Origin: Candidatus Omnitrophota bacterium
GTDB taxonomy: Bacteria; Omnitrophota; Gorgyraeia; Tantalellales; Tantalellaceae
Direction of reading: 5' to 3'
Length of the DNA stretch: 64,000 nucleotides
Assembly (NCBI GenBank): GCA_035403965.1
Contig: DAONGE010000003.1
Location: 17,860-81,859, forward strand
Shown: positions 1 to 64,000 of the stretch, one piece after another
Layout: each line of letters starts with the position of its first letter
Numbering within the stretch: position 1 is the first letter of the stretch
Position numbers and translations under genes: made by a program
The notes under the pieces: generated by a model
Seen by the model: the letters and a program-made list of their open reading frames with translations, nothing else
Databases searched by the model: none
What the model was told of the DNA's origin: nothing

Positions 1-9
1 CAGAGGGAT

Positions 10-2499
10 TTATTCGGAGCCTGGCCAATTTATTTTGTATATGATAATTTTTGTTTTGAGTATCGGGTTTTCGACTTCTCCGAATTTTTCAAAACATTTT
101 AAACCCGAGCCCTTCAGATAGTACAACCTAAATAACATGGATGTCAGTACGGTTCTGGGACCTACGATGCAGTTGTACCCTGCCGGGTAAGGTATCAGTA
201 TCAATGAAAGCCTGAGATTCGAGTTTTTAAGGAGTTTTTCGGTGAATTCGCCGGTATCATTTAGGTATATGATAGACTCCGGTATTCCCGACACCTTGTT
301 CTCAAGGTTATTAATGAAAGCTTCCATAAGTTTTGTGTTAAGCATGACACCGTTAGGGTAAATTATGACATCGTTTTCTTTTCGCAAAGGCGTCATCTCT
401 CCGCTTAAATAAGGCATCCCTCCTGATATAGACCAAACTGAGGACACGTTATTCTGTGATCCGCGCCACAGAAAGTTACCTTTTTTAAATTCGGTATAAC
501 GTTTTTTTTCAAGGTCCAAGGCTTTTGAAAAATCCCAGTTTTTGACATAACAAAGTCCTAGAGTTCCTTCTACGAGATCGTTGTATAGGAAACAATAAGC
601 AGGGGGAGGGGGGCCGTACATTAATGGCAGGATTTCATCCACGGTTTTATCTTCGATCAAAATGCTTTTTAGAAATTTTTTCGCGGATCCTTTATCCATT
701 TCAGACATTGCTCTGATGGTGTTCACGGTATTCGATATGTCTAAACCGTTCTCAAGCAATATCTCAGTGGCCCTGTTGCCGCTGAGATTCAGCATCCTGA
801 GTATGCGGAGGGATCTTTTTTCATTGTTATCCAGCAAGAAAAGAGACATCCAGTATGCTTGTGGAGTATTTATTGTTGCGCCGTCAAAAACTACGCGCCG
901 TTCTGCGATCGATTTTATGAAATGTCCCGGCGGCCACCAGGTGTTAATAATGCTGGCTGCCGGCGTATTGTTCTTAATGCTTTCAAGTGCCTCTTGCCAT
1001 ACAGTGTTAAAAAGCGGCAGCTGTGTGTAGGAGCTTACATGTGCGTAGGTGATGGGCATTGCAAGCGATACCAAAAGTGCGGCGGAGAGAACCTTTGTGA
1101 GATAAGACATGTGTTTTTCAGGTAGCGTCTTCAACGATTTCAAAAAATGCCAAAGTTCATTCAGCGCACAGGCGAAACACAATGAAGCCACAGGTAGCAG
1201 GAATAGAACGAATCTTTGAGCCGTTTTGCTAAATAAAAAACAAGTAGTGAAAAGTACTGCAAGAGAAAGTTCCGGAAACGCGTGCTTATCCTTGAGCGCT
1301 TTGAGGAATAAAAGTGCGGTCCCCAGGACGGAAAGAGGGAGAAGCAAAATTCCGCCAAGCAGGTGAAATATCTTGATCATTGAAGGGACATTGAGTTCGC
1401 CGACAGTAAGGAAAATATCCGGCCAAGGTGCGGATTTTAGAAATAAAAATCCTGAAAAAATATCCAGAATATCTTTTGTGGAATACATGAAACCTGACGG
1501 AGTAAGAAAAATGGCGGTTACTGTAGGTGTAATGATCCAGTAGATGAATAAATAACGCAGGAAAGGTCCCGGTTGGCGAGCGGATAGGCCCCGTATGGTC
1601 AAGCAAACAAAAACAATGGACATGAGCAGTGGGACGATCAGCCATCCTTGCCACATAAGGGAATAAACGGCGCTGGCTAATGATAACAGTACAAGATATA
1701 CGACGCTGTGCTTCTCGCCGGGCATTATTAGCTTTAACAGCAGAAAAACGGCAAGGAGCAGTAAGAAGACATTGTAGGGGTCGGTGTCAAACCATCCGAA
1801 GGCACTTCTCTGGAGAAAAATAGGTGATAACGAAAAGAAAAACGAACTTATGAACGCGATAAAATTCGGGATGTTCAAAACACGACATATCATAAAAAAC
1901 AGAAGCATCGAAAGACAGAAAAATATTACCGGTACGGTCGCAAGCGAGAAAATTATGGATACTCCGGGGCTGAATAATGAGTATAGCTTATATGTGATAT
2001 AGCCGATATAGGGGTGGAGTTCTATCAGTCTCCAATGTCCGTATGGCGCCATCATAAGGGGGTGCCAGTATTTACCGTCTTTTATTTTAGGGGATATTTT
2101 TCCGGTCGAGATGATATTTGTCGTGAGTTGGAGATAAAAATACGGGTCAGATTCGAGTAGATAAAAACGCAGAAGATCGTTTTTCTGCCCTGACCGCACT
2201 AGCCTTACGGCCTTATCTATGTCTTTTTTGTTGTTTTGAAGCACGGACTGGAATTGTTTTTCAAAGAGGGCCTTTTTTTCATCCGTCCGCGCGTTTGGGT
2301 ACATGCGTTCAATATTGCCGGCGAGTTGTTTTTGTATGTTCGAATATACCACAAAACGGTAAAGTTCGTTATTTCGTGTGTTTAGGTTATACAGGTCGGC
2401 ATAAAGCCGAAAATGGATGCCGACCGCTATACTTATCAGTATCAGCAGGGTGTATTTGACGCTTTCTTTTCGTAGCCACGACTTCAGTATGTGTTCCAT
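10..2499 (-). CDS. Polytopic membrane glycosyltransferase, STT3/PglB-like oligosaccharyltransferase family (GT39/YfhO-type alternative)
   Basis: 829-aa ORF that fills the gene with no stop. More than 10 predicted TM helices sit in the N-terminal two-thirds, followed by a soluble C-terminal domain. An acidic loop motif 'GWFDTDPY' lies after TM1. A 'TWWPPGHF' motif at about aa 505 resembles the OST WWDYG motif, and is followed by a 'LLDNNEK' (DK/DNN-like) motif. Confidence 0.45.
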   Translation of the reverse strand: MEHILKSWLRKESVKYTLLILISIAVGIHFRLYADLYNLNTRNNELYRFVVYSNIQKQLAGNIERMYPNARTDEKKALFEKQFQSVLQNNKKDIDKAVRLVRSGQKNDLLRFYLLESDPYFYLQLTTNIISTGKISPKIKDGKYWHPLMMAPYGHWRLIELHPYIGYITYKLYSLFSPGVSIIFSLATVPVIFFCLSMLLFFMICRVLNIPNFIAFISSFFFSLSPIFLQRSAFGWFDTDPYNVFLLLLAVFLLLKLIMPGEKHSVVYLVLLSLASAVYSLMWQGWLIVPLLMSIVFVCLTIRGLSARQPGPFLRYLFIYWIITPTVTAIFLTPSGFMYSTKDILDIFSGFLFLKSAPWPDIFLTVGELNVPSMIKIFHLLGGILLLPLSVLGTALLFLKALKDKHAFPELSLAVLFTTCFLFSKTAQRFVLFLLPVASLCFACALNELWHFLKSLKTLPEKHMSYLTKVLSAALLVSLAMPITYAHVSSYTQLPLFNTVWQEALESIKNNTPAASIINTWWPPGHFIKSIAERRVVFDGATINTPQAYWMSLFLLDNNEKRSLRILRMLNLSGNRATEILLENGLDISNTVNTIRAMSEMDKGSAKKFLKSILIEDKTVDEILPLMYGPPPPAYCFLYNDLVEGTLGLCYVKNWDFSKALDLEKKRYTEFKKGNFLWRGSQNNVSSVWSISGGMPYLSGEMTPLRKENDVIIYPNGVMLNTKLMEAFINNLENKVSGIPESIIYLNDTGEFTEKLLKNSNLRLSLILIPYPAGYNCIVGPRTVLTSMLFRLYYLKGSGLKCFEKFGEVENPILKTKIIIYKINWPGSE

Positions 2500-2533
2500 G
2501 GTAATTTATGCAATGTTTACAGAAAAACACGGT

Positions 2534-3820
2534 TCAAGTATTTTTTTTGACCTGTTCTATAACAAACTTAAGCGGATCTGCTATTCCCCTTGGGACGATG
2601 AGATCGGGGATGACGCCGTCTGATCCGAGCTTTTCGCCGTTGAAAAGAAAACAGGTCCCTGTGAGGAGTGCCAGCATCGAGCCATCCGGGAAATTATGTG
2701 TGCTTTTAAGGTATGCCATGCCGGCGGTAGGTTCCTGTCCGACTATAACGGCGCGTTTGTACGCCTTAAATGTTCCTGCCATTACTTCGGACGCACTGCC
2801 GCTGCCCCGGTCAATCATGATCATAAGCGGCCCCGTATAGTATGTTTTTGATCCTGCCGTTGTAAGTCCGAAAAGAGGGGTGTTCTTCTTTTGATAGTAG
2901 AAAAGTTTATATTGTGGCGGGATGAACATGGCCGCTAATTCTTTTACGGCGAGTGGTGGCCCACCGGGGTTAGAGCGCAGGTCAATTATCAGCATTTTTG
3001 CCTGGCTCTTATTGATATCGCGTATAAATTCCTCAAGATCCGGGGATGTCATCTGGTTAAATTTAGGAATGCGCAGACAAAATACGCCTGGGGTATTTGT
3101 TTCAGTCTTGAACACGGTTTCTTTAAAATATTCATTAGGTGTTATCTCGTATATTTTTACGGCATTTGATACGGGAGATATGATTTTAAGTTTTACCTTA
3201 GTATTCTCAAGAGGTTGCAGTAGGGAAACCACATCCTCGGGTTTCAGCCCTTTTACGTCCTTGTCATTGATCTCCAGCAGCATGTCGCCTGTGCGTATGC
3301 CTTGTTTAAAAGATTCGGATCTTTTCTCGACGAAGGTTATCGAATATCCTTTTGGGGTCATAGTTCCGGAGATCCCGATATCCATCTTTTTCCCGTATAT
3401 CTCTTTTGAATATTCTTTGGCTATTTTGGGAGGGATGAATGCCGTGAAATGATCTTCAGGGGTTCTTAGCCCTTCTATCATAAGGCCTGCTCCGCGCCAT
3501 GCTATCATCTGGACGAATCCGTCATTCGGGTTTAACTGTGACAGGATGGATCTTTTATACATCTCTATATACTGTTCGTACTTATACCGGTCGACCGGGG
3601 CATAATACTCCTTTTCCATTATGTCATATACCGTGGCTAAAAAATCAAGGTAGGGTTTATAGTATTCAGGATCTTTTTTCTTTGTTAGATCCGGTGATAC
3701 TGAAACGATAATGATAGCCCCGACAAGGGTTACAAGCCCTGCGGTTATCAATTTGTACTTGAAAGGTGCTTTCAGCATTATATCCTCCGTAAAAATACGT
3801 GTTTTGGAACAGTATAGCAT
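2534..3820 (-). CDS. Carboxyl-terminal processing protease (peptidase S41, PDZ-containing, CtpA-like)
   Basis: N-terminal signal/TM anchor. A PDZ-like region 'GDMLLEINDKDVKGL' is present. The S41 core carries 'LIIDLRSNPGGPPLAV' and 'GSGSASEVMAGTFK' (Ser/Lys dyad context). Confidence 0.8.
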   Translation of the reverse strand: MLYCSKTRIFTEDIMLKAPFKYKLITAGLVTLVGAIIIVSVSPDLTKKKDPEYYKPYLDFLATVYDIMEKEYYAPVDRYKYEQYIEMYKRSILSQLNPNDGFVQMIAWRGAGLMIEGLRTPEDHFTAFIPPKIAKEYSKEIYGKKMDIGISGTMTPKGYSITFVEKRSESFKQGIRTGDMLLEINDKDVKGLKPEDVVSLLQPLENTKVKLKIISPVSNAVKIYEITPNEYFKETVFKTETNTPGVFCLRIPKFNQMTSPDLEEFIRDINKSQAKMLIIDLRSNPGGPPLAVKELAAMFIPPQYKLFYYQKKNTPLFGLTTAGSKTYYTGPLMIMIDRGSGSASEVMAGTFKAYKRAVIVGQEPTAGMAYLKSTHNFPDGSMLALLTGTCFLFNGEKLGSDGVIPDLIVPRGIADPLKFVIEQVKKNT

Positions 3821-3853
3821 TACGATAGGGTGGGGACAAGGTTTTTTAAATTT

Positions 3854-6178
3854 TCATTTTCGCGCGGATCTATCCAGTATCACTATGATCAGAGCTAACA
3901 GAGATATTCCTGCTATGGGCAGCGAGGCGGTGTATAGAAATGCTCCAGTTCCGAATATGGCGAAGGACATTACAAAAATTTTTTTATCCCGAAAAAAAGA
4001 TATTATCTGGTTTTGTTCGGTCGGAATAAATCCTATGCATGCGGAGATAGATGTCATTCCGCCGAAAGCCATCAGGATGAGCCCGGCCATTTCGCATGGC
4101 TGGTTTCGGAAGGGTGTGAAAACTAAGGAATTGTTGAGAGACGGGTAAAAAATCCCTAAAGTTATGATAGATATGCCAAAAATAAAAAAAAGTGATGGCA
4201 ATGTCCCGACGTATAAAAGACTTTTTTGCTTGAAGCGTATTTGTGACAATATTTTTGCCAATATAAGCCCAAAAAGGAATAGGATGGCTTCGATCTTGGC
4301 TATTACGGTAGAGTAGGCGGAGGTGTCTTTTTTTGATGTAAACGTATCAATCGAAGAGTTTTGTACCTGAGAAGTTATATCCTGGATTATGCCGAAGATC
4401 CGTTTTTTGATCCTATCCAGACCCAATGTATCGGCCTCCGGGGTTGCCGCGGTTTTTGTATCAGTGATATTTGGCATAAAGAAAGGTAATGCCATGTTTT
4501 CCGAGGCTTCCTTCATTGTAGAAGTATTTTTGTTACGGGTTTCTTTGACCGCCAGTGAGCCGGATTCTATATCTGTGCCATTGTCGTCGGATGTGCTCCC
4601 CTCGTCTAATTCCATACGGTCTATGTGAGGGGAGAACAAGGTCGGTTCGAATATTATCCATCCTTTTTGTGTTCCCAGAAACAAGGTCGCATGCATCTCT
4701 TCGATACTGAGTGTTTTTTCGCCGTTCTTATCCAATGGGAAAAAACCGACCAGCATTACTGGCGAAAGATCGAGGTAAGAAAGATATATGAAAGAATATG
4801 TGGTGAGTATATCACAGTCGCATATGAACGGTTCTCCTGTGCTGATCTTTTCTGATAACATTGAGTTCCATGTTTTTTGGTGTTCCAGATATATGTCGGT
4901 GCCGCCAGCCTGATAGGCAAAAAATTTATTCATTATTGTGGCGACCGCGAATAGCTTGTTGTCCTCGGTGGAATTTTTGTTTTTCCAAAGGATCTCCTGT
5001 ATTTCTGCGGGGATATCGGCGAATTCTTTTTCAAGCCATCCCGTCGGATCATGTTGTATATTTATGAATTTGCCGCAGCCGTTCTTTTTTGAGATTTTAT
5101 ATTCGTACGTTCTGGGAGCTGTATTGGTCAACGCGGACAAAATGCCGTTCGGTGTGATGTCGAAATCCCGGAGAATTGACTCGTCTTGTGATGTTATGCC
5201 GTTAAGGAGAAACGGCAACTGTATGGACTGGTCGGTAGATAAAGAGGGGATCTGCATTTGGATTGATATTGTTTTTGCTCCGCTAAGAGAGATTGGTTGC
5301 GAAGATGAGCCTGTTATGAGAGGTGGGACGAATGAAAGGCTTTCTGAACGCGCAAAACGTCCATCCGTAAGATGGTCGAAAAAAGAATAAACAAAATAAT
5401 CGGTTATTTGGGCGTTTGAGACCTTGGCGATCGCGCCGGATATGCTGATCTCTTCATTCTTTTTGACCGGTGTAGGTGCCGTTAATTTTTCGGATTCCGG
5501 GACAAACACATTGCTGATAGGTTTTATGTCGATTATTGATTCCTGGGCCCGGGATGATCCTTCAACAGTTCCTTTATCTTGCAGCGGAATATTTTTCTTG
5601 TTGTCCTGGAACGGGGATAATAGTGCCGAACCGTCTTCGGACAGATTGGGTTCATCTTTTTCATCGGTCTTTTTGTCTGCACCGGAAGCTCCACTGATCC
5701 CTCCCCCGGAATTTGAACCGCCGGATACCGGGACCGTAGCGGGTCGGGTCGGGCTTTCAGTTAATGCTGATGGAGGAGTTTGGCCGGTGTTCATAAACGG
5801 ATTTTTCTGTCCGGCCGTTATTCCTCCTTTTGCGTCATGTACATTTGTTGTTTTTGGAGGCAGGTTAATAGATTTCCCTATTTCGGCAGGGATGTTTTTT
5901 TTGTGCACGGTAAGGTTGCTTTTTTTGTCGGAATCTTTAGAAGGGTTTGCCGATTTGTACACGATTATTATTGATATCAGAGATACCGTTAATACGACCA
6001 TAACTACCTGTATGATGTCCTGTATTATGATTTTTGGCAGGGGAGGAAGGATGGCTTTGTCAGAGATCTGTTTACGCAGAGATTCTCTTGGACCAAAAAA
6101 ACGTACAGCTAATGGCAGAAAAAGTATAGCCAGAAGTAAGATAATGAGACCCATGAAAAAAAGTAAAATTATGGCCAT
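3854..6178 (-). CDS. Membrane protein with transglutaminase-like cysteine-protease core and low-complexity Ser/Thr/Pro/Gly linker
   Basis: 774 aa. TM helices at the N-terminus and a cluster of about 6 TM helices at the C-terminus. The central region has 'GEPFICDCDILTTYSF' (Cys nucleophile context) and 'HATLFLGTQKGWIIFEPT' (His ... W..xxPT), matching the transglutaminase-like C/H/D(E) arrangement. There are long S/T/P/G-rich stretches. Confidence 0.5.
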   Translation of the reverse strand: MAIILLFFMGLIILLLAILFLPLAVRFFGPRESLRKQISDKAILPPLPKIIIQDIIQVVMVVLTVSLISIIIVYKSANPSKDSDKKSNLTVHKKNIPAEIGKSINLPPKTTNVHDAKGGITAGQKNPFMNTGQTPPSALTESPTRPATVPVSGGSNSGGGISGASGADKKTDEKDEPNLSEDGSALLSPFQDNKKNIPLQDKGTVEGSSRAQESIIDIKPISNVFVPESEKLTAPTPVKKNEEISISGAIAKVSNAQITDYFVYSFFDHLTDGRFARSESLSFVPPLITGSSSQPISLSGAKTISIQMQIPSLSTDQSIQLPFLLNGITSQDESILRDFDITPNGILSALTNTAPRTYEYKISKKNGCGKFINIQHDPTGWLEKEFADIPAEIQEILWKNKNSTEDNKLFAVATIMNKFFAYQAGGTDIYLEHQKTWNSMLSEKISTGEPFICDCDILTTYSFIYLSYLDLSPVMLVGFFPLDKNGEKTLSIEEMHATLFLGTQKGWIIFEPTLFSPHIDRMELDEGSTSDDNGTDIESGSLAVKETRNKNTSTMKEASENMALPFFMPNITDTKTAATPEADTLGLDRIKKRIFGIIQDITSQVQNSSIDTFTSKKDTSAYSTVIAKIEAILFLFGLILAKILSQIRFKQKSLLYVGTLPSLFFIFGISIITLGIFYPSLNNSLVFTPFRNQPCEMAGLILMAFGGMTSISACIGFIPTEQNQIISFFRDKKIFVMSFAIFGTGAFLYTASLPIAGISLLALIIVILDRSARK

Positions 6179-6411
6179 TTTTAGTCCAGGTAAACCAATT
6201 AATTTTTTTGGATACGATCGTTGCTATATGAAGAAGTATATACAAAAAATGTCGCTTTTCCAATGGAGATGTGTGTCATCTTCGATAGCCACTGCGATTC
6301 CCTCGACAGAACGCTTTGCTCTGATCTTTACCGCATGGTAGTGGTGCGCATGTCTAGGCTCGATTTTTAGACATTTATTTTTGGATTTGGTATAATACTT
6401 AAGATGGTAAT

Positions 6412-7581
6412 ATGAAAAATCCGACGATCGTATTTATATTTATTCTGTGCCTGATTTTGAAGAACACAAGTGCCTTTTCTGATGAACAGGCTGCCTATCA
6501 GTATAATCAAAAAGGTATAGAATGCATGCAAGCCGGCAGATTTGAGGAGGCTATTGAGGCCCTTAAAACGGCGCACCGATATCTTCCGTCGAATGAAACC
6601 GTAAAGAGGAATCTTTGTATCGCCTATAATAATTATGGCTTTTCTCTGATGAAAAAAGGGGACTATTCGTCCGCTATTGAACAATATGAAAATGCCATTT
6701 ATTATGGGGTCGATATCGCTTATACCTATTATAATCTCGGACAGGCGTATTATATGACACAGGATATGTCGAAGGCCAGAGACGCTTTGGAAAAGGCTTA
6801 CAGCTTGAATCCTAAAATAAACGGTTTAAATGAGTTGTTACGCAAGGCCCGAGGCGAGGAAAAAGTCGAGAATCGTCTTGAAACCGTAGAAACAATGCAT
6901 TTTGTCCTAGCTTGTCCGCCGGATACTGATAGAGACGCTATATCGTTTGTTCAGACGCAGATAGAGGAGGCATATGGAAAGATAGCGATGTTCCTTGATC
7001 ATGCGCCGCGAAATAAAACCGTTGTGATCATTTATCCTGAAGAAGCGTACGCGAGATTATTGGGAGGAAGACCTTCCTGGGGGTTGGCTACGTTTGATGG
7101 CAAGGTCAGGATACCCGCCAGGCGCATTAAATATTCCGGAGAAGATGTCCTAAAGATGATATATCATGAATACGCGCACGCGGTAATTTTAGATATGGCT
7201 CGAGGAAGATGCCCTAATTGGTTCAGTGAAGGTGTGGCCAGTAAAGCGGAAGATTTTGGCGCGGCCAAAGACAGGGATGTGATACGTAAGTATATAGAAA
7301 GATACGGTATCATTCCGATCGATGGGTTTCCGGCGGATTTTTCCAGGGTTCGGGATATGAACCGGGCCGTTTTGATGTACATCGAAGCTTATCTGGTAGT
7401 TGATTTTCTTCAGCGGACTTCAGGGAACTCGGGAGTTCGCGATGTCTTGATAAAAGTCGGGCAGGGTATGGGGCTTAAACAGGCGATAGAGTCGGTGACG
7501 GGTGATAGTTTCGCCGGTTTTGAGCAAAAATGGAAGGCCTATGTTATAGACGAATATCGGATCAGTATGGACGGCAGATGA
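6412..7581 (+). CDS. Exported TPR-repeat protein with C-terminal HExxH zinc-peptidase-like domain
   Basis: Signal peptide 'MKNPTIVFIFILCLILKNTSAFS'. Several TPR-like repeats follow (AY.N.G...G.YEEAI). 'MIYHEYAHAVILDM' is an HExxH motif. Confidence 0.6.
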   Translation: MKNPTIVFIFILCLILKNTSAFSDEQAAYQYNQKGIECMQAGRFEEAIEALKTAHRYLPSNETVKRNLCIAYNNYGFSLMKKGDYSSAIEQYENAIYYGVDIAYTYYNLGQAYYMTQDMSKARDALEKAYSLNPKINGLNELLRKARGEEKVENRLETVETMHFVLACPPDTDRDAISFVQTQIEEAYGKIAMFLDHAPRNKTVVIIYPEEAYARLLGGRPSWGLATFDGKVRIPARRIKYSGEDVLKMIYHEYAHAVILDMARGRCPNWFSEGVASKAEDFGAAKDRDVIRKYIERYGIIPIDGFPADFSRVRDMNRAVLMYIEAYLVVDFLQRTSGNSGVRDVLIKVGQGMGLKQAIESVTGDSFAGFEQKWKAYVIDEYRISMDGR

Positions 7582-7668
7582 GAGTTGTGCCGGATCCAAA
7601 AAATAATGTTTCATTTGCGTGAAAGAAACGGTTCTGCAATTGTTGTCTCACTCGGCGAAGCGTGAAGA

Positions 7669-7717
7669 TCTGCCATGGACGATTTCCTTATTCGGAGAAG
7701 TTTGTGTTCTTTCTACC
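7669..7717 (+). repeat. Repeat family A copy 1 ('acgatttcc..ttcggagaagtttgtgttctttctaccgtggacgctc')
   Basis: Matches 33605..33653 with about 3 mismatches. A reverse-complement partial copy lies at 7928..7955, and diverged relatives at 13163.. and 55205... Confidence 0.7.
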
Positions 7718-7927
7718 GTGGACGCTCGAAATCCCCGGCGACCGAGGACGAAATGTCCGAGGGAGTGCCGAGGCCTCCGGACGAGGCCGACTCACTTCGC
7801 TCAGCGTTCGGCCTCGCTCTCCGGCTTTGCCAAAAAAGTCATCCCCGCATGCTTTAGGCGGGGATCCATAAAATTAAAAAAATGTGTCGCTCCGCCGGAT
7901 ACATGCCCGCTCGGCCTCACGATGCTA

Positions 7928-7955
7928 CGTCCGAAAGAACACAAACTTCTCCGAG
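7928..7955 (-). repeat. Inverted partial copy of repeat A
   Basis: 'cgtccgaaagaacacaaacttctccgag' is the reverse complement of 'ctcggagaagtttgtgttctttcggacg'. Together with 7669..7717 it forms an inverted pair flanking about 210 bp. Confidence 0.65.
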
Positions 7956-8045
7956 AAAAAAGTATTCATTCCATACCTTCTCGTTCCGCCTGTGTAACAA
8001 CAGGGGATCGTGAGTTTTTCCCATTCTCCTCCACAATAATCGGAT

Positions 8046-8171
8046 ACATAGCTACGGTGGGCATGTCAGATTTGCCGTTATCCGATTAAAAATAATTTAC
8101 GCATCAGCGCGAGTCAAACGCCGGGAGATCAGAAATAAAAAGGCGAATCGGACATGCCCGCCGTAGCTATG
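8046..8171. repeat. Long imperfect inverted repeat (21-nt arms, about 80-nt loop)
   Basis: 'catagctacggtgggcatgtc' at 8046..8066 pairs with 'gacatgcccgccgtagctatg' at 8150..8170 with one mismatch. The loop segment 'aaataatttacgcatc...gcgagtcaaacgccgggagatcagaaataaaaag' recurs at 13720..13775. Confidence 0.6.
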
Positions 8172-8325
8172 CAGTGAGATGCTTTTACTCGAATATTTAC
8201 TGGCGAGAAACGGTGCGTGCGGTAGAGCTTGTTTTGAGAGAGGATCGCTTTGTGAAGAAAATAGCTTGTTCGGCTATAAGATGTGATATAATAATTTCGT
8301 TCAACGATCGATAAAGGGGGTAAAT

Positions 8326-8664
8326 ATGCAGTACGAACCGAAAAAGACTTTAAAAGAGTTCAATGCGCTTATGACGGATATTAGAAAAACGATCCCGGCT
8401 GAGTATAAAGCCTTTATTGATCAGAAGGAACAGCTTACTAAGTCGGGTAAACTGCCGGGGAAAACGAAATGGCTTCTTCTTTTGGTATCCAGCGTGACGA
8501 ATAAGTGCCCCGTATGTATACCTAAGGCCGTTCAGCATTGTCTGGATTCCGGCTGGACGAAGCAAGAGATGCTCGAAGCGTGTATGGTGGCCGTTTTGGT
8601 GGGCGGATCAAGCGTTATGACATTTGTAACATTGGTTGATAAAGCTATAGAAGAACTGTCGTAA
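8326..8664 (+). CDS. Carboxymuconolactone decarboxylase / AhpD-like family protein
   Basis: 112 aa with a CxxC-containing AhpD-like core 'NKCPVCIPKAVQHCLDSGWTKQEML'. A GGGG-rich RBS 'aaagggggtaaat' precedes the ATG. Confidence 0.65.
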   Translation: MQYEPKKTLKEFNALMTDIRKTIPAEYKAFIDQKEQLTKSGKLPGKTKWLLLLVSSVTNKCPVCIPKAVQHCLDSGWTKQEMLEACMVAVLVGGSSVMTFVTLVDKAIEELS

Positions 8665-8795
8665 AAAGTTTTAGTACATACCTGCGGTGAGGAGCCTGGC
8701 TCTGAAGCTAAGGGGAAAGAAAAACAGGTTGTTTTTATTTTTCCCGACTTCATCGCAGAGATGGGGCCGGGATTTTTGTTTTTAAGGAGGATAAA

Positions 8796-9050
8796 ATGGA
8801 TAAACGATTGGGTTTTGTGGGGATAATAGTGGAGGATAGGAAAAACGCCGCGCCAAAGGTTAACGAAGTTTTGACGGAATACGGCGATATGATCCTTGCC
8901 CGTACAGGTATACCATGCGCGGAAAAGAAATGTTCTATTATAACGCTTGTGGTGAACGCCGATACGGATGTGCTTGGGGCCATGACCGGTAAACTGGGGA
9001 AAATAAACTCGGTATCCGTGAAATCGGCGCTGCAAAAAGGTAAGGAATGA
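8796..9050 (+). CDS. TM1266-family small ACT-like protein (putative [FeFe]-hydrogenase system regulator)
   Basis: 84 aa, 'GFVGIIVEDRKNAAPKVNEVLTEYGDMILARTGIP...ITLVVNADTDVLGAMTGKLGKINSVSVKSA'. The RBS is 'aaggagga', and the gene sits immediately upstream of hydF/hydG/hydE. Confidence 0.6.
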   Translation: MDKRLGFVGIIVEDRKNAAPKVNEVLTEYGDMILARTGIPCAEKKCSIITLVVNADTDVLGAMTGKLGKINSVSVKSALQKGKE

Positions 9051-9057
9051 GGGCAAT

Positions 9058-10332
9058 ATGAAAGACACGCCTAAATCTTTAAGGCTACAGATCGGGCTGT
9101 TCGGCAGGACAAATGTAGGGAAGTCGAGTTTTCTCAATATGGTCCTCGGACAGGATTTTGCTATTACGTCGCATATCCCGGGGACGACGACGGATATTGT
9201 TGAAAAGACCATGGAATTACTGCCGGTGGGTCCTGTGGTGTTTTTGGATACCGGAGGGATAGACGATAGCACCGAACTTTCGGAAAAGAGGATCGGAAAA
9301 ACAAAAAAGATATTTGATCGGGCCGATGTAATGGTCCTGATAACCGAGCCGGATATATGGGGAGAATATGAGGAAACCTTGGCTAAAGAGGCAGAAAAAC
9401 GGAAAACCCCGGTCATTGTAGTGGTTAATAAGGCTGATATCAGGACGCCATCGGCGTCATTTATCGGGAGTATAGCGCGTGTGACGAAAAGGATCATAAT
9501 ATGTTCCAGCGCCGATAAGAAAAATCGGGATAGGCATGTTAATGAGCTTAAAAAATATCTTCTCGAAGTATGTCCTGAGGATTTTCTCAGCGTGAAGGCT
9601 TTAGTCGGGGACCTTTTGGGCCCGAGCGGTATCTCCGTGTTGATAGTCCCTATCGATTTTGAGGCGCCGAAGGGGAGGATCATACTCCCGCAGGTTCAGG
9701 CTATCCGCGATATTTTAGATCATAACGGTATATGTATTGTGGTCAAGGAGGATAAATATCTGGCGGCGTTAAAAGAACTCAAGAATAAGCCTGATATAGT
9801 TGTTTGTGATTCCCAGGTGGTTGACAAAATGGTGAAAAATACGCCGGTCGATATAAAATGCACGACATTCTCTATTTTGTTCACGCGATTCAAAAGCGAT
9901 CTTGTTTCTTCTGTCAAAGCGGCCGTTAAGATCGGTGAACTCGTGCCGGGGGATAGGATATTGATAGCCGAATCATGCAGTCATCACGCGATAGAGGACG
10001 ATATCGGACGAGTGAAGATCCCAAAATGGTTGAATGATTATGTAGGGGGCGAGCTAAGGGTGGATGTTTCTTCCGGCAGGGATTATCCCGAAGACCTTGC
10101 GAAATATAAACTGATCATACATTGCGGGTCTTGCATGCTGACTCGGAGAGAGACCCTTGCCAGGATAGAAAAAGCAAATAACGCCGGAGTGCCTGTCACG
10201 AACTATGGGTTGTGTATCGCGTTTACGCAGGACGTGCTTGGGAGGGTTCTTGAGCCTTTCCCGGCGGCATTGGAAGCGTATCATGACGAAGTGAAAAAAA
10301 AGGAAGGAATATATGGAAATCGGAAGAGTTGA
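9058..10332 (+). CDS. hydF: [FeFe]-hydrogenase maturation GTPase HydF
   Basis: G1 P-loop 'GRTNVGKSS' and G3 'DTGG' are present, with a C-terminal Cys-containing [4Fe-4S]-binding region (CSHH...CGSC). The length, 424 aa, fits HydF. Confidence 0.85.
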   Translation: MKDTPKSLRLQIGLFGRTNVGKSSFLNMVLGQDFAITSHIPGTTTDIVEKTMELLPVGPVVFLDTGGIDDSTELSEKRIGKTKKIFDRADVMVLITEPDIWGEYEETLAKEAEKRKTPVIVVVNKADIRTPSASFIGSIARVTKRIIICSSADKKNRDRHVNELKKYLLEVCPEDFLSVKALVGDLLGPSGISVLIVPIDFEAPKGRIILPQVQAIRDILDHNGICIVVKEDKYLAALKELKNKPDIVVCDSQVVDKMVKNTPVDIKCTTFSILFTRFKSDLVSSVKAAVKIGELVPGDRILIAESCSHHAIEDDIGRVKIPKWLNDYVGGELRVDVSSGRDYPEDLAKYKLIIHCGSCMLTRRETLARIEKANNAGVPVTNYGLCIAFTQDVLGRVLEPFPAALEAYHDEVKKKEGIYGNRKS

Positions 10333-11800
10333 GCGGTGGGTAAAAGAACGCGTTAAACAGGATGAAATAGATAAATATCTTGATCAGGGGAATGATTTTA
10401 TCCCCGACGTTGATATCGAACGGGAGATCGCGAGCGCTAAACCTGATCCAAAGAAGGTGAAAGACATTTTGCAGAAATCCATGGCTGTCGAAACTTTGAC
10501 GCTTCAGGAAACGGCAGCGCTACTTAATGTTAGAGACCCTGAGGTATGGGAAGAAATGGAGCACACTGCGGGGCTTGTTAAAAAGAAAGTATATGATAAT
10601 CGCATTGTTACTTTCGCTCCGTTATATCTTGGTAATCTATGCGTGAACAATTGCGTTTATTGCGGGTTCAGGAGTTCTAATGACGGGGCAAAACGGCAGA
10701 TACTTACTTTAGATGAAGTGAAAAAAGAGACTGAAACGCTGGCGGGGAAAATAGGCCACAAACGGCTGATCGTCGTCTATGGCGAGCACCCCGATACTGG
10801 CGTAGAATATATGGAAGATACGATACGCGCGATCTATTCTACAAAGGTCAAAACTAAAAACGGTGAGGGGGCTATTCGCAGGGTCAATGTCAATGCCGCA
10901 CCTATGCCTGTCGCGGAACTGCGAAGGTTACATGAAGTCGGGATAGGTACTTATCAGGTCTTTCAAGAAACTTATCACCGCGATACATATAAAAGGCTGC
11001 ATCCGAAAGGGACTTTAAAGGCCGATTACAGGTGGCGGCTGTATTGCATGCACAGGGCTATAGAAGCGGGGATCGATGACGTTGGGTTAGGAGTTTTGTT
11101 CGGCTTGTATGACTGGCGTTTCGAGGTCATGGGGCTTGTGGCGCATTCGATGGAACTTGAGAAAAAATTCGGGATAGGAGCGCATACTGTGTCATTCCCC
11201 CGGTTAGAGCCCGCACATAATACGCCGTTTCTGCAAAAACTGAAATACGCCGTGAGCGATGAGGATTTTAGGAAGATACTTATCGCGATACGGCTTGCGG
11301 TCCCGCACGCGGGAATGATACTTACGGCAAGAGAATCCGCGGATATAAGGCGTAAGTTCATGCCGTTGGGTATCACTCAGATTGATGCGTCCAGTAAAAT
11401 AGGTATTGGCGCGTATAGTGACGGGGGCGAAGCGCAAAAGGGCGAAAAACAGCAGTTCTTTCTTGGCGATACGCGAAGCCTTGATGAAGTGATTCGAGAA
11501 CTTGCCGAAAAAGGCATGATAACGTCGTTCTGTACGGCCGGTTATAGGTGCGGGCGTACCGGCGAATGCATTATGGAACTTTTGCGGTCTGGCAGAGAAG
11601 GGCAGTTCTGTAAACTGAACGCCGTTCTTACGTTCAGGGAATGGCTGGATGATTTCGCGTCTCCCGAGACTCGCGAGGCCGGAGAAAAGGTCATAAATAA
11701 AGAGCTTGAGGAAGTCTGTTTTAAAATGCCGGAGATATATCCGGAACTTGTGAAAAATTACAACAGGATAAAAAGTGGCGAAAGAGATCTTTACTTCTAA
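10313..11800 (+). CDS. hydG: [FeFe]-hydrogenase maturase HydG (radical SAM tyrosine lyase, ThiH-like)
   Basis: Radical SAM motif 'CVNNCVYCGF'. A C-terminal auxiliary cluster motif 'CTAGYRCGRTGEC' is also present. The start overlaps the end of hydF by 20 nt. Confidence 0.85.
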   Translation: MEIGRVERWVKERVKQDEIDKYLDQGNDFIPDVDIEREIASAKPDPKKVKDILQKSMAVETLTLQETAALLNVRDPEVWEEMEHTAGLVKKKVYDNRIVTFAPLYLGNLCVNNCVYCGFRSSNDGAKRQILTLDEVKKETETLAGKIGHKRLIVVYGEHPDTGVEYMEDTIRAIYSTKVKTKNGEGAIRRVNVNAAPMPVAELRRLHEVGIGTYQVFQETYHRDTYKRLHPKGTLKADYRWRLYCMHRAIEAGIDDVGLGVLFGLYDWRFEVMGLVAHSMELEKKFGIGAHTVSFPRLEPAHNTPFLQKLKYAVSDEDFRKILIAIRLAVPHAGMILTARESADIRRKFMPLGITQIDASSKIGIGAYSDGGEAQKGEKQQFFLGDTRSLDEVIRELAEKGMITSFCTAGYRCGRTGECIMELLRSGREGQFCKLNAVLTFREWLDDFASPETREAGEKVINKELEEVCFKMPEIYPELVKNYNRIKSGERDLYF

Positions 11801-12023
11801 CGTGATGGGGGTTTTCAGGCAGGTGTCCGATACCGCAGCGAGGTACGGCGCTTGTCTGCAGCTTGTGCGAATATTGGGGCCCAGGTGGTCGTATGTGGCC
11901 GGAGAAAAACCGTCTTCCGCCGGAGTTTCTCCGGTAGCTCGTGTCGTCATCCATGACGGCGCGGGGCTTGTGATATATAACCCTTCGAAGATCCCGGATG
12001 TAGATCGAGAGGTGATCATTGAG

Positions 12024-13079
12024 TCCATGAAGTCATCGTTTGCTGATGAAAATGTTTTTAAAGAGGATGAACTGCACATCCCGCAAATCGTTAAGATCCT
12101 TTCCAGTAACGATGATCGTGCTGACGCGGTTTTATTTTCCCGGGCCGATAGCGTTCGGAAAAAATATATGGGCGATGAAGTCCATCTTCGCGGTATAGTG
12201 GAATTTTCGAATTTTTGCGCTAAAGATTGTCTGTATTGTGGTTTGCGTGTAAGTAATAAAAAACTTACACGTTATAAGATGGAAGAAGGAGAAATTATTG
12301 ACTCGTGCCGGATAGCCAAAGATATGGGGTGCGGGACCGTAGTATTACAGTCGGGTGAAGCGGCAGGCAATGATGTCGATGGGTTGTGTCGTATTGTGGG
12401 AAAAATTAAAAAAGATCTCGCCCTTGCTGTAACGGTCAGTATAGGGGAACTTTCCAAGAGGGAGTACCTGTCTTTAAAAAGTTCCGGGGCGGACAGATAT
12501 CTGCTGAAGTTTGAGACATCGGACCGGGGATTATTTAAACGCCTAAAACCGGACGGGGAGTATGACAAAAGGTTTGAGTCTTTACGTATACTAAAGGATA
12601 TTGGTTTTCAAGTCGGTTCGGGCATTATGATAGGATTGCCGGGGCAGACCCCTGAAAATATAGCTGAAGACATCATGATGTTTAAAAAACTGGATCTGGA
12701 TATGATCGGGATAGGCCCGTTTATCCCGCATCCGGACACACCCCTGAACAAAAGCGGTGAAGGGGATTTGATGCTTGTTCTAAAGGTTATCGCGCTTACC
12801 CGCATAATTACGCGAAATGCGCATATTCCGGCGACAACGGCCATAGGAAGCCTTGCTCCAGACGGTCGCAAAAAAGCCCTGCAATGCGGGGCAAATGTTA
12901 TTATGCCCAATATGACGCCGCGGAAATACCGTAAATTATATCAGCTATATCCGAATAAGATCTGCACCGATGAAAACCCATCCGATTGCGTTCCCTGTAT
13001 CGGCTCAATGTTATCAGATATAGGCCGTACTATCGCACGCGGGCATGGGCACAGCCTTAAAAGAACAGCGTCGCTCTAA
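12024..13079 (+). CDS. hydE: [FeFe]-hydrogenase maturase HydE (radical SAM, BioB-like)
   Basis: Radical SAM motif 'CAKDCLYCGL'. BioB-like 'GSGIMIGLPGQT' and 'IPATTA' motifs follow. The open frame extends upstream to 11775, but alignment to HydE N-termini favours the internal Met at 12024 (MKSSFADENVF...). The alternative start is 11775 or 11804. Confidence 0.78.
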   Translation, partial: SMKSSFADENVFKEDELHIPQIVKILSSNDDRADAVLFSRADSVRKKYMGDEVHLRGIVEFSNFCAKDCLYCGLRVSNKKLTRYKMEEGEIIDSCRIAKDMGCGTVVLQSGEAAGNDVDGLCRIVGKIKKDLALAVTVSIGELSKREYLSLKSSGADRYLLKFETSDRGLFKRLKPDGEYDKRFESLRILKDIGFQVGSGIMIGLPGQTPENIAEDIMMFKKLDLDMIGIGPFIPHPDTPLNKSGEGDLMLVLKVIALTRIITRNAHIPATTAIGSLAPDGRKKALQCGANVIMPNMTPRKYRKLYQLYPNKICTDENPSDCVPCIGSMLSDIGRTIARGHGHSLKRTASL

Positions 13080-13560
13080 ACACTAAGCAAGGCCGAGGCC
13101 GATCCTCCTTCGTCCGGTACTCGGGCATCCCCGGCCTTGCTTCTATCACATATTCGGAGAATTCCGCTTGCGGATTCGCCTCAGCCTGTTCGGAAGTTCT
13201 GCGCGCTTCAGAAAAATACCCTGTTATTTTTGATCTCCAGGCGTTTGATACTTCGCTGAAGCGTAAAATATTTTTATCTTTTGCGGGTATTTTTCTTAAG
13301 TGCTCGAACATTCCGAACAGGCGGATCGAGGGAAAAGTGTTTTAAGGTTCATGTGTTTTTCTATTTTTTTCAAAATAGTCATGGAGCTCGCAGGGCGTAA
13401 TCCCGCACCGAACACATAGTGTTCTGGTGCGGGATAAAATTCTCTGGGAAATCGTATCCACTCCATAACTTCTCGTTTCGCCAATTCAACCGAATGTGGA
13501 TCGTGTGCGAGGCAAATGAATGTGAACTCGTGAATGATGTACAGCAATGACATCAACCTT

Positions 13561-13652
13561 GTCATGCCCGAATGTTTTTATCGGGCATCCATAACATAAA
13601 AATCATCTCATTTTTATATCATAGATTCCCGCTTAATGCGTGCGGGAATGAC
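13561..13652. mobile_element. MITE-like hairpin element (family B), copy 1, about 92 bp with about 10-bp terminal inverted repeats 'gtcatgcccg'/'cgggaatgac'
   Basis: Copies at 33661..33752 and 57434..57530 align nearly base for base. An internal hairpin 'atgcccgaatg..atcgggcat' and a second hairpin 'tcccgcttaatgcgtgcggga' are present. Confidence 0.7.
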
Positions 13653-13821
13653 AGTGGTGGATTGTGTTGAAGATGTCGTGCGAAAATCCGAGCATTGGAG
13701 AGAAAAGCCCACAATAGATAAAAGTAAATTACGCATCCATGCTAGGCGAACGCCGGGAGAATAAAAATAACAGGGCTTTTCTCGAAACGCGCAGGATGAC
13801 GCGCGACATTTAAGAGGAAGT

Positions 13822-15288
13822 GTGATAGAATGCAACGGTCGTAGTATCTTTCGCCTATTACCATCAAAAGGAGGACATGTGAGCGGCATATTCGGTGTGA
13901 TCTCAAAATCGGATTGTACGGAAACTTTGTTTTACGGGACGGACTATCATTCTCATCTGGGTACCGAATATGGCGGGATCGCCGTTCTTGGTGAAGGATT
14001 CGAAAGGCACATACATAACATAAGCCAGAGCCAGTTTAAGTCCAAATTCTACGAAAATCGCAAACAGATGTCCGGCAAAAAAGGGATCGGTGTCATATCG
14101 GATAATCATGAACAGCCGATATACCTTAACTGCAAATTCGGGCCGTTTTGTATCGTAACAAGCGGGTTAATAGAGAATAGCGAGAAGCTCGCTAAAGAAT
14201 TCATGTCAAAAGGTGTTTCCTTCAGCGAGATGAGCAGGGGAGAGATCAACGTAACCGAACTTATCGCCAAGATCATAAGTCAGGGAAAAGATCTTATCGA
14301 CGGGATAGAAAAGATGTTCGATGTTATCGAAGGATCATGTTCTCTTTTGATCCTACATAAAGACGGTATATACGCCGCTCGGGATAGGATGGGATATACA
14401 CCGCTTATCGTGGGTAAAAGTGATAACGCCTGGGCCGTGACGTCGGAAACAAGCGCGTTCCCGAATAATAAGATCAAACTGGATAAATATCTCGGGCCGG
14501 GGGAGATCGTGTTGCTTACGGCTGATGGGATGACGCAGAAGATGGCTCCGGGCAAGAAAAAACAGATATGCACTTTTTTGTGGATATATACGGGTTTTCC
14601 GGCGTCTGATTATGAAGAAGTGAATACCGAGATAGTCAGGGAGAAGTGTGGCAGGGCGCTGGCCAAGCATGATAAAGACATTGAGGTGGATGTAGTAGCC
14701 GGTATCCCCGATTCGGGGCTCGCTCACGGCCTGGGATACGCTATGGAGTCAGGCAAACCATTCAGAAGGCCTCTTGTAAAATACACCCCCGGGTACGGGC
14801 GCAGTTATACGCCGTCGTCACAGGAAACAAGGGATCTTATCGCTACAATGAAGCTGGTTCCGATCAAAGAAATAATAAACGGCAACAGGATAGTTCTATG
14901 CGAGGATTCGATCGTACGGGGCACGCAGCTGAAAAACTATACCATGAGTAAATTGTGGGATTCGGGGGCGAAAGAGGTGCATATACGTTCGGCATGCCCT
15001 CCGCTTATGTATCCGTGCAAGTTCTGTCTTTCTACACGTAGCATACACGAGCTTGCCGCGCGCAGGGCAATACGGGCGCTGGAAGGGCATGATGTGGATG
15101 AGGTTTCGGAATATATAGATCATAAAAGCGCGAAATATAAGAAAATGGTGGAATTTATACGCAAAGATCTCGGAGCCACTACATTGCGTTATCTGTCCCT
15201 TGATGATATGGTGAAGGCCGTTGGGTTACCTAAAGAGAATCTTTGCACATATTGCTGGACGGGTGAGTGCCCGAATAAAGGGAAATAG
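13822..15288 (+). CDS. Amidophosphoribosyltransferase-family protein (PurF-like; class-II glutamine amidotransferase fold plus type-I PRTase domain) with Ser at the nucleophile position
   Basis: PRTase motif 'IVLCEDSIVRGTQLKN', plus 'VAGIPDSGLAHGLGYA'. The N-terminal Ntn-type region 'HVSGIFGVISKSD' aligns to PurF '..CGIVGI..' with Ser in place of Cys. C-terminal Cys cluster 'CPPLMYPCKFC'/'CTYCWTGEC'. The start is GTG at 13822 (propeptide-like 19 aa) or GTG at 13879 after 'aaaggagga'. Confidence 0.7.
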   Translation: MIECNGRSIFRLLPSKGGHVSGIFGVISKSDCTETLFYGTDYHSHLGTEYGGIAVLGEGFERHIHNISQSQFKSKFYENRKQMSGKKGIGVISDNHEQPIYLNCKFGPFCIVTSGLIENSEKLAKEFMSKGVSFSEMSRGEINVTELIAKIISQGKDLIDGIEKMFDVIEGSCSLLILHKDGIYAARDRMGYTPLIVGKSDNAWAVTSETSAFPNNKIKLDKYLGPGEIVLLTADGMTQKMAPGKKKQICTFLWIYTGFPASDYEEVNTEIVREKCGRALAKHDKDIEVDVVAGIPDSGLAHGLGYAMESGKPFRRPLVKYTPGYGRSYTPSSQETRDLIATMKLVPIKEIINGNRIVLCEDSIVRGTQLKNYTMSKLWDSGAKEVHIRSACPPLMYPCKFCLSTRSIHELAARRAIRALEGHDVDEVSEYIDHKSAKYKKMVEFIRKDLGATTLRYLSLDDMVKAVGLPKENLCTYCWTGECPNKGK

Positions 15289-15310
15289 GGTGGGGAAAGA
15301 AGGAGGAGAA

Positions 15311-15979
15311 ATGAAGAAAAGTTTTTTCATGATCTTGGTGGTCATACTTGTGATGTCGAGTCGATATGTTAATGCGGATACAATTTCAAATTGGGATGAT
15401 CCATCTCTCGGTTTTGACGGTTGGAGTAAAGCTTCGACAAATGCAACGATGGAATATTTTTCTACAGGCGGTAATCCTGACGGGTATCTAAGGGTTTCGG
15501 CGAACTTGAACATGGGGTTCAAAGCGAGCAGTATTTTTAATGGAAATTATGCGAATCTGGGGTACGATCATTTTGGGTTCGATCTAAAAGTCTTTTTACA
15601 GCAGCTTCCGGCCTATAAGCCGTATGTTCTGATCCGTTACAGTTCTTCCTATAACGGCTGGGCATATACGCTTAACGATTTTGATATAGCGGATACTTCA
15701 TGGTGTCATTATGAGGTTTACTTTGATCCATTGTGGACCGATGAGGAAGCTATATTAAACGGGTGGGAAGCGGGAGAGACCCCCGTTAAAAGTTTTAGCG
15801 AGACCATGTCGCATGTGGGGGTATTATCCATCAGTCAGAATTATCCGTCTATTGCCGGGCGGACGTTAGGATTAGATAATTTTTCGGTAGGTTCTTCCAC
15901 TACTCCGGAACCATCCGCATTGTTGCTTTTTGGAATCGGCGGCGCCTTGATACGGTTTGCCAAAAGGCGGGATAAATAG
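15311..15979 (+). CDS. PEP-CTERM sorting-domain exported protein
   Basis: RBS 'gaaggaggagaa' followed by ATG at 15311. Signal peptide 'MKKSFFMILVVILVMSSRYVNA'. C-terminal 'TPEPSALLLFGIGGALIRFAKRRDK' is a PEP motif, TM helix and basic tail. Confidence 0.7.
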   Translation: MKKSFFMILVVILVMSSRYVNADTISNWDDPSLGFDGWSKASTNATMEYFSTGGNPDGYLRVSANLNMGFKASSIFNGNYANLGYDHFGFDLKVFLQQLPAYKPYVLIRYSSSYNGWAYTLNDFDIADTSWCHYEVYFDPLWTDEEAILNGWEAGETPVKSFSETMSHVGVLSISQNYPSIAGRTLGLDNFSVGSSTTPEPSALLLFGIGGALIRFAKRRDK

Positions 15980-16007
15980 GTGTCTGTACCTATTAATAAA
16001 AAAACAG

Positions 16008-16036
16008 TTGACTTTCGATGTCAAATGTGGGATAAT
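16008..16036 (+). promoter_or_regulatory. Sigma70-like promoter (TTGACT - 17 nt - GATAAT)
   Basis: Read directly: ttgact(16008-13), ttcgatgtcaaatgtgg (17 nt), gataat(16031-36). Confidence 0.4.
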
Positions 16037-16078
16037 GATTCTTGCACGAGGTAGTGCTAAAAAGCAAAGAGGCGTTCT

Positions 16079-16110
16079 GAATAAGAGCGCCTTTTTTATT
16101 TGGTACACGG
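16079..16110 (+). terminator. Intrinsic terminator-like hairpin plus U-tract
   Basis: 'aggcgttctgaataagagcgcc' followed by 'ttttttat'. It lies about 45 nt downstream of the putative promoter. Confidence 0.5.
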
Positions 16111-16142
16111 TTTTAACGGAAAATCCGGAACTATAGATTAAA

Positions 16143-16186
16143 GGGATAACGAAGTCCTTTCAGGCCAGAGGTGGCTTGGGAGGACT
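16143..16186 (+). terminator. Second terminator-like hairpin plus U-tract in the glnN leader
   Basis: 'agtcctttcaggccagaggtggcttgggaggact' followed by 'tttttatttt'. Confidence 0.45.
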
Positions 16187-16267
16187 TTTTTATTTTGATA
16201 TAGCTGAAAATAATGTTTGATTTGGGGCGGTTTGGGATTTACAATTAGATAAAAATAAGGAGATAAA

Positions 16268-18382
16268 ATGAACTTGAAAAACAGAACTACCGATGTGAAG
16301 ATGTTCGCCGATGTCTATGGCGAGGATGTGTTCAATCTCAAGACGATGAAACAGTATCTTTCGGATAAGGCGTTTAAGTCTATAAGCGCCACCATAAAAG
16401 ACCATAAGCCCCTTGATCCGACTATAGCTGATGAAATCGCCGATGCGATGAAAACATGGGCCGTCGGTAAAGGCGCCACTCATTTCTGTCACTGGTTCCA
16501 GCCTCTTACCGGCACTACCGCCGAAAAACATGATTCGTTTATCGTTCCGGATGAGGAAGGTGGGGTCATTGTTAAGTTCTCAGGTAAAGAACTTATTCAG
16601 GGAGAACCTGACGCGTCCAGTTTTCCGTCCGGCGGTTTGAGGGCGACATTTGAAGCGCGAGGTTATACAGCGTGGGATCCGACCAGCCCCGCTTTTATAC
16701 GCAGAGGGGAGAATAGCGCGACTTTGTGTATCCCGTCGGCTTTTTGCGGATATCACGGACATGCGCTTGATAAAAAAACCCCGCTTTTAAGATCAATGGA
16801 AGCGCTTTCGAAACAAGTGTGCCGTTTAGCGGATCTTTTCGGAATAGATACCAAGGGTAAAATGGCATATGCCACATTAGGCGCCGAACAGGAATATTTT
16901 CTGATAGATAAACATATGTATTACCCCAGGTTGGATCTTTTGCAGACCGGAAGAACGTTATTCGGCCGCAAACCTGCTAAACATCAGCAGATGGAAGATC
17001 ATTATTTCGGCGCGATAAAGCCCAGGATAATAGCTTTTATGGAGGATCTTGATACGGCGCTCTGGAAATTGGGGATACCCGCGAAGACAAGGCATAACGA
17101 AGTATGCCCCGCGCAATTTGAGATAGCGCCGGTTTTTGAGGAACTTAATCTCGCGGTAGATCACAATATGCTTGTCATGCAGGCGTTGAAAGAGATCGCC
17201 GAAAAACATGATCTTGTATGCCTTTTACATGAAAAACCGTTCGCCGGCGTGAATGGTTCCGGTAAACATAATAACTGGGCCATATGCGGTCCTGACGGAA
17301 AAAACTGGCTGACGCCCGGTGATACTCCACATGAGAACGCCAAGTTTCTTACCGTTATCGCGGCTCTTATAAAAGCGGTAGATACGTACGCTTCGATGCT
17401 TCGCGCGACTGTGGCCAGCGCTGGTAATGACCACAGACTTGGTGCTAATGAGGCTCCTCCGGCGATCATATCGATATTTCTGGGTGAGCAGCTTACAGAT
17501 ATAATCGAGCAGATCGAAAAAGGTGGCGCGAAAAGTTCCAAAAAAGGCGGATTTCTGGAGATCGGGGCTTCATCTCTGCCGAAATTACCGAAAGATGTCA
17601 CGGATCGTAACCGTACTTCGCCGTTCGCTTTTACGGGGAATAAATTTGAGTTCCGCGCGGTCGGTTCGAACCAGTCCTGTTCCGGCGCGAATATCGTGTT
17701 GAATACGATAGTGGCGGAAGTCTTAGACGAGATCTGTACTGAGTTGGAAGCGGCGGTTAAAGCGAAAAAGAATTTTAACAAAACGCTCCAGTCTCTTTTG
17801 CAGGATATTATTAAGAAACATAAAAGAATACTGTTTAACGGAGACAACTATACTGACGAATGGAAAAAAGAAGCGAAAAAACGCGGGCTGCCGAATTTGT
17901 TGACCACGCCCGAGGCTATAGCGGCTATTGAACATGACGCGGATATCGCTAAGATGTTCGTTAAACATAAAGTCCTCTCAAGAGAGGAATTCAAGTCCAG
18001 GAATGAGGTTTATAAAGAGGCATACGAGAGAACAGTGCACATTGAAGCTAATTGCGCTCTCACCATGGCAAAAACCATGATCATGCCGGTAGCGATGGAG
18101 TATCAGAAACATCTCGCGGAAAATATCAATGTGGTGGGTGCTGTGTGTAAATCCGAGGATGTTAAATGCACGAAAGAGATCTTGAATTCCTTGAATTCAT
18201 ATATCTCTGATGGATGGAACGCCATTCAGCGTATGGAAAAAGCCATAGAAAATGACAGGCCCTGCTCGGATATACTCGCGATGATGGGAGAGTTAAGGAC
18301 GGCCGTGGATGCGCTTGAAGGCCTTTTGCCCGATGATATGTGGCCACTTCCCAGTTATGTGGAAATGTTATTCATGATGTAA
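16268..18382 (+). CDS. glnN: Glutamine synthetase type III (GlnN)
   Basis: 704 aa. N-terminus 'MNLKNRTTDVKMFADVYGEDVF...KGATHFCHWFQPLTG' and the length typical of GSIII. RBS 'aaggaga'. Confidence 0.85.
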   Translation: MNLKNRTTDVKMFADVYGEDVFNLKTMKQYLSDKAFKSISATIKDHKPLDPTIADEIADAMKTWAVGKGATHFCHWFQPLTGTTAEKHDSFIVPDEEGGVIVKFSGKELIQGEPDASSFPSGGLRATFEARGYTAWDPTSPAFIRRGENSATLCIPSAFCGYHGHALDKKTPLLRSMEALSKQVCRLADLFGIDTKGKMAYATLGAEQEYFLIDKHMYYPRLDLLQTGRTLFGRKPAKHQQMEDHYFGAIKPRIIAFMEDLDTALWKLGIPAKTRHNEVCPAQFEIAPVFEELNLAVDHNMLVMQALKEIAEKHDLVCLLHEKPFAGVNGSGKHNNWAICGPDGKNWLTPGDTPHENAKFLTVIAALIKAVDTYASMLRATVASAGNDHRLGANEAPPAIISIFLGEQLTDIIEQIEKGGAKSSKKGGFLEIGASSLPKLPKDVTDRNRTSPFAFTGNKFEFRAVGSNQSCSGANIVLNTIVAEVLDEICTELEAAVKAKKNFNKTLQSLLQDIIKKHKRILFNGDNYTDEWKKEAKKRGLPNLLTTPEAIAAIEHDADIAKMFVKHKVLSREEFKSRNEVYKEAYERTVHIEANCALTMAKTMIMPVAMEYQKHLAENINVVGAVCKSEDVKCTKEILNSLNSYISDGWNAIQRMEKAIENDRPCSDILAMMGELRTAVDALEGLLPDDMWPLPSYVEMLFMM

Positions 18383-18400
18383 TAGAACGGAGACGAAAAA

Positions 18401-19111
18401 GTGGAAACTACCGGAAAAACTACAGGGTCCGAGTATCTGGAAATACTGAGCAAGATCAGTAAAGCCATTACTTCCGATCTTTATCTGGAAGATATACTGA
18501 AACTTGTGGTCAGTCTGGCCGCGAATGTCATGAACGCTAAAATATGCGCGTTGTGGCTTATCGATGAAAACACAGGCGAGCTTAAAATAAGGGCTACACA
18601 GGCCATGAGCCAGGATTATCTGAAAGAAAGAAGTATAAAGGTCGGAGAAGGGATAGTCGGGCTTGTAGCCAGAGAGGGTAAACCGATAGCGATATTGAAT
18701 GTTCTTAAGGACGAGCGGTATAGGGAAAAGGAACTGGCGAAAAAGGAAAAACTGGTTTCGATGCTGAACGTTCCGATGGTCGTGAAGGACAAAATAACGG
18801 GTGTGATAAGTTGCTATACTACCGCGGAGTATAAGTTCACGAAGAATGATATCGCACTTATGAGCACTATCGCGAACCAGGCTGCCGTGGCTATATTGAA
18901 CACTGAGCTTATGGTAAGGACCAAGGTCATCCAGGAAGAGCTTGAATCCCGGAAAAAGATAGAGCGAGCGAAGGGAATACTGATGAAGCAACAGGGTATA
19001 ACCGAGGAAGAGGCGTATAAAGTCCTTCGTAAGGCAAGTATGGATAAACGCGTGAATATGAAAGATATCGCTGAGGCGATAATCCTGGCGTATGATATAA
19101 ACAAGAAATGA
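18401..19111 (+). CDS. GAF-ANTAR RNA-binding antiterminator-type regulator
   Basis: N-terminal GAF-like region. C-terminal ANTAR signature 'ELESRKKIERAKGILMKQQGITEEEAYKVLRKASMDKRVNMKDIAEAII'. Confidence 0.8.
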   Translation: METTGKTTGSEYLEILSKISKAITSDLYLEDILKLVVSLAANVMNAKICALWLIDENTGELKIRATQAMSQDYLKERSIKVGEGIVGLVAREGKPIAILNVLKDERYREKELAKKEKLVSMLNVPMVVKDKITGVISCYTTAEYKFTKNDIALMSTIANQAAVAILNTELMVRTKVIQEELESRKKIERAKGILMKQQGITEEEAYKVLRKASMDKRVNMKDIAEAIILAYDINKK

Positions 19112-19140
19112 TCTAATTGCGGACGATGTGGCTTTGCCGC

Positions 19141-19188
19141 GAATTTTGATGCCCCGGCATTACTTTGCTGAATAAGCATGTGTTGTGC
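19141..19188 (+). terminator. Intrinsic terminator (9-bp GC stem 'gccccggca..tgccggggc' plus tttt)
   Basis: Read directly. The loop contains 'ctgaataag', identical to the loop of the 16079 hairpin. Confidence 0.7.
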
Positions 19189-19291
19189 CGGGGCTTTTCA
19201 CATGCTACAATATTTATCCTTGATACATGAAACTTGATGCATGATACTTCGACACATGACACATGATACATTAAAAAGGTAACCATAAGGC

Positions 19292-21031
19292 GTGGATCAT
19301 ATGTTTTTGAGATTGGCTATAGCTCAGGTGAATCCTGTGGTGGGGGATATAAAAGGGAACACATTCAAAGTTCTTTCTTATATCGAACGAGCTGCGAAAA
19401 ATGAAGCTGATATCGTGGTGTTCCCCGAACTTGTTATAAGCGGATATCCGCCGGAAGATTTGCTGCTTAAACCTCATTTTGTTCAGAATAATATTAAAGC
19501 GATAGAATATCTCAAAAAACACACGAAAGGTATAACTGCCATAGTCGGTTTTGCCGATAAAGATAAGCAAGGCAATGTCTATAACGCTGCAGCGGTATTG
19601 TCTGACGGTAAGATAACGGGTGCGTATCATAAAAGAGAACTTCCGAATTATTCTGTTTTTGACGAGCAAAGATATTTTGTGCCTCAAAACAAGAATCTTA
19701 TTTTTCGGACAGGGAAGATGCTCTTCGGTGTCACGATATGCGAGGATATATGGAAAACGAACGGTCCATACCTGGAACAGGTCAATGCTGGCGTGGGACT
19801 TGTGATCAATATATCCGCTTCGCCATATCACGCGGGTAAAATGAACGAACGCGCGAAGTTGATAAAAGATGTCGCGGTGAAGAACAGGGTTTTTGTCTGC
19901 TATGTAAATACCGTGGGGGGGCAGGATGATCTGGTTTTTGACGGGGCGAGTTTTATTATGTCTCCTGACGGAAAGATCATATCCGCCGGCAAGGAATTTG
20001 AAGAAGACCTGATATTCGCGGATATACCGCTCAACGCGATAAGCCGGGAGACCGGTTCGAATAAGAAAAAAGATCTGAGAACGATCAATTTGCCTTTGTC
20101 CCCAAAAAACAAAGTCGCTAAAATAACGCCGAGACCCATAAAGAAACTTGATCGAACGGCGGAAATATACGCGGCGCTTGTTACGGGGACCAGGGATTAT
20201 TTCGCCAAGAATGGTTTTAAACACGCCGTTCTCGGCCTGAGCGGCGGAATAGATTCAGCGCTTGTAGCCGCTATCGCCGTGGACGCTATAGGGAAGGATA
20301 ACGTCGCGGGGGTTTCCATGCCTTCGAAATATTCTTCAGGTGAGACCATGTCGGACGCGGAAAAACTTGCGAATAATTTAGGGATAAAATACATAAATGT
20401 GCCGATAAAAGATATTCATAAATCCTACATGGCGTTATTGGATCATATTCTGGAAGGTGGAACGAGAGGTGTGACTGAGGAGAATATCCAGGCACGCATA
20501 AGAGGGAATATCCTTATGGCGTTCTCGAATAAATACGGATGGCTGGTCCTTACTACGGGGAATAAAAGTGAAACCGCCGTAGGGTACTGTACTCTTTATG
20601 GGGATATGGCCGGCGGATTTGCCGTGATAAAAGATGTTCCTAAAACTCTGGTATACGAATTGGCGGACCATGTGAATAGTAAAGCCGGAAAGAATATAAT
20701 ACCGGAAAGTATAATAGAACGGGCGCCTACTGCGGAGCTTAAACCAGGGCAGAAGGATTCGGATTCCTTGCCGGAGTATGACCTTTTGGATCCGGTGCTC
20801 AAAGATTACATCGAAGAGGACATGAGCTTTGAATCTTTGCGTCGCAAATATCCTAAGGCTGGTTTTATCGAAAAAGTCATGAAAATGGTGGATAAAAACG
20901 AGTATAAAAGGCGTCAGGCGGCACCTGGGATACGCATAACGTCAAGGGCCTTTGGTAGGGACAGGCGGTTGCCTATAACGAATAAATATGACGATACTTC
21001 AAAACTCGATCTTGATGATAGCCGTGGTTAA
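19292..21031 (+). CDS. nadE: Glutamine-dependent NAD+ synthetase (N-terminal CN-hydrolase domain plus C-terminal NAD synthetase)
   Basis: 579 aa. The nitrilase-like N-terminal half has 'VVFPEL' and a catalytic Cys region 'GVTICED'. The PP-loop is 'LGLSGGIDSALVAAIAV'. Confidence 0.9.
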   Translation: MDHMFLRLAIAQVNPVVGDIKGNTFKVLSYIERAAKNEADIVVFPELVISGYPPEDLLLKPHFVQNNIKAIEYLKKHTKGITAIVGFADKDKQGNVYNAAAVLSDGKITGAYHKRELPNYSVFDEQRYFVPQNKNLIFRTGKMLFGVTICEDIWKTNGPYLEQVNAGVGLVINISASPYHAGKMNERAKLIKDVAVKNRVFVCYVNTVGGQDDLVFDGASFIMSPDGKIISAGKEFEEDLIFADIPLNAISRETGSNKKKDLRTINLPLSPKNKVAKITPRPIKKLDRTAEIYAALVTGTRDYFAKNGFKHAVLGLSGGIDSALVAAIAVDAIGKDNVAGVSMPSKYSSGETMSDAEKLANNLGIKYINVPIKDIHKSYMALLDHILEGGTRGVTEENIQARIRGNILMAFSNKYGWLVLTTGNKSETAVGYCTLYGDMAGGFAVIKDVPKTLVYELADHVNSKAGKNIIPESIIERAPTAELKPGQKDSDSLPEYDLLDPVLKDYIEEDMSFESLRRKYPKAGFIEKVMKMVDKNEYKRRQAAPGIRITSRAFGRDRRLPITNKYDDTSKLDLDDSRG

Positions 21032-21153
21032 AGCCGATAATGGCGTATATTTAGGCAAAAATTAATTGATGTTAGGCCTGATAGTTGTTGACAAACAGAT
21101 CTTTTTATGATACACTTAGTCTGAATGACAAAGATGTTGTTTTAGGCAATGAC

Positions 21154-21187
21154 GCCCTTGGACAGAGATAGCCCAAGGGCTTTTTTA
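21154..21187 (+). terminator. Intrinsic terminator ('gcccttgg..ccaagggc' plus ttttttatt)
   Basis: Read directly. It is the first of two tandem paralogous terminator units. Confidence 0.8.
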
Positions 21188-21220
21188 TTTACACATAATG
21201 TGGTGTTTTTAGGCAAAGAT

Positions 21221-21263
21221 GCCCTTCCAAAGAGAGAGATCTCTTTGGAAGGGTTTTTTTTTT
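21221..21263 (+). terminator. Intrinsic terminator ('cccttccaaagagagagatctctttggaaggg' plus t10)
   Basis: Near-perfect 14-bp palindrome centred on agatct, followed by 10 T residues. It is the second tandem unit. Confidence 0.85.
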
Positions 21264-21279
21264 GAGCCAAGGAGGGAAA

Positions 21280-21510
21280 ATGAAGAAAGAAGCGTGTATT
21301 GACAGGATTGACAGGCTATTTCTTACCATCGGCAATGGTGGGGTCTATGACGAAATTATATCGGAGACGGAACAGGTCCTTATAGAAAAGGCGCTGAAGA
21401 GGTCTTTCGGTAATCAGAGCATCGCAGCAAAACTTCTTGGAATAAACAGAAATACTTTAAGAATGAAAATAAAAAAACTGAATATCGACGTTAGAAAACA
21501 TCGTATATAG
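21280..21510 (+). CDS. Small Fis-family HTH DNA-binding protein
   Basis: C-terminal 'QSIAAKLLGINRNTLRMKIKKLNI' is a Fis/NtrC-type HTH. The ATG at 21280 follows the RBS 'aaggaggg'. The ORF track's TTG at 21262 is less likely. Confidence 0.55.
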   Translation: MKKEACIDRIDRLFLTIGNGGVYDEIISETEQVLIEKALKRSFGNQSIAAKLLGINRNTLRMKIKKLNIDVRKHRI

Positions 21511-21513
21511 CGA

Positions 21514-24500
21514 GTGGGGTGCAAAATGAATAACGGAGTGCCTAAAAAACAGGGATTATATGATCCGGCGTACGAGCATGACAGCTGCGGGGTCGGGTTT
21601 GTATGCAATGTGGACGGTTCTCGGACCAATGATATAGTGGCAAAAGGGATAAGTGTACTTGAAAGGATGAGTCATCGCGGGGCGGTAGGATCGGATCCAA
21701 AGACAGGTGACGGCGCGGGTATTCTTATGCAGATCCCGCACGAATTTTTGAAGAAAGTATGCGACGAAAGTAAAATAATCATTCCATGCAGCGGTAAATA
21801 TGGCGCGGGCATGGTGTTCCTGCCGACTGACAGGGCCGACCGTGAATTTTGTACGAATTTGTTTGAAAGAATAGCTATAAAAGAAGGGCTGTCCGTTTTG
21901 GGGTGGAGAAATGTTCCTGTAAATGACAATATGTTGGGTAAGGGGGCGAAAGAAACTCAGCCCGTAATATGCCAGGTTCTTGTAGGATGCGGGGACGAGG
22001 GGTGGGCTTCCCCGTTGGATTTTGAAAGAAAATTGTACATCGTAAGACGCCAAGTCGAGAAATATGTAAGAGAATCCGCTATAAAACAAAAAAACATATT
22101 TTATATCACAGGATTGTCGTCGCGCACTTTAAGCTATAAAGGACTTTTAATGCCCGAACAGGTCCGGAACTACTTTGTAGATCTTGCGGATACTGATATG
22201 AAAAGCGCCATGCTTTTGGTCCATTCGCGTTATAGTACGAATACGTTCCCCACTTGGGATCTTGCGCAGCCGTTCAGATTTCTTGCGCATAACGGTGAGA
22301 TAAACACCGTGAGGGGAAATATCAATTGGTTTAGGGCGCGTGAGCGTCTTATGTCCAGTCCTCTCTTTGGAACGGATATAGAAAAAATAAAACCGGTTAT
22401 AGTCGAGGGGGGGAGTGATTCCGCCACCTTGGACAATGTTTTTGAGATATTAACCCTTGCCGGCCGGCCGATAGAGCATGTAATGATGATGCTGATCCCT
22501 AACGCGTGGCATAACGATAAGAACATGGATGCTTCGGTGAAGGAATTCTACAAATATCACGCCTGTATTATGGAACCGTGGGATGGTCCGGCGGCTGTGG
22601 CGTTTACGGATGGGACAAATATCGGGGCCGTTTTGGATAGAAACGGTTTAAGGCCCGCAAGGTACATAGTTACGAAAAACGGATTTGTCGTTATGTCTTC
22701 GGAGGCAGGGGTATTGGATGTTCCCGCCTCGGATATCCTTAGGTCCGGCAGACTCGAACCCGGCAAAATGTTCTTTATCGATACGAAAGAAAAAAGGATT
22801 ATTGACGACAAAGAGATAAAGGAACGGGTAGCTAAACAGGCGCCGTACGCAGAGTGGAACAAAAAATATTCTTTGAGCATGTCTGATCTAAGACGTGTGT
22901 CTGCGGTAGAGGATGTGTCCGGTAATGTTCTGGAGCTTATGAAAAATTTCGGATACACGAGGGAAGACCTTAAAATTATACTTAAGCCTATGGCGGCGGA
23001 CGGCGAAGAACCGATAGGGTCGATGGGGAATGATACCCCACATGCCGTACTTTCAAAAAAATGTCAGATGTTTTACGATTATTTTAAGCAGCTGTTCGCA
23101 CAGGTCACTAATCCGCCGATTGATCCGATACGTGAAGAAATAGTTATGAGCCTCGATACCTATATCGGACAAGGAAAAAATGTTCTGGATGAAACGTCGG
23201 AGCATTGCCATAAAATATGCGTTAAGTCCCCGATACTCGATAACGAAGAGCTGGAGGCCATTAGAAATATCAACATAAACGGTTTCAAAACTAAAACCAT
23301 CTACACACATTTTAAGGCTTCCTGCGAGGAAGACCTTTTGAACGCTATAGACCGCATCTGTTTTGAGGCGGAATTCGCCGTCGAAAAAGGTTTTACGTTT
23401 ATAATCCTCAGTGACAGGGGGGTGAACGTCGGGAACGCCGCGCTTCCGGCCCTTTTGGCCACCGGAGCCGTTCATCAGCATCTTGTCAGGAAAACCGTGC
23501 GTTCGCAGATAAGTATCCTTGTGGAAAGCGGCGAACCCAGAGAAGTGAACCATTTTGCACTGTTGTTTGGATACGGGGCAGATTGCGTGAATCCGTATCT
23601 GGCATACGAAGCGGTAAAGCACATCGTTAAAGAAGACGGACTTGGTATCGATGGGGAAACGGCTGTAAAGAATTACAAAAAAGCTGTCAGCAAAGGGATC
23701 ATGAAAATACTGTCCAAAATGGGGATATCTACACTGCAAAGCTATAAAGGCGCACAGATATTTGAAGCCCTTGGTCTTAACGGAGAAGTGGTGGATAGAT
23801 GTTTTACCGGTACGGCCTCACGTATAAGCGGTGCGGATTTTTCGGTGATAGCTAAGGAGACTATTCTGCGGCATAATGAGGCGTATGCGCCGGCGCAGGC
23901 AAATGTTCCGTATTTGCAAACCGGAGGAAGATATCAGTGGAAAAAAGACGGGGAGTTTCATCTCTGGAATCCCGAAAGTATCGCCGCACTTCAGGATGCC
24001 GTCAGGAAGAATGATTACGGATTGTACAAAAAATTCGCGGCGCTTATAAGCGATCAGTCAAAGAATCCTACAACGCTCAGAAGCCTCCTAAAATCCAGGC
24101 AGAACGCATCCGTCCCGATATCCGAGGTCGAGCCCGTGGATGAAATAGTTAAACGGTTCGTGACCGGTGCGATGAGTTTTGGGTCGATATCAAAAGGGGC
24201 GCATGAAAGTATCGCGATCGCGATGAACCGCTTGGGAGGTAAGTCGAATACCGGAGAAGGAGGAGAGGATCCCGTAAGATTTAAAACTTTTCTTAACGGG
24301 GATTCCGCGAGAAGTGCTATAAAACAGGTCGCGTCAGGGCGGTTCGGTGTAACGACCAATTATCTTGTGAACGCGAACGAACTTCAGATAAAGATCGCCC
24401 AAGGGGCAAAACCCGGGGAAGGCGGACAGCTTCCCGGCCATAAGGTCAGCGCGATAATCGCGAAGACCAGGTATACGACGGCCGGGGTCACTTTGATATC

Positions 24501-26055
24501 GCCGCCGCCGCATCATGATATATATTCGATAGAAGATCTGGCGCAGCTTATATTCGATCTTAAGAATGTGAACCCGCGCGCCAGAATAAGCGTTAAGTTA
24601 GTCTCGGAGATAGGGGTAGGGACTATTGCCGCGGGTGTGGCTAAAGGACACGCGGATATGATACTTATTTCCGGGGGTGACGGAGGAACAGGAGCTTCTC
24701 CCAGGAGTTCTATTATGTACGCTGGGCTTCCCTGGGAATTGGGTTTATCCGAAACACATCAGACCTTGGTGTTGAACGACCTTCGCGGGCGTGTCAGACT
24801 TCAGACCGACGGGCAGATGAGGACTGGCAGAGATGTCGCTATGGCAGCGCTTCTCGGGGCTGAAGAATACGGGTTTTGCAGTGCAGTTCTTGTTACGTTG
24901 GGATGTGTAATGCTGAGACATTGTCATTTGAATAATTGTTCGCTCGGGGTAGCTACTCAGGACGAATGTCTGGAAAAGCGTTTTGCCGGTAAACCGGAAT
25001 ATGTTGTTAACTACATGAGATTTGTAGCGCAGGAATTAAGGGAGATAATGTCGGAACTGGGCGTCAGGACCGTGCATGAACTTGTCGGACGTAGCGAACT
25101 TCTAGAAATGAATAAAGAGATATTACCGTGGAAAGCCGAAGGATTGGATTACTCGAGGCTTTTGTATAAGCCGCAGGTTTCACCGGATGTGTGTACGCGT
25201 TGTGCCACACAGCAGACCCATAATATCGAACATGTTTTGGACCGGGAGATCATCGACAAAGCTAAAGACGCGCTTGAAAAAGCGGAACCCGTGACGCTAG
25301 AGTTTGGTATAAAGAATACAGACAGGACGGTCGGGGCGATGTTGAGTGGCGGAATATGCCGAAGGTACGGCGAAGGTGTTCTGCCGGAAGATACGATCCG
25401 GTGCAAATTCAGGGGTGTAGCAGGGCAGAGTTTCGGCGCTTTTCTTACAAAAGGGATTACCTTTGAAATGGAGGGCCTCGCGAACGACTACGTTGGTAAA
25501 GGGATGTCTGGTGGAAAGATCATGATCTATCCCGACAGGTCGGCTACATATCGTTCTGACGAGAACATCATAATCGGAAATACGGCTTTTTACGGCGCGA
25601 CGTCGGGAGAAGCTTATATCCGCGGTGTGGCCGGGGAGAGGTTCTGCGTGAGGAATTCCGGAGTATATGCCGTGGTAGAAGGTGTAGGGGATCACGGGTG
25701 CGAATATATGACCGGAGGGCGTGTTGTTATACTTGGCCGCACCGGAAGGAACTTTGCGGCCGGAATGTCGGGTGGGATAGCCTATGTCTATGATGAATCC
25801 GGGGATTTTGCATCAAAGTGTAATGTCGGCATGGTGCGGATCGAGGAGTTGACCCCGATAGACAAGGAAACGGTAAAATATCTTCTGGCGAGGCATCATA
25901 AATTTACCGACAGCGCGCGTGCGAAAGAGATATTGGAGGATTTTGAAAATAAAAAAGGACGTTTTGTCCGTGTAATGCCTGTTGAGTATAAACGCATCCT
26001 TGAAATTCAGAAAACAGATGGAAGTCTTAATCTTGCGGGGGTGCTCAATGGCTAA
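21514..26055 (+). CDS. gltB: Glutamate synthase large subunit
   Basis: 1513 aa. N-terminal amidotransferase 'DSCGVGFVCN' (Cys1-type). FMN/Fe-S central domain. C-terminal GXGXG beta-helix repeats 'GMSGGKIMIYP...GMSGGIAYVY'. The start may be the internal Met at 21526. Confidence 0.95.
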   Translation: MGCKMNNGVPKKQGLYDPAYEHDSCGVGFVCNVDGSRTNDIVAKGISVLERMSHRGAVGSDPKTGDGAGILMQIPHEFLKKVCDESKIIIPCSGKYGAGMVFLPTDRADREFCTNLFERIAIKEGLSVLGWRNVPVNDNMLGKGAKETQPVICQVLVGCGDEGWASPLDFERKLYIVRRQVEKYVRESAIKQKNIFYITGLSSRTLSYKGLLMPEQVRNYFVDLADTDMKSAMLLVHSRYSTNTFPTWDLAQPFRFLAHNGEINTVRGNINWFRARERLMSSPLFGTDIEKIKPVIVEGGSDSATLDNVFEILTLAGRPIEHVMMMLIPNAWHNDKNMDASVKEFYKYHACIMEPWDGPAAVAFTDGTNIGAVLDRNGLRPARYIVTKNGFVVMSSEAGVLDVPASDILRSGRLEPGKMFFIDTKEKRIIDDKEIKERVAKQAPYAEWNKKYSLSMSDLRRVSAVEDVSGNVLELMKNFGYTREDLKIILKPMAADGEEPIGSMGNDTPHAVLSKKCQMFYDYFKQLFAQVTNPPIDPIREEIVMSLDTYIGQGKNVLDETSEHCHKICVKSPILDNEELEAIRNININGFKTKTIYTHFKASCEEDLLNAIDRICFEAEFAVEKGFTFIILSDRGVNVGNAALPALLATGAVHQHLVRKTVRSQISILVESGEPREVNHFALLFGYGADCVNPYLAYEAVKHIVKEDGLGIDGETAVKNYKKAVSKGIMKILSKMGISTLQSYKGAQIFEALGLNGEVVDRCFTGTASRISGADFSVIAKETILRHNEAYAPAQANVPYLQTGGRYQWKKDGEFHLWNPESIAALQDAVRKNDYGLYKKFAALISDQSKNPTTLRSLLKSRQNASVPISEVEPVDEIVKRFVTGAMSFGSISKGAHESIAIAMNRLGGKSNTGEGGEDPVRFKTFLNGDSARSAIKQVASGRFGVTTNYLVNANELQIKIAQGAKPGEGGQLPGHKVSAIIAKTRYTTAGVTLISPPPHHDIYSIEDLAQLIFDLKNVNPRARISVKLVSEIGVGTIAAGVAKGHADMILISGGDGGTGASPRSSIMYAGLPWELGLSETHQTLVLNDLRGRVRLQTDGQMRTGRDVAMAALLGAEEYGFCSAVLVTLGCVMLRHCHLNNCSLGVATQDECLEKRFAGKPEYVVNYMRFVAQELREIMSELGVRTVHELVGRSELLEMNKEILPWKAEGLDYSRLLYKPQVSPDVCTRCATQQTHNIEHVLDREIIDKAKDALEKAEPVTLEFGIKNTDRTVGAMLSGGICRRYGEGVLPEDTIRCKFRGVAGQSFGAFLTKGITFEMEGLANDYVGKGMSGGKIMIYPDRSATYRSDENIIIGNTAFYGATSGEAYIRGVAGERFCVRNSGVYAVVEGVGDHGCEYMTGGRVVILGRTGRNFAAGMSGGIAYVYDESGDFASKCNVGMVRIEELTPIDKETVKYLLARHHKFTDSARAKEILEDFENKKGRFVRVMPVEYKRILEIQKTDGSLNLAGVLNG

Positions 26056-27475
26056 AGACGTTAAGGCATTTTTAAAAACAGCACGAAGATCTTCGGAGTA
26101 CAGGCCGGTCACGGAAAGAGTTTCGGACTATAAAGACGTGGTTATCGCGCGGCCGGATGATTCTTCAAAGGAACAGGCATCCCGATGTATGGACTGTGGT
26201 ACGCCGTTTTGCCACTGGGGATGTCCGTTAGGGAATGTTATCCCGGAATGGAACGATCTTGTTATGTCCGGGAAATGGCAGAAAGCTTTTGATCTGCTCC
26301 GTGCTACGAATAATTTCCCCGAGATAACCGGCAGGGTTTGTCCGGCGTTGTGTGAAGCGGCGTGTGTTTTGGGTCTTAACGATGAACCGGTGACGGTCCG
26401 GGAGAACGAACTGGCCGTTATTGAATATGCGTTCAAGACAGGATATATCAAGCCGCGTAATATCAATAACAGAACTGGTAAAAAAGTGGCCGTTGTTGGA
26501 TCGGGGCCGGCGGGGCTCGCATGTGCGGATGAACTGAATGCAATGGGACACTCTGTTACCGTATTCGAAAGGGATGCGAAGGCCGGCGGCTTTATGAGAT
26601 ATGGTATTCCGGATTTTAAACTGGAAAAATGGATACTGGATAGGCGCGTTGATCTTATGGAAAAAGAAGGCGTTGAGTTTGTCTTCGGTACTAGTGTAGG
26701 TAGCGATAAATATAAAACCGAAAAATTGCTAAAAGGTTTTGACGCTGTATGTCTTGCCTGTGGATCACGAACTCCGAGGGATATCAATATCGACGGGAGA
26801 AATTCCAAAGGTATATATTTTGCGGTCGATTATCTTTCGCAGTCTAACCGGAAAGTATCGGGAGAAAATATTAGCGGAGAAATCATTGACGCGAAAGACA
26901 AAAAGGTCGTTGTGATAGGTGGGGGCGATACCGGATCGGATTGCGTGGGCACCGCAAATAGGCAAGGAGCGAAGTCTGTGCTGCAGATAGAAGTTATGCC
27001 TCAGCCGTCAGAATCCAGGGCATGCGATTATCCGTGGCCGTTGTATCCTTTGATACTCAGAACATCATCGAGCCATAAAGAGGGTGTTGAGCGGAAATGG
27101 TCCGTACTTACAAAACGTTTTTTTGCCGAGAATGGACATGTAAAAAAATTACAATGTGCGAATGTGCGGTTTATAAAAAACAGTACAACCGGTAATCTTG
27201 AAATGAAAGAAGTTCCGGGGACTGAATTCGATGTCGAAGCGGATCTTGTTGTGATCGCCGCTGGGTTTTTGCACACGGAAAAAACAGCTCTGATTTCAGA
27301 GATGAATTTGGCCCTTGATGCCAGGGGTAACGTGAAAACCGACGATAAATATAAAACCAGCTGCGATAAGGTGTTTTCTGCGGGGGATATGCGCCGGGGT
27401 CAGTCGCTTGTGGTCTGGGGCATATATGAAGGGCGTCAGGCGGCTAAGCGTATAGGCGAATATCTTGGGGAATGA
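26048..27475 (+). CDS. gltD: Glutamate synthase small subunit (NAD(P)H-dependent)
   Basis: The ATG at 26048 overlaps the gltB stop in an 'ATGGCTAA' arrangement. Two Fe-S Cys motifs 'CMDCGTPFCHWGCP' and 'CPALCEAAC' are present. FAD/NAD Rossmann motifs 'VAVVGSGPAGLACA' and 'VVVIGGGDTGSDC'. Confidence 0.9.
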   Translation: MAKDVKAFLKTARRSSEYRPVTERVSDYKDVVIARPDDSSKEQASRCMDCGTPFCHWGCPLGNVIPEWNDLVMSGKWQKAFDLLRATNNFPEITGRVCPALCEAACVLGLNDEPVTVRENELAVIEYAFKTGYIKPRNINNRTGKKVAVVGSGPAGLACADELNAMGHSVTVFERDAKAGGFMRYGIPDFKLEKWILDRRVDLMEKEGVEFVFGTSVGSDKYKTEKLLKGFDAVCLACGSRTPRDINIDGRNSKGIYFAVDYLSQSNRKVSGENISGEIIDAKDKKVVVIGGGDTGSDCVGTANRQGAKSVLQIEVMPQPSESRACDYPWPLYPLILRTSSSHKEGVERKWSVLTKRFFAENGHVKKLQCANVRFIKNSTTGNLEMKEVPGTEFDVEADLVVIAAGFLHTEKTALISEMNLALDARGNVKTDDKYKTSCDKVFSAGDMRRGQSLVVWGIYEGRQAAKRIGEYLGE

Positions 27476-27574
27476 TTTGTAAAATGTAACGATTTTTATT
27501 GTATTTTTTTGTGAATATGCTAACATTACAACAATTTTGCCGGAACATTTCTATGTGTATAGATGAGGAAATAA

Positions 27575-28671
27575 TGTATAGTGGGACAAGAGCTAAAATA
27601 GCGTTTGAGGATGGCAGGGTATTTGAGGGTTTTTCTTTCGGCGCCGATGGAGAGAAAAGCGGTGAGATAGTTTTTAACACAAGTATTTCCGGTTATCAGG
27701 AGATCCTTACTGATCCTTCATATAAAGGGCAGATCGTGACTATGACATATCCTCTTATCGGCAATTATGGTGTTAATGCCGAGGATGTGGAATCTAGGGG
27801 TATCTCGGCCGAGGGTTTTGTTGTCCGCGAATATAGTAAGGTCAGGTCTAACTGGCGTTCCTCCGAAAGTCTTTCAGATTATCTAAAACGAAATAACATT
27901 ATGGGGATCGAGGACGTGGATACACGCGCGATAACCCGTCATCTGCGTATAAAGGGTTCGTTGAAGGCCGTACTTTCCACTGTTGATCTGGATGACGCGA
28001 GCCTTGTAAAGAAAGCTAAAAATTCTGTTTCTCTTGTAGGCCGGGATCTCGTCAGGGACGTCACGTGTACGAAAAACTATAAATGGAGCGATACCGGAAA
28101 ATACAAAATAGCCGTTCTGGATTGCGGAGTGAAATATAATATGCTCAGGGAACTGGCCGCCAGGGATTGTCAGGTTACGGTGTTTCCGGCCGGGGTGCAG
28201 ATGTCGGATATAAAAGACTATAACCCCGATGGGATACTTCTTTCCAACGGTCCCGGTGATCCGGAAGGCGCGCCGTATGTTTTCAATATGGTACGTGAAT
28301 TTCTTGGGAAAGTTCCGATATTCGGTATTTGTCTTGGACATCAGATGCTGGGATTAGCGCTTGGCGGGAAAACATATAAATTGAAATTTGGGCATCATGG
28401 AGGGAATCACCCTGTGAAGGATATGCGGACCGGAAAGGTGAGCATAACTTCACAGAACCATAATTTTTGTGTCGATGTGGATTCTGTAAAAGACAAAGGT
28501 GTCGAGATAACGCATATAAACCTGAACGATAATACGGTGGAAGGGATGGAAAGCGAAAAACTCGGATTTTTCAGCGTTCAGTTCCATCCGGAAGCGGCTC
28601 CGGGGCCGAATGACGCGAATTATCTTTTTGATAGATTTGTTGATAACGTAAAAAAGAAGAAATATGCCTAA
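27575..28671 (+). CDS. carA: Carbamoyl-phosphate synthase small (glutaminase) subunit
   Basis: Aligns to CarA from '[36 protein letters not shown]'. Catalytic 'GICLGHQ' is present. The start is ATG at 27575 after 'gatgaggaa'. The ORF track's upstream extension to 27499 has no counterpart in CarA. Confidence 0.88.
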
Positions 28672-31600
28672 ACGAACAGATATAAAAAGTGTGTTGGTGA
28701 TTGGAGCAGGTCCGATAATAATCGGTCAGGCCTGCGAATTCGACTATTCCGGCGCCCAGGCTTGTAAAGCTTTGCGCCAGGAAGGGTATAAGGTCATACT
28801 GGTTAACTCAAATCCCGCGACTATCATGACCGATCCCGAAATGGCCGATAGAACCTATATTGAGCCAGTAACCCCTGAAACGGTGGAAAAGATAATCGAG
28901 AAAGAAAGACCGGATGCGGTCCTTCCTACACTTGGGGGACAGACCGGACTTAATACGGCGATGAAGCTCTGCGAAATGGGCGTTTTTGAAAAATATAACG
29001 TGAAGATGCTGGCCGCGAACTATGATGTGATCAAAAAAGCCGAGGACCGGGAATGTTTCAAGAAGGCCATGCTGAAGATCGGGCTTGATGTGCCGAAAAG
29101 TGATCGCGCGAATACGATAGATGAGGCGGTCGGTGTGGCGAAAGCTATAGGATTTCCGCTTATTATCAGACCGAGCTATACACTTGGCGGTACCGGCGGC
29201 GGGATAGCTACGAATATGGAAGAATTTCTTGATATCGCTTCGAACGGTCTTAGAAGTAGTATGGTAAGCGAGATCCTGATAGAGGAATCTATCGTCGGTT
29301 GGAAAGAGTATGAACTTGAGGTAATGCGTGATAAAAAAGATAATGTTGTGATAGTCTGTTCGATCGAGAATTTAGACCCAATGGGAGTGCATACAGGCGA
29401 CAGCATAACGGTCGCGCCGCAGCAGACGCTCTCCGACAGGGAATATCAGAAAATGCGCGACGCATCGATCGCGATCATGCGCGAGATAGGCGTTGAGACC
29501 GGCGGATCGAACGTGCAATTCGCGGTGAACCCGGTTGACGGTCGCATGGTGATCATAGAAATGAATCCGAGGGTGTCGCGCAGCTCGGCTCTCGCGAGTA
29601 AAGCGACAGGTTTTCCGATAGCGAAGTTCGCGGCGAAATTAGCCGTGGGATATACGCTGGACGAACTTTTTAACGATATTACCAGAAAAACACCGGCATG
29701 TTTTGAGCCGACCATAGATTATTGTGTCGTAAAGATCCCGCGTTTTACATTTGAAAAATTTCCGAAGGCTGATCCTACGCTTGGGATATCCATGAAGTCT
29801 GTAGGAGAGACGATGGCCATAGGCCGGACTTTCAAAGAAGCGCTGCAGAAAGGTCTTAGAGGACTTGAGACCGGTAAATCGGGTTTTGATGATATAAAAA
29901 AATACGCAGTGCTTACGGACGGCGAGCTTGACGGTTTTCTGAAAAGACCGAACGCCGACAGGATGTTCTATCTTAAAGAAGCAATGCGCCGGGAATATAA
30001 GCTTAGCAGAATATTCGAGCTTACAAAGATCGATAGTTGGTTCCTGTATAATCTGAAAGAGATCGTTGATTTCGAGGGGATACTTTCGTCCGGATTGAAA
30101 AATAAAACCGTTGATGATCTTCGCAAGGATCCGGAAACGCGAACGCTCTTAAGGCAGGCTAAACGTATGGGGTTCAGCGATGCGCAGATCGCGAGAATGA
30201 CGAATGTAGACGAAACGGAGATAAGGGCGCTCAGAAAATCCATGGGGATCCGTGCCGCGTATAAGCTGGTTGATACCTGCGCCGCTGAATTTGAGGCGTA
30301 TACGCCGTATTATTACTCGACATATGAAGACGAATGCGAAGCCGTACCATCGGAGAAAAAGAAGATTATGATACTGGGCGGCGGGCCGAACAGAATAGGA
30401 CAGGGGATTGAGTTCGATTACTGCTGTTGTCACGCCTCGTTCGCGTTGAAAGAACTGGGTTATGAAACTATCATGGTGAATTCTAACCCGGAAACGGTCA
30501 GTACTGATTACGATACGTCCGATAAACTGTATTTTGAGCCACTTACGTTTGAGGACGTAATGAATATCGTGGACAAGGAAAATCCCGACGGGGTTATTGT
30601 GCAGTTCGGCGGACAGACGCCGCTTAATCTTTCGGCTAAGCTTAAAAAAGCCGGAGTGCCTATAATCGGGACATCAGTAGAATCTATCGCGCTTGCCGAA
30701 GACAGGGAACTTTTTAAACAGATGCTGAATAAATTAAAACTGAAACAGCCGTCTAACGATACGGCCACTGGCGTAGAAGAAGCGGCACGCAAAGCGGAGA
30801 TCATAGGTTATCCGGTGGTTGTGCGTCCGTCGTTCGTTCTGGGCGGTCGCGCGATGAGGATAGTATACGATAGAGCTTCGCTTGATAAATTCATCGAAAT
30901 CGCCGTCGAAGTGTCTCCGGGGCACCCGATACTGTTGGATAAATTTCTGCAAAACGCGATAGAAGTGGATGTCGATGCGATAGCCGACGGTGAAGATGTG
31001 ATAGTCAGTGGCATAATGGAACATATCGAAGAAGCCGGAATACATTCCGGAGACTCAGCTTGTGTTCTTCCGCCGCACACTTTGGGTGAGAGTATTGTCG
31101 AAGAGATCAGACGCCAGACCGTGCTTCTTGCGAAGGCCCTGGATACAAAGGGTCTTATGAACATACAGTTCGCCGTGCAGGGGAGCGATATCTATATACT
31201 TGAAGTGAATCCCCGTGCGTCGAGGACCGTTCCGTTTGTTTCAAAAGCTACCGGTGTGCCGCTTGCCAAAATAGCGGCGAAGATAATGGCGGGGAAGAAG
31301 ATAAAAGAGCTTAATGTGAAAGACCCGATGAAAGGGCTTAATTATACAAGTGTTAAGGAATCGGTCCTTCCGTTTAATCGTTTTTCCGGAGTCGATATTC
31401 TTTTGGGCCCGGAGATGATGTCTACCGGTGAGGTTATGGGGATCTCCGGTAATTTCAGCAACGCGTTTTATAAAGCCGAGGACGGTGCTGGACAGAAACT
31501 TCCGCTTAAAGGTAAAGTGTTCATATCCGTTCAGGACAGTGACAAACGGAATATTCTATTCATCGCGAAGGAACTTCATGATATGGGTTTTGAACTTGTC

Positions 31601-31918
31601 GCCACCGCGGGAACGGCGAAGATACTTAAAAATAACAACATGAAGGTTATTGTGGTAAAAAAGATGCATGAGGGCGGAGAAAGCGTTATGGATATGGTTA
31701 TGAAGGGCGAGATAGCGCTTATAATCAATACGACGGCGCCGAATAATCCTCCTTATTATGAGGATGCGGCGGCGATACGCAGTAAAGCTATCATGAGGGG
31801 AATACCCTGCATAACCACGCTTTTCGGAGCCCAGGCTTCGGTCAGCGGCATCGGAGCACGACTTAAATCGGATATTACCGTTAAATCTATTCAGGAGTAT
31901 TACGCAGAACGGGCATAA
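28664..31918 (+). CDS. carB: Carbamoyl-phosphate synthase large subunit
   Basis: 1084 aa, with duplicated ATP-grasp halves. '[21 protein letters not shown]' and the second copy '[20 protein letters not shown]' are present. An MGS-like C-terminal domain follows. Confidence 0.95.
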
Positions 31919-31935
31919 TGCCCGGGAGGGGAAGT

Positions 31936-33555
31936 ATGGCAAAGTCCGGAAAACCTAAATATATTTTTGTTACGGGCGGGGTTGTGTCCAGCCTCGGCAA
32001 AGGGATAGCTTCGGCGTGCATCGGGCGGCTCATGGAGTGGAACGGATACAAAATAGCTATCTTGAAATGCGATCCTTATATAAACGTTGATCCGGGAACA
32101 ATGAACCCATTTCAGCACGGCGAAGTGTATGTTACGGATGACGGCGCCGAGACAGATCTCGATCTGGGACATTACTACCGTTATACGAATTCAAATCTTT
32201 CTAAGAACAGTAACATCACTACCGGAAAAGTCTATCTGAACGTTATCCAGAAAGAACGTCGCGGTGACTTCTTGGGGAATACAGTTCAGGTCATCCCGCA
32301 TATTACGAATGAAATCAAAGACCAGATACGTCTTCTTGAAAAAGACCGTATGGTCGATATCATCATCGTCGAAGTCGGCGGTACCGTTGGGGATATCGAA
32401 GGCCTGCCTTATCTGGAAGCGATAAGACAGATGAAGAACGAGGAAGGTTGGGGCAACGCTATTAATGTCCACCTAACCCTTATCCCATATGTTGCGGCGG
32501 CTGGAGAGATAAAGACGAAACCTACGCAGCATTCCGTCGGCAAACTGAGGGAGATCGGTATACAGCCCGAAATACTTCTGGTGAGGACGCAGAAGCCTGT
32601 CGAAGATAAGGAAAAAGCCAAGATCGCGTTATTCTGCAATGTCCAGAAAGAATGCGTTATCGAGGCGCGGGATGTGGACGATATTTACAAGATCCCGCTT
32701 ATGTTCAAAGAGAACGGTCTCGATAAAACTATTCTTGCTCATTTGCATCTTAAACCTGCAAAAAAAATGAATACGTCCGGATGGGAAAAGATAATAAATA
32801 TACGCAAGTCGGCTAAAAAGATCGTTCGGATCGCCGTTGTGGGGAAGTATATCACGTTGCAGGACGCCTACAAATCCATCGACGAATCGCTTTCTCATGC
32901 CGCGATAGCGAATAACGTAAAACTTGAAGTAGTTAAGATGGAATCGGATAAACTTGAAAATATGAGTGAAGGCGAAATAAAAAAGGCCTTCAAAGGCATA
33001 TCCGGTATCCTTGTTCCAGGCGGTTTCGGTGTGAGGGGAATAGAGGGGAAAGTGCGCGCGGTAAAATATGCCCGTGAAAATAAGATCCCGTTCTTCGGTA
33101 TTTGTCTTGGGATGCAGATCGCGGTGATAGAGTTTGCCAGAAATATCTGTGGTTTTAAAGAGGCGAATTCGACTGAATTTGAGCCAAAAACGGCGTATCC
33201 GGTGATATCGCTTTTGAGCGAGCAGAAAAATGTTAAGGATATGGGCGGGACCATGCGCCTCGGGCAGTATGCCTGTAAGCTTAAATCGGGATCGCTTGCC
33301 AGAAAGGCATACGGTGCCGAAATAATATTTGAACGGCACAGACATAGATATGAATTCAACAGTGAGTTTGAACCGGAACTTTCCAAAAACGGCCTTACGA
33401 TAACCGGATTTAATCCCGGGCCGGATCTTGTTGAAATAGTGGAAATAAAGGATCATCCGTGGTTTGTGGCTTGTCAATTCCATCCGGAATTCAAGTCAAA
33501 ACCGGACAACGTCCATCCTCTTTTCAGGGATTTTGTCAAAGCCGCGTCGCGCTGA
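31936..33555 (+). CDS. pyrG: CTP synthase
   Basis: 'KYIFVTGGVVSSLGKGIASA' at the N-terminus. The C-terminal GATase carries 'GICLGMQ'. ATG at 31936 follows 'gggagggg'. Confidence 0.95.
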   Translation: MAKSGKPKYIFVTGGVVSSLGKGIASACIGRLMEWNGYKIAILKCDPYINVDPGTMNPFQHGEVYVTDDGAETDLDLGHYYRYTNSNLSKNSNITTGKVYLNVIQKERRGDFLGNTVQVIPHITNEIKDQIRLLEKDRMVDIIIVEVGGTVGDIEGLPYLEAIRQMKNEEGWGNAINVHLTLIPYVAAAGEIKTKPTQHSVGKLREIGIQPEILLVRTQKPVEDKEKAKIALFCNVQKECVIEARDVDDIYKIPLMFKENGLDKTILAHLHLKPAKKMNTSGWEKIINIRKSAKKIVRIAVVGKYITLQDAYKSIDESLSHAAIANNVKLEVVKMESDKLENMSEGEIKKAFKGISGILVPGGFGVRGIEGKVRAVKYARENKIPFFGICLGMQIAVIEFARNICGFKEANSTEFEPKTAYPVISLLSEQKNVKDMGGTMRLGQYACKLKSGSLARKAYGAEIIFERHRHRYEFNSEFEPELSKNGLTITGFNPGPDLVEIVEIKDHPWFVACQFHPEFKSKPDNVHPLFRDFVKAASR

Positions 33556-33604
33556 GGATCTAAGGGGAAAATTTTTTTTGAGTGTGAAGTCTTCTGTTGT
33601 TCAT

Positions 33605-33653
33605 ACGATTTCTTCATTCGGAGAAGCTTGTGTTCTTTCTACCGTGGACGCTC
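33605..33653 (+). repeat. Repeat family A copy 2
   Basis: 'acgatttcttcattcggagaagcttgtgttctttctaccgtggacgctc' matches 7669..7717. It lies directly upstream of MITE-like copy 2. Confidence 0.7.
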
Positions 33654-33660
33654 AATTCAT

Positions 33661-33752
33661 GTCATGCCCGAATGCTTCTATCGGGCATCCATAACATTAA
33701 AATCATCTCATTTTTATTTCATAGATTCCCGCTAAAAGCATGCGGGAATGAC
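33661..33752. mobile_element. MITE-like hairpin element (family B), copy 2
   Basis: Matches copy 1 (13561..13652) with about 8 substitutions. The loop substitutions keep both hairpins intact. Confidence 0.7.
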
Positions 33753-33766
33753 ATTACATGTTTTTT

Positions 33767-33787
33767 GGGGCGGGGAAACCCCGCCCC
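33767..33787. repeat. Perfect GC palindrome 'ggggcgggg aaa ccccgcccc'
   Basis: Read directly. It abuts the end of MITE-like copy 2. Confidence 0.6.
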
Positions 33788-34048
33788 TACGTAATCATCG
33801 AATTTCGAATCTCTACACATTTGTTATTGCAATGACGCTGTATATTCCCGCTTCCGCTATCGCTTTTTCTACAAAAGCCTACATATCTACGGCTGACTTT
33901 CTCCCCACCTGCAGGAAATTTACTCAAAAACTCGTTTGGAAGGGGAAGTGAGGATGCGCTTATGTTAGTATTTCAAAAATCCAGATATTCTGATTTGAAA
34001 CGTTGCATAATAATAGGCATATTTGTTAGTGTAACAAAAATATATATG

Positions 34049-34090
34049 CGCTTGCCCGAGAGATATGTCCGTAGTGGGCAAGATTTTTTA
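34049..34090 (+). terminator. Terminator-like hairpin plus U-tract about 30 nt upstream of the giant ORF
   Basis: 'cttgcccgagagatatgtccgtagtgggcaag' followed by 'atttttta'. Confidence 0.4.
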
Positions 34091-34115
34091 TGCCCCATTA
34101 TTTAAAAGATTATAA

Positions 34116-37100
34116 ATGAGAGTAGATATGGGAAGATTAAGCAGGATGATAGACAGCGGGAAGGTGAAAACACTGTTCAAAAAGACGGTGTCTTCTATTG
34201 TGGCGTTTACTTTTCTTGCTACTAGTTTCTATTACGATAATGCCCAGGCTTCAAATATCAGTATGCCAGTCGTAGCGGTCGACAGTAACCCGGTAAATTC
34301 TTCAACAAATAATATACAGAGAATCCTTGATCCCAAAACATTTACTTTGCCGGAGAACTTGGGAAAGGTTGTCGATTCATGGGCAGTGAAAGATGCCCTT
34401 AAGAACGGCGACGCGAAACTTGTTATCTACATTCAGGACGCGCATTGTAACTACGGCGCGCAGAATTCCATTTCCGAGATCATCGATCTGCTCAATAAAG
34501 AATATTCCGTGAACATGGTCAATCTTGAAGGAGGAACAGGCGATTATGATCTTTCGGTTTTTACGGATATCAAGGATAAGGCGATCCGCGCCAAGGTAGC
34601 GGATTATTTTGAGAAAGAGGGGATACTGAGCGGCGCGGAATCGTTCGCCGCAAATAATCCCGAAAAGGTATCGCTCTGGGGGCTGGAAAACACCGAACTT
34701 TATATCAAAAATCTAAATGTCTATCGCGATTCGCTTACATATAAAAACGAGGCTGAAGGCTATATAAAAGCGATAAGTCGCGATCTTTCTGCGCTGAAAA
34801 CGAAGATTTACTCGCCGGAATTGCTGTCTCTGGATATGAAATACACGGCGTATAAAGCGGGGAATGCGGATCTAAAGACATATCTTCTTGGGTTAACTGA
34901 GACGGCTAAGAATGAGGGTATAAACCTTAAGTCCTATCCGAATATTTTCTTTATGATCCAGACTCTGGCTCTTGAGAACACTATCAATTTCAAAAGGGCC
35001 GAGACCGAACGAAGTATCCTGGTGGATGAATTGAGCAAAAAACTGCCGAAAAGCAGGATGGAAGACCTCGCCGCTAAAACTATTGAGTTCAGGTCAGGAA
35101 AAGTGTCGCAAAGGTATTTTTATGCGTATCTGCTGGACGAAGCGAAGATGATAAATCTTGAGATCGACACCTTCGGCGAACTCAAGAAATATATGCTTTA
35201 TATCGAGATCTTCGATGCCGTGGATAAGTCGAGAATCATGGATGAGATGGAAGGACTTGAGAACGCGGTGCGTGCAAGTATCTACACGAACGATGATGAA
35301 CGCTCTCTTAATACGCTTTCAAAGAACCTTATCCTTCTTAAGAATATGTTCAATATCTCGTTCACCCGGAGCGATCACAAATATTACAAGGACAACGCCA
35401 AGGGTTTCGCCGCGGAAGGGTTCATCTCGTTCATAAAAACGGAATCCCCGAAGTACGGGATAACCCCGTCGGCGGACGAAAAAGCCCTCGCGCTCGATAA
35501 ATTCCGCGAAGAGATATCCTGTTTTTATGAATATTCGTTCGCGAGGGACGAGGTGTTCATAAAAAACATAAAGATGAACGCTACTCCCTCCGCTAATGCT
35601 AAATGCGCGGTTATGGTAAGCGGCGGTTTCCATTCCGAGAACATGTATGAACTTTTCCGGAAGAACAATATATCGTACATATCGATAATGCCTAATTTTA
35701 AGAATTGCGACGGGTATGAATGCCCGTATTTCGATCTCTTGGGCGGTAAATACGGTAAGGTGCTGAACGCCCTTTCCGGTAGTGCGACATCGAATTTGGC
35801 GTTGTTTAGTTTCTTCTGTAAAGATGCATCGACGGTGGTCAACGGGGAGATGACGGAGGCTGGGGTTAAGACATGGTCGGTTCTTGTAAGGGCTATGTTT
35901 GAGTCCGATCTTTCAAAGGGACCGGTCGAGGTCAAAGGTGAAGGGGATAATGTTGGATACGTTATCGGTGGAGAGCCTGACCCTAATAACGAAAGCATTA
36001 CTCTCGATATGGACGGGAGACGAGTTCTGGTTCAGCGCGTAAAAACAGCCGAAAATATTTTATCTGCAACCGTCGCTGGAGATGTGGGAGCGAATGCTAA
36101 AAATGTTGGTATGAAGTCTGTCGCAACCCCGGATGATACGGAATTTTTATCATATTCTAAAATGACGCCAGAGGAATTGGATCGTGTCGAATCGGATCTT
36201 GTACAGAAAGTGCGTGGGTTATGTATGCGTCATGCCGGGCTGGCAGCTAGCGCATCCGATATTGACAATATTGCGGATATCTGTCGTAGCGTTTTATGGC
36301 TTGATGTTTATTTGACAGACAGGAAAGAGGTCGAGCGGGAGTTTTTAGAATCGTTTGATCTCATTACCCAGATATTTCATGGGAATCAGATATTAGAGCT
36401 TTTGGTGTCAGTGCTTCGTTTTGCCGATGAAGCGGAAAGAGGCAACGAGGATGCGGTGGAATTTGTGAAGAGTGTGGCAAAATTACAAGCGATCAACGAT
36501 GTTCCCAGTCAGGATGGCCGTTCGCAGACATTGCCATATTGTAAAAGTCGGAAGCCATATCTGGACATGGCGAGCGGACCGAATATTATATATTTCACAG
36601 CAGATATAAAGCAAAATGCCCAGGTTGAACACTATCTGGTGGATACTTCCTTGTTCGCGAATACATATCTCAAAATGGTCATGGCATTGAGAAATATTCA
36701 TAACGTAGAAGTGAAACAAGAAGATGTGCTGAATTTAAATTTCAAAGAGGGGAGTTTGGGCGCAGTTCGTCTGAAAAATTTATATACATATGTGCGAGAA
36801 CAGGTTTTAAAACAAATTGTCCAAAAATATGGCGAGGTGGATCTTGACTTCCACCTAAAAGAATATTGGGATGAATATTGGGATCGGGTGGCGGCTTGGC
36901 TTGAACCGGCGGCTATGGTCGATGGACATGTCCAAATCCGTGGACAGATATTTGTGCAGTCCGATTTGTCGGTGGGGCACCGGGCTAACATGGCTGAGAT
37001 CGTGCATGATATGTACGATGTGCTGGTTTCCCAAAAAGGCTGGGCGTTTGATTTTAAACTGGGGATTGATAAAGGTGGTTTTAGATATGATGTGCTTGAT

Positions 37101-40100
37101 ACAGTAATATTCACAAAACCGCCGGTTGGAGGCAGATTGGATTCTCCGCATACGTTTGAGGATTTCTTAGCGGCGATAGAAAGTGATAACGTACATTTTG
37201 AGACGGATTCGGATGAGATCCAGTCTTTCTTGGCGAATTCTTTCGGTAATATTTTTGGTAAAAAGTACGCATGGCTCGATAACGGATTAAGGATGTTATT
37301 GTTGGCCGCGACGCCGGTACATGAATTAGGCCATATTCTTGCGGCAAAATTATCCGGGCTAAGTGCGAAATGGACATTTAAAAATCTTTTTACCGGCAGT
37401 GTCGAGATAGGAAGGGCTCCGCCGAAGGTTCTCTTTGCGGGTTTGGTATCAAATCTTGTTGGTGCAGTGCTTTCCGCATCGATTTTCGCCGCGTTAAAAA
37501 TATGTTCAGACCAGCCGATTCTGTCCGTAACCGGTATTATTCTTTGCTATACCGCGGTTACAAACTTCGCGTCGTTTTTAGCGGAACTTATAGCTCTTCC
37601 GTTCGGGAAGGGGGATTTGGCCCGGGCAACAAAAAGCCCGAATGTTGAAAATATTTCGGTGCAATCTTTGACAAAATCTTATGTGGACGAGCATGGCGAA
37701 CAGCTTGCTCATGAAAGAGCGCAAAGAATGAAGGGAATGATGGGGATATACGCCGCTATGGCGATATCCGCCATCGGGGCTGTGATAACATCCTTATTGG
37801 CCTATTTTGGTTTAGATATCGTTTCACCCGCGCAATTCGCGTCTTTGATGGTGCTTTCTTTTACCGCGGTGCCGGCGGGAATGAATGTGCTTTCTCATGC
37901 CGCGTACAACCTGCTGACTTTGTCGCTCCGATCAAAAGGGGCCATGCGCGCGCTCGGAGAACAAGGTGATACGAAGCCGCTTGTTGAGTCTGTGGCCGCG
38001 CGGTATGCCATGAAACATATGGGTTCATACGAATCTACGATCGATGAGGTCGATATTTTAAAATTGCGGCATAACGAAATTTGGAACATACCCGACATAG
38101 ATATCGATGCTAAGACAGGATTACCGCGTAGTTTTGAAAGTGATGTTTGGAAGTTGGCTAAAAAGATCCCGGGTATTAAGTATGCCAAGGTTGTAAGGGC
38201 GGACCTCGGCGGTATCCCGAGCTATCATTTTGTCAGAGGGCAGACCCTGATAATAGTTCTTGATTCGGGGATAGACAGCGATCTTGTGAACGAAGCTGTG
38301 TACCATGAATTAAGAGAAACCTTCTGGCTTACACAAAAAGATCTTATGTATGAATTGTCACAAACGTCTGGTTTCCCGCCGGAACGCATAGCCCATATAA
38401 TCGCTTCCGCTGAACAGGTCACGAGGTTCGGGAAGGATGGGAATCTGACCCCATATCACGCCCGTGAGATCGCGCGTATGGATAGAAAGGCGCTTTCGGG
38501 GCTTATTGATGAAAGAACCACGGGCGGAAGGGAAAACCATATTTTTATACTTGATGAAGTGGCTAAACGTTATCCGGATGTAAAAATAGATCTTAATTAT
38601 GAGGATCTGGTAATAAGGCAAGCTGAAGCCGAATTAGGACTTGGTGAGCCGATTTTCAGGATCAAGGCCGAGAACGCGGAAGTGGCGACGGACGAGATAG
38701 ATCTGGCAGGGTTAGTGGCTTATCTGCATACCAGGGATGGGGAAAATGTGAATACCGTAGCCGGTAGCATAAAAGCCAACGATTTAGCGTCCAAAGTCAA
38801 CGGGATGTCGGGGCCCCAGTACGATAACTTTATGTCCAAGATCAGAAAAGTGAGGGAACATCAGTTCAGCGGTGCGAATCGGCCTATAGTCGAGATTATC
38901 GCTAACGCGATAGATTCTTATGTTGAAGATGACAGAAGAGCATCTGGGAGTGTCGCGGTAAATGTGGATGATAGAGGTTTTGAGGTGATCGATCAGGGTA
39001 AAGGGATGAGTCTTGACCAGGTGCTTTTGTATCTGCTCATCCCCTCATGGTCTTCCAAAAGGGGTGAAGGGGAGCTTGATATCGGTCGTTTTGGCGTGGG
39101 ATTTTATTCCGTGCTTAATTATTTGAAACATGAAGGAGATAAACTGGTCGTTGAGACTTCGAACGGCCAAGAAGGCACGAGAATAGTGTTTTATATCGCA
39201 GAGGGAGACGGTAAACAGCTGGTAAAAGTACGTTTTGAAAGCATCCCTACCACGCCGAAAGGCACGGCGGTCAGATTGATCCTTCCCGGGAAGAATTTTA
39301 GATCCATGGAACATTCCAACGTGATTGAACAATATCTAAGGTTTAATGGTAACGCACCTATATATGTCAACGGCAAACCTATCAATGCCGGGATAATGGG
39401 TGAACACGAAGGGTATAAAGTCGTTGATGTCGGCAAGAACGATCTGAGCTATTCTGAAAAAAGAGCGTCAAAAGGGAAGGCGTATATCCTGGTCAATGGC
39501 GTGACTATATTTGACGTGGATCTTGTGTGCAGTAATTCCCCGGAGACGATATTGATAAATTTCCCCAAAGACGCCAAACTCACAAAAAGCAGGGATCGCG
39601 TTATCTGCGGGGCTAATGAACGTGAATTTATTAAAGAGATGTTGTCCGTGCTTTCCAAGGATGCGAAGAACATTGATATTTTAAATGCGCTATATCCTGT
39701 GATAAGGGAACTTCAGCGCAACAACAATGATCGCGGGGATAACCTTGAACATTTTTATATAAATACAATAAAAGGCCTTGTTACATCATCGCATATTAGG
39801 GTTCTGCCGGATGTGCCATACATGGGGCAGGTAAGGTTGCAAGAGCGATATGTATTGATCCGACCGGAGTTGTTTAGACAACTCAAGAATTATAGGCCAA
39901 TTTTGCAGGAGTTCAACGGACATTCGGGTGGTTATCAGGTGTTTGTAGCGGAGTTTATGTCGGATGACATTGTTTTTGTGCACGATAATATGGTTGTCAT
40001 CCTTAACAGTAAGTATATCCCACACAACGTTGAAGAAGTGGCTGCTTTGGAGATGTTAATGGGTTTTGATGACGTCAATATCCAGTTTACGGGCGCAGAT

Positions 40101-43100
40101 GTTAAAGGCGGATCTAATTCTAAGATAATTGGTGAGAATATTGGTTCTGAAAAAAACACGTCGATGCTTAATAATATGAAAAAATGGGCGGGGAATTTTC
40201 CGGGTATAGTTAGTTTCCCTCTTGTGATATTAATGAAAGTAGTCGAGGGAATAGGTTTATTCATATCAAAGATACCTTACCTCGATGTTTTTATGCCGAG
40301 GACGGCCAATATAGGGCCGTACAAAGGGCGAGATTACACTTTCTTCCGTCACATGCTTAGCAGTGTGGAAAGCCGAATCCTTCCTAATGATGATATGTCA
40401 AAAGACCCTGCATATGTTAAAGCCTTAGAGGAGCGTATTAAGAAAGATGTTTTGGGTAAGGGGAAAAAGCGGGTAGATCTGTGGAAAGATTTCCTTAAAC
40501 GTTATAATATTGAGAGTTTCGATTTTGCCAAAACAGTCGAGAACATATTGGACTTAACAAGGAAAAGATCCGAGAGTATGCGGGAAGGGAAGTCCCGTGT
40601 GGGAGAGTCAGGGGAGCATCAATTGGGCTCTGAAGAATATAAGGGTATGGATAAGTTGATGGATGATCCTGTTTTTATGGCGGATGTTGTAGCGTTAGAA
40701 TTTATTAATAAGATCAGCATGAATCTGTTGGCATTCTTTTCCAGTGACAAAGAAATGAGAAATTGTTTTGACCAGATGGTCAAAGGCCTGAGGGCGGTTG
40801 GTATGGGTTACGGAGAATGTCTGGCTCTATTTGAAGGCATTGTAAAAAATTCAAGTAGGAACCAGCGAATGAATAGCCACGACGTGTTGGTCAGGATGAA
40901 GGGGATTGTGAGCTGTATCGATCGGTTGAAAAATGTGAATTTTGCCGACGGCGAAGAGATGGAAACCTTCCTTTCAAAACTTGCAACTCGAAGATGGTTG
41001 GCCCGTATAACTTATCCTAAATTCGACCGCAATAGCCATACATACTTGGTTTTTGATGCCAAAAATTCTTCACCCATGACATGGGATCTGAGTAATTTCT
41101 ATAGCGGGAATGATCTCGATGACATTGATTCGCCGTCTGGATCATATCGCGAATCTTTGGTTAGAGGGATCTTACTGTTGACGGAGATCCTCGCCGGAGA
41201 TAAGTTTGATCAGCGTTATAAGGATAAGTATTTTGACATTCTTGGTAAGAAGTTTCTGTCGGCAGAACGCGGAGAAATCGCCCCTGGAGAGTTGGCCCAA
41301 TTTGTCATGTATTTCTCAGGTATTGTATCCGTGGAGGAAAATAAGGATGAGCGTTTTCTGGATGTTTTAGAAAAAGAACTTACAAAATTGATCCGTTTAT
41401 GTAAAAACACGATTGATAGTGATGGTAGAAGTCAGTATCCTCGCGTATCTGATATCGCTGTCAAAGGGCATTCGCTGGATATAGTAAGCACTTTCACGGA
41501 CGCCGGTGACGCGAAGTATCTATTTGATTATCTGCAGGTGTTCTCTGATACTGTAAGGTTTAAGGATGTCGATGTGTCACTACGACTGAGCCTGTGGAAG
41601 ACGATAATGGCGAGGCATATTGGTAGATCTGAAGGCTTTCAAGAATGGTCTTATACCTATAGCAGTACCGACAAGGAAGGAGAAATAAGAATTTGGAAAA
41701 CTGCGCAAGACGAGTACGAGTACATTGTGAACGTATTATGCAAATTAACGGATCATGGCGTCACATCGTCAAAAGACGTACATCGTATCGCCAGGCCATA
41801 TGTGTTTTGTCTCGATTCAGGTACGGACATCCTGAAAAAAGATGTCAGCCCTGATTCCGCCAGGATCGGAGGAGAGCTGAACACACCTTATTCATTAAAG
41901 TTATCAACGCTGGTGGCTTTATATCTCGGCGGCGCGATGAAAGATAAAAACGCCATGGAAAAAGATAAAACCGCCATGGAACTTTTGGACATGGCCCGTT
42001 CCGGGGCCGATACCGCCGGTTTGATCACGGAGGTCAGCCGCGAAACGGCCAAAAATTCGATAATAGAAAGTATAAACTATGAAAGTTCTGACGAATATAT
42101 TTTTATACGCGAGATAATACAGAACGTGCTTGACGCTAAGGGCAAGGAGCTCGACGTGTCCGCTATCAACGGACGCGATTGGTGCCAACTGGGCTTTACG
42201 GATAATGTCGGGATGAGCATTGAACGCGTAGTTAAATTTTTGCTTATTCCGGACAGTACGACGAAATTAGAGGATAAAGAGGCCAGGGGCAAATTTGGAC
42301 AGGGATTTTTTACCGTTCTTAAAGATGCGCGGATGGTGCGTGTTAAAACATCCGATGGCACGGGAAAGCTTGTTATTGTCCAGATGACGCCGGTGCGTAA
42401 AGGCGAGTTGATCGTGGATGTGGATATTTCCGTGGAGATCAAGGACGACGCTTCCTTTAAAGGAACAAACATAGAATGGTTGAGAGATTCCGATATCCCT
42501 CAGCTCGAGACGGCTATAGTGAGATCAAAATTGTTGACATATGGTTGTTTGATCGATGATGCGGAACTTAAGATAAACTGGACAGTGAATAACACGACGG
42601 CGGTGATCAATAAAAACAAGGAGCTGATGGGCCAAATTGAAACCGAATATGGGAAAGTGGGGCTTTATCATTCAGGGGACAAAGAGAACGTTGTGACGCA
42701 TAGGGGGTTGTATGTAAGGGAGATCGACAAATATTTTTGGGATACCATACCGGTGCATATAAGGGAACAATTGTCCGACTATGGGATTATAATAGACCTT
42801 CCGGCCGGGGTTGAACTTATAAGCGACAGGTCAGATGTGACCAATAAAGAAGAAATATTGTCAAAATTACAACCTCATTTGGCCAAACTCAGTATTATCG
42901 CCATTCTTGATCTTTTCGCCAGCAATAAAGTCAAGCTTGGTTTTATGCCATATGATTTTATGAAGGATGGCAGGAACTGGATCATCCCCAATAGTGTGAA
43001 AGATGACGCGGCCGCCCTGAAAAATGGGCAACAGATAAATGTAGCCCCATATGTGGCCAGCGGCACGCTTTTTGGACAGCTTATAGCATCGATCCCATTT

Positions 43101-46100
43101 ATATCGCTTAAAGGGAAAGATGAGCATTTCTCTCTTGTGTATGTTTTAGAAGGTATAGAGAACGGTTCGATATTCTTGGATGACATAGTGAACGAGAATA
43201 TCGTCGAATGTATAACCACTGTAATGAAAAGAAAAGCACAGTCACGCCGGCAGGCCGAAGAAAGGAGAGAAAAAGGATATAAAGAATTCTATGATATTAC
43301 GCTTCCAATCGAAGGAAGACGTGACGATGCGGATGTATATTGGGCTTTTTCAGAGTTTATGAAAGAAGTATCAGTGATGTTAATCGCTGGTCAAAGAGAG
43401 AATTTGGGATCGGCCGAGGTTATGTTCTATGGATCTGTAGGGAATGATAAGGCACATGCTTTCCAGAACAGTTCCGCGATGGGGTGGAATATCTATTCCA
43501 ATATGGAGTTATTTGATCAATTCTCAAAATATCTGCGTGATGAGATACCTCCGGACCAGGCGATATACACGATAAGAGATATGTTCAGTACGCAGCTTCA
43601 TGAGCTTGCCCATATGCTAGAAAATACCGGGGAGACCACTCATAATGATGAATTCTTTGCCAGGCAAAAAGCCCTGACAAAGTCTTTTCTCATGAGTATA
43701 GGGGAGATCAGTAAAATAGCCGAGAAGATCAAACATGAATATAAAGGTACGGTTATAGATGTAAAATCATTCGCCAATTATTTGTTGGAATATAGAGACA
43801 AGGGTGTTTCACCTGTTACGTTGCGTGATTTCCCCGCAAAGGATATACGATCGCCTAAACAGATGTCTGTGCTAACATTGACAAAGACCTACGCGCAAGA
43901 TCATGCCGAAGAGTTGCTAAAGCTCCACCATCTGATCGAAGGGCAAAAGTGGACAACAGATCAGTTGCTTGCCGATATGTGGAAGCAGGGAGAATATGGA
44001 TCGTCGAAGGATAGACCTTTTGCCGGTAAATGGGAGCATAGCTTTGTAGCCACATCCGCCGATGGCAAACCCATTGGAGTCCTGATCGCGTACGAAAGAC
44101 CTGCTAATGAAATGCAGGGTGTGGATGGCGCGGCCTTGTATGTTCATGCGATAGCCGTGGACCCGATGTATCAAGGTAGCGGTGTCGGAAAGCGCCTCAT
44201 GCTCGAGTTGGCGGAGCAATTGAAATTAAGGGGGCTACAGTATCTTACTGCCTCACGCGGAGAAACGCGTATAGCGCTTCAAACAGGCGATGATAATCTC
44301 GCTGCGCAGAAATTCTATTTTAACTTGGGTTTTGAAGAAGTAGGGAGAAAGTATTATCCCGCGTCCGGAGATGGTGAGGCACATTCGGATCTTGTCCTTA
44401 GCGCTTCTTGCGAAGATGTTATAAAAAATATCATAGGGGCCCCGGCGTCGGTCGCTGTAAACAATATGGATGCATTTAAGCTGACCCATCCATGGAAAGA
44501 TTTTCCTGATCAAAACGGTCGGTATATCGCGGATATGATAGCGGATCATTTGAGCGATAGGGTATATATCGCGCGGCAAATACAGGCTTTGTTCCCAGGC
44601 GTAGCTATAAGGCCGGCCGATCTTGTAAGTGTATCTGTCGAGCCCGGCAGCCACCGGTCGGGTTCGTATAAAGATTACAACATCGTGAATGTAACGGCAG
44701 GTGATAAACAATACCGGTTCGGTATTCTGGCGGGTGTTCTATTTAAGAACGAATATTCTGAGAAAAAACTATTTGCGGATAATGGTATAGGTCCGCGTGT
44801 GGGGGATATGGGTGACAATGAGATCTTCAAACGGTTGAATAAACTTGAAGTCGGGATGGTGGCGGTGCAGCATGTGGAAGGCGAGACTGTAAGTGAACTG
44901 ATAGATAGGGGTGATTGGAAAGAAGCATCAGATATTTATGCGGAAATATTGCGTAAATTCAACACGATCGGATTCTTTGGATTGGATATTTTTAATAACG
45001 GCGATAACGTTATTAAGGGAAATGACGGGAACCTTTATATCATAGATCACTGTGTGTCTGAGGATAAAACCGACAATTTGAAATATCCGTTACATGTCTT
45101 ATTTGCGCTGATGTTGCAAGCTAATTCGCGAGGTGAGACGGAAGTGCTCGATACATTAGACCATGAAAAGATCGACGAGATCGTACAGATGTGGTACCGG
45201 GATTTTTATATGGATAAACCGGACTCTGAGATAGAAGATGAAATTGATAAGATTTTATTAGCAGCGGGAGATTTTTCTTATTTAGCCCAAAACCCCAGAG
45301 ATGTTATAAAAACCGGAATACTGGGATATTTAGCCGAAAGTCTTAAAAAGACAGCTTTCACTGATACTAAAGGCTATGAAGCAGGGTTCGCTCCGTTGAA
45401 AGATGCACGTTTTATTGCCGGATCTTTGGCTATGGGCGTGGTTTTTGCGGCTACTAGTCTTTTATCCGGCAGTTTAGGGGTGGGTATAGCCTTTGGGATT
45501 GCCGCGGCGGCGATAAGCGTATCTTCGATCAGTTATTTTACGCGTTCTGAATCCGGAGTAAGATCTTCTGGCAATGAGGGGATGTCCAGACGCGAATGGC
45601 TTACGGCCGCGGGGATCGGCATTATTAGTTTGTCGCCAGTAATAGCCGAAACGGTAAATTCGTTCATTAAACAAAATAACGCAGGTATGGAGATGCCGGA
45701 CATTGTTATGTCAGACGAACAGATAAGGGATCTTGTCGCGACCCTGAAAGGCATGGGATTTGAGATCGATGCGGAAATGGTGCGGAGTTCTATTAGAAAT
45801 TCCAACAAAGAAAAAAATAAAACAATGGTAAAAGAGATCTATGAAGGCATGCGCGCGGATGCAAATATTCCATGGAATAGGGACGATGTTTATCCGGTGC
45901 TTTTTGTCGACGGTTTAAAAGAAGAAGGGTTCGCTATGGCTATTACAGACATACCGTTGATAATAGTCCCGGCGGAAAACATTCCTAAAGACAAAAAACA
46001 AAGAGAAGCCTGGCTTGGAGAAAAGATCGCGCATGAAGGGACGCATATAGCTAATCGAGAGCTGGTCGAACTTGGCGCCATGACTCGATTGGAAGACGAA

Positions 46101-49100
46101 GCGGCGGCGTATAGAGTGACAGCCGCGGCGGTTGAAAAATATGAGCCATTGAATAAGGAAGGGATAATTACGCAGCGCATGGTAAGCAGCGCGTTCGATG
46201 TGATCATCAGCCCCTCAGGTCAGGCTAAACTGAAAGAACTGGTGAATATCCCGTTCGATCGTATGTATTACGATAATATTAAGATCCTCGGGAATTATGT
46301 GGGGATACGTATTTATCAAGATGCGCCGGAAGGGTCTAAAGTAAAAAAGGTCGTATGGGTTGATGTTTCAGAAGGAGAAATAAAAGGTATCGATCTTGAT
46401 CTGAAGATGGAATTATCCTCGGCCGGGAAGGGGCTTACTTCTGTAGTGCTCGCCGCTTCTCTGCTTCCCGGATCAAACCGGGAACAGGCGGATAGGATCA
46501 GCCTTAATGTGTATAAGCTCATTTTGAAACGGGGACTGGAAAAACACGTTGGGGCGTTAAGGCGTGAAGGAGTCATAGATAAAGGTTTGTTGGATGTATT
46601 TGAGCGGGCGTTGAACGATATGTTCGACAAAGACCTTAAGGATAAAGATGTGGTCACATGGCATGATTATACGCATGCGGCGAATATGGCGCTACGGGCC
46701 ATGGAAGCAATGGAAAACGTGCTTAAAGAAAATCCGGGGATGTCCGCTAACGCGCTTTTGTTAACGGCCATAGCCGCGATGTACCATGACGTGGGATATT
46801 ATTCGGCTGATCCGTTCTCGGGCGCCAGAAAGTTTGGGCATGAGGACAGAAGTATGGCATATGTCAGGGATCATGAGAGAGATCTTGGGATCTTATCGCG
46901 TGACGCGGCGCGGATCAATCTGATGATATCGGCTACAAAAGTGGAAATGGGCAGCGTTTTTAGGGATCTTGATCCTTTGGTGAATAAGATCTCAAGTGGA
47001 AAAGCCTCCGCTGATGAGATAGCTCGGGTAAAGACATTATTGGGGCAGAACGGTTTTTCTGTTGATACATTGGGATTGGACCTCTCGGATCACAGGGACG
47101 TTGAATATTTGTTGGCGCTAATTTATGGCGGCGAAATACTGGCAACCCTTGACGTATATGATACAAGGCCGGACGTCGCCGAAAGGATAGATGATCTCCA
47201 TAACGAATTTAATTTTGATCGTGACACCATTAATCAGAAATTGGCGGATGAAAAAGATAGTAACGTTAGAGCAAAATTGGAGATGTTGGTCAGTACTCTT
47301 GAAATGTCAAAAGATCATCTCGACGCGATAGGGAAAACACGTGAATTTTATAAAAAATATGCCGACGATAGGGTCGCCGGTTTTGGCGTATGGGGAAAGT
47401 ATATAAAGGGTGAGATAATCGATGATTTTGACGCCAAACGAGCCGGTATATATGCGATAGGTGAGGCCGCGGCTAATCCTGATCTTGCTAGTTCAGCGCA
47501 ATATGCCGATAGACATTTATCAAGAGCCGATCTGGAATTTATATCACGATTTTCCGTGATGGTCGAGCTGGAACGTAAAGGGATGCCGAATTTTGGATCT
47601 TTGAGAGATATTATCCCGCGCGCACCGCCGATATTGTCTCTGGAAACGATTATTGACGTGTTTAACGGGATTTGGAACGCGTATATTTATGCGAATGTGC
47701 CCAGTGATGAACTTGCCGCGGTGGGACGTTTTAAAGCAGATACGATACGGCATTCCATCCTTACGGCGGAACTTATCGGATTGGTTATCCGGCGAATGGA
47801 AAAAGACGGTCAGGTCTTTAGTGATCAAGACGTACGGGATATCATGATAGCCGCTATATTCCATGATATCGGCAAATATATTACGGCGCGTGAAATGGCA
47901 TCCAACAGGATCTTTGCGAAAGAAGAACGTCCCGCTATTGTTCATAAACATGTGGATATCTTGCATGGGAACCCTGATAAAGGGGATTATAAAAAGTTTC
48001 GGGATGTGTTGGCTTCTTATGGTATATCCATAAGGGGCAGCAGCATAACTGCTATTCAGGGCATGATGGGCGAGCATTATGTCACAGCTATGCCAGGCCA
48101 GAATGAGCGTCATCGTACCGTGGAAATGGGATATCTCTTGTATATGTGCGACGATCTTTTAGGCAGGTTTGACGGCGCCAGGGAGCATAAAAAACCGTTA
48201 GAGGGTTTTTCCTCGGTAGTGAATATGGCATATGACCGTGTCCAGAAAGTGAAAACCGATGCTGAACTATCCCGGGATAAATTCTATATCGCCTGCACTA
48301 ACGCGCTTTCTGAAATAATGCCTGCCGATATGATGGAAGCGGACGACGTCGATAAAAAAACATTCACTGGACTTCTTTATGAAAATGCGTTCCTGTCTTT
48401 TAGGCCATTGGTGACGTCCTCAAGCTGGGCGGGCATAGCTAACGATAAAGTGGCGCAGGCTAGGGTAAAGCAAGGTTTAGAGAGAAAAATAATCACGATG
48501 TACGCAGAGCATGATCCAAGTACGAGCAAAAGTATAATTGGATATAAAGGGGAAAAATACCTTTTAGAAGTTATCAGAGAAGTGCTGGAATTAGATGTAT
48601 TTGCCCCGGATAGAAACTATGTGGTTAGTGGGTTAAACGAGGAATTCAGGATACCCGGGATACGGGCAAAGGATATAGCGCGATCGATATTCGCCTTGGC
48701 TGATGGATCAGATGCGGCCGCCAAGGAATTTGTCAGGGCGGTGGCCGAATTAGCGGCGTTAAATGAGATAGATTTCGTGAAAGAATTTAAACAGAAGCTG
48801 CCGAAAGACGATAGTGATAAACCTTATTTGGATCTTGCTTCAGGGCCTAATATAGCATATTTTTCGAATGATCTGGGGGCTTCGCGAAAATATTATTTTG
48901 TCGATAGATCTTATTATGTGAGCACATTCCTTGAACGGATGATGGAACTGACTGGACATAATAATGTCGAGATCATGCAGAAGGACATATTAGATCTTGA
49001 TTTCGGTGATGAAAGCTTAGGTACGGTCAGGGTTAAGAATCTGCTTTTGTACGCTAAAGTTCCCGACACGTATTGGGATAAAGCCGCGAAATGGATAACT

Positions 49101-52100
49101 CCCGGCGGGCAATTGACCGTTCAGGCCGATCCAACATTTAAAGGAAGAAAAGATTGTGCGGAGATGGTACGGGTGTTGTATGAAAAACTTGTTGTTAAAG
49201 ACGGGTGGTCGTTTAATGTTATTTTAGGCGTGGAAGCGCAGCAACCATTTGATTCCACTTTAGATACGGTTACTTTTGTTAAACCGAAGTCCGGACAGAG
49301 GTTAACTTCAAATAAAAATTTGGATGAATATCTCGCTTCTACAGGGCAGAAAATAGCCGTTAAAAAAGTAGAAGAACCGGCTAAGCCGATAACTCCCGCA
49401 TCACGGGAAGAAGCGTATTGGCACGGATCGATGGTTTCTTTTGATAAGTTCGATGAAAACCGGATAGGTTTTGGTACCGGGGCCAATCAGGAGGGGTGGG
49501 GTTTTTCAGTAACCCCAGGCAAAGAAAACGCGAAGGAATATGCCTCCGGTGCCGCGGGTAAATTACAGCCGGGGCAGAAACCCATATCCATTAAAATTAA
49601 AATAAATGGCCAGGAAGTGAATAGTTTTGCGGGGCATGAGAAATATTACGCGAAAAGGCTTTTTAATATTATCAGTGCAGGCGGAACGGTGGAAGACGCG
49701 CGGGAAGCATTGCTGTCGGAGGTCCGTGAAGCCGGAGATGCGGAAATGGAAAAGTTTATTGCGAATGCGGATATCACCGTAAATATAGAAAGATATTTAT
49801 ACAGGATCGATGTCGGCGAAGATCCTGTTTGGCTGGAGCTGAATGGAAAGCCTGATAAGTCCGTATGGACTATGATACAGGCGCAGGCTTCAAAAGAAGG
49901 GGTATCTTTCGGGAAGTATTTTAATATCGTTGATGGCGAGCCGCAAGTTAACATGGGCAGGGAAATATATGCCGCGCTTATCAATATCCTTGGTTCGGAT
50001 AAAGAGGCGTCTTTGTTTCTGGATAGATCCGGTATCACCGGGAACAAGTCCGGACATTTTTATACGGTTTTTCCGTCAAGGATCAAGATGCGGGAACGAA
50101 TAGATATGAACGAAAATATCAAAAAGGGTGGAGCTATAGTCCCCGAGGCGGAAGCTGGAAAAGGTGCTGAAAAGAGGATGACGAAAGAAGAACTGCGTGA
50201 AAGGGTTAACAGGATACAAGAAGAAATATCTACGGTAGGATCGTTCCCGTCTGTTAAGGAGGCGATAAAACGTGTTTCGGAGATCATCCGGTCGGTACAC
50301 GCAAAAGACGCGAAAAGGCCGGTCATTGTCGTTCTTGACGGGCCGCATATCGGCAAATCTACCACGGCGGACGCTATTATGGGTAAAAATACGGTGTTAG
50401 GCGAGAATTTCGCGGCTGAGACAAATATGGATTCACGTGAAATTTATTTTATCAGGGGAGACTATTTCCATGAATTTTATGCGAGTAGCAATACGCAGGG
50501 ATACGATTATCTGAATAGACTGGATGAACTGCCGGAGAAAGAAAAGAACCGTTATCTGCATCTTCAAAATTTGAAAACTGACAAAGCGGATGCACAAAAG
50601 GGTAAAATAGTGCTGAAAAACGCGATGAAAGATTATGGCTCGTATTTACAATATTTTGTTAATACGTATCTTTCAAAAATATTGGCAGAGTCCGGAAAAC
50701 GTGTGGTTCTTTGGGACGAAGCCGGAGGTGAGGGGTATTTCACAGGTGGCGCTATTTCGCAAGGGGACGTGGATAATCCGGTTGCGATGATATTTGTTAC
50801 ACTTCAGCAGCCTTTGGGGAGCGGCTCGGTAGGAGCGACTGTAAAAACATGGGATTGGGGCGATGTCAAACCGATCTCCGCGGCCCCAGCGGCGGAGGCG
50901 GGGAAAGGGACCATACCCGCAAAAACCGAAATAATTACTGCCCTAATATCAAAACGGACAGGCAGTATAGTGGACATAATGGCAGGTGTAAAAGAAGATG
51001 TTTTGGATAAGTATTCCGGAATACATCATGTGCCAGTCTCTGAATTGGACACGATAGAAATAAACGTTCCGGATGGTGTGTATCATGGCGTGCATGCGTC
51101 TTCGATTATAAGCGCCCATGCGACGGACAAATATACAAAAGGAAAAGAGGGATTAAAAGTTCTGGTCATCGGAACAGGGATGGGACTTGAAGCTTATATC
51201 GCGGCAAAGAACGGCGCGACCGTGACAGCGGTCGATATTAACAAAGACGCCGTGAAATGCACCAGAGATCTTTGCGATAGGTTGGGTGTGGGAGAAAGAG
51301 TCACCTGCATGGTCAGTGATCTTTTCAGCGCGCTTGGGAATAATACGTATGATCTTATTGTGTTCAATATGCCACATCCGAAACTGGGGGATGATAATCG
51401 TATCACGAAAGATGGGGATATAAATGTTGTTGATGTGGGTGAAAGACTTTTAAATGTCACTGCGTCCGAGGTGGACAAATATTTGAACTCGCAAGGGATA
51501 GCCGTACTTGTTGATTCAGAGCAGACACGAATAGAGAAAATATTCGCTCAAAATCCGAATGTGAACGTTACACACGATTTTTTTGATGTTGAAGGGCCGT
51601 CAGTGGCATATATACTTACGAAGAAAGATATGGCCCCTGCGCCGGGGATTGGTGGATATTCGGTGGATGGAAGAGAAATGTTGTGGAATGTTGATAACGC
51701 CATGCATGTGCCGTGGAAAGAAACCGTGCGAGATGTTGTCCAAGAGCCCGAGTCAAAAACAAAAACCCTGAATCAGAAAAATTATCTTAATAATCAGCTC
51801 GAGGTGAGGAAGATGTTTCTTGATCTCTTAGGGCGCATGAAATCTGCGGAAAAAATTGATTTTGCCGCGGAACTAAAGAAATTGCACGATGTACTATTAT
51901 TGGGCAGAAACGGGGATTCGCCATATATTCCAGAGCTTCAAACCGATGATGATATGGTTATTGCAGACGAAACCGGAAATGTTCAAAAAAAGAGAATATC
52001 GAAATTGCAGGAATATGGTACGGAGTATACCGATTGGGGCAGGGGAAGAGCAAGTACTGATGGGCCAATACACAACGCGTTGCGGGAATTTCTGAATTTG

Positions 52101-55097
52101 GATCCAGAAAAAACGAGCGTGAACGAAATGATCAAATGTGTGGCAGAGTTCTATAACGCTTTTATACAAAAAGACACAAAAGACTATATCTTTCAGTCCG
52201 GAAATAATTCTTTGGGGATGAATATGGTCAATGGGATGTTGCGGCTATGGTTACCGGAAGGGATCGCGCATGGTATGCGGGATTATGATTCGTTTAAGGA
52301 CACATTGAAAGATTCGCTGTTCAGCGCGGTGGTTACAGCCAACAAACAGATAAATGGTGAAACAAAATTGGCCGCGCTTAGACGACAAATACCGCCCGCC
52401 CCCGGGCCGGTTTCTGTGGATAGTGGTGCGAATAAGGAGGGGAATGATATAAAAGAATATCTAAATATCGAAAATAAAGATTGCCCGAATGATGATGTTT
52501 CTAAAGCAATCAAGATTATCTCTGGCAAGGAGAGCTATGATCAAGTTGTGCTTGAGCTGGGTTGCGGGGAGGCTATAGCGGCGGGGTTTATTGCTAAGGA
52601 TAACCGCCGGGTTGGGGTGATCGCGACCGATTTGTACCCGATTGAAGCACGGGGGTCATATGGAGATGTCGCCCGGGAATGGCAAACGGGGGGATTGGAT
52701 GCACAAAATCAAAGGCTTCCCAATCTTGCAATAGTTAGAGCGACCGCAGAGATATTCTCAAAGTTACCCGACAATTCTGTGGATTATATCATTTTTAATA
52801 ACCCGGCTTCGCCCGTAATGTTTGATATTATTAGGGCTTTAATGAATGGTGAAATTGAAAGGGTTCTTAAACCGGGCGGGAAACTATTCGTTAAACCACA
52901 AACGATGGATATCGTTGAACATTACAGACCAGGGGAGAGATATTCCGGTGATTCCGAAGTTGATGGTTTTATAGCGGAACTTAAAAAGTTTGTGTCTGGG
53001 GATAGGGCCTCTTTTTACCAGCTTTTACAGGGCGGGATGGGCGGTTTAAAGATCGAGATGAGAGAAGAAGAGGAAGGAAATTTTGTTGTTTTTGGAGTTG
53101 ATTTTAACGAAAAGGCAGAATGGGCGGAACATGCAGTAAATAAAAATGTTCTCGAATGGACAAAAACTGCCGTCGCCGCGGCTGAGTCGGATAAGATTTC
53201 AGCTCCGTCCGCCGTAGCGACAAAGACTGAAGATGTGGAAAACAAAAACTTGCCGTCAACGGTTCATGGCCCAGAGACAGAACCTCAGTTGCGCGGATTA
53301 AAAGAGGCTGAAATACGGTGGAGCGAAGCACTGGAAGTTTGTAAAAATGCCGCGCTGGAAGCTGATAAGGCAATAGAGAGAATGAGAAAAACTTCCACAG
53401 CTGAAAATCGGGAGAAATTGGAGCTGGCTGTCGGGGAATTGTTTGATGCCAGGAAATCATTTAAAGTCGTGGAGACGGGCTTTTCGGGAAAAGTAACCGA
53501 ATTTTATGAGACCGGAGCGATCAATACGGAAAGATATAACGCGTATTTAAAAGATATCGAAGGTACGAAGGTTTCAAATCTAGTTGCATTAGAGGGGCGA
53601 AGGGCGCTACTTTTCAGCGATGGGGACTATGACTACTATAAAGAGCAGCTGGAAGTTTTGGTGGTAGGTTATGACCCAAATCGACCGGTTGATCCGTTTG
53701 TCAAAAAAGTCTTGGGCGTACTTAAAAAACCGTCGGCGGCTGAATTCAATGACATGTTACAGCTTAGCATACCGTCGGAGATAGGATTTAAGTTTAACGG
53801 TCATGGTATGTGGCACAGTTACAATTTTGGCGGCGCTATAAGGGATCTGATCGATATGTTGCGAAAAGGTATCGACCCGGCAAGAGCAATAAATGAGATG
53901 CCTCTTAGCGCCACTGAGGGAAGCGGTTCCGGATTTGGGGCTACGAGCCCGATCGATAGCGTTAACGGTATTACCATTGTGAGCCCTATGGGTACGTCTT
54001 TGAACGAAGGCGGTATTAAGTATGTTATCATGAGCGAATTTTATAGTGAAATAATTCCTGACCTGCAAAGGGAATTTCCAAACGTCAAATTTGTTACAGC
54101 TTTACAAGCCGTGGAAGTTTTGCGGGAAGAAATATCTAAAGGTTCTGTGACCCCAGCGGCTGAGGCGGATGAGGTTTCAGCAGTTGTCGGAAAAACCACT
54201 ATTTATGATATTTTGGGGGAGCAGGATAAGGTGCTTGGGCAGACATTAGACACTCCATGGGGGACTTATGCCGGTGGTGCGGGTGAAAAACTTTATGCCG
54301 GGGATCTAGCGGGGCAAATGAAACGTGATCCGGACGGTAATGTGGAATTTACAAATTATATAAAAGCGCTAACGGACGACTTGAACAGGGGAGTGCTGAA
54401 CATTCACCTTCTCCCGGCGTTCAATATCGAGGCGGCGGCGGTGCAAGTCAGCGGCGGGAAAAAGGCCGCGAAGGAATTTAGAAAGAAAATGGGTGTAAAC
54501 ACGTTATTGCTGCATTTTAACAACGGCGCGGGGACCACGCTCCGTGACCAGTTGAAAGCTGCGATAGATGAGGCTGAAAAAACCGTCAATAAAGATCTAT
54601 GCGTAAAGATAGGCGTTAATGTGGTCGGACAACAGCAAGAGGAACTGGAAAAAATTATGACGGAGATGCAGTTGTCCGACGCTCAGCGTAGAATGATTGT
54701 TATTGAGAGTGAAGCATTGCCGGACGGAGCGACGCTTGATAATTTTACCATGGATGAGGTAAAAGCCGTTATTGTCGGCAGCGCGATACTTAATGATAAC
54801 CGCCTGTGTGTCGATTTCGGCCTTCCGGCCGAACGGCTTATGGAGAATAGGCGCCGTATGCTTACCGCGTTTTCTGAATCCGGGATAATTGATATAGGTG
54901 AGGCGATAAACGCGGTGAACGATGACGCGCCTGGGACGATAATAAACACGGAAGTAGGTCAGATGACGGCGAATGAGCTGGACGCGATCATGAGAGAAGT
55001 CTATAAAGGAAAGGTAACTCTCCGTATAAACAAGGTCAACTGGGAAGAACTCCGCGATTACGAGGACTCAATGGCCGCCGTGCTTAAATCTCTATAA
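34116..55097 (+). CDS. Giant (6,993 aa) membrane-anchored multi-module protein. Modules recognised: TraB/Tiki-like, 2x Rossmann MTase-like, HExxH segments, 2x sacsin/Hsp90-like GHKL ATPase, GNAT, kinase-like, 2x HD phosphohydrolase, P-loop NTPase, HemK-like and class-I methyltransferases.
   Basis: A single stop-free frame runs for 20,982 nt in roughly 45%-GC DNA, which is impossible by chance. Paralogous modules repeat inside it, and a paralogous gene start is found at 63339. Two starts are possible: ATG at 34116, or ATG at 34128 with a weak 'gagag' RBS. The individual motifs are listed under the module features. Confidence 0.9.
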   Translation: MRVDMGRLSRMIDSGKVKTLFKKTVSSIVAFTFLATSFYYDNAQASNISMPVVAVDSNPVNSSTNNIQRILDPKTFTLPENLGKVVDSWAVKDALKNGDAKLVIYIQDAHCNYGAQNSISEIIDLLNKEYSVNMVNLEGGTGDYDLSVFTDIKDKAIRAKVADYFEKEGILSGAESFAANNPEKVSLWGLENTELYIKNLNVYRDSLTYKNEAEGYIKAISRDLSALKTKIYSPELLSLDMKYTAYKAGNADLKTYLLGLTETAKNEGINLKSYPNIFFMIQTLALENTINFKRAETERSILVDELSKKLPKSRMEDLAAKTIEFRSGKVSQRYFYAYLLDEAKMINLEIDTFGELKKYMLYIEIFDAVDKSRIMDEMEGLENAVRASIYTNDDERSLNTLSKNLILLKNMFNISFTRSDHKYYKDNAKGFAAEGFISFIKTESPKYGITPSADEKALALDKFREEISCFYEYSFARDEVFIKNIKMNATPSANAKCAVMVSGGFHSENMYELFRKNNISYISIMPNFKNCDGYECPYFDLLGGKYGKVLNALSGSATSNLALFSFFCKDASTVVNGEMTEAGVKTWSVLVRAMFESDLSKGPVEVKGEGDNVGYVIGGEPDPNNESITLDMDGRRVLVQRVKTAENILSATVAGDVGANAKNVGMKSVATPDDTEFLSYSKMTPEELDRVESDLVQKVRGLCMRHAGLAASASDIDNIADICRSVLWLDVYLTDRKEVEREFLESFDLITQIFHGNQILELLVSVLRFADEAERGNEDAVEFVKSVAKLQAINDVPSQDGRSQTLPYCKSRKPYLDMASGPNIIYFTADIKQNAQVEHYLVDTSLFANTYLKMVMALRNIHNVEVKQEDVLNLNFKEGSLGAVRLKNLYTYVREQVLKQIVQKYGEVDLDFHLKEYWDEYWDRVAAWLEPAAMVDGHVQIRGQIFVQSDLSVGHRANMAEIVHDMYDVLVSQKGWAFDFKLGIDKGGFRYDVLDTVIFTKPPVGGRLDSPHTFEDFLAAIESDNVHFETDSDEIQSFLANSFGNIFGKKYAWLDNGLRMLLLAATPVHELGHILAAKLSGLSAKWTFKNLFTGSVEIGRAPPKVLFAGLVSNLVGAVLSASIFAALKICSDQPILSVTGIILCYTAVTNFASFLAELIALPFGKGDLARATKSPNVENISVQSLTKSYVDEHGEQLAHERAQRMKGMMGIYAAMAISAIGAVITSLLAYFGLDIVSPAQFASLMVLSFTAVPAGMNVLSHAAYNLLTLSLRSKGAMRALGEQGDTKPLVESVAARYAMKHMGSYESTIDEVDILKLRHNEIWNIPDIDIDAKTGLPRSFESDVWKLAKKIPGIKYAKVVRADLGGIPSYHFVRGQTLIIVLDSGIDSDLVNEAVYHELRETFWLTQKDLMYELSQTSGFPPERIAHIIASAEQVTRFGKDGNLTPYHAREIARMDRKALSGLIDERTTGGRENHIFILDEVAKRYPDVKIDLNYEDLVIRQAEAELGLGEPIFRIKAENAEVATDEIDLAGLVAYLHTRDGENVNTVAGSIKANDLASKVNGMSGPQYDNFMSKIRKVREHQFSGANRPIVEIIANAIDSYVEDDRRASGSVAVNVDDRGFEVIDQGKGMSLDQVLLYLLIPSWSSKRGEGELDIGRFGVGFYSVLNYLKHEGDKLVVETSNGQEGTRIVFYIAEGDGKQLVKVRFESIPTTPKGTAVRLILPGKNFRSMEHSNVIEQYLRFNGNAPIYVNGKPINAGIMGEHEGYKVVDVGKNDLSYSEKRASKGKAYILVNGVTIFDVDLVCSNSPETILINFPKDAKLTKSRDRVICGANEREFIKEMLSVLSKDAKNIDILNALYPVIRELQRNNNDRGDNLEHFYINTIKGLVTSSHIRVLPDVPYMGQVRLQERYVLIRPELFRQLKNYRPILQEFNGHSGGYQVFVAEFMSDDIVFVHDNMVVILNSKYIPHNVEEVAALEMLMGFDDVNIQFTGADVKGGSNSKIIGENIGSEKNTSMLNNMKKWAGNFPGIVSFPLVILMKVVEGIGLFISKIPYLDVFMPRTANIGPYKGRDYTFFRHMLSSVESRILPNDDMSKDPAYVKALEERIKKDVLGKGKKRVDLWKDFLKRYNIESFDFAKTVENILDLTRKRSESMREGKSRVGESGEHQLGSEEYKGMDKLMDDPVFMADVVALEFINKISMNLLAFFSSDKEMRNCFDQMVKGLRAVGMGYGECLALFEGIVKNSSRNQRMNSHDVLVRMKGIVSCIDRLKNVNFADGEEMETFLSKLATRRWLARITYPKFDRNSHTYLVFDAKNSSPMTWDLSNFYSGNDLDDIDSPSGSYRESLVRGILLLTEILAGDKFDQRYKDKYFDILGKKFLSAERGEIAPGELAQFVMYFSGIVSVEENKDERFLDVLEKELTKLIRLCKNTIDSDGRSQYPRVSDIAVKGHSLDIVSTFTDAGDAKYLFDYLQVFSDTVRFKDVDVSLRLSLWKTIMARHIGRSEGFQEWSYTYSSTDKEGEIRIWKTAQDEYEYIVNVLCKLTDHGVTSSKDVHRIARPYVFCLDSGTDILKKDVSPDSARIGGELNTPYSLKLSTLVALYLGGAMKDKNAMEKDKTAMELLDMARSGADTAGLITEVSRETAKNSIIESINYESSDEYIFIREIIQNVLDAKGKELDVSAINGRDWCQLGFTDNVGMSIERVVKFLLIPDSTTKLEDKEARGKFGQGFFTVLKDARMVRVKTSDGTGKLVIVQMTPVRKGELIVDVDISVEIKDDASFKGTNIEWLRDSDIPQLETAIVRSKLLTYGCLIDDAELKINWTVNNTTAVINKNKELMGQIETEYGKVGLYHSGDKENVVTHRGLYVREIDKYFWDTIPVHIREQLSDYGIIIDLPAGVELISDRSDVTNKEEILSKLQPHLAKLSIIAILDLFASNKVKLGFMPYDFMKDGRNWIIPNSVKDDAAALKNGQQINVAPYVASGTLFGQLIASIPFISLKGKDEHFSLVYVLEGIENGSIFLDDIVNENIVECITTVMKRKAQSRRQAEERREKGYKEFYDITLPIEGRRDDADVYWAFSEFMKEVSVMLIAGQRENLGSAEVMFYGSVGNDKAHAFQNSSAMGWNIYSNMELFDQFSKYLRDEIPPDQAIYTIRDMFSTQLHELAHMLENTGETTHNDEFFARQKALTKSFLMSIGEISKIAEKIKHEYKGTVIDVKSFANYLLEYRDKGVSPVTLRDFPAKDIRSPKQMSVLTLTKTYAQDHAEELLKLHHLIEGQKWTTDQLLADMWKQGEYGSSKDRPFAGKWEHSFVATSADGKPIGVLIAYERPANEMQGVDGAALYVHAIAVDPMYQGSGVGKRLMLELAEQLKLRGLQYLTASRGETRIALQTGDDNLAAQKFYFNLGFEEVGRKYYPASGDGEAHSDLVLSASCEDVIKNIIGAPASVAVNNMDAFKLTHPWKDFPDQNGRYIADMIADHLSDRVYIARQIQALFPGVAIRPADLVSVSVEPGSHRSGSYKDYNIVNVTAGDKQYRFGILAGVLFKNEYSEKKLFADNGIGPRVGDMGDNEIFKRLNKLEVGMVAVQHVEGETVSELIDRGDWKEASDIYAEILRKFNTIGFFGLDIFNNGDNVIKGNDGNLYIIDHCVSEDKTDNLKYPLHVLFALMLQANSRGETEVLDTLDHEKIDEIVQMWYRDFYMDKPDSEIEDEIDKILLAAGDFSYLAQNPRDVIKTGILGYLAESLKKTAFTDTKGYEAGFAPLKDARFIAGSLAMGVVFAATSLLSGSLGVGIAFGIAAAAISVSSISYFTRSESGVRSSGNEGMSRREWLTAAGIGIISLSPVIAETVNSFIKQNNAGMEMPDIVMSDEQIRDLVATLKGMGFEIDAEMVRSSIRNSNKEKNKTMVKEIYEGMRADANIPWNRDDVYPVLFVDGLKEEGFAMAITDIPLIIVPAENIPKDKKQREAWLGEKIAHEGTHIANRELVELGAMTRLEDEAAAYRVTAAAVEKYEPLNKEGIITQRMVSSAFDVIISPSGQAKLKELVNIPFDRMYYDNIKILGNYVGIRIYQDAPEGSKVKKVVWVDVSEGEIKGIDLDLKMELSSAGKGLTSVVLAASLLPGSNREQADRISLNVYKLILKRGLEKHVGALRREGVIDKGLLDVFERALNDMFDKDLKDKDVVTWHDYTHAANMALRAMEAMENVLKENPGMSANALLLTAIAAMYHDVGYYSADPFSGARKFGHEDRSMAYVRDHERDLGILSRDAARINLMISATKVEMGSVFRDLDPLVNKISSGKASADEIARVKTLLGQNGFSVDTLGLDLSDHRDVEYLLALIYGGEILATLDVYDTRPDVAERIDDLHNEFNFDRDTINQKLADEKDSNVRAKLEMLVSTLEMSKDHLDAIGKTREFYKKYADDRVAGFGVWGKYIKGEIIDDFDAKRAGIYAIGEAAANPDLASSAQYADRHLSRADLEFISRFSVMVELERKGMPNFGSLRDIIPRAPPILSLETIIDVFNGIWNAYIYANVPSDELAAVGRFKADTIRHSILTAELIGLVIRRMEKDGQVFSDQDVRDIMIAAIFHDIGKYITAREMASNRIFAKEERPAIVHKHVDILHGNPDKGDYKKFRDVLASYGISIRGSSITAIQGMMGEHYVTAMPGQNERHRTVEMGYLLYMCDDLLGRFDGAREHKKPLEGFSSVVNMAYDRVQKVKTDAELSRDKFYIACTNALSEIMPADMMEADDVDKKTFTGLLYENAFLSFRPLVTSSSWAGIANDKVAQARVKQGLERKIITMYAEHDPSTSKSIIGYKGEKYLLEVIREVLELDVFAPDRNYVVSGLNEEFRIPGIRAKDIARSIFALADGSDAAAKEFVRAVAELAALNEIDFVKEFKQKLPKDDSDKPYLDLASGPNIAYFSNDLGASRKYYFVDRSYYVSTFLERMMELTGHNNVEIMQKDILDLDFGDESLGTVRVKNLLLYAKVPDTYWDKAAKWITPGGQLTVQADPTFKGRKDCAEMVRVLYEKLVVKDGWSFNVILGVEAQQPFDSTLDTVTFVKPKSGQRLTSNKNLDEYLASTGQKIAVKKVEEPAKPITPASREEAYWHGSMVSFDKFDENRIGFGTGANQEGWGFSVTPGKENAKEYASGAAGKLQPGQKPISIKIKINGQEVNSFAGHEKYYAKRLFNIISAGGTVEDAREALLSEVREAGDAEMEKFIANADITVNIERYLYRIDVGEDPVWLELNGKPDKSVWTMIQAQASKEGVSFGKYFNIVDGEPQVNMGREIYAALINILGSDKEASLFLDRSGITGNKSGHFYTVFPSRIKMRERIDMNENIKKGGAIVPEAEAGKGAEKRMTKEELRERVNRIQEEISTVGSFPSVKEAIKRVSEIIRSVHAKDAKRPVIVVLDGPHIGKSTTADAIMGKNTVLGENFAAETNMDSREIYFIRGDYFHEFYASSNTQGYDYLNRLDELPEKEKNRYLHLQNLKTDKADAQKGKIVLKNAMKDYGSYLQYFVNTYLSKILAESGKRVVLWDEAGGEGYFTGGAISQGDVDNPVAMIFVTLQQPLGSGSVGATVKTWDWGDVKPISAAPAAEAGKGTIPAKTEIITALISKRTGSIVDIMAGVKEDVLDKYSGIHHVPVSELDTIEINVPDGVYHGVHASSIISAHATDKYTKGKEGLKVLVIGTGMGLEAYIAAKNGATVTAVDINKDAVKCTRDLCDRLGVGERVTCMVSDLFSALGNNTYDLIVFNMPHPKLGDDNRITKDGDINVVDVGERLLNVTASEVDKYLNSQGIAVLVDSEQTRIEKIFAQNPNVNVTHDFFDVEGPSVAYILTKKDMAPAPGIGGYSVDGREMLWNVDNAMHVPWKETVRDVVQEPESKTKTLNQKNYLNNQLEVRKMFLDLLGRMKSAEKIDFAAELKKLHDVLLLGRNGDSPYIPELQTDDDMVIADETGNVQKKRISKLQEYGTEYTDWGRGRASTDGPIHNALREFLNLDPEKTSVNEMIKCVAEFYNAFIQKDTKDYIFQSGNNSLGMNMVNGMLRLWLPEGIAHGMRDYDSFKDTLKDSLFSAVVTANKQINGETKLAALRRQIPPAPGPVSVDSGANKEGNDIKEYLNIENKDCPNDDVSKAIKIISGKESYDQVVLELGCGEAIAAGFIAKDNRRVGVIATDLYPIEARGSYGDVAREWQTGGLDAQNQRLPNLAIVRATAEIFSKLPDNSVDYIIFNNPASPVMFDIIRALMNGEIERVLKPGGKLFVKPQTMDIVEHYRPGERYSGDSEVDGFIAELKKFVSGDRASFYQLLQGGMGGLKIEMREEEEGNFVVFGVDFNEKAEWAEHAVNKNVLEWTKTAVAAAESDKISAPSAVATKTEDVENKNLPSTVHGPETEPQLRGLKEAEIRWSEALEVCKNAALEADKAIERMRKTSTAENREKLELAVGELFDARKSFKVVETGFSGKVTEFYETGAINTERYNAYLKDIEGTKVSNLVALEGRRALLFSDGDYDYYKEQLEVLVVGYDPNRPVDPFVKKVLGVLKKPSAAEFNDMLQLSIPSEIGFKFNGHGMWHSYNFGGAIRDLIDMLRKGIDPARAINEMPLSATEGSGSGFGATSPIDSVNGITIVSPMGTSLNEGGIKYVIMSEFYSEIIPDLQREFPNVKFVTALQAVEVLREEISKGSVTPAAEADEVSAVVGKTTIYDILGEQDKVLGQTLDTPWGTYAGGAGEKLYAGDLAGQMKRDPDGNVEFTNYIKALTDDLNRGVLNIHLLPAFNIEAAAVQVSGGKKAAKEFRKKMGVNTLLLHFNNGAGTTLRDQLKAAIDEAEKTVNKDLCVKIGVNVVGQQQEELEKIMTEMQLSDAQRRMIVIESEALPDGATLDNFTMDEVKAVIVGSAILNDNRLCVDFGLPAERLMENRRRMLTAFSESGIIDIGEAINAVNDDAPGTIINTEVGQMTANELDAIMREVYKGKVTLRINKVNWEELRDYEDSMAAVLKSL
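34410..35700 (+). other. Giant protein module 1: TraB/GumN/Tiki-like (ChaN/erythromycin-esterase superfamily) domain, following an N-terminal signal-anchor
   Basis: N-terminal hydrophobic anchor 'VSSIVAFTFLATSFYY'. 'LVIYIQDAHCNYG' and 'CAVMVSGGFHSEN' resemble the two GxxH-type motifs of the TraB/Tiki family. The assignment is tentative. Confidence 0.3.
36540..36960 (+). other. Giant protein module 2a: Rossmann SAM-methyltransferase-like domain (paralogue of 48800..49330)
   Basis: 'PYLDMASGPNIIYF' (motif I-like), 'YLVDTS' (acidic end of beta2), 'NVEVKQEDVLNLNF' and 'GAVRLKNLY'. It aligns closely with 'PYLDLASGPNIAYF..YFVDRS..NVEIMQKDILDLDF..GTVRVKNLL'. Confidence 0.5.
37300..37930 (+). other. 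Giant protein module 3: hydrophobic multi-helix segment with an HExxH embedded in a predicted TM helix (S2P/M50-like intramembrane metalloprotease-like)
   Basis: 'LLLAATPVHELGHILAAKL' is followed by three or four hydrophobic helices and then 'AELIALPFGKGDLA', which resembles the S2P LDG region. A second hydrophobic block 'MMGIYAAMAISAIGAVITSLLAYFGL...' follows. Confidence 0.35.
38850..39300 (+). other. Giant protein module 4a: sacsin/Hsp90-like GHKL ATPase domain
   Basis: N-box 'IVEIIANAIDSY', G1 'FEVIDQGKGMS', G2 'GRFGVGFYSV' (compare Hsp90 'GQFGVGFYS'). Confidence 0.65.
42090..42500 (+). other. Giant protein module 4b: second sacsin/Hsp90-like GHKL ATPase domain
   Basis: N-box 'IFIREIIQNVLDA', G1 'GFTDNVGMS', G2 'GKFGQGFFTV'. 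Confidence 0.65.
43960..44360 (+). other. Giant protein module 5: GNAT N-acetyltransferase domain
   Basis: 'IGVLIAYE', 'HAIAVDPMYQGSGVGKRLMLELAE' (motif A Q/R-x-x-G-x-G) and 'FYFNLGFEEVG' (motif B). Confidence 0.6.
44640..45110 (+). other. Giant protein module 6: protein-kinase-like fold (atypical)
   Basis: 'VTAGDKQYRF' (Lys), a hinge-like 'HVEGETVSELI', 'GLDIFNNGDNVI' (catalytic-loop-like) and 'LYIIDHCVS' (DFG-position Asp). The assignment is tentative. Confidence 0.3.
45412..45650 (+). other. Giant protein internal transmembrane helices
   Basis: 'FIAGSLAMGVVFAATSLLSGSLGVGIAFGIAAAAISVSSISYF' and 'WLTAAGIGIISLSPVIAETV'. Confidence 0.5.
46650..47200 (+). other. Giant protein module 7a: HD-domain metal-dependent phosphohydrolase
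   Basis: 'WHDYTHAANMALRA...LLLTAIAAMYHDVGYY...FGHEDRSMAYVRDH' gives the H...HD...H...D pattern. Confidence 0.65.
47740..48200 (+). other. Giant protein module 7b: second HD-domain phosphohydrolase
   Basis: 'RHSILTAELIGLV...DIMIAAIFHDIGKYIT...HKHVDILH'. Confidence 0.65.
48800..49330 (+). other. Giant protein module 2b: Rossmann SAM-methyltransferase-like domain (paralogue of module 2a)
   Basis: 'PYLDLASGPNIAYF', 'YFVDRS', 'NVEIMQKDILDLDF' and 'GTVRVKNLL'. Confidence 0.5.
50250..50800 (+). other. Giant protein module 8: P-loop NTPase / nucleoside(tide)-kinase-like
   Basis: 'PVIVVLDGPHIGKSTTADAI' is a Walker A-like motif (compare Tmk 'GxDGxGKTT'). A candidate Walker B 'RVVLWDEAGGEG' lies downstream. 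Confidence 0.45.
51100..51620 (+). other. Giant protein module 9: HemK/PrmC-like amino-methyltransferase (NPPY variant 'NMPH')
   Basis: Motif I 'LKVLVIGTGMGLEAY', 'VTAVDIN' and motif IV 'YDLIVFNMPHP'. Confidence 0.55.
52480..52960 (+). other. Giant protein module 10: class-I SAM methyltransferase (NPPY-like 'NNPA')
   Basis: 'QVVLELGCGEAIAAGF', 'VGVIATDL', 'VDYIIFNNPASP' and 'LKPGGKLFV'. Confidence 0.55.
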
Positions 55098-55100
55098 TTC

Positions 55101-55145
55101 AATGGGGACGTCCTCCGAGATGCTACCTCGGAGGACGTCCCCATT
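55101..55145 (+). terminator. Perfect 19-bp stem hairpin immediately after the giant-gene stop, with no U-tract
   Basis: 'aatggggacgtcctccgag atgctac ctcggaggacgtccccatt'. It starts 4 nt after the TAA stop. Confidence 0.45.
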
Positions 55146-55540
55146 GCCTCGCACACTATCCCCATTCAGTTGACTTGGCGAAAAGGGAGGTTCTGTCGTT
55201 CAGACGATTTCCTTTTTCGGAGAATTTTCTAACAATTTTGGCGCCTGCGGGACTCGCTTTAACGGGACATTCGTTCTTTGGCAGAACGTATGTCCCGTTA
55301 AAGCTCAAACAGTCCTCGGCGGCCTTGTCATTCACATTCCAAGTCTTCCCAAAATAGTTATAAAATTCTCCGGGAAATCGTATTCACTCCATCCCTTCCC
55401 GTTTCGCCAAGTAGACCGAAAGGGGGTATGACTCTTTTAGCGAAGACGGAGAGCTTCATTAATCTTGTCATGGCTATGTTTCGGTGGTAACATAAACTCA
55501 TATGTTTATTGTGCTTTTAGCATAAACTAAGGGGGAAGAG

Positions 55541-56437
55541 ATGAAGAAGTTAATGCTATGCGTTGCGGTTGTGCTGGCGGTATGTCTTGTTCTTTCTGTC
55601 TCAAAAAATGTTATCGCTAAGGTTGCTATCGAAAAAGGCGTGGAGACCGTTACCGGCTTGAAACTTGAGATGCAGAGCCTGAATATCGGGATACTGAACA
55701 CGCTCGTCGGAATAAAAAACCTGAAACTTTATAACCCTGACGGGTATAAAGAAAAAGTAATGGTCGATCTGCCTGAGGCGTATGTTAACTATGACCTGCC
55801 CGCGATCTTCAAAAATATGGTGCATCTGCGCGAGGTGAGGCTTGATCTTAAAACATTCGTCGTGGAGAAAAACTCGAAAGGTGAACTGAATTTGGACGCG
55901 CTGAAACCTGTGCAGTCCGGCAAAAAAGGGAAAGCCGGCGCAAAGCAGGAGCCCGCGCAAGAGGCAAAACAGGGGAAAGCTCCGGAAATAAAGATAGATC
56001 TTTTAACGTTGAAGATAGGCAAGGTCGTATATCTGGATTATTCAAAAGGCGGGACCCCGCAGATGCAGGAATTTAACTTGAACATCAACGAACAGTATCG
56101 TGATATCACCGATCCGAATGCTCTGGTAGGGGCAATAGTGGTGAAGGCCCTTATGAATACAACGATAGGGCAGTTGGCGAATTTTGATGTAAAAGGTCTT
56201 CAGGGACAATTCGGGAATACCTTGGCCGGCGCGCAAAAACTTACCGGCGAGGCGCAGACGAAACTAGTGACAGCGACACAGGGTATGCAAAAGACGCTTA
56301 CAGATTCAACTTCGACCGTAGCACAGAAAACTCAGGCTGTTACTGACGCGGCAAAGACTACTACCGAGACGGTGAAAAAGACCGCTGAGGATCTGACTAA
56401 ATCTTTTAAACTGCCGTTCGGCGGAAAAGAAGAATGA
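55541..56437 (+). CDS. Exported hypothetical protein with Thr/Gln/Lys-rich C-terminal low-complexity tail
   Basis: RBS 'aagggggaagag'. Signal peptide 'MKKLMLCVAVVLAVCLVLSVS'. No family recognised. Confidence 0.6.
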   Translation: MKKLMLCVAVVLAVCLVLSVSKNVIAKVAIEKGVETVTGLKLEMQSLNIGILNTLVGIKNLKLYNPDGYKEKVMVDLPEAYVNYDLPAIFKNMVHLREVRLDLKTFVVEKNSKGELNLDALKPVQSGKKGKAGAKQEPAQEAKQGKAPEIKIDLLTLKIGKVVYLDYSKGGTPQMQEFNLNINEQYRDITDPNALVGAIVVKALMNTTIGQLANFDVKGLQGQFGNTLAGAQKLTGEAQTKLVTATQGMQKTLTDSTSTVAQKTQAVTDAAKTTTETVKKTAEDLTKSFKLPFGGKEE

Positions 56438-56568
56438 TCAGAGATTAAATTGGATATTGAAGGTGGAGGGGCTATAATAGCCCCTCCACCTTTTTTTAGC
56501 TTGCCGGTGGAGCCGAATTTTGGTATATTTCGATTTGTTTTTATGACGTAAGAAAATGTGAGGTTAAA

Positions 56569-57390
56569 TTGGTATATCTTGAGATTCTATTGATGTTCTC
56601 TGTTTTTGCCGGAGTTTTGATCATATGGGCGCGCCGCAAGGAACAGTCTTATGTTTTTTTTCCGCACAAGGAACTAGCGTGTGATCATCATTCTTCGGGA
56701 CTTCCGTGTGATGATGTGTTTTTCAGGGCTGAGGATGGCACCCGATTGAACGGATGGTTTTTTAAAAACCCGGTCGCGAAATATACTATCATTTTTTATC
56801 ACGGCTATAAAGGGAATGTGAGTCATCATATCGGCAAAGTCGCGGTCCTGTATTTTCTTGGTTTTAACGTGCTGGAATTTGATTACAGGGGATATGGGAA
56901 AAGCGCGGGACGCCCGAGCGAAAAAGGTTTCTATCAGGACGCGGAAGCAGCATACGACTATGTGGTGAGGGACAGAAAGACTGCGCCTTTGGATGTTATA
57001 TTATTCGGAGAATCGTTCGGAGGAACTCTTGCCATACATACGGCCTCATGCCGAGAAGTTAAGGCGCTTATAACGGAAGGTGCTTTTACGTCGATAACGG
57101 ATATGGCGAAGCTTTTTTATTCGCATCTGCCGCTTTGGCTTATGTCGCTTAGATTCGACGGTCTTTCAAAAATTAAGGATGTAAAAGCCCCTAAACTTGT
57201 TATGCACAGCGTTAACGATAAACGAGTTCCATATTTTATGTCAAAAAAACTTTTTGACGAAGCCGCTCCGCCCAAGACACATGTGGAACTTAACGGTTCG
57301 CATCTTGACGCATATATTGTTTCGGAACGGAAATTCAGGGAAAACATAATCAAATTTCTTCACGAGATATCCGGCAGAAATATAATTTAA
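56569..57390 (+). CDS. Alpha/beta-fold hydrolase (serine hydrolase, GxSxG)
   Basis: 'ILFGESFGGTLAIH' is a nucleophile elbow, and an N-terminal TM anchor is present. TTG start at 56569 after 'gtgaggt'. ATG at 56593 is the alternative. Confidence 0.7.
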   Translation: MVYLEILLMFSVFAGVLIIWARRKEQSYVFFPHKELACDHHSSGLPCDDVFFRAEDGTRLNGWFFKNPVAKYTIIFYHGYKGNVSHHIGKVAVLYFLGFNVLEFDYRGYGKSAGRPSEKGFYQDAEAAYDYVVRDRKTAPLDVILFGESFGGTLAIHTASCREVKALITEGAFTSITDMAKLFYSHLPLWLMSLRFDGLSKIKDVKAPKLVMHSVNDKRVPYFMSKKLFDEAAPPKTHVELNGSHLDAYIVSERKFRENIIKFLHEISGRNII

Positions 57391-57433
57391 CGCTTCGGAC
57401 GGTTTTCGGCCGTGTAAAACTATGCTGTCCATT

Positions 57434-57530
57434 GTCACCCCCGAATGTTTTAATCGGGGGTCAATAATATTAAGTGGGAAAGAGTTGTATTTGGTTTCAT
57501 GGATGCCCGATAAAAGCGCTCGGGCATGAC
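57434..57530. mobile_element. MITE-like hairpin element (family B), copy 3 (diverged)
   Basis: The 5' hairpin is 'gtcacccccgaatgttttaatcgggggt'. Compensatory g/c stem changes distinguish it from copies 1 and 2. The 3' end 'ctcgggcatgacattg' matches the terminal inverted repeat. Confidence 0.6.
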
Positions 57531-57665
57531 ATTGATAAACATAATGTCGGCAAAGTTTGTAACAGTACCGTCGCCCGAACTGTCTTGCAAAACAAACGTC
57601 ATAAGGGTAATCTATATCTGACATATTTTTAGGTGCTTTGTACGGACCGCTATTTTGGATAAAAA

Positions 57666-58856
57666 ATGACTAAAGAAAATAAAAAAATACTGATAATATC
57701 CAACGATAAAAAGTTGAAGGATGTCCTTAAATTCTGCTTTGACGGGTGGGGGTACGACGTTTTTTTTATCGAGTCGCCCGGAGCGGATATTGCTGCTATT
57801 GTTAAGATCATGCCGGATGTAGTAGTTATCGATCTTTGCGCGGCCGCAAAGACATGCCTTGAGACCTGCGAAATGCTGAAAAACGATTTTGCCACGGCAT
57901 ATATCCCGGTCATCACGCTTATAAATAAACGCCATTTGAGGCAGCAGCTTTTGGCGCTCCGCCAGGGGGTGGACGATTATCTTATCAAACCGCCGGATCC
58001 TCTGGACCTCAGAGTTCGTATAGAGATGGCGCTGAAACGGACGCAACATAGCTTTTACGCTAATCCGCTTACCGGACTTCCGGGCGGCATAGTGATAGAA
58101 GAGACGCTTAAAGACCGCCTTAAAACAGATGAGCCGTTCGTCGTCGCCCATATCGACATAGATAATTTCAAATCGTTCAATGATAAATACGGTTATCTGA
58201 AAGGTGACCGCATAATTATGCAGACGGCGTATATGCTTAATACCGCGATCAAGAACTGGGGCAATAAAAAAGATTTTATCGGGCATATCGGCGGAGATGA
58301 TTATGTTATGATCACTACGCCGAATAAGTATAAGGAGATCGCGAAAAATTTCATATGCATGTTCGATACTATCGCGCCGTTCCATTATTCGGATGAAGAC
58401 AGGCAGCAGGGGTATCTTGTGGCGAAGGACAGGACTAATACCGTAAGAAAGATTCCTCTTATGAGCGTTACGATAGCGCTTGTGATAAAGAACAGTACGT
58501 CGGAATTCACCAGTATTATCGAACTGAATGAGCGCATCGCCGAAGTAAAACAATATCTTAAAAAGATACCCGGATCAAAATATATGGCCGATAGAAGGAT
58601 ATCAAATAAAGACGAACATCTGACATTACAGGTTTTTAGTAATGACGATTCGGTGGTGAATTTTTACAAGCCTATCGGGCAGATACTTCTGGAGAAAAAC
58701 ATAGTGACGATCGAACAGCTTGACCGAGCGCTGAAGATACATTGGAAGCGCGGTACTTTGCTCGGAGAGGTTATGAAGGATCTGGGGTATATAACGGATG
58801 CGCACCTAAAGGAAGCTTTAACCCTGCAGGAAGATAAGCTAAAAGCCGGATTATAA
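57666..58856 (+). CDS. Response-regulator receiver + GGDEF-like (GGDDY variant) + C-terminal MshEN/T2SSE_N-like domain protein
   Basis: REC 'KILIISND..DVVVIDL..DDYLIKP'. GGDEF region 'NPLTGLPG...FNDKYGYLKGDRIIM...IGHIGGDDYVMIT'. C-terminal 'IGQILLEKNIVTIEQLDRALKIHWKRGTLLGEVMKDLGYITDAHLKEAL' matches the MshEN-type c-di-GMP-binding motif pair. Confidence 0.7.
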   Translation: MTKENKKILIISNDKKLKDVLKFCFDGWGYDVFFIESPGADIAAIVKIMPDVVVIDLCAAAKTCLETCEMLKNDFATAYIPVITLINKRHLRQQLLALRQGVDDYLIKPPDPLDLRVRIEMALKRTQHSFYANPLTGLPGGIVIEETLKDRLKTDEPFVVAHIDIDNFKSFNDKYGYLKGDRIIMQTAYMLNTAIKNWGNKKDFIGHIGGDDYVMITTPNKYKEIAKNFICMFDTIAPFHYSDEDRQQGYLVAKDRTNTVRKIPLMSVTIALVIKNSTSEFTSIIELNERIAEVKQYLKKIPGSKYMADRRISNKDEHLTLQVFSNDDSVVNFYKPIGQILLEKNIVTIEQLDRALKIHWKRGTLLGEVMKDLGYITDAHLKEALTLQEDKLKAGL

Positions 58857-58872
58857 GCGGATCGGGGCGAAT

Positions 58873-59232
58873 ATGGATACCATAATGTATTTGGTCTTGG
58901 GGCTAGTTGCCGGCGTATTTAGTGGCATCATGGGAGTGGGCGGGGGTATAATACTTATACCGGCTTTGGTGTATATTTTCGGGTACACTCAGCATGAGGC
59001 GCAGGGTACGACCTTGGCGGTACTTGTTCCTCCGATAGGACTTTTGGCCGCGTGGATGTATTATAAACAAGGGTTTGTGAATATTGGTGCGGCGGCTTTG
59101 ATATGTGCGGCGTTCTTTATAGGCGGTTTTTTTGGTGCAAAAATGGCTGTAGGTACTTCGGCCGACGTTCTTAAAAGGGTTTTTGGCGCGCTTATGTTCG
59201 CGATCGGCATAAAAATGATGTTTTTTAAATGA
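58873..59232 (+). CDS. Small TSUP/DUF81 (TauE/SafE-like) membrane protein (half-size, 4 TM)
   Basis: 'GIMGVGGGIILIPALVYIFGY' and 'AVLVPPIGLLAAWMYYKQG' resemble the TauE/SafE 4-TM half. The length is 119 aa. Confidence 0.5.
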   Translation: MDTIMYLVLGLVAGVFSGIMGVGGGIILIPALVYIFGYTQHEAQGTTLAVLVPPIGLLAAWMYYKQGFVNIGAAALICAAFFIGGFFGAKMAVGTSADVLKRVFGALMFAIGIKMMFFK

Positions 59233-59573
59233 AAGCAGGTGCTATGCCGCGATCAGTTACTAATTACGCCAAGAAAAAGATAAAAGGGATACACTGCCTT
59301 TCAAAAAAAGTTAATGGAACCGGAAGAAAACGCCATGCCGCGGTGCTTTTAGATCTTATCGATAAACATGCCGTGGAGATAAGGGAACTGTACGAAAAAA
59401 AAGACGGACATTTTCTGGTAGAGACGGGTGATTTGCTGGTCTTATGTTTGGAGATGCTCGAAGAATTTAAAAGGTCTCCCGACGTTGTAATGGAAAAATG
59501 TTACGGACGCTACGAACGTAAGCTTTTCTCTCTTTTGGAACAAAAAAGAGAAAAGCGGGGAGGTTCGGTATGA
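59229..59573 (+). CDS. Hypothetical protein, possibly MazG-like nucleotide pyrophosphohydrolase fold
   Basis: The ATGA overlaps the upstream stop. 'VEIRELYEKKDGHFLVETGDLLVLCLEMLEE' is similar to the MazG 'E..GDLL' helix. The assignment is weak. Confidence 0.4.
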   Translation: MKAGAMPRSVTNYAKKKIKGIHCLSKKVNGTGRKRHAAVLLDLIDKHAVEIRELYEKKDGHFLVETGDLLVLCLEMLEEFKRSPDVVMEKCYGRYERKLFSLLEQKREKRGGSV

Positions 59574-59830
59574 AGACAGCGATATTGTATTTTGTGCTGA
59601 TGTCAGGCGTTGGTGCGGGAAGCAATCTTGTTCCATCGGATCCGGTACGGCCCGTGCCTGTTCTCGCGGCGGATGAAGGAATCGCGGATAACGGGATAAT
59701 ATCTTTTAGCGTGAAAGGCTCGGAAAGTGCGGATAGATCCGGAGATGAGGACAATATAGGTATCCCGCAGTCTTTTTGCAAGATGACGGATGTTTTGAAC
59801 GGTATGTACCAAATAGAAAGAAGTTTATGA
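59570..59830 (+). CDS. Small exported hypothetical protein
   Basis: The ATGA overlaps the upstream stop. Signal peptide 'MKTAILYFVLMSGVGAGS'. The remainder is acidic. Confidence 0.4.
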   Translation: MKTAILYFVLMSGVGAGSNLVPSDPVRPVPVLAADEGIADNGIISFSVKGSESADRSGDEDNIGIPQSFCKMTDVLNGMYQIERSL

Positions 59831-60192
59831 CAAAAATCTTTTCGGCGCGCGCGGATTTTAAAAACAAGGGTTTTACCCTGGTCGAGATAATGATAGTTGT
59901 CGCGATAATCGCTCTTATCGCGGCGGTGGCGCTTCCGAACTTCATGAAGAACGCTGATATCGCCAGACGTAATACGTGTTTGTCCAATTTAAAGCTGATA
60001 GACGGGGCTAAAACCCTTTGGGCCATAGAGACAGGCACTCCCGAGGGCGATACGGTCAGTATGGTAGATATCGTTTCGGCGTATATAAAAAAAGATCCCA
60101 TATGTCCGTCCGGCGGTACATATGATGTGGGTGAAGTAGGGACGGCTCCGACATGTACCAAATCAGGGCATGTTCTGGCGGCCAATACTTAA
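59827..60192 (+). CDS. Prepilin-type N-terminal cleavage/methylation domain protein (type IV pilin / pseudopilin)
   Basis: 'KGFTLVEIMIVVAIIALIAAVALPNF' is a class III signal with the Gly-Phe-Thr-Leu-x-Glu motif. The ATG at 59827 overlaps the upstream stop. A C-terminal Cys pair is present. Confidence 0.8.
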   Translation: MTKIFSARADFKNKGFTLVEIMIVVAIIALIAAVALPNFMKNADIARRNTCLSNLKLIDGAKTLWAIETGTPEGDTVSMVDIVSAYIKKDPICPSGGTYDVGEVGTAPTCTKSGHVLAANT

Positions 60193-60224
60193 CAAAAATC
60201 GTTCATAAACGGTCTGGAGGGAAA

Positions 60225-60407
60225 ATGGCTGACAAGGGAAAGGTGCTTCAGAAAATTTCTAAATCCCAGGTGAATGTTTTTAAGATAAAAAACAGACGAG
60301 GTTATGCTGCAGTCTGTTTTGATAATCTTACCGAAGGCAATACGGTGGAGATTGCGCTTGAACGGATGAATAAAGTTCTTAAACGTATGGGCTATACCAT
60401 AGAATAG
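60225..60407 (+). CDS. Small hypothetical protein (60 aa)
   Basis: RBS 'ggagggaaa' followed by ATG at 60225, 'MADKGKVLQKISKSQVNVFKIKNRRGYAAVCFDNL...'. The ORF track's longer frame from 60153 has no RBS. Confidence 0.4.
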   Translation: MADKGKVLQKISKSQVNVFKIKNRRGYAAVCFDNLTEGNTVEIALERMNKVLKRMGYTIE

Positions 60408-60410
60408 AAC

Positions 60411-60692
60411 GTGCCTATGAAAATAGATCCGGTTTATGTAGACATCATCGGCTGTGTTGCCGGTGTTTTGACCACGATATCTTTTATCCCGCAGATCATA
60501 AAAGTGTATAAAACCAGACATGTGAGGGATATATCCCTTATAATGTACTCCGCGTTCATGACAGGGATTATCCTCTGGGAAATATACGGATTTATGATAC
60601 ACTCGCTTCCTGTAATATTGGCTAACTTTATTACGATGTTCTTTTGTGGGGCCATAGTGGCTGCTAAAATAATGTTCGGAGAAAATAAATGA
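60411..60692 (+). CDS. SemiSWEET (PQ-loop, 3-TM sugar transporter)
   Basis: 93 aa with three TM helices. The PQ motif is 'ISFIPQIIKVYKTR'. Confidence 0.7.
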   Translation: MPMKIDPVYVDIIGCVAGVLTTISFIPQIIKVYKTRHVRDISLIMYSAFMTGIILWEIYGFMIHSLPVILANFITMFFCGAIVAAKIMFGENK

Positions 60693-61633
60693 AGATATTC
60701 ATAACCGGGGCTACGGGTTTTATCGGCGCAAAACTCGCGGAACGGCTTAAAAAGAACGGGCATCAGATAGTGTGCCTTGTGAGAACGAGTAGCAAAACCG
60801 ATCTTTTAAAGTCCATAGGAGCTACTCTTGTAACCGGTGACATTCTTGATGCCGCATCGGTCATCTCGGCTATCGATAAAGAAAGACCGGAGATAGTATT
60901 CCATTGCGCGGCTTATGTGGCGACGCATGAGCCGGAAAAGGTGTTTAAGGCTAATGTGGATGGGACGAAGAATGTGTTTGAGGCAAGTCTTGGGTGCGGA
61001 GTAAAGAGGGTTGTTTATTTAAGTTCGGTATCGGTCGTAAGTGGGAACTTGATTGCGCCTCTTACCGACGATCTTGCTTATAAAGCCAGTAATGTTTACG
61101 GAGAGTCCAAGATTGCGGCGGAGAAGATTGCTATGGAATACCGTCAGAAAGGACTTAATATCGCGATATTACGCCCCGGTATGGTGTTTGGTCCGGGAGA
61201 GCCTCATCAGCTTGATAATATACTTAAACGCATTTCTAAGGGAATAGTCCCTTATCCCGGGATCAAGGAATTGAACGACAAACTTCAGCTGGTATACATT
61301 GATAATCTGATCGATATTATGGAGATAGCTATGGAAAAAGTATCCGCGTTGTCAGGGACTTTTCTTGTTGCGGATAAGGAGATCATAACTATAAGGGAAT
61401 TTCTTGAGATATCTATGAAAGAGCTGGGGATGGGAAGGATGATAATTATACCCGGTTGGTTGATCAAGCCGGCACTTTTTATTCCTGTGCTCAGGGAAAA
61501 ATTTGGACGTATGTTTAAAGACAGATTATACGATATTAGTCGCGTAGAGAAAATTTTAGGATATCGGCCGGTAATCAGCACACAGGACGCTCTGCGGTTA
61601 ACTGTGAAAAAGTGGAAAGAGAAACATTCTTAA
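60689..61633 (+). CDS. NAD-dependent epimerase/dehydratase (extended SDR)
   Basis: 'MKIFITGATGFIGAKLAERL' and the YxxxK motif 'YGESKIAAE'. Confidence 0.85.
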   Translation: MKIFITGATGFIGAKLAERLKKNGHQIVCLVRTSSKTDLLKSIGATLVTGDILDAASVISAIDKERPEIVFHCAAYVATHEPEKVFKANVDGTKNVFEASLGCGVKRVVYLSSVSVVSGNLIAPLTDDLAYKASNVYGESKIAAEKIAMEYRQKGLNIAILRPGMVFGPGEPHQLDNILKRISKGIVPYPGIKELNDKLQLVYIDNLIDIMEIAMEKVSALSGTFLVADKEIITIREFLEISMKELGMGRMIIIPGWLIKPALFIPVLREKFGRMFKDRLYDISRVEKILGYRPVISTQDALRLTVKKWKEKHS

Positions 61634-61659
61634 AATAAGTTCGGAGCCCATAACTGTAA

Positions 61660-62196
61660 ATGGCAAACGAGGGTATGAAGATCTTACTGCATATATGTTG
61701 CGGGGTGTGTGCCGCTGGTGTCATTGAGCAATTACAAGCCGAGGGTAACGAAGTTACCGGATTTTTTTACAACCCGAATATCGCTCCAAAAGATGAATAT
61801 GAAAGGCGTTTTGCCGCTGCCCGTGTTGTTGCAGAGAGGACAGGGACGCGTCTTGTCGAAACGGGATATGATCATGATTCGTGGCTCGCGGTAACTGAAA
61901 AGTATTCAGCAGAGAGAGAAGGCGGCGCGCGTTGCTCTGAATGCTTCGCTTTCCGGCTCAAGAAAACCTATGAGTATTTTACGGCCGGCGGATTTGATCT
62001 GTTCACGACGACATTGACCGTAAGCCCAGTTAAAAAAGCCGAGGTAGTGAACAGGATAGGGAAGGATATCGCCGGAGAAAAGTTCCTTGCCGCGGATTTT
62101 AAAAAGAAAGATGGATTCAAAAAGGCCGTGGATGCCGCAAAAAAATGGGGTTTGTACCGCCAGAATTATTGCGGGTGTGAGTTCAGTAAAAGATAA
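61660..62196 (+). CDS. queH: Epoxyqueuosine reductase QueH (DUF208)
   Basis: 'KILLHICCGVCAAG...' and 'CSECFAFRL' Cys motifs. The length is 178 aa. Confidence 0.75.
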   Translation: MANEGMKILLHICCGVCAAGVIEQLQAEGNEVTGFFYNPNIAPKDEYERRFAAARVVAERTGTRLVETGYDHDSWLAVTEKYSAEREGGARCSECFAFRLKKTYEYFTAGGFDLFTTTLTVSPVKKAEVVNRIGKDIAGEKFLAADFKKKDGFKKAVDAAKKWGLYRQNYCGCEFSKR

Positions 62197-62216
62197 ACTT
62201 AAGCTAAATTATTATC

Positions 62217-63218
62217 ATGAAGAAATTATCGAGACAGGCATTTGTTAAACGGGTATGCGATACGATCAAGCATTGTGATATGCTGCATGCCGGGGATAGG
62301 GTTTTAGTCGCGGTCTCGGGCGGGCCGGATTCTGTATGCCTTCTATCCGTGCTTTTATGCATAAGGAATAAATTTGGTATAACGGTTTCCGTGGCTAACA
62401 TGGATCATTGTATCCGTGGAGAGGAATCCGCGCGTGATTCGCGGTTCGTGAAAGAGTTATGCGAAAAAATGGGCGTGGATTGTGTTTATGAAAAGATACC
62501 GATAAAGGTTCCGGAGGGGGATGACCGTTCTGTAGAGGAAGTGGCGCGCGCGAAACGTTATGATCTTTTCTTCCGCGCGGCGGGAAAGACATCTTCTAAT
62601 GTTATTGCCACTGGACATACGCTGGACGATCAGGCCGAGACCGTGCTTATGAGGTTTTTAACAGGAGCTTCTCTTAAAAGTATGGCCGGGATACCTCCCG
62701 TTCGCGACGAAAACGGGATAAAGATCATCCGACCTTTGATAAATGCCGATAAAAAAGAGGTTATTGGTTATCTTGAAACGGTGGGGTTGGATTACTGCCA
62801 TGACAGTACGAACGATGAAAAAGATTATTTAAGGAACAAGGTAAGGCTTGATATCCTGCCGTTTCTTGAAAAATATAATCCGCGTGTGAAAAGAACGATG
62901 GTTAATTTTTGCGAAGCCGTGCGTGAGGATATGGCGCTGGTAGAGATCGTGAAAAAGAAAAGTTTAAAAAATATGCCGTCAGATAAAGATAATTCTATTT
63001 TGCTCAAGGACATCCTTTTACAGCCGGTCGCTGTGCGAAAAGAAATGTTTAAGGAGCTTTTTATGAGAGCGGGAGGGGATATTAAAAAATTGACATATCG
63101 CCACTGGAAAGATATGGAGCATTTTATCCGTACTGCTCAAAAAGGTAATTCTCTCAATCTGCCAGGTAATGTCTCGGTTTCGCGAGGCCGGGATTCGATC
63201 AAATTTCAAAAACAATAG
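62217..63218 (+). CDS. tilS: tRNA(Ile)-lysidine synthetase
   Basis: PP-loop 'VLVAVSGGPDSVCLLSVL' and 'ATGHTLDDQAETVLMR'. Confidence 0.85.
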   Translation: MKKLSRQAFVKRVCDTIKHCDMLHAGDRVLVAVSGGPDSVCLLSVLLCIRNKFGITVSVANMDHCIRGEESARDSRFVKELCEKMGVDCVYEKIPIKVPEGDDRSVEEVARAKRYDLFFRAAGKTSSNVIATGHTLDDQAETVLMRFLTGASLKSMAGIPPVRDENGIKIIRPLINADKKEVIGYLETVGLDYCHDSTNDEKDYLRNKVRLDILPFLEKYNPRVKRTMVNFCEAVREDMALVEIVKKKSLKNMPSDKDNSILLKDILLQPVAVRKEMFKELFMRAGGDIKKLTYRHWKDMEHFIRTAQKGNSLNLPGNVSVSRGRDSIKFQKQ

Positions 63219-63338
63219 TTTTGTTTGAGTATTCTGCGTCCCTACTGTATAATATTGAAATTATTTTTGTTGCCCTAACAATGTTGCATTGATATAATGT
63301 TAGGCAAATAAAAACCAAAATAATCGTCAGGAGTTGAG

Positions 63339-64000
63339 TTGAGCACGGTATTCACAACATATCGACGGGCTGTTCTATATACTATATGTAAAGCTATTGG
63401 AAACGGGGATTTAACCAAATTTTTAAGGTCGGTGGTGGCAGTATCCACGATAGCGGCCTTTTTGGGGAATAGTATTGGTGTAGAACTGGCCGGCGCAATG
63501 GAAAAACCGGATATGCGTTTTCCTGCTCCGGTGGATGTCTTGTCTGTAAATAACAGCGATCGAGCCCTAACAGGTCTTTGCCTGCCCGCGAGTCTTGGCG
63601 AAATAAAAAAACAATATGCCGGCACTAACGGAAAAACCGTTATTAATATCCAAGACGCCCATTGTAATTATTCATGCCAGAAAAATATCAGTTTGATTTT
63701 TGATCTCTTGAACCAAGAGACGAATGTTAACGTCGCTCTTTTAGAAGGAGGCGCGGGTGAATACGATCTGTCTGTTTTTCAGGATATGAAAGACGTGGAG
63801 ATCCGCGAAAAAGTAGCGGATTATTTTGTGAAAGAGGGCAGGATGAACGGTGCCGAGTATTTTGCCGTTAATAATCCGGGGCGCGTAACGTTGAAGGGGC
63901 TTGAGGATGAAAATGCTTATCTGAAAAACCTTAAAATATACCGCGATAATGTCAGGTCAAAGGACAAAGCTGAATTTATCCTTAAAAGTTTATCTAATGC
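63339..64000 (+). CDS. 5' part of a second gene paralogous to the giant protein N-terminus. It is interrupted by a +1 frameshift in an A7 run and continues beyond the window edge.
   Basis: RBS 'aggag' at 63329-33, then TTG at 63339. Frame 0 gives 'DLTKFLRSVVAVSTIAAFLGNSIGV...TGLCLPASLG' and ends at 63627. Frame +1, open from 63571, gives 'EIKKQYAGTNGKTVINIQDAHCNYSCQKNISLIFDLLNQETNVNVALLEGGAGEYDLSVF...'. Both frames align to giant-protein residues about 15 to 240. The frames meet around 'ggcgaaataaaaaaacaa' (63597..63614). Confidence 0.55.
   Translation, partial: MSTVFTTYRRAVLYTICKAIGNGDLTKFLRSVVAVSTIAAFLGNSIGVELAGAMEKPDMRFPAPVDVLSVNNSDRALTGLCLPASLGEIKKQYAGTNGKTVINIQDAHCNYSCQKNISLIFDLLNQETNVNVALLEGGAGEYDLSVFQDMKDVEIREKVADYFVKEGRMNGAEYFAVNNPGRVTLKGLEDENAYLKNLKIYRDNVRSKDKAEFILKSLSN

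Follow-up and report, generated by a model that had tools for sequence, protein, structure and literature searches.

Intergenic repeats of an Omnitrophota genome: probable inverted doublets of the NTS/SRM-type DNA hairpin, possibly derived from ssn gene cassettes

A 64-kb stretch of DNA from an Omnitrophota metagenome-assembled genome (MAG), here called the window, harbors three elements of 92-97 bp and one solo half, all of them intergenic. These are quite probably inverted doublets of the NTS/SRM-type DNA hairpin, the family of sites on which the nuclease Ssn acts, and possibly gene-less derivatives of an ssn cassette. A repeat of this Omnitrophota genome that had no annotation is hereby placed in an experimentally characterised system of Ssn and its hairpin sites. 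To judge from the sequences, what is new are the doublets with 9-nt loops in an uncultured member of the Omnitrophota, whereas the NTS/SRM repeat family with Ssn had already been described. Two modest points are added to the published NTS/SRM-Ssn system: the reading of the doublet as a cassette without its gene, and the occurrence in Omnitrophota of intergenic mosaics similar to the NIMEs of Neisseria.

The three elements and the half copy were found with the positions and sequences reported by the first-pass annotation (Table 1). Searching the window by nhmmer with the three full copies as query returned only these three and the half copy at 7838 (E 4e-8); each full copy also matched its own reverse complement (E 1e-13 to 1e-19), and the rest of the 64 kb gave no further match below E about 0.1. 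None of the four sites lies in coding sequence, which makes up ca. 93% of the window; with four random sites, the chance of this is ca. 3e-5. Search and coding check agree with the earlier description of a multi-copy, intergenic family with terminal inverted repeats.

Table 1. Repeat elements, hairpin units and mosaic modules in the 64-kb window. Slashes mark the element ends.
Feature	Position	Strand	Remarks
Doublet 1	13560..13653	.	ends T/GTCAT...ATGAC/A; nhmmer, unit finder, folding
Doublet 1, unit(+)	13561-13589		stem ATGCCCGA
Doublet 1, spacer	13590-13623		AT-rich, own small hairpin
Doublet 1, unit(-)	13624-13652		stem ATTCCCGC
Doublet 2	33660..33753	.	unit(+) 33661-33689; unit(-) 33724-33752
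Doublet 3	57433..57531	.	diverged subfamily, 39-nt spacer; abhydrolase/GGDEF intergene
Doublet 3, unit(+)	57434-57462		stem ACCCCCGA
Doublet 3, unit(-)	57502-57530		stem ATGCCCGA
Solo unit	7838..7866	+	stem ATCCCCGC, loop ATGCTTTAG; exact match to published SRM search pattern
Units U1-U7	7838(+), 13561(+), 13652(-), 33661(+), 33752(-), 57434(+), 57530(-)		the seven window units, labelled in this order
Mosaic array	7582..8325	.	several short repeat modules, both orientations, around solo unit
Mosaic array	13080..13821	.	contains doublet 1; ca. 110-nt inverted modules 13199-13306 and 13794-13689
Mosaic array	33556..34115	.	contains doublet 2
Mosaic spacer	55098-55540		modules recur here too
Second repeat family	13199-13306/13794-13689; 13436-13515; 7650-7727; 7943-7990; 8087-8144; 33592-33653; 55144-55228; 55349-55428		

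Each element is composed of two inverted copies of a single 29-nt unit, which consists of (T)GTC, an 8-bp stem strand, a 9-nt loop, the complementary stem strand and C; the loop consensus is ATGCTTTTA. A unit finder (GTC[AT], an 8-bp stem with at least 7 pairs, a loop of 3-12 nt, and C) detected exactly seven units in the window, with zero false matches. The GTC located 5' of the palindrome and the C located 3' of it are invariant in all seven units, and all eight stem pairs are formed in each. The stems occur in four perfectly paired variants (ATGCCCGA, ATTCCCGC, ATCCCCGC and ACCCCCGA), and the compensatory changes that had been noticed between ATGCCCGA/TCGGGCAT, ACCCCCGA/TCGGGGGT and ATCCCCGC/GCGGGGAT are real, with ATTCCCGC/GCGGGAAT as an additional case. 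Since the element consists of two inverted 29-nt units, its terminal inverted repeats and its two hairpins are the same thing; the hairpins are not internal, as had been proposed, and the architecture is indeed REP/REPIN-like in the sense of an inverted doublet of palindromic units. The left end of doublets 1 and 2, reverse-complemented, gives the right end of doublet 3, and the conserved termini extend one base further on each side (T/GTCAT...ATGAC/A). Doublets 1 and 2 are 93% identical over 94 nt, spacer included. The AT-rich spacer of the 92-bp subfamily folds into a weak hairpin of its own, the third in the element, and folding of the elements as single-stranded DNA beats that of shuffled sequences (z = -3.6 to -4.9).

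Genes of the context include hydEFG, pyrG, carAB, an ORF of 6993 amino acids, upstream of which doublet 2 is located, and a GGDEF response regulator. The window sequence is also present in contig CAYWFL010000005.1 (MAG GCA_964457255.1) and recurs in anaerobic-digester metagenomes. The 6993-aa ORF (34116-55097, + strand) has mosaics on both sides and gives acetyltransferase domain hits as well as faint hits to methyltransferase and HATPase_c_3; its N-terminal region (34527-34687) shows 72% DNA identity to 63744-63904, close to where the next very large gene begins. At 10-2499 (- strand) this bacterial MAG encodes an 829-aa homolog of STT3-type oligosaccharyltransferase (PF02516).

The link to a known system was found through a full-text search for the unit core sequence, which led to the work of Chenal et al. 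(Nat Commun 2025; PMC11893778). The Neisseria Transformation Sequence (NTS) is CGTCATTCCCGCGMAVGCGGGAATCYRG and encompasses the classical dRS3 repeat; the degenerate Ssn-related motif (SRM) reads HGTCWY N(0-2) YYVSBRH N(0-5) WNVSBRG N(0-2) RNCYNB. SsnA is a single-domain GIY-YIG protein of 94 amino acids. It binds the motif and cleaves a few nucleotides upstream of it, acting on single-stranded DNA only and in the forward orientation only. The GTC formed by the three bases 5' of the palindrome controls cleavage, the C on its 3' side is the most crucial base for binding, and loop identity is dispensable. Binding and cleavage restricted to single-stranded DNA were demonstrated for four Ssn homologs, and in Neisseria the protein and its hairpin sites restrict incoming single-stranded DNA, with an effect on transformation. 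SRMs are located near 71% of the ssnA homologs, on both sides in 42%, and 81% of the genomes with >200 SRMs encode an ssnA homolog (PMC11893778).

Similar to NTS/SRM, the window units possess a 5' (H)GTC, an 8-bp stem and a 3' C, form hairpins, are intergenic and multi-copy and, in other genomes, occur on both sides of a gene for a GIY-YIG protein of ca. 95 amino acids. Units U3 and U5 read TGTCATTCCCGC-[9-nt loop]-GCGGGAATCT, with the stem (identical: ATTCCCGC/GCGGGAAT), the GTC and the 3' C as in NTS. The published SRM pattern is matched exactly by U1, U3 and U5, as compared to 0.3 hits in Markov-simulated windows, whereas U2, U4, U6 and U7 miss it at two positions (B/V), solely due to an A:T closing pair. 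This closing pair, found in four of the seven window units, is outside the published degenerate pattern, and the loop of the window units is 9 nt instead of the 4 nt found in Neisseria. Also unlike the described cases, the host is an Omnitrophota MAG, and the host sequence searched gave no ssn gene. The dominant form here is a tight inverted doublet, an arrangement on which the cited parts of Chenal et al. place no emphasis.

Cassettes with an intact gene were found in five other genomes. In loci L014, L076, L107, L156 and L160 an ORF for a GIY-YIG protein of 96-97 amino acids (PF01541, E = 9e-17) is positioned exactly between unit(+) and unit(-). The cassette of L156 is a 353-bp segment between murE and murF with the ends T/GTCAT...ATGAC/A and the layout T/unit, 11 nt, ssn, 3 nt, unit/A. 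Locus L076 additionally contains a gene-less doublet of 78 bp at a distance of 1.2 kb from its cassette; the two have the left (CCCGC) and right (CCTGC) unit types in common, as well as the inner junction bases. The window doublet shares its ends and unit arrangement with the ssn cassette and is best read as a gene-less derivative of it.

The cassette proteins are probably Ssn proteins of the cd10448 type, an assignment supported by their size, the single PF01541 domain and the spacing of catalytic residues. Tyr7, Tyr18 and Glu65 of the L076 protein correspond, at an offset of +1, to residues Y6, Y17 and E64 of SsnA, mutation of which abolished nuclease activity (PMC11893778). The family of Ssn-like proteins comprises 6181 homologs at E <= 1e-10. 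The best 120 of these 6181 are 67-82% identical across unrelated phyla, and many of these 120 are located on contigs under 2.5 kb; a large conserved family with many members on short contigs fits a horizontally mobile, multi-copy element. Comparison of the Ssn-like proteins with NCBIfam and PDB sequences gave no specific family and no solved structure. For the host, six-frame hmmsearch revealed no ssn or GIY-YIG gene in the 64-kb window, and none was found in the other host-derived and related contigs (L001 and L127-L155; ca. 290 kb). Two Ssn homologs with a host-like source profile were considered as candidates for the host ssn and rejected, both belonging to other MAGs.

The distribution of the unit among bacteria was scanned with a 29-nt IUPAC pattern that fits all seven window units and for which about one chance match is expected in the 596-Gb species collection. 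This gave at least 120 loci in at least 20 phyla, counts that derive from a pattern which itself fixed much of the unit sequence. The matches listed belong to Omnitrophota, Bacteroidota/Ignavibacteria/Calditrichota, Elusimicrobia, Desulfobacterota, Chloroflexota, Binatia, Planctomycetota, Nitrospirota, Nitrospinota, Gemmatimonadota, Spirochaetia, several proteobacterial classes and others; the 29-nt hairpin retains its functional determinants across at least 20 phyla. The 120 pattern loci contain 242 units among the matches listed, and 69 of the 87 adjacent unit pairs are arranged with GTCAT outward, at spacers of 6-97 nt. The inverted doublet, built like the ssn gene cassette, is the predominant genomic form; solo units and further arrangements are common as well. 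Among the matches listed, the stem pair seen most often (ATGCCCGA+ATTCCCGC) is the one present in window doublets 1 and 2, and identical stems within a doublet are rarer than expected (6 observed vs 11.5, P = 0.026).

Closer to the host, a metagenome scan for units with a host-specific tail yielded 21 loci, mostly from host-containing digester samples, and 37 more units were present in 146 kb of related digester contigs. Window and related digester contigs together hold 12 doublets. At least seven of these belong to the 92-bp subfamily, being 90-96% identical, spacer included; both orientations are represented, the flanks are unrelated and the ends are sharp (T/GTCAT...ATGAC/A). The family, for which three full copies had been reported, is thus not confined to these: the 92-bp subfamily has at least seven copies, the stems covary, and units in total number dozens in the window and related contigs and hundreds across phyla among the matches listed. 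None of the 12 doublets shows a target-site duplication. Some doublet copies carry single stem mismatches, which suggests decay, and the copy in L141 has a double change that preserves pairing. The site of doublet 3 is identical in six independent assemblies, and neither an empty site nor strain polymorphism was found, these six assemblies included. In the nearest relatives (ca. 70% amino-acid identity; L131, L133 and L134) the sites are not syntenic and there are zero units. Derivation of an empty site from two paralogues (X1 vs X2) was tried and abandoned, the copies being too diverged to define insertion boundaries. Because no empty site or polymorphism was found, the case for mobility is made solely by the dispersed near-identical copies.

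We propose the following mechanism. When either strand becomes single-stranded (during replication, transformation, conjugation or repair), each unit would fold to an 8-bp GC-rich hairpin, and Ssn, a single-domain GIY-YIG protein of ca. 95 amino acids that acts on single-stranded DNA only, would bind the stem and the C just 3' of it. Since the motif is orientation-specific, an inverted pair would give each strand one cleavable site, with both cuts just outside the element. The doublet would then represent a gene-less, MITE/REPIN-like derivative of a compact unit(+)-ssn-unit(-) cassette that was multiplied in this Omnitrophota lineage, and doublets and other short modules would build NIME-like intergenic mosaics. 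Ssn would act on the window copies in this host, and we infer that Ssn, or recombination at the units, may spread the copies. The cleavage chemistry in this scheme and the effect on transformation in Neisseria are taken from the literature, and the motif identity, the hairpin covariation, the multi-copy dispersal with unrelated flanks and the cassettes in five other genomes come from the present analysis.

An analogy to insertion sequences had been raised solely as a hypothesis (Chenal et al.; PMC11893778). New circumstantial support for reading the system as a selfish element is provided by doublets that lack a gene but have unit types in common with a nearby cassette, by at least seven near-identical dispersed copies, and by the protein identity of 67-82% across phyla (best 120 of 6181). 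It is conceivable, and offered here tentatively, that the doublets are the non-autonomous, MITE-like form of a minimal selfish unit(+)-ssn-unit(-) element of ca. 350 bp, with a 96-aa GIY-YIG nuclease for single-stranded DNA as its sole protein. Such elements would form a new, hairpin-guided GIY-YIG class, spread by horizontal transfer in more than 20 bacterial phyla and building NIME-like mosaics far outside Neisseria. As part of the same tentative proposal, such a GIY-YIG-driven mobile class would be distinct from DDE, HUH, serine and tyrosine systems. If Ssn truly mobilises the doublets, they would amount to a new and very small kind of mobile element in bacteria.

The mosaics around the units consist of modules that are common to four window spacers and to loci L135-L155, with their order and orientation shuffled. 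Modules from both sides of doublet 2 recur beside units in L137, L140, L142, L146, L152 and L154. Locus L141 holds a paralogue of 13179-13692 (85% identical, 518 nt, doublet included), and the breakpoint between the L141 and window mosaics is at the right end of the doublet. Not every module is bounded by a unit. The modules of the second repeat family are ca. 50-110 nt long, occur in both orientations and are 75-98% identical to sequences in related digester contigs. An origin from a decayed GIY-YIG or RAYT gene was considered and rejected: the best tblastn match of intact Ssn proteins had E = 9.6, and nothing was found in these modules by six-frame hmmsearch, nor in Pfam at E <= 10 with their conceptual translations. 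The spacers contain other strong palindromes (13400-13435, 55100-55146, 55256-55304 and 33777-33797), for example atcccgcaccgaacac-atag-gtgttctggtgcgggat and ggggcgggg-aaa-ccccgcccc, which do not have the GTC...C signature.

In Neisseria, NIMEs consist of dRS3 palindromes (20-bp inverted repeats, ATTCCC-N8-GGGAAT) that flank many families of 50-150-bp repeats of lower GC content (Bentley et al. 2007; PMC1797815). The window arrays are similar in that short GC-rich palindromes flank a short repeat rich in AT, as in an isolated dRS3-RS-dRS3 unit, and in that they are intergenic and contain many short repeat families in variable order. Unlike dRS3, units U3 and U5 have an ATTCCC-to-GGGAAT spacing of 13 nt and the other units have ATGCCC, ATCCCC or ACCCCC; unlike NIMEs, the modules here are not all unit-bounded. 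NIMEs were stated to be absent outside Neisseria (Bentley et al. 2007; PMC1797815); the present arrays show that intergenic mosaics resembling them also occur elsewhere.

Mosaics of this kind could also arise if the units were recombination or integration sites of another enzyme, with doublets and mosaics as by-products of site-specific or homologous recombination rather than of Ssn. A site-specific recombinase was proposed for dRS3/NIME, and dRS3 is the integration target of filamentous prophages in Neisseria, as cited by Bentley et al. 2007 (PMC1797815). The mosaic breakpoint at the right end of the doublet, the shuffling of modules around units and the nested insertions inside units of L014 and L160 would fit such a process. 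However, no integrase or recombinase recurs beside units in the 120 loci listed, and the Ssn-specific conservation of GTC and C would be left unexplained. We consider this explanation unlikely as a replacement for Ssn; use of the units by another recombinase may occur, is compatible with the Ssn reading and does not exclude it.

For the NTS/SRM-type units, the nature of the hairpin can be judged from covariation in the stem, which is strong. Among the matches listed, the three stem positions left free by the pattern form Watson-Crick pairs in 99/101, 98/101 and 101/101 distinct units, with four pair types at one position and 2 G-T pairs among the 303 variable pairs. The scarcity of G-T wobble speaks for a constraint on both DNA strands and points to a DNA hairpin rather than one RNA. 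The first-pass annotation had taken preserved pairing as a sign of selection on RNA or DNA structure; the covariation is genuine, and the RNA side of the claim is not supported, given the near-absence of G-T wobble, the strand symmetry of the element and the lack of an Rfam match. Small structured RNAs, as had also been suggested, or transcript-end hairpins (terminators or mRNA stabilisers) selected at the RNA level would account for strong covarying hairpins in intergenic regions and for the position of doublet 2, which follows pyrG at a distance of 105 nt; a secondary role of REP hairpins in stabilising mRNA 3' ends is known from E. coli. Against this, pairing is kept on both strands, the elements are found in either orientation with respect to their flanks, and the stems are followed by CCAT or CTAT instead of a T-run. 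Rfam gave zero matches at gathering thresholds in the window and none over the L141 and L152 doublets at E <= 1. According to Chenal et al. (PMC11893778), the RNA version of the motif is neither bound nor acted on by SsnA. An RNA-level explanation is therefore very improbable.

REP and REPIN elements, mobilised by the HUH Y1 transposase RAYT, resemble the doublets in architecture. Both form inverted pairs of short imperfect palindromes with slightly different partners, are intergenic and multi-copy and cause no target duplications; in both systems the partner gene is itself flanked by repeats, and action on single-stranded DNA hairpins is proposed. The REP signature is a 5' GTAG tetranucleotide, and REPs are typically lineage-specific. 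In contrast, the units described here start with GTCA, match the Ssn motif instead of REP and are conserved in sequence across phyla, and the partner of NTS-type units is a GIY-YIG nuclease, not an HUH/Y1 transposase. No transposase recurs among the neighbours of the 120 loci listed, where enrichment was confined to ubiquitous families and the recurrent clusters are ordinary housekeeping families. Searching ca. 840 kb of loci with approximate RAYT queries revealed no Y1 gene near units. The search for RAYT/IS200-like genes gave a single IS200-like Y1 gene, on contig L138 from a related sample (5884-6414), but it is flanked by different repeats (GGACAGGTGTGGG-like) and located 4.3 kb from the sole unit on that locus. 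The 5' half of this gene is partially tandem-duplicated (5530-6414). Mobilisation by RAYT, as proposed earlier, is scarcely credible on these grounds. A classical MITE, i.e. a deletion derivative of an IS with a DDE transposase that moves by cut-and-paste, can practically be dismissed: the terminal inverted repeats, the size of ca. 90 bp and the intergenic dispersal of near-identical copies with sharp ends are as in MITEs such as Correia/CREE and ERIC, but unlike these there are zero target-site duplications in 12 doublets and no DDE parent element, the only gene found between such ends encodes a 96-aa GIY-YIG nuclease, and the terminal repeats are hairpin units in their own right, commonly found alone or in other arrangements.

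The hairpin units also have practical consequences. They break short-read assemblies and may also appear as spurious short translated ORFs when MAGs are annotated. Contigs from independent assemblies start or end in units or modules (start of L006; end of L143 vs position 11269 of L135; start of L128). In L014 (ca. 7110-7250) and L160 (ca. 6295-6390), the units flanking ssn are interrupted inside the stem-loop by nested insertions of ca. 60-85 nt, and hairpin units may be insertion targets for other small elements. A larger difference was observed between the window and L131, the nearest syntenic relative (ca. 71% amino-acid identity). In L131 (9893-10001) carB is directly followed by the GGDEF regulator, whereas in the window 25.7 kb (31918-57665; pyrG, the giant ORF, DUF748 and abhydrolase genes) separate the two, with doublet 3 at the right junction; this difference may reflect an insertion or a rearrangement at a unit.

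Follow-up and report, generated by a model that had tools for sequence, protein, structure and literature searches.

The 21-kb open reading frame analysed here encodes the second-longest known member of a hitherto undescribed protein family, in which two conserved terminal domains, the N-cap and the C-cap, enclose a slot for variable cargo. The family is restricted to the Omnitrophota, has no Pfam model, and consists of a signal peptide, the N-cap, a linker representing an insertion hot spot, and the C-cap. Through acquisition and shuffling of enzyme cassettes and through duplications within the gene, this slot has filled with a cargo of about 6,100 aa in the giant member. The capped family is what is new. 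As the initial annotation had noted, multi-enzyme giants of the Omnitrophota are themselves known from two preprints, which describe 'Archaeovorin-type' proteins (West-Roberts et al. 2023, bioRxiv 10.1101/2023.11.21.568195) and 'class 1 multi-enzyme / Pfam Module 1' proteins (Nielsen & Lui 2026, bioRxiv 10.64898/2026.06.07.730766), neither of which mentions the N-cap/C-cap pair.

A single chromosomal gene

The reading frame extends from an ATG start over 6,993 codons to its stop without any internal stop codon, exactly as first annotated (20,982 nt, 6,993 aa), a stop-free run expected by chance at a frequency of about 1e-193 at the same composition. A codon-usage log-likelihood model trained on the neighbouring housekeeping genes gives values above zero in frame 0 and below zero in frames 1 and 2 for all blocks of 1.5 kb (14/14), the codon usage of frame 0 being host-like throughout. 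The DNA of the gene is 100% identical, flanks included, in two further public assemblies (L017 and L018), the reading frame is intact and its synteny unchanged in one ENA and one JGI assembly, and the protein is already deposited in GenBank as HPS19632.1, under the label "GNAT family N-acetyltransferase". The source community is that of JGI 3300010352 and ENA ERZ27257423. The frame is thus confirmed as a single, real gene on the chromosome of an uncultivated member of the Omnitrophota. That the gene arose from a chimeric assembly, or from an artificial joining of separate genes, is hardly credible: one JGI contig has the gene split, at aa ~1720, into products of 1,710 and 5,263 aa, and overlapping read sets may underlie all available copies, but the 21 kb and their flanks are identical across three assemblies, composition and coding statistics are uniform along the gene, the two caps occupy its two ends as in more than 100 relatives, and a relative of 7,165 aa exists.

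Table 1. Features of the giant gene and of the neighbouring family member. Positions refer to the window, i.e., the whole stretch of 64,000 nucleotides analysed.
Feature	Residues	Position	Strand	Basis
Complete ORF, 6,993 codons + stop		34116..55097	+	coding statistics; identical DNA in L017, L018
Predicted Sec signal peptide	1-46	34116..34253	+	basic n-region KVKTLFKK, ~15-residue h-region, AQA↓S
N-cap	~70-560	34323..35795	+	TIKI/TraB/ChaN/erythromycin-esterase-fold alpha/beta core, ~290-aa helical insert
Helical/small beta sub-domain and linker, still conserved family head	561-718	35796..36269	+	family BLAST
PYLD class-I methyltransferase-like module, copy 1	719-1020	36270..37175	+	weak Methyltransf_31/25
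M50/site-2-protease-like membrane module	1040-1260	37233..37895	+	HELGH in hydrophobic helix, 4 TM-like segments
Sacsin-type GHKL ATPase-like module 1	1580-1760	38853..39395	+	ExxxNAxD, DxGxG, GxxGxG intact
33-residue hydrophobic segment (one TM or hairpin)	2024-2056	40185..40283	+	hydropathy
GHKL-like module 2	2650-2800	42063..42515	+	self-BLAST; second HATPase_c_3/NF047352 stretch
HELAH zincin-like module	3100-3200	43413..43715	+	motif; weak WLM, E 0.006, sub-threshold
GNAT acetyltransferase-like module (RimI-like)	3283-3422	43962..44381	+	Q-x-x-G-x-G; PF00583 49.6 bits vs 20.7
Unverified module, initially called kinase-like	3432-3750	44409..45365	+	26% identity to P0211
Cluster of ~3 TM-like segments	3764-3847	45405..45656	+	hydropathy
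HEGTH zincin-like module	3862-4075	45699..46340	+	motif; M48 only at E 0.19
HD-like module 1 (tentative)	4140-4480	46533..47555	+	HD motif; E 0.01 self-match to HD module 2
HD/HDIG phosphohydrolase-like module 2	4520-4720	47673..48275	+	PF01966 29.6 bits vs 22; TIGR00277
PYLD methyltransferase-like module, copy 2	4816-5075	48561..49340	+	Methyltransf_11 22.0 bits vs 21.2
ART-PolyVal-like module (tentative ADP-ribosyltransferase fold)	5100-5354	49413..50177	+	PF18760
P-loop-like module (weak)	5395-5590	50298..50885	+	GPHIGKST motif
HemK/PrmC- and Mad2-like amino-methyltransferase module	5643-5838	51042..51629	+	GxGxG; NMPH replaces NPPY
Second class-I methyltransferase-like module (NNPA)	6121-6261	52476..52898	+	Methyltransf_12 42.1 bits vs 30
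C-cap	~6720-6993	54273..55097	+	family-specific alpha/beta domain, end ...K[VI][DN]W..[LF]..[WY]......L.S[LV]-COOH
Second family member, start only (signal-peptide-like N-terminus and N-cap), cut by the window end		63339..64000	+	BLAST

The capped family and its cargo slot

The N-cap is present in more than 130 Omnitrophota proteins, and both caps in at least 110, which range from 870 to 7,165 aa in length. Of the 67 proteins that have a C-cap and a length of 1,500 aa or more, 56 carry the N-cap at residues ~50-540, and both ends of the giant are matched by some 25 short members. Across 110 two-cap proteins, the stretch between the caps measures from 15 to 6,309 aa (median 450), that of the giant (6,115 aa) ranking second. 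A C-cap profile matched 127 cluster representatives among 1.84e9 and found no carrier longer than 7,165 aa. The minimal members (~870-960 aa) essentially consist of the caps only, and syntenic orthologues such as P0076 (962 aa) and P0065 (1,231 aa) differ in the size of their insert.

Several paralogues occur per genome, and the cargo is hypervariable among paralogues and close relatives. Modules of the giant recur one by one, in another order, in further members, while cargo elsewhere in the family includes protein kinases, ABC1, APH, metallophosphatase, PolyA_pol-type nucleotidyltransferase, cNMP-binding, ARMT1 and CofD domains. A conserved HExxE/H...HTxxRGxG module adjoins the C-cap in about 50 relatives; its HMM finds no match in the giant. 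The gene starting at 63339, initially taken as a second paralogue indicative of a gene family, does share the N-terminal domain of the giant (43% identity over 218 aa, E 4e-48); in L017 and L018 this gene is likewise truncated, where the contigs end.

Structural organization of the caps

At the extreme N-terminus, where a membrane anchor had been proposed, a cleavable Sec signal peptide looks likelier, the h-region of the giant falling below the 19-residue TM threshold in hydropathy analysis. Within the family, 145 of 152 N-termini combine a basic n-region with a hydrophobic h-region, and 83 display AxA.

The TraB/Tiki-like N-terminal domain of the initial annotation was recovered, both in its core fold and in its D-x-H...E...H residues. 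The N-cap HMM matches aa 70-554 of the giant, with the invariant motifs Q107-D108-A109-(H110), E138-G139 and G503-x-x-H506. The core is an alpha/beta fold with a parallel sheet, as in the TIKI/TraB/ChaN/Ere superfamily, and D108-x-H110, E138 and H506, which are invariant or nearly so (54-76 sequences), follow the strands 100-106, 134-137 and 495-501, respectively. TIKI enzymes possess a 2His/2Glu catalytic motif (PMC6254334); residues of this type also occur at the strand ends of the N-cap, but the first acidic residue is Asp instead of Glu. The N-cap further differs from the TIKI/TraB/PrgY/ChaN/erythromycin-esterase superfamily in that its core is broken by an all-helical insert of ~290 residues and in that it invariably heads a capped protein of several domains at the N-terminus. 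The Pfam models TraB_PrgY_gumN, Cofac_haem_bdg and Erythro_esteras match none of 10 N-caps even at E<=10, and Foldseek found no PDB match at E<0.1 for a minimal member of 953 aa. Judged from its intact D-x-H...E...H set, the N-cap, of TIKI/TraB/Ere-superfamily fold, is a predicted hydrolase.

Family BLAST matches reach aa ~600-770 of the giant and the cargo slot starts around aa 705-720; in the minimal member P0085, which has 953 aa, the corresponding linker is disordered at aa 677-710. The C-cap comprises ~250 aa and, in the giant, ends at the very last residue with the conserved tail. Among the full-domain matches listed, in proteins of up to 7,165 aa, the C-cap match reaches the C-terminus or stops at most 3 residues short of it.

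Cargo modules of the giant

As read from motifs and profiles, the cargo comprises four methyltransferase-like, two sacsin-type GHKL, two HD, one GNAT, ART-like and P-loop-like modules, together with three HExxH peptidase-like modules and three membrane-helix clusters. The overall interpretation of the initial annotation is partly supported. Most of its domain list stands; the kinase-like fold and the N-terminal anchor were not confirmed. Profile-HMM searches, suggested along with that annotation, placed the GNAT, sacsin-type GHKL, HD, two methyltransferases and the second PYLD copy above curated cut-offs, and the catalytic motifs of the GHKL, GNAT, methyltransferase and HD modules read as intact. 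PDB sequence searches with both halves, family alignments and single modules returned RimI-like and weak Der-GTPase matches only. When aa 701-1300 and aa 5090-6299 served as queries for homologues, nothing was returned, an uninformative result since the identical deposited protein was missed too.

The two PYLD modules, first described as Rossmann modules, are both present (36% identity, E 7e-46 by self-BLAST, with the motif PYLD[ML]ASGPNI at 814 and 4903) and are identified as probable methyltransferases. The two NPPY-variant methyltransferases also hold, in an NMPH and an NNPA version both above curated cut-offs, and match each other at 5734-5772 and 6211-6250. The former resembles PRK14968 (E 1.9e-23) and PADLOC mad2 (E 1.7e-25) in addition to the MTS and Methyltransf_11/25/31 models, and the latter shares 36% identity with a module of P0214. 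The proposed pair of sacsin/Hsp90-type GHKL ATPases is borne out by the first module, which exceeds the cut-offs of NF047352 (54.4 bits vs 50) and HATPase_c_3 (40.5 vs 25) and aligns with HtpG/HSP90 models over 1582-1753, and by an internal duplication (1630-1705 vs 2699-2769); a PADLOC TmtA match covers 2656-2734 of the second. The GNAT module also agrees with the first reading, since PF00583 lies well above its cut-off, and RimI models, RimI of the PDB (E 0.001) and PHROG acetyltransferases all match. One of the two HD phosphohydrolases is supported by its profile; the other remains tentative, resting on its motif and a self-match (4219-4253 vs 4578-4612), is common to the giant and P0127, and has no Pfam match.

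All three HExxH sites noticed at first were found, i.e., HELGH at 1069, HELAH at 3162 and HEGTH at 3973. The M50-like module of the first site (Peptidase_M50B E 0.05, sub-threshold) recurs in P0207, P0210, P0213 and P0201 at 35-44% identity, and the HEGTH module in P0164, P0136 and P0141 at 31-33%. The ART-like module scores below the cut-off of ART-PolyVal PF18760 (E 2.4e-4, 22.3 bits vs 31.2), matches phrog_4700 and shares 42% identity with a module of P0211. This sub-threshold match and the three HExxH modules represent hints of an effector type. For the P-loop NTPase, the GPHIGKST motif is present but support is weak (Der GTPase of the PDB, E 0.005, aa 5395-5448). The supposed kinase-like fold has no match in Pfam or the PDB, nor any significant match to an authentic kinase carried as cargo within the family.

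The internal TM helices of the initial annotation correspond to the three clusters of hydrophobic segments. A test based on the parity of TM segments, with both caps expected on the same side of the membrane, was rejected because the hydropathy counter double-counts overlapping windows.

Comparison with known systems

The giant shares with the multi-enzyme giants of the Omnitrophota the phylum, a single ORF tiling unrelated enzyme domains, internal duplications, a signal peptide and/or TM helices, and a repertoire of methyltransferase, GHKL-type ATPase, GNAT, HD and peptidase domains. However, its GHKL match is to PF13589/NF047352 instead of the PF02518 of Module 1 of Nielsen & Lui, its 6,993 aa lie below the catalogue thresholds of the preprints (at least 10 kaa and at least 30 kaa; 10,000 aa in Nielsen & Lui), and Pfam/NCBIfam searches of the protein found no SecA_DEAD, C39/S8 peptidase, glycosyl hydrolase/transferase, NUDIX or dockerin domain. 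What the giant has in common with the Archaeovorin-type proteins is limited to methyltransferases, peptidase-like modules and TM segments.

As with sacsin, a eukaryotic chaperone of 4,579 aa with repeated HSP90-like regions, sacsin-type GHKL/HATPase modules are repeated in the giant, but the likeness is confined to the ATP-binding core of ~80-170 aa. The giant is bacterial and predicted to be exported or membrane-bound, is devoid of UBL, DnaJ and HEPN domains, and has an otherwise unrelated architecture. Compared to MARTX toxins, to which it shows no sequence homology, the giant has internal TM clusters and uses the TIKI fold as a conserved head, not as a cargo item; RTX/GD repeats, a cysteine protease domain and nearby type I secretion genes are missing from the protein and its neighbours in Pfam/NCBIfam searches. 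The initial exclusion of an NRPS/PKS and of a repetitive adhesin was upheld: both candidates were rejected, as the Pfam/NCBIfam searches revealed no condensation, adenylation, KS, AT or carrier domains and no repeat-domain Pfams (Ig-like, cadherin or similar), and TRF a sole tandem array of 42 bp in the 21-kb gene.

Polyvalent proteins of phages and conjugative elements associate from two to more than 15 disparate enzymatic domains, including methyltransferases, GNAT, kinases, ARTs, zincin peptidases and nucleotide-metabolising domains, with a processing by zincin-like domains proposed (Iyer et al. 2017, PMC5512222). The giant resembles this description by its many disparate enzymatic domains, its zincin-like modules and its sub-threshold ART-PolyVal match. 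That it should be such a protein of a chromosomally integrated phage, plasmid or conjugative element is nevertheless very improbable, and a mobile-element origin was rejected. It differs by its chromosomal location, signal peptide, TM segments and family-specific caps, and its flanking genes are housekeeping (pyrG/carAB/GOGAT on one side, asmA-like/tilS/queH on the other). Integrase, virion, conjugation and replication genes are all missing from the 64-kb window, as are tRNAs and any shift in composition, and PHROGs matches of the giant are limited to acetyltransferases and one family of unknown function. A PADLOC scan gave the Mad2-like methyltransferase and TmtA-like GHKL similarities only, with no known defence system indicated.

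Possible functions

The giant may be an exported, membrane-threaded multi-effector devoted to host or prey interaction, the favoured reading, proposed with tentative confidence and drawing, for lifestyle and field hypotheses, on the two Omnitrophota preprints. Sec would export the protein, its internal helices would thread it into the inner membrane, and it would serve as a 'polyvalent' multi-effector in a host- or prey-dependent lifestyle. Since its enzymes need ATP, SAM, acetyl-CoA or NAD, they would act on a partner cell or within it, or else on proteins of the envelope and of the partner. Processing, either of the polyprotein or of target proteins, would fall to the TIKI-type N-cap, the zincin-like modules or both. 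A broader proposal, which appears rather unlikely as it stands, is that the N-cap/C-cap proteins are an Omnitrophota-specific modular effector chassis, whose caps provide export, delivery and/or autoprocessing. The secreted TIKI-type head and the C-terminal domain would flank a recombination-tolerant slot in which cassettes are inserted, duplicated and exchanged, giving a graded series from cap-only proteins of ~900 aa to multi-effectors of 7 kaa; such caps would be analogous in function to the arms and protease of MARTX, though unrelated in evolution.

The giant could instead be a regulatory or maintenance scaffold tethered to the inner membrane and acting in cis, an alternative that seems somewhat unlikely. 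Most of its enzyme modules would face the cytoplasm of the producer as a fused signalling/quality-control 'metabolon' that modifies the producer's proteins, nucleic acids or nucleotides, with the periplasmic N-cap as a sensor or processing head. The need for cytoplasmic cofactors (ATP, SAM, acetyl-CoA), the likeness of the HemK/RimI-like and HD/GHKL modules to housekeeping modifiers and the housekeeping neighbourhood are in keeping with this scaffold. In addition, aa ~1260-3760, past the M50-like TM cluster, may well be cytoplasmic, and Nielsen & Lui consider that the MTase/HATPase/GNAT/HD module would fit a cytoplasmic reading with an anchor in the inner membrane. In members such as P0101, which carries kinase cargo, and P0204 and P0235 (3.4-3.7 kaa), however, the signal-peptide-like N-terminus is the only hydrophobic segment, so that their whole cargo is predicted outside the cytoplasm; a cargo hypervariable among close relatives and paralogues, unusual for housekeeping, and the several paralogues per genome also argue against the scaffold. 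A largely neutral accretion, in which an insertion-tolerant linker collects gene fragments with at best a minor selected function and the caps alone are important, is improbable. The continuous variation of the between-cap length, the lack of detectable homologues or Pfam matches for most cargo and the non-conserved order of the modules speak for such accretion. It accords poorly with 21 kb devoid of stops or frameshifts and host-like in codon usage throughout, with nucleotide- and cofactor-binding motifs intact in the GHKL, GNAT, methyltransferase and HD modules, with duplicated modules still open and recognisable at ~35% identity, and with the retention of the same cassettes by distant members.

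Significance of the capped family

The giant multi-enzyme genes of the Omnitrophota are known but opaque, most being sequence singletons that allow few comparisons. The capped family has two recognisable, alignable ends and spans lengths of ~870 to 7,165 aa; its orthologues and paralogues can therefore be aligned and the gain of cargo traced, which makes the growth of a giant gene tractable. A small cap-only member of ~950 aa offers an experimental entry point to the predicted TIKI-type hydrolase activity as well as to export and processing. Should the effector interpretation be correct, the family would amount to a new architecture for delivery among nanobacteria that depend on a host and, if its caps do form a chassis, to a living archive of giant-gene construction in predatory or episymbiotic nanobacteria.

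Integrity and occurrence of the giant gene

As the initial annotation had proposed, the gene of the giant, a predicted protein of 6,993 aa, is a real gene made of a single unbroken ORF which starts with an ATG. A stop codon is expected every ~16 codons at the base composition of the window, and the probability of such a stop-free run by chance is ~1e-193. With a codon-usage model trained on the housekeeping genes located upstream, all fourteen 1.5-kb blocks give a positive log-likelihood in frame 0 but negative values in the two other forward frames, so that the gene resembles native coding sequence over its entire length. Neither GC content nor skew shifts over the gene and its flanks, and a repeat adhesin is ruled out since Tandem Repeats Finder detects only one array, of 42 bp.

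The giant is already present in databases under an uninformative name. The 90% cluster of P0122, a 5,263-aa fragment identical (100%) to residues 1731-6993, contains both HPS19632.1 (NCBI, 6,989 aa, a MAG TPA entry labelled "GNAT family N-acetyltransferase") and a JGI protein of 6,983 aa, and the three predictions differ in the choice of the start codon only. Two other contigs (ENA ERZ27257423 k141_365529 and JGI 3300010352 Ga0116247_10000408), from assemblies that may have reads in common, carry identical DNA across all 21 kb together with the same neighbours. On an 83,026-bp JGI contig the gene is called as two products of 1,710 and 5,263 aa, the first ending at aa 1720 (window ~39270) and the second restarting at aa 1731 with the rest identical; this split could stem from an error in sequencing or assembly, or from a genuine strain variant whose gene is disrupted. 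Among the GTDB species-representative genomes no close relative occurs, the best N-domain identity being 40%. Rfam gives no match in the non-coding gap preceding the gene, and the ATG is not preceded by any obvious Shine-Dalgarno sequence; in other annotations, a 47-aa ORF is placed in this gap and the giant starts 4 or 10 codons further downstream.

A family defined by two caps

With the first 800 residues as a query, more than 130 proteins were retrieved, almost all labelled Omnitrophota. These N-terminal relatives, typically of 900-1,400 aa and often several in one MAG, share 38-51% identity with the giant across ~550 residues. In the back-comparison, ~25 proteins of ~950 aa match the giant at aa ~20-600 and ~6740-6993, with nothing between. 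The N-terminal region (N-cap) is a head with a TIKI fold, in which residues of catalytic type are conserved. A HMMER profile of the C-terminal domain (C-cap) recovered only 127 proteins, up to 7,165 aa long, from 1.84 billion cluster representatives and, among the full-domain matches listed, each ends at most 3 residues from the last residue of the protein. The N-cap occurs at residues ~50-540 in 56 of the 67 C-cap proteins of at least 1,500 aa, and the remaining ones look like contig-truncated fragments. Both caps are complete in 110 proteins, separated by ~15-6,309 residues (median 450), the ~6,115 residues of the giant being the second largest value. Neither cap has a Pfam model, and neither is mentioned in the two preprints devoted to Omnitrophota giants (West-Roberts et al. 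2023, 10.1101/2023.11.21.568195; Nielsen & Lui 2026, 10.64898/2026.06.07.730766).

The paralogue announced at 63339 was confirmed: this ORF opens with another N-cap (43% identity), 8.2 kb past the end of the giant, and runs off the window; in both other assemblies, too, a contig end truncates it. More remote homologues of the N-cap (~25% identity), from L012 (Ca. Auribacter fodinae), L015 and L013 (an Elusimicrobiota-labelled MAG), head proteins of 3.4-3.5 kaa devoid of a C-cap and, in one case, a protein of 580 aa. The two-cap subfamily is thus only a part of the N-cap family, which may extend outside Omnitrophota if the MAG labels are not binning errors.

Features of the giant (aa) and of the surrounding window (nt); P0xxx denotes related proteins sharing a module
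Feature	Position	Strand	Remarks
STT3/PglB-type oligosaccharyltransferase homologue, 829 aa	nt 10-2499	-	PF02516, E 4e-19
S41 C-terminal processing peptidase	nt 2534-3820		adjoins STT3/PglB homologue
774-aa ORF	nt 3854-6178		no Pfam hit; near STT3/PglB homologue
[FeFe]-hydrogenase maturases	nt 9058-13079	+	HydF, two radical-SAM/BATS proteins (HydE/HydG-like)
Long co-directional glutamine/ammonia-handling run	nt 13822-33555	+	class-II GATase protein, GS type III, GAF-ANTAR regulator, glutamine-dependent NAD synthetase (NadE), GOGAT large/small, CarA/CarB, PyrG
PEP-CTERM-tagged protein	nt 15221-15979		inside the preceding run
Non-coding gap	nt 33556-34115		560 bp
Giant gene	nt 34116-55097	+	6,993 codons
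Small-ORF cluster	nt 59229-60407	+	downstream of giant
Prepilin-type N-terminal methylation-motif protein	nt 59776-60192		in small-ORF cluster
Second N-cap gene	nt 63339-64000	+	incomplete
M50-like membrane module	around HELGH-1069		sub-threshold; also P0207, P0210, P0213, P0201
Hydrophobic clusters	aa ~1101-1260, 2024-2056, 3764-3847
Sacsin-type GHKL ATPase	aa 1589-1671		above curated threshold; HSP90/HtpG models align to ~1753; GHKL blocks also P0179
GHKL copy 2			internal similarity or sub-threshold hits
WLM-like zincin	around HELAH-3162		sub-threshold
GNAT	aa 3299-3408		above curated threshold
"Kinase-like" module	aa 3432-3750		also P0211
HEGTH module	HEGTH-3973		sub-threshold; also P0164, P0136, P0141
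HD/HDIG	aa 4544-4602		above curated threshold
HD copy 1 (also P0127)			internal similarity or sub-threshold hits
ART-PolyVal-like module	aa 5102-5217		E 2.4e-4, below cut-off; also P0211
HemK/PrmC-like methyltransferase	aa ~5643-5812		above curated threshold; PADLOC Mad2 E 1.7e-25; methyltransferases also P0137, P0214
Second methyltransferase	aa 6146-6257		above curated threshold
PYLD copy 1			36% identity to copy 2, E 7e-46
PYLD copy 2			Methyltransf_11, above curated threshold
P-loop			weak

The cargo slot

The modules comprised between the caps (the cargo) had been mostly correctly recognized in the initial annotation, except that no support was found for the kinase-like module and that the two PYLD modules, read as generic Rossmann domains, are instead methyltransferase-like. 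The GHKL, GNAT, methyltransferase and HD modules retain intact nucleotide- or cofactor-binding motifs, and roughly a third of the giant is unannotated.

Across the family the cargo is hypervariable, and single modules of the giant reappear elsewhere in it, ordered differently. The cargo of other members includes protein kinases (in 4 of 12 large members), kinases of the ABC1 and APH types, a metallophosphatase, HEAT repeats and a PolyA_pol-type nucleotidyltransferase. GTDB genomes encode N-cap proteins of 3.4-3.9 kaa which are less closely related and whose cargo includes cNMP-binding, ARMT1 and CofD domains. Two syntenic orthologues differ by an insert of ~270 aa. In the structure model of a cap-only member, a disordered linker connects the head to the C-cap, and the cargo of the giant starts at this very site, at about aa 705-720. 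Read most simply, the region between the caps is an insertion-tolerant slot which gains, duplicates and exchanges enzyme cassettes.

A conserved module of ~140 aa, without any Pfam hit and absent from the giant, directly precedes the C-cap in ~50 members, 310-350 aa from the C-terminus, e.g., in P0130 (aa ~2490-2640), P0128, P0124, P0146, P0015 and P0025. Its motif, '...VxLEDxExxxGxF...LYLNxxL...PLxxxHE[LM]GE...PEGY...HT[YF]MRG[AV]GxDxRxA', precedes 'T[DE]SExALIxYN' and 'LLFGLQDxLDPxGN', and the copies show HExxE (44/54) or HExxH (4/54). By analogy with the protease of MARTX toxins, which is similarly placed, it may be a processing module.

Export and topology

Of 152 full-length N-termini of the family, 145 are signal-peptide-like: a basic n-region, with a median net charge of +3, leads into a hydrophobic stretch, and in 83 of the 152 an AxA motif lies just past this stretch. 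Export and topology were assigned by hand-made hydropathy rules rather than a trained predictor. The hydrophobic N-terminus of the giant had been taken for a membrane anchor; it suits a cleavable Sec signal better, because the stretch is short (~15 residues) and followed by AQA|S. Several members, among them P0101 (with kinase cargo) and P0204 and P0235 (3.4-3.7 kaa), possess no second hydrophobic segment and are predicted to be entirely extracytoplasmic. The internal transmembrane helices expected in the giant correspond to three hydrophobic clusters, whose number of spans, and with it the sidedness of the modules, is ambiguous; a parity test on transmembrane segments between the caps gave no reliable result.

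Genomic neighbourhood

Ordinary chromosomal genes flank the giant on both sides, those downstream encoding AsmA/DUF748-like, alpha/beta hydrolase, GGDEF response regulator, prepilin-type, epimerase, QueH and TilS proteins. The STT3/PglB homologue suggests a capacity for N-linked protein glycosylation in the source bacterium. No hydrogenase structural gene accompanies the maturases in the window. Secretion and pilus genes have been reported near giant genes in the two preprints; beside the prepilin-type protein, no secretin or ATPase occurs at 59229-60407.

Possible function and significance

The product of the giant gene would be an exported, membrane-threaded multi-effector protein serving the dependence on hosts or prey that is attributed to Omnitrophota; processing of the polyprotein or of its targets might fall to the N-cap, to the three zincin-like modules, or to both. 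This tentative reading is suggested by the combination of ATP-, SAM-, acetyl-CoA- and NAD-using enzymes with export signals, by the variation of the cargo between paralogues, and by an overall architecture resembling MARTX toxins and phage/plasmid polyvalent proteins. The RTX repeats, cysteine protease domain and type I secretion genes of MARTX toxins do not accompany the giant and, unlike polyvalent proteins, it is not borne on a mobile element.

The main rival, a cis-acting regulatory scaffold facing the cytoplasm, is somewhat less probable, and a largely neutral accretion of modules comes next, as an improbable explanation. A mobile-element origin is hardly credible, since the flanks are ordinary and the 64-kb window contains no tRNA, Rfam hit, integrase, phage gene or conjugation gene. 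That the giant is an assembly artefact, as the split JGI contig and possibly shared reads might insinuate, is very unlikely even with shared reads, in view of the identical 21-kb DNA and neighbours in the ENA and JGI contigs.

As a phenomenon, multi-enzyme Omnitrophota giants are already known: both preprints describe ORFs in which many enzymes are tiled, this very combination of methyltransferase, GHKL, GNAT and HD modules among them. The giant differs from the Archaeovorin type in lacking the defining SecA_DEAD, glycosidase and NUDIX domains. With respect to the searched literature and Pfam, the capped family itself appears new, as does the realization that a giant of ~7 kaa amounts to a scaffold of ~900 aa, made of caps only, with an expanded middle. 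The family, whose function is putative, makes the growth of giant genes accessible both to comparison and to experiment.

Follow-up and report, generated by a model that had tools for sequence, protein, structure and literature searches.

The window, the whole 64,000-nucleotide stretch of DNA analysed here, contains a single unbroken reading frame encoding a membrane protein of 6,993 aa from an Omnitrophota-type bacterium, and the parts of this giant protein are collected in Table 1. Its neighbours are chromosomal housekeeping genes, with GS-III, GOGAT, CarAB and PyrG upstream and QueH and a TilS-like gene downstream. ArdC-N, virion and conjugation domains were not detected in the giant protein by domain search.

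Table 1. Parts of the giant protein, with residue numbers and positions in the window.
Feature	Residues (aa)	Positions	Strand	Basis
Giant ORF, 6,993 aa, carrier of all parts below		34116..55097	+	ORF and translation
N-terminal Sec-type signal or signal-anchor		34116..34253	+	basic stretch, hydrophobic helix, 'NAQA|S' in sequence
Family-defining N-terminal domain	95-560	34398..35795	+	profile matches, alignment
Internal duplicate, copy 1	719-1020	36270..37175	+	36% identity to aa 4816-5075
Module m1	1038-1178	37227..37649	+	homologues, AF2, profile and Foldseek matches
Motif 1, HELGH	1069-1073	37320..37334	+	translation
Two further hydrophobic helices	1205-1262	37728..37901	+	hydrophobicity; comparison of m1 homologues
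Sacsin-like GHKL ATPase domain 1	1582-1753	38859..39374	+	domain search
Supermodule: sacsin-like GHKL ATPase 2 and zincin-like tail	2664-3223	42105..43784	+	homologues
Module m2	3075-3230	43338..43805	+	homologues, weak Pfam matches
Motif 2, HELAH	3162-3166	43599..43613	+	translation
GNAT acetyltransferase domain	3299-3410	44010..44345	+	domain search
Hydrophobic helix pair 5' of m3	3766-3805	45411..45530	+	hydrophobicity
Twin-arginine-signal-like leader of m3, MSRREWLTAAGIGIISLSPVIAETV	3823-3847	45582..45656	+	sequence pattern
Module m3, catalytic part	3862-4085	45699..46370	+	homologues, AF2
Motif 3, HEGTH	3973-3977	46032..46046	+	translation
HD phosphohydrolase domain	4544-4602	47745..47921	+	domain search
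Internal duplicate, copy 2	4816-5075	48561..49340	+	self-comparison
Weak ART-PolyVal-like region	5102-5217	49419..49766	+	sub-threshold: 18.2 bits vs cut-off 31.2
HemK/PrmC-like SAM methyltransferase domain	5643-5812	51042..51551	+	domain search
Second SAM methyltransferase domain	6146-6257	52551..52886	+	domain search
C-terminal domain without known relative	6700-6993	54213..55094	+	in 23/150 family members examined

HExxH occurs exactly three times in the giant protein (residues 1069, 3162 and 3973), making up 3 of its 5 HxxxH strings, and none of the variants HxxEH, HExxxH and HxExH is present in it. The first-pass annotation had named the three motifs rightly, at coordinates 3 nt too low, and had put the number expected by chance at about 0.2; the expectation is indeed low, but the figure is corrected to 0.13, as calculated from how much H and E the protein contains. 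Short motifs pile up in long proteins and this one is rich in E (7.2%), so that the three strings could be imagined to be chance products of a very long sequence. This reading is already refuted by counts and conservation and deserves practically no credit: the Poisson probability of at least three occurrences is 3.4e-4, a single one of 3,000 residue shuffles (mean 0.129) reaches three, and HExxH is kept in every homologous module found, that is in 9/9 copies of m1, 3/3 of m2 and 7/7 of m3. Elsewhere in the window, the 24 other proteins, with a combined 12,009 aa, have one HExxH between them, within a Peptidase_MA_2 protein.

The same excess is seen across the family to which the giant protein belongs, whose hallmarks are a signal peptide and an N-terminal domain of 470 aa. 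A search with this domain gives 7,503 matches at E<=1e-3, with an identity of 41-54% among the best 150. All 78 genome loci recovered with it lie in Omnitrophota-type MAGs (19 of them titled 'uncultured Planctomycetia'), and a hydrophobic helix, often ending in 'AWA', is found within the first 110 aa of 131/151 members. The likeness of the domain to TraB/Tiki that had been suggested is not borne out, as neither a Pfam match, even at E<=10 (giant protein and 7 relatives), nor a PDB profile match was obtained. Among 150 members, HExxH occurs 115 times for 7.4 expected, a 15-fold excess that also argues against chance, permuted patterns staying flat at 3-15 occurrences; in the large ORFs of the genome loci it is found 46 times for 3.1 expected. 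It is absent from the first 620 aa of every member, found in 23 of the 24 members that reach 4,000 aa, and missing from 84/150 members, mostly short or truncated ones, which counts against self-processing. The family motifs fall into 60 sequence clusters, and two other family modules exceed the Pfam gathering scores (M48 with 29.9 bits, M50 with 32 bits). Homologues of the modules lie at widely differing protein positions (aa 1016, 1438, 2140 and 4761, for example), and the m1 and m3 types occur together only in the giant protein and L016, which was weighed against self-processing. The three HExxH motifs are shown to be zinc-site signatures of metallopeptidase-like modules (m1, m2 and m3) that are mobile, independently shuffled and mutually unrelated.

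m1 is a three-helix membrane module that resembles a minimal site-2-protease (M50) core, as judged from sequence and predicted structure (AF2 model with pLDDT 73 and pTM 0.66). Residues H1069, E1070, H1073, G1094, G1109, N1150, E1157, G1166 and D1167 are invariant in its 9 copies, HExxH being placed in the first helix and N...E...GD at the end of the third. The best PDB profile match is mjS2P (E 0.001), followed by SpoIVFB (0.015); SpoIVFB is the top Foldseek match (prob 0.94), with a TMq of 0.50 for mjS2P; and Pfam M50 and M50B are matched, always below threshold, in 7/9 and 6/9 copies, respectively (best E 1.7e-4). These matches agree with the likeness to site-2 protease noticed at first reading, as does the 'LPFGKGDL' segment, located at aa 1161-1168 beyond two strongly hydrophobic helices and containing an invariant D ('GKGD'). 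The two later hydrophobic helices, which had been counted in the same domain, show no conservation across the m1 homologues. As in site-2 proteases (mjS2P 3b4r, SpoIVFB 8vjl, RseP), HExxH lies within a hydrophobic helix, with 'HELGH' identical to the aligned mjS2P sequence, a short region of strand leads on to two long helices, and the invariant Asp at the end of the second of these falls close to the third zinc ligand in the alignment. Unlike them, m1 is only 130-140 aa long, is embedded in a giant protein without PDZ or CBS domains, replaces NxxPxxxxDG by N-x6-E-x8/9-G-D and scores under the Pfam gathering threshold, whereas another family member has a canonical M50 domain that passes it.

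In WLM/SprT-like families, HExxH is followed about 10 residues later by His-x-x-x-Phe. m2 appears to be a WLM/SprT-like minimal zincin forming the tail of a sacsin-like GHKL ATPase. Its three copies share the motif HELxHxxE-x6-H-N-D-x-F-x2-RQK, which has the His and Phe of Wss1, Spartan and SprT (PF08325, PF10263) and makes H3176 a candidate third zinc ligand. The best Pfam match is WLM (2/2 copies scanned), with SprT-like in 1/2, again sub-threshold. What sets m2 apart from these families is its fusion to the ATPase, in a 560-aa unit inherited whole in three proteins, and no DNA-binding parts were recognised with it.

m3 is a gluzincin-like domain by sequence and model. Its 7 copies share only 21-37% identity, and H3973, E3974, H3977, N3980 and E3995 are the sole invariant columns. 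The AF2 model (pLDDT 81, pTM 0.81) has the layout of a zincin core, with a predicted three-stranded sheet, an HExxH helix and a Glu helix. Like M48 peptidases and minigluzincins (HtpX/Ste24 type; abylysin, 4jiu), m3 has HExxH and a Glu on the next helix in an ExxA[YF] context, and its weak best folds are of this kind: the top two matches among viral structures are Peptidase M48 (E about 0.01), and abylysin gives a TMt of 0.49. It differs from them in having no significant sequence or fold match, in the placing of the Glu just 18 residues past the second His, and in its additional N-terminal helical part, C-terminal beta-sheet part and Tat-like leader. All 3 matches to the leader pattern in 372,943 residues lie upstream of m3 modules. 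m3 is behind a twin-arginine-type leader and is therefore probably outside the cytoplasm; the leader also suggests that a separate gene, probably captured in its entirety, gave rise to m3. A signal of this type could work only at a free N-terminus, which was counted in favour of processing.

m1, m2 and m3 are very probably genuine zincin-type modules. They could alternatively be zincin-derived without being proteases, as structural domains that bind zinc, hydrolases of another kind, or relics of captured genes that have lost their activity: all three score under curated Pfam thresholds, Foldseek returned no match with E<0.001 for the modules searched, and the capture of m3 from a standalone gene would fit a relic. 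We consider this unlikely, as the columns invariant in m3 coincide exactly with the catalytic residues H, E, H, N and E, those of m1 include HExxH plus N, E and GD, which relics would shed first, a general-base Glu is unnecessary for mere metal binding, and the same family holds M48 and M50 domains at Pfam threshold.

The modules are taken to be active zinc peptidases, and their likeliest substrate would be the giant protein that carries them, or paralogues of it. m3, exposed, would trim loops outside the membrane, m1 would cut membrane helices from within, and m2, cytosolic and coupled to an ATPase, would cut linkers, so that the fused methyltransferases, GNAT, HD, ATPase and ART-like domains would be set free as separate pieces. 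Self-processing of this kind is plausible, and we hold processing of the giant protein or its paralogues to be a possible role, somewhat short of an even chance. Against it, cofactor-dependent enzymes are found on both sides of the predicted membrane helices, so that the topology may not be a simple one and the sides assigned above to the peptidases are tentative. Nor did any cleavage-site motif prove to be conserved, the sole recurrent linker, P[EA]AEAGKG, being private to the giant protein.

This missing cleavage motif would also suit peptidases acting on other proteins, of a prey or host surface or of the envelope, in a giant protein that stays whole as a membrane-anchored multi-enzyme platform. 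We regard this combination with some doubt as a possibility. A part in predation or attachment has been discussed for Omnitrophota giants (PMC10066038; 10.1101/2023.11.21.568195), and the signal peptide of the family and the export-type leader of m3 fit an extracytoplasmic effector. On the other hand, an S2P-like m1 would work on helices of its own bilayer, the nearest of which belong to the giant protein, m2 is joined to an ATPase amid cytosol-type enzymes, and the presence of HExxH in nearly all of the longest members scales with polypeptide length, as if the modules serviced the polypeptide.

MARTX toxins and viral polyproteins are large precursors from which an embedded protease frees fused effector or enzyme domains, as has been shown for the former, but their proteases are cysteine or serine ones, not zincins. 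Neither is known to have parts homologous to the giant protein. The proposed release of fused enzymes would match, by analogy, MARTX toxins and the proposal made for polyvalent proteins. The latter, from phages, plasmids and conjugative elements, are very large fusions of unrelated enzymes of ART, kinase, GNAT and methyltransferase type, with interspersed HExxH(+Glu) peptidases of diverse clades mostly unrelated to classical families; each protein carries between one and five of these zincin-like domains, which have been proposed to autoprocess it and also considered as possible effectors (Iyer, Burroughs, Anand, de Souza, Aravind 2017; PMC5512222). Several of the zincin carriers are known to be transferred full-length (PMC5512222), which counts against self-processing. 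The giant protein is like them in its GNAT, methyltransferase, HD, weak ART-PolyVal and three zincin-like parts, and unlike them in its chromosomal housekeeping setting, in the absence of phage, plasmid or viral-contig relatives for the parts tested, in its signal peptide, its numerous membrane helices and an N-terminal domain peculiar to the family, and in having one intramembrane peptidase module (m1).

The Omnitrophota giants ('Archaeovorins' and related; West-Roberts et al. 2023, bioRxiv 10.1101/2023.11.21.568195; Seymour et al. 2023, PMC10066038; 2026 preprint, 10.64898/2026.06.07.730766) are, like the giant protein, multi-pass membrane proteins, and they come from the phylum inferred for it. 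The giant protein, with 6,993 aa, is at the small end of their class, and its methyltransferase, HATPase, GNAT and HD set is that of 'Module 1' (10.64898/2026.06.07.730766). Post-translational cleavage has already been raised for them via C39/S8 peptidase domains (10.1101/2023.11.21.568195), both of which are absent from the giant protein on domain search, and a text search of the cited papers on these giants found no mention of HExxH, metalloproteases or the shared N-terminal domain family. The idea of self-processing itself is already published in close forms (PMC5512222; 10.1101/2023.11.21.568195). Taken in full, the statement that the giant protein contains three zincin-type modules with a processing role falls somewhat short of an even chance in our judgement. 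With its three HExxH modules confirmed and conserved, the proposed self-cutting of such giant proteins becomes a testable idea.

The giant protein, encoded by an uninterrupted ORF, carries three conserved zincin-like modules, each of a different kind and one embedded in the membrane; they are called m1, m2 and m3 after the HExxH motif that each contains. The three motifs reported by the first-pass annotation are indeed there, and there are exactly three of them, at nucleotide positions 3 nt higher than it had given. Only 0.13 would be expected from the protein's own composition (Poisson P(>=3) = 3.4e-4), three were reached in only 1 of 3,000 residue shuffles, and a search for the variants HxxEH and HExxxH retrieved none in the giant protein.

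Features of the giant protein, of three relatives and of the surrounding window (aa, residues of the giant protein or of the relative named; nt, window positions)
Feature	aa	nt	Strand	Remarks
Giant ORF		34116-55097	+	Uninterrupted, 6,993 aa
N-terminal domain	95-560	34398-35795		Invariant QDAH.N..AQ, N.EG, GAE, NP, WG.E, GGFH
Duplicated domain, first copy	719-1020	36270-37175		36% identity between copies
Duplicated domain, second copy	4816-5075	48561-49340
m1	1038-1178		+	HExxH kept 9/9; invariant H, E, H, G, G, N1150, E1157, G1166, D1167
Motif 1, HELGH	1069	37320	+	Giant ORF
Hydropathy peaks of m1	1105-1123, 1141-1159
Hydrophobic helices (hydropathy)	1105-1259, 2025-2049, 3766-3847
ATPase-m2 unit	2664-3223	42105-43784
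m2	3075-3230		+	HExxH kept 3/3; HELxHxxE-x6-HNDxFxxRQK
Motif 2, HELAH	3162	43599	+	Giant ORF
Twin-arginine-type leader	3823-3847	45582-45656		Ahead of m3
Leader in relatives	P0046 4730; P0075 2009; P0080 1736			Directly before m3
m3	3862-4085		+	HExxH kept 7/7, 21-37% identity; only invariant columns H3973, E3974, H3977, N3980, E3995
Motif 3, HEGTH	3973	46032	+	Giant ORF
ART-PolyVal region		49419-49766		Sub-threshold, 18.2 bits, E 0.004; 'YWHGS...F..F...GWGFSVT'
'P[EA]AEAGKG / PAAEAD' strings	5342-5349, 5590-5597, 6679-6684	about 50139, 50883, 54150		At apparent domain junctions
C-terminal domain	6700-6993	54213-55094
STT3-type oligosaccharyltransferase homologue		10-2499	-	829 aa
Protein without Pfam match		3854-6178	-	774 aa
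TPR + Peptidase_MA_2 protein		6412-7581	+	HEYAH

Relatives of the giant protein are numerous. An exhaustive HMMER search (query aa 91-1290) retrieved 7,503 proteins at E<=1e-3, 2,388 of them at E<=1e-30, and the top 150, whose lengths range from 630 to 7,683 aa, all match the N-terminal ~470 aa only, with 41-54% identity. Its members thus share a conserved N-terminal domain, followed by a body that is modular and varies between them. No close orthologue of the giant protein was found in the word-indexed protein database or in the genome or metagenome collections; a single 3,101-aa query against genomes and metagenomes gave no match, nor did word-indexed homologue searches with m1, m2 or the m1 alignment. 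Scanning the GTDB species genomes with the N-terminal-domain alignment confirmed 373 relatives. The best 78 loci, with up to 53% identity and often several paralogues per genome, all belong to MAGs of Omnitrophota type, 19 of which bear the title 'uncultured Planctomycetia'. In 131 of 151 members the chain begins with a hydrophobic helix resembling a signal, frequently with 'AWA' at its end. The TraB/Tiki (TraB/PrgY/Tiki) identity suggested earlier for the N-terminal domain is unsupported, because this domain has no Pfam, NCBIfam or PDB relative: Pfam is blank even at E<=10 for the giant protein and seven relatives, and profile searches of the PDB gave no match; a distant kinship in structure may exist. 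At the other end of the protein, the last ~300 aa are common to 23 of the 150 members examined, which suggests a second conserved end-domain of the family; this region has no Pfam relative and a single-sequence PDB search with it gave nothing useful.

The excess of HExxH extends to the whole family. In the 150 relatives (372,943 aa), 115 motifs are observed for 7.4 expected, when each of the permuted patterns HxExH, HxxEH, EHxxH, HxxHE and HDxxH occurs 3-15 times; in genome-locus ORFs of 1,000 aa or longer, there are 46 for 3.1 expected. The N-terminal 620 aa are free of the motif in every member examined, and its presence rises with protein length, from 2 of 26 members below 1,000 aa to 23 of 24 that reach 4,000 aa or more. 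Together with the three of the giant protein, the motifs number 118 and form 60 sequence clusters, of which 22 contain two or more sequences, and two other module types of the family exceed Pfam's own thresholds (Peptidase_M48, 29.9 bits; Peptidase_M50, 32 bits). Zincin-type modules are, on these results, a regular and diverse component of the family. A chance origin of the three motifs of the giant protein is excluded by their number relative to expectation, by the shuffles and by this family-wide excess. When the giant protein is compared by BLAST with the 150 relatives, each HExxH region behaves as a separate module, shared with a few other members and found there at quite different positions; further module copies were taken from the 78 genome loci and from one metagenome scan.

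m1 can be read as a divergent, minimal S2P-like module, in line with the initial reading of the first HExxH as lying in a transmembrane helix of site-2 protease type. Its AF2 model (7 sequences; pLDDT 73, pTM 0.66) predicts a HExxH helix (model residues 28-42) and, beyond a short region of strand, two long helices (66-93 and 101-126). As in S2P, HELGH, invariant in all nine copies, would thus lie within a membrane helix (28-42) and belong to a predicted core of three membrane helices. The m1 profile best matches mjS2P (3b4r; E 0.001) and then SpoIVFB (E 0.015) in the PDB, and Foldseek against the PDB places SpoIVFB on top (E 0.14, prob 0.94), with the highest TMq for mjS2P (0.50); a single-sequence PDB search gave nothing useful. 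Pfam recognises M50 in 7 of 9 copies and M50B in 6 of 9, always below threshold (M50, 16.8 bits for a cut-off of 27.2). The third zinc ligand of S2P is the Asp of NxxPxxxxDG; m1, in contrast, lacks NxxP and has N1150, E1157 and G1166-D1167. In the profile alignment to mjS2P, its N...E stretch aligns with the helix leading into the zinc-binding Asp, N1150 and E1157 standing opposite 'LLNLMLGGFNLI'; as this alignment ends before D1167, the latter was placed by hand, two residues further along than the Asp of S2P.

m2 carries HExxH with a downstream His, as do WLM and SprT proteins, in the form HELxHxxE-x6-HNDxF in all three copies, and we take this HExxH...H...F pattern to fit the WLM or SprT-like families. 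WLM is the best Pfam match of both copies scanned, below threshold (18.9 bits for a cut-off of 26, E 0.0017), and SprT-like is matched by one copy (E 0.057); neither single-sequence nor profile searches of the PDB retrieved anything relevant. m2 is always the tail of a ~560-aa unit starting with a sacsin-like ATPase, in the giant protein as well as in L079 and L080 (three proteins in all). This joint inheritance of a GHKL ATPase and a WLM-like tail hints at a possible ATP-coupled protease arrangement.

The AF2 model of m3 (5 sequences) has a pLDDT of 81 and a pTM of 0.81. The invariant residues of m3 sit on model helices 139-158 and 170-188: as in gluzincins, the first bears HExxH and the next one bears the invariant Glu. 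Three strands (107-110, 120-122 and 127-131) are predicted ahead of the HExxH helix, an arrangement corresponding to the zincin core, in which a three-stranded sheet precedes the active-site helix (PMC5512222). Pfam finds M48 in 1 of 7 copies only (E 0.13), profile and single-sequence searches of the PDB gave nothing relevant, and Foldseek ranks two viral M48 proteins highest (E about 0.01, 0.008 at the lowest), the minigluzincin abylysin reaching a TMt of 0.49. As no significant match to a described family was obtained in sequence (Pfam, PDB profile) or in fold (Foldseek), m3 is, as modelled, a gluzincin-like domain that falls outside the described families.

HExxH is kept in every copy found of each module, so that lack of conservation among homologues cannot be raised against the initial proposal. 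We infer that m1, m2 and m3 are active peptidases. That they could be non-proteolytic or mere relics is improbable, as this fits poorly with an invariance restricted to catalytic residues.

A twin-arginine-type leader, 'MSRREWLTAAGIG', stands ahead of m3 and has counterparts at the same place in relatives ('MSRRDFLK', 'SRRQLLK' and 'QRRQFIK'). The consensus is M-S-R-R-x-[FWL]-L-[KT] followed by a hydrophobic stretch, inside giant ORFs and directly upstream of m3. Besides the giant protein's own, there are just three occurrences of the pattern among the 150 relatives (372,943 residues), all of them immediately ahead of m3. To our knowledge, a twin-arginine-type signal has to stand at a free N-terminus in order to function. 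The leader resembles an N-terminus captured from a Tat-exported protein that once stood alone; it may be no more than a remnant of gene capture, or else an ordinary signal-anchor. An internal start at the leader was not adopted, ATG 45582 following GAGGGG with almost no spacing, which makes a poor ribosome-binding site.

Elsewhere in the giant protein, Pfam and NCBIfam detect two sacsin-like GHKL ATPase domains, one GNAT domain, one HD domain and two SAM methyltransferases. An internally duplicated domain, bearing a 'KPYLDxASGPNI' motif, is methyltransferase-like by eye and is not recognised by Pfam. Enzymes requiring ATP, SAM or acetyl-CoA flank the predicted membrane helices on both sides, behind a signal peptide, and no simple in/out topology puts all of them in the cytoplasm; the same puzzle is remarked on in a 2026 Omnitrophota preprint (10.64898/2026.06.07.730766). 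The recurrent 'P[EA]AEAGKG' linker was dropped as a candidate cleavage site, since it is private to the giant protein and absent from other family members.

The giant ORF is flanked on both sides by ordinary chromosomal housekeeping genes: HydEFG, glutamine synthetase III, NAD synthase, GOGAT, CarAB and PyrG upstream, and a DUF748 protein, a hydrolase, a GGDEF response regulator, an epimerase, QueH and a PP-loop protein downstream. The flanking genes show no phage or plasmid marks, and only two neighbours are loosely shared with other Omnitrophota loci. Among the 24 other window proteins checked, the TPR and Peptidase_MA_2 protein is the only one with a HExxH. An S41 peptidase gene sits between the STT3-type homologue and the nearby 774-aa protein.

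That the three modules cleave the giant protein, or paralogues of it, is a real possibility, somewhat short of an even chance. It is favoured because membrane helices are the targets of an S2P-like module and the nearest ones are in the same polypeptide, because module frequency scales with protein length, because m3 follows a twin-arginine-type leader and such a signal needs a free N-terminus, and because there is published precedent (PMC5512222; 10.1101/2023.11.21.568195). Self-processing is weakened by the fact that no simple membrane topology fits and that the leader may be a relic or a signal-anchor; also counted against it are the failure to find a conserved junction motif and the observation that some zincin-bearing polyvalent proteins stay intact (PMC5512222). 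The main rival, in which the peptidase modules act on other proteins, for example those of prey, is a tentative reading that we place clearly below even.

Like polyvalent proteins, the giant protein combines many unrelated domains with interspersed zincin-like peptidase modules (Iyer et al., 2017; PMC5512222). Polyvalent proteins are, however, encoded by mobile elements and delivered with their DNA, which does not apply to the giant protein with its housekeeping flanks; no phage, plasmid or viral relative was found for the parts tested, that is m2 (viral-contig scan, and tblastn against plasmids) and the ART-like region (tblastn against phages). Its domain set (methyltransferase, HATPase, GNAT, HD and multiple membrane helices) fits the giant membrane proteins of Omnitrophota and corresponds to 'Module 1' of the 2026 preprint (10.64898/2026.06.07.730766). 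Whether these giants act as one chain or are cut up is an open question in the literature, where the cleavage idea rests on C39 and S8 domains (10.1101/2023.11.21.568195); the giant protein differs in having no Pfam or NCBIfam match to either peptidase domain. Text searches of the Omnitrophota giant-protein papers retrieved no mention of HExxH modules or of a shared N-terminal domain.

Our results supply candidate cleaving enzymes, namely diverse HExxH modules, intramembrane S2P-like ones included, at a density of roughly one in every 2,400 residues of the protein body and in nearly all long members. They also name exact residues for mutation, provide in the conserved N-terminal domain a marker for collecting the whole family, and draw a conceptual connection between these chromosomal giants and mobile-element polyvalent proteins. 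It is an unlikely proposal that the family, Omnitrophota-wide and with over 7,500 signal-peptide-bearing members, is a chromosomal counterpart of polyvalent proteins with built-in dismantling. The modules would behave like site-1 and site-2 proteases towards their own chain, the gluzincin from outside the cytoplasm, the S2P-like module within the membrane and the zincin in the cytosol, coupled to its ATPase; cleavage would expose internal twin-arginine leaders, which would direct the freed pieces to export. If true, such export signals, internal and activated by cleavage, would amount to a route not described before by which many enzymes are made and sorted from one gene.
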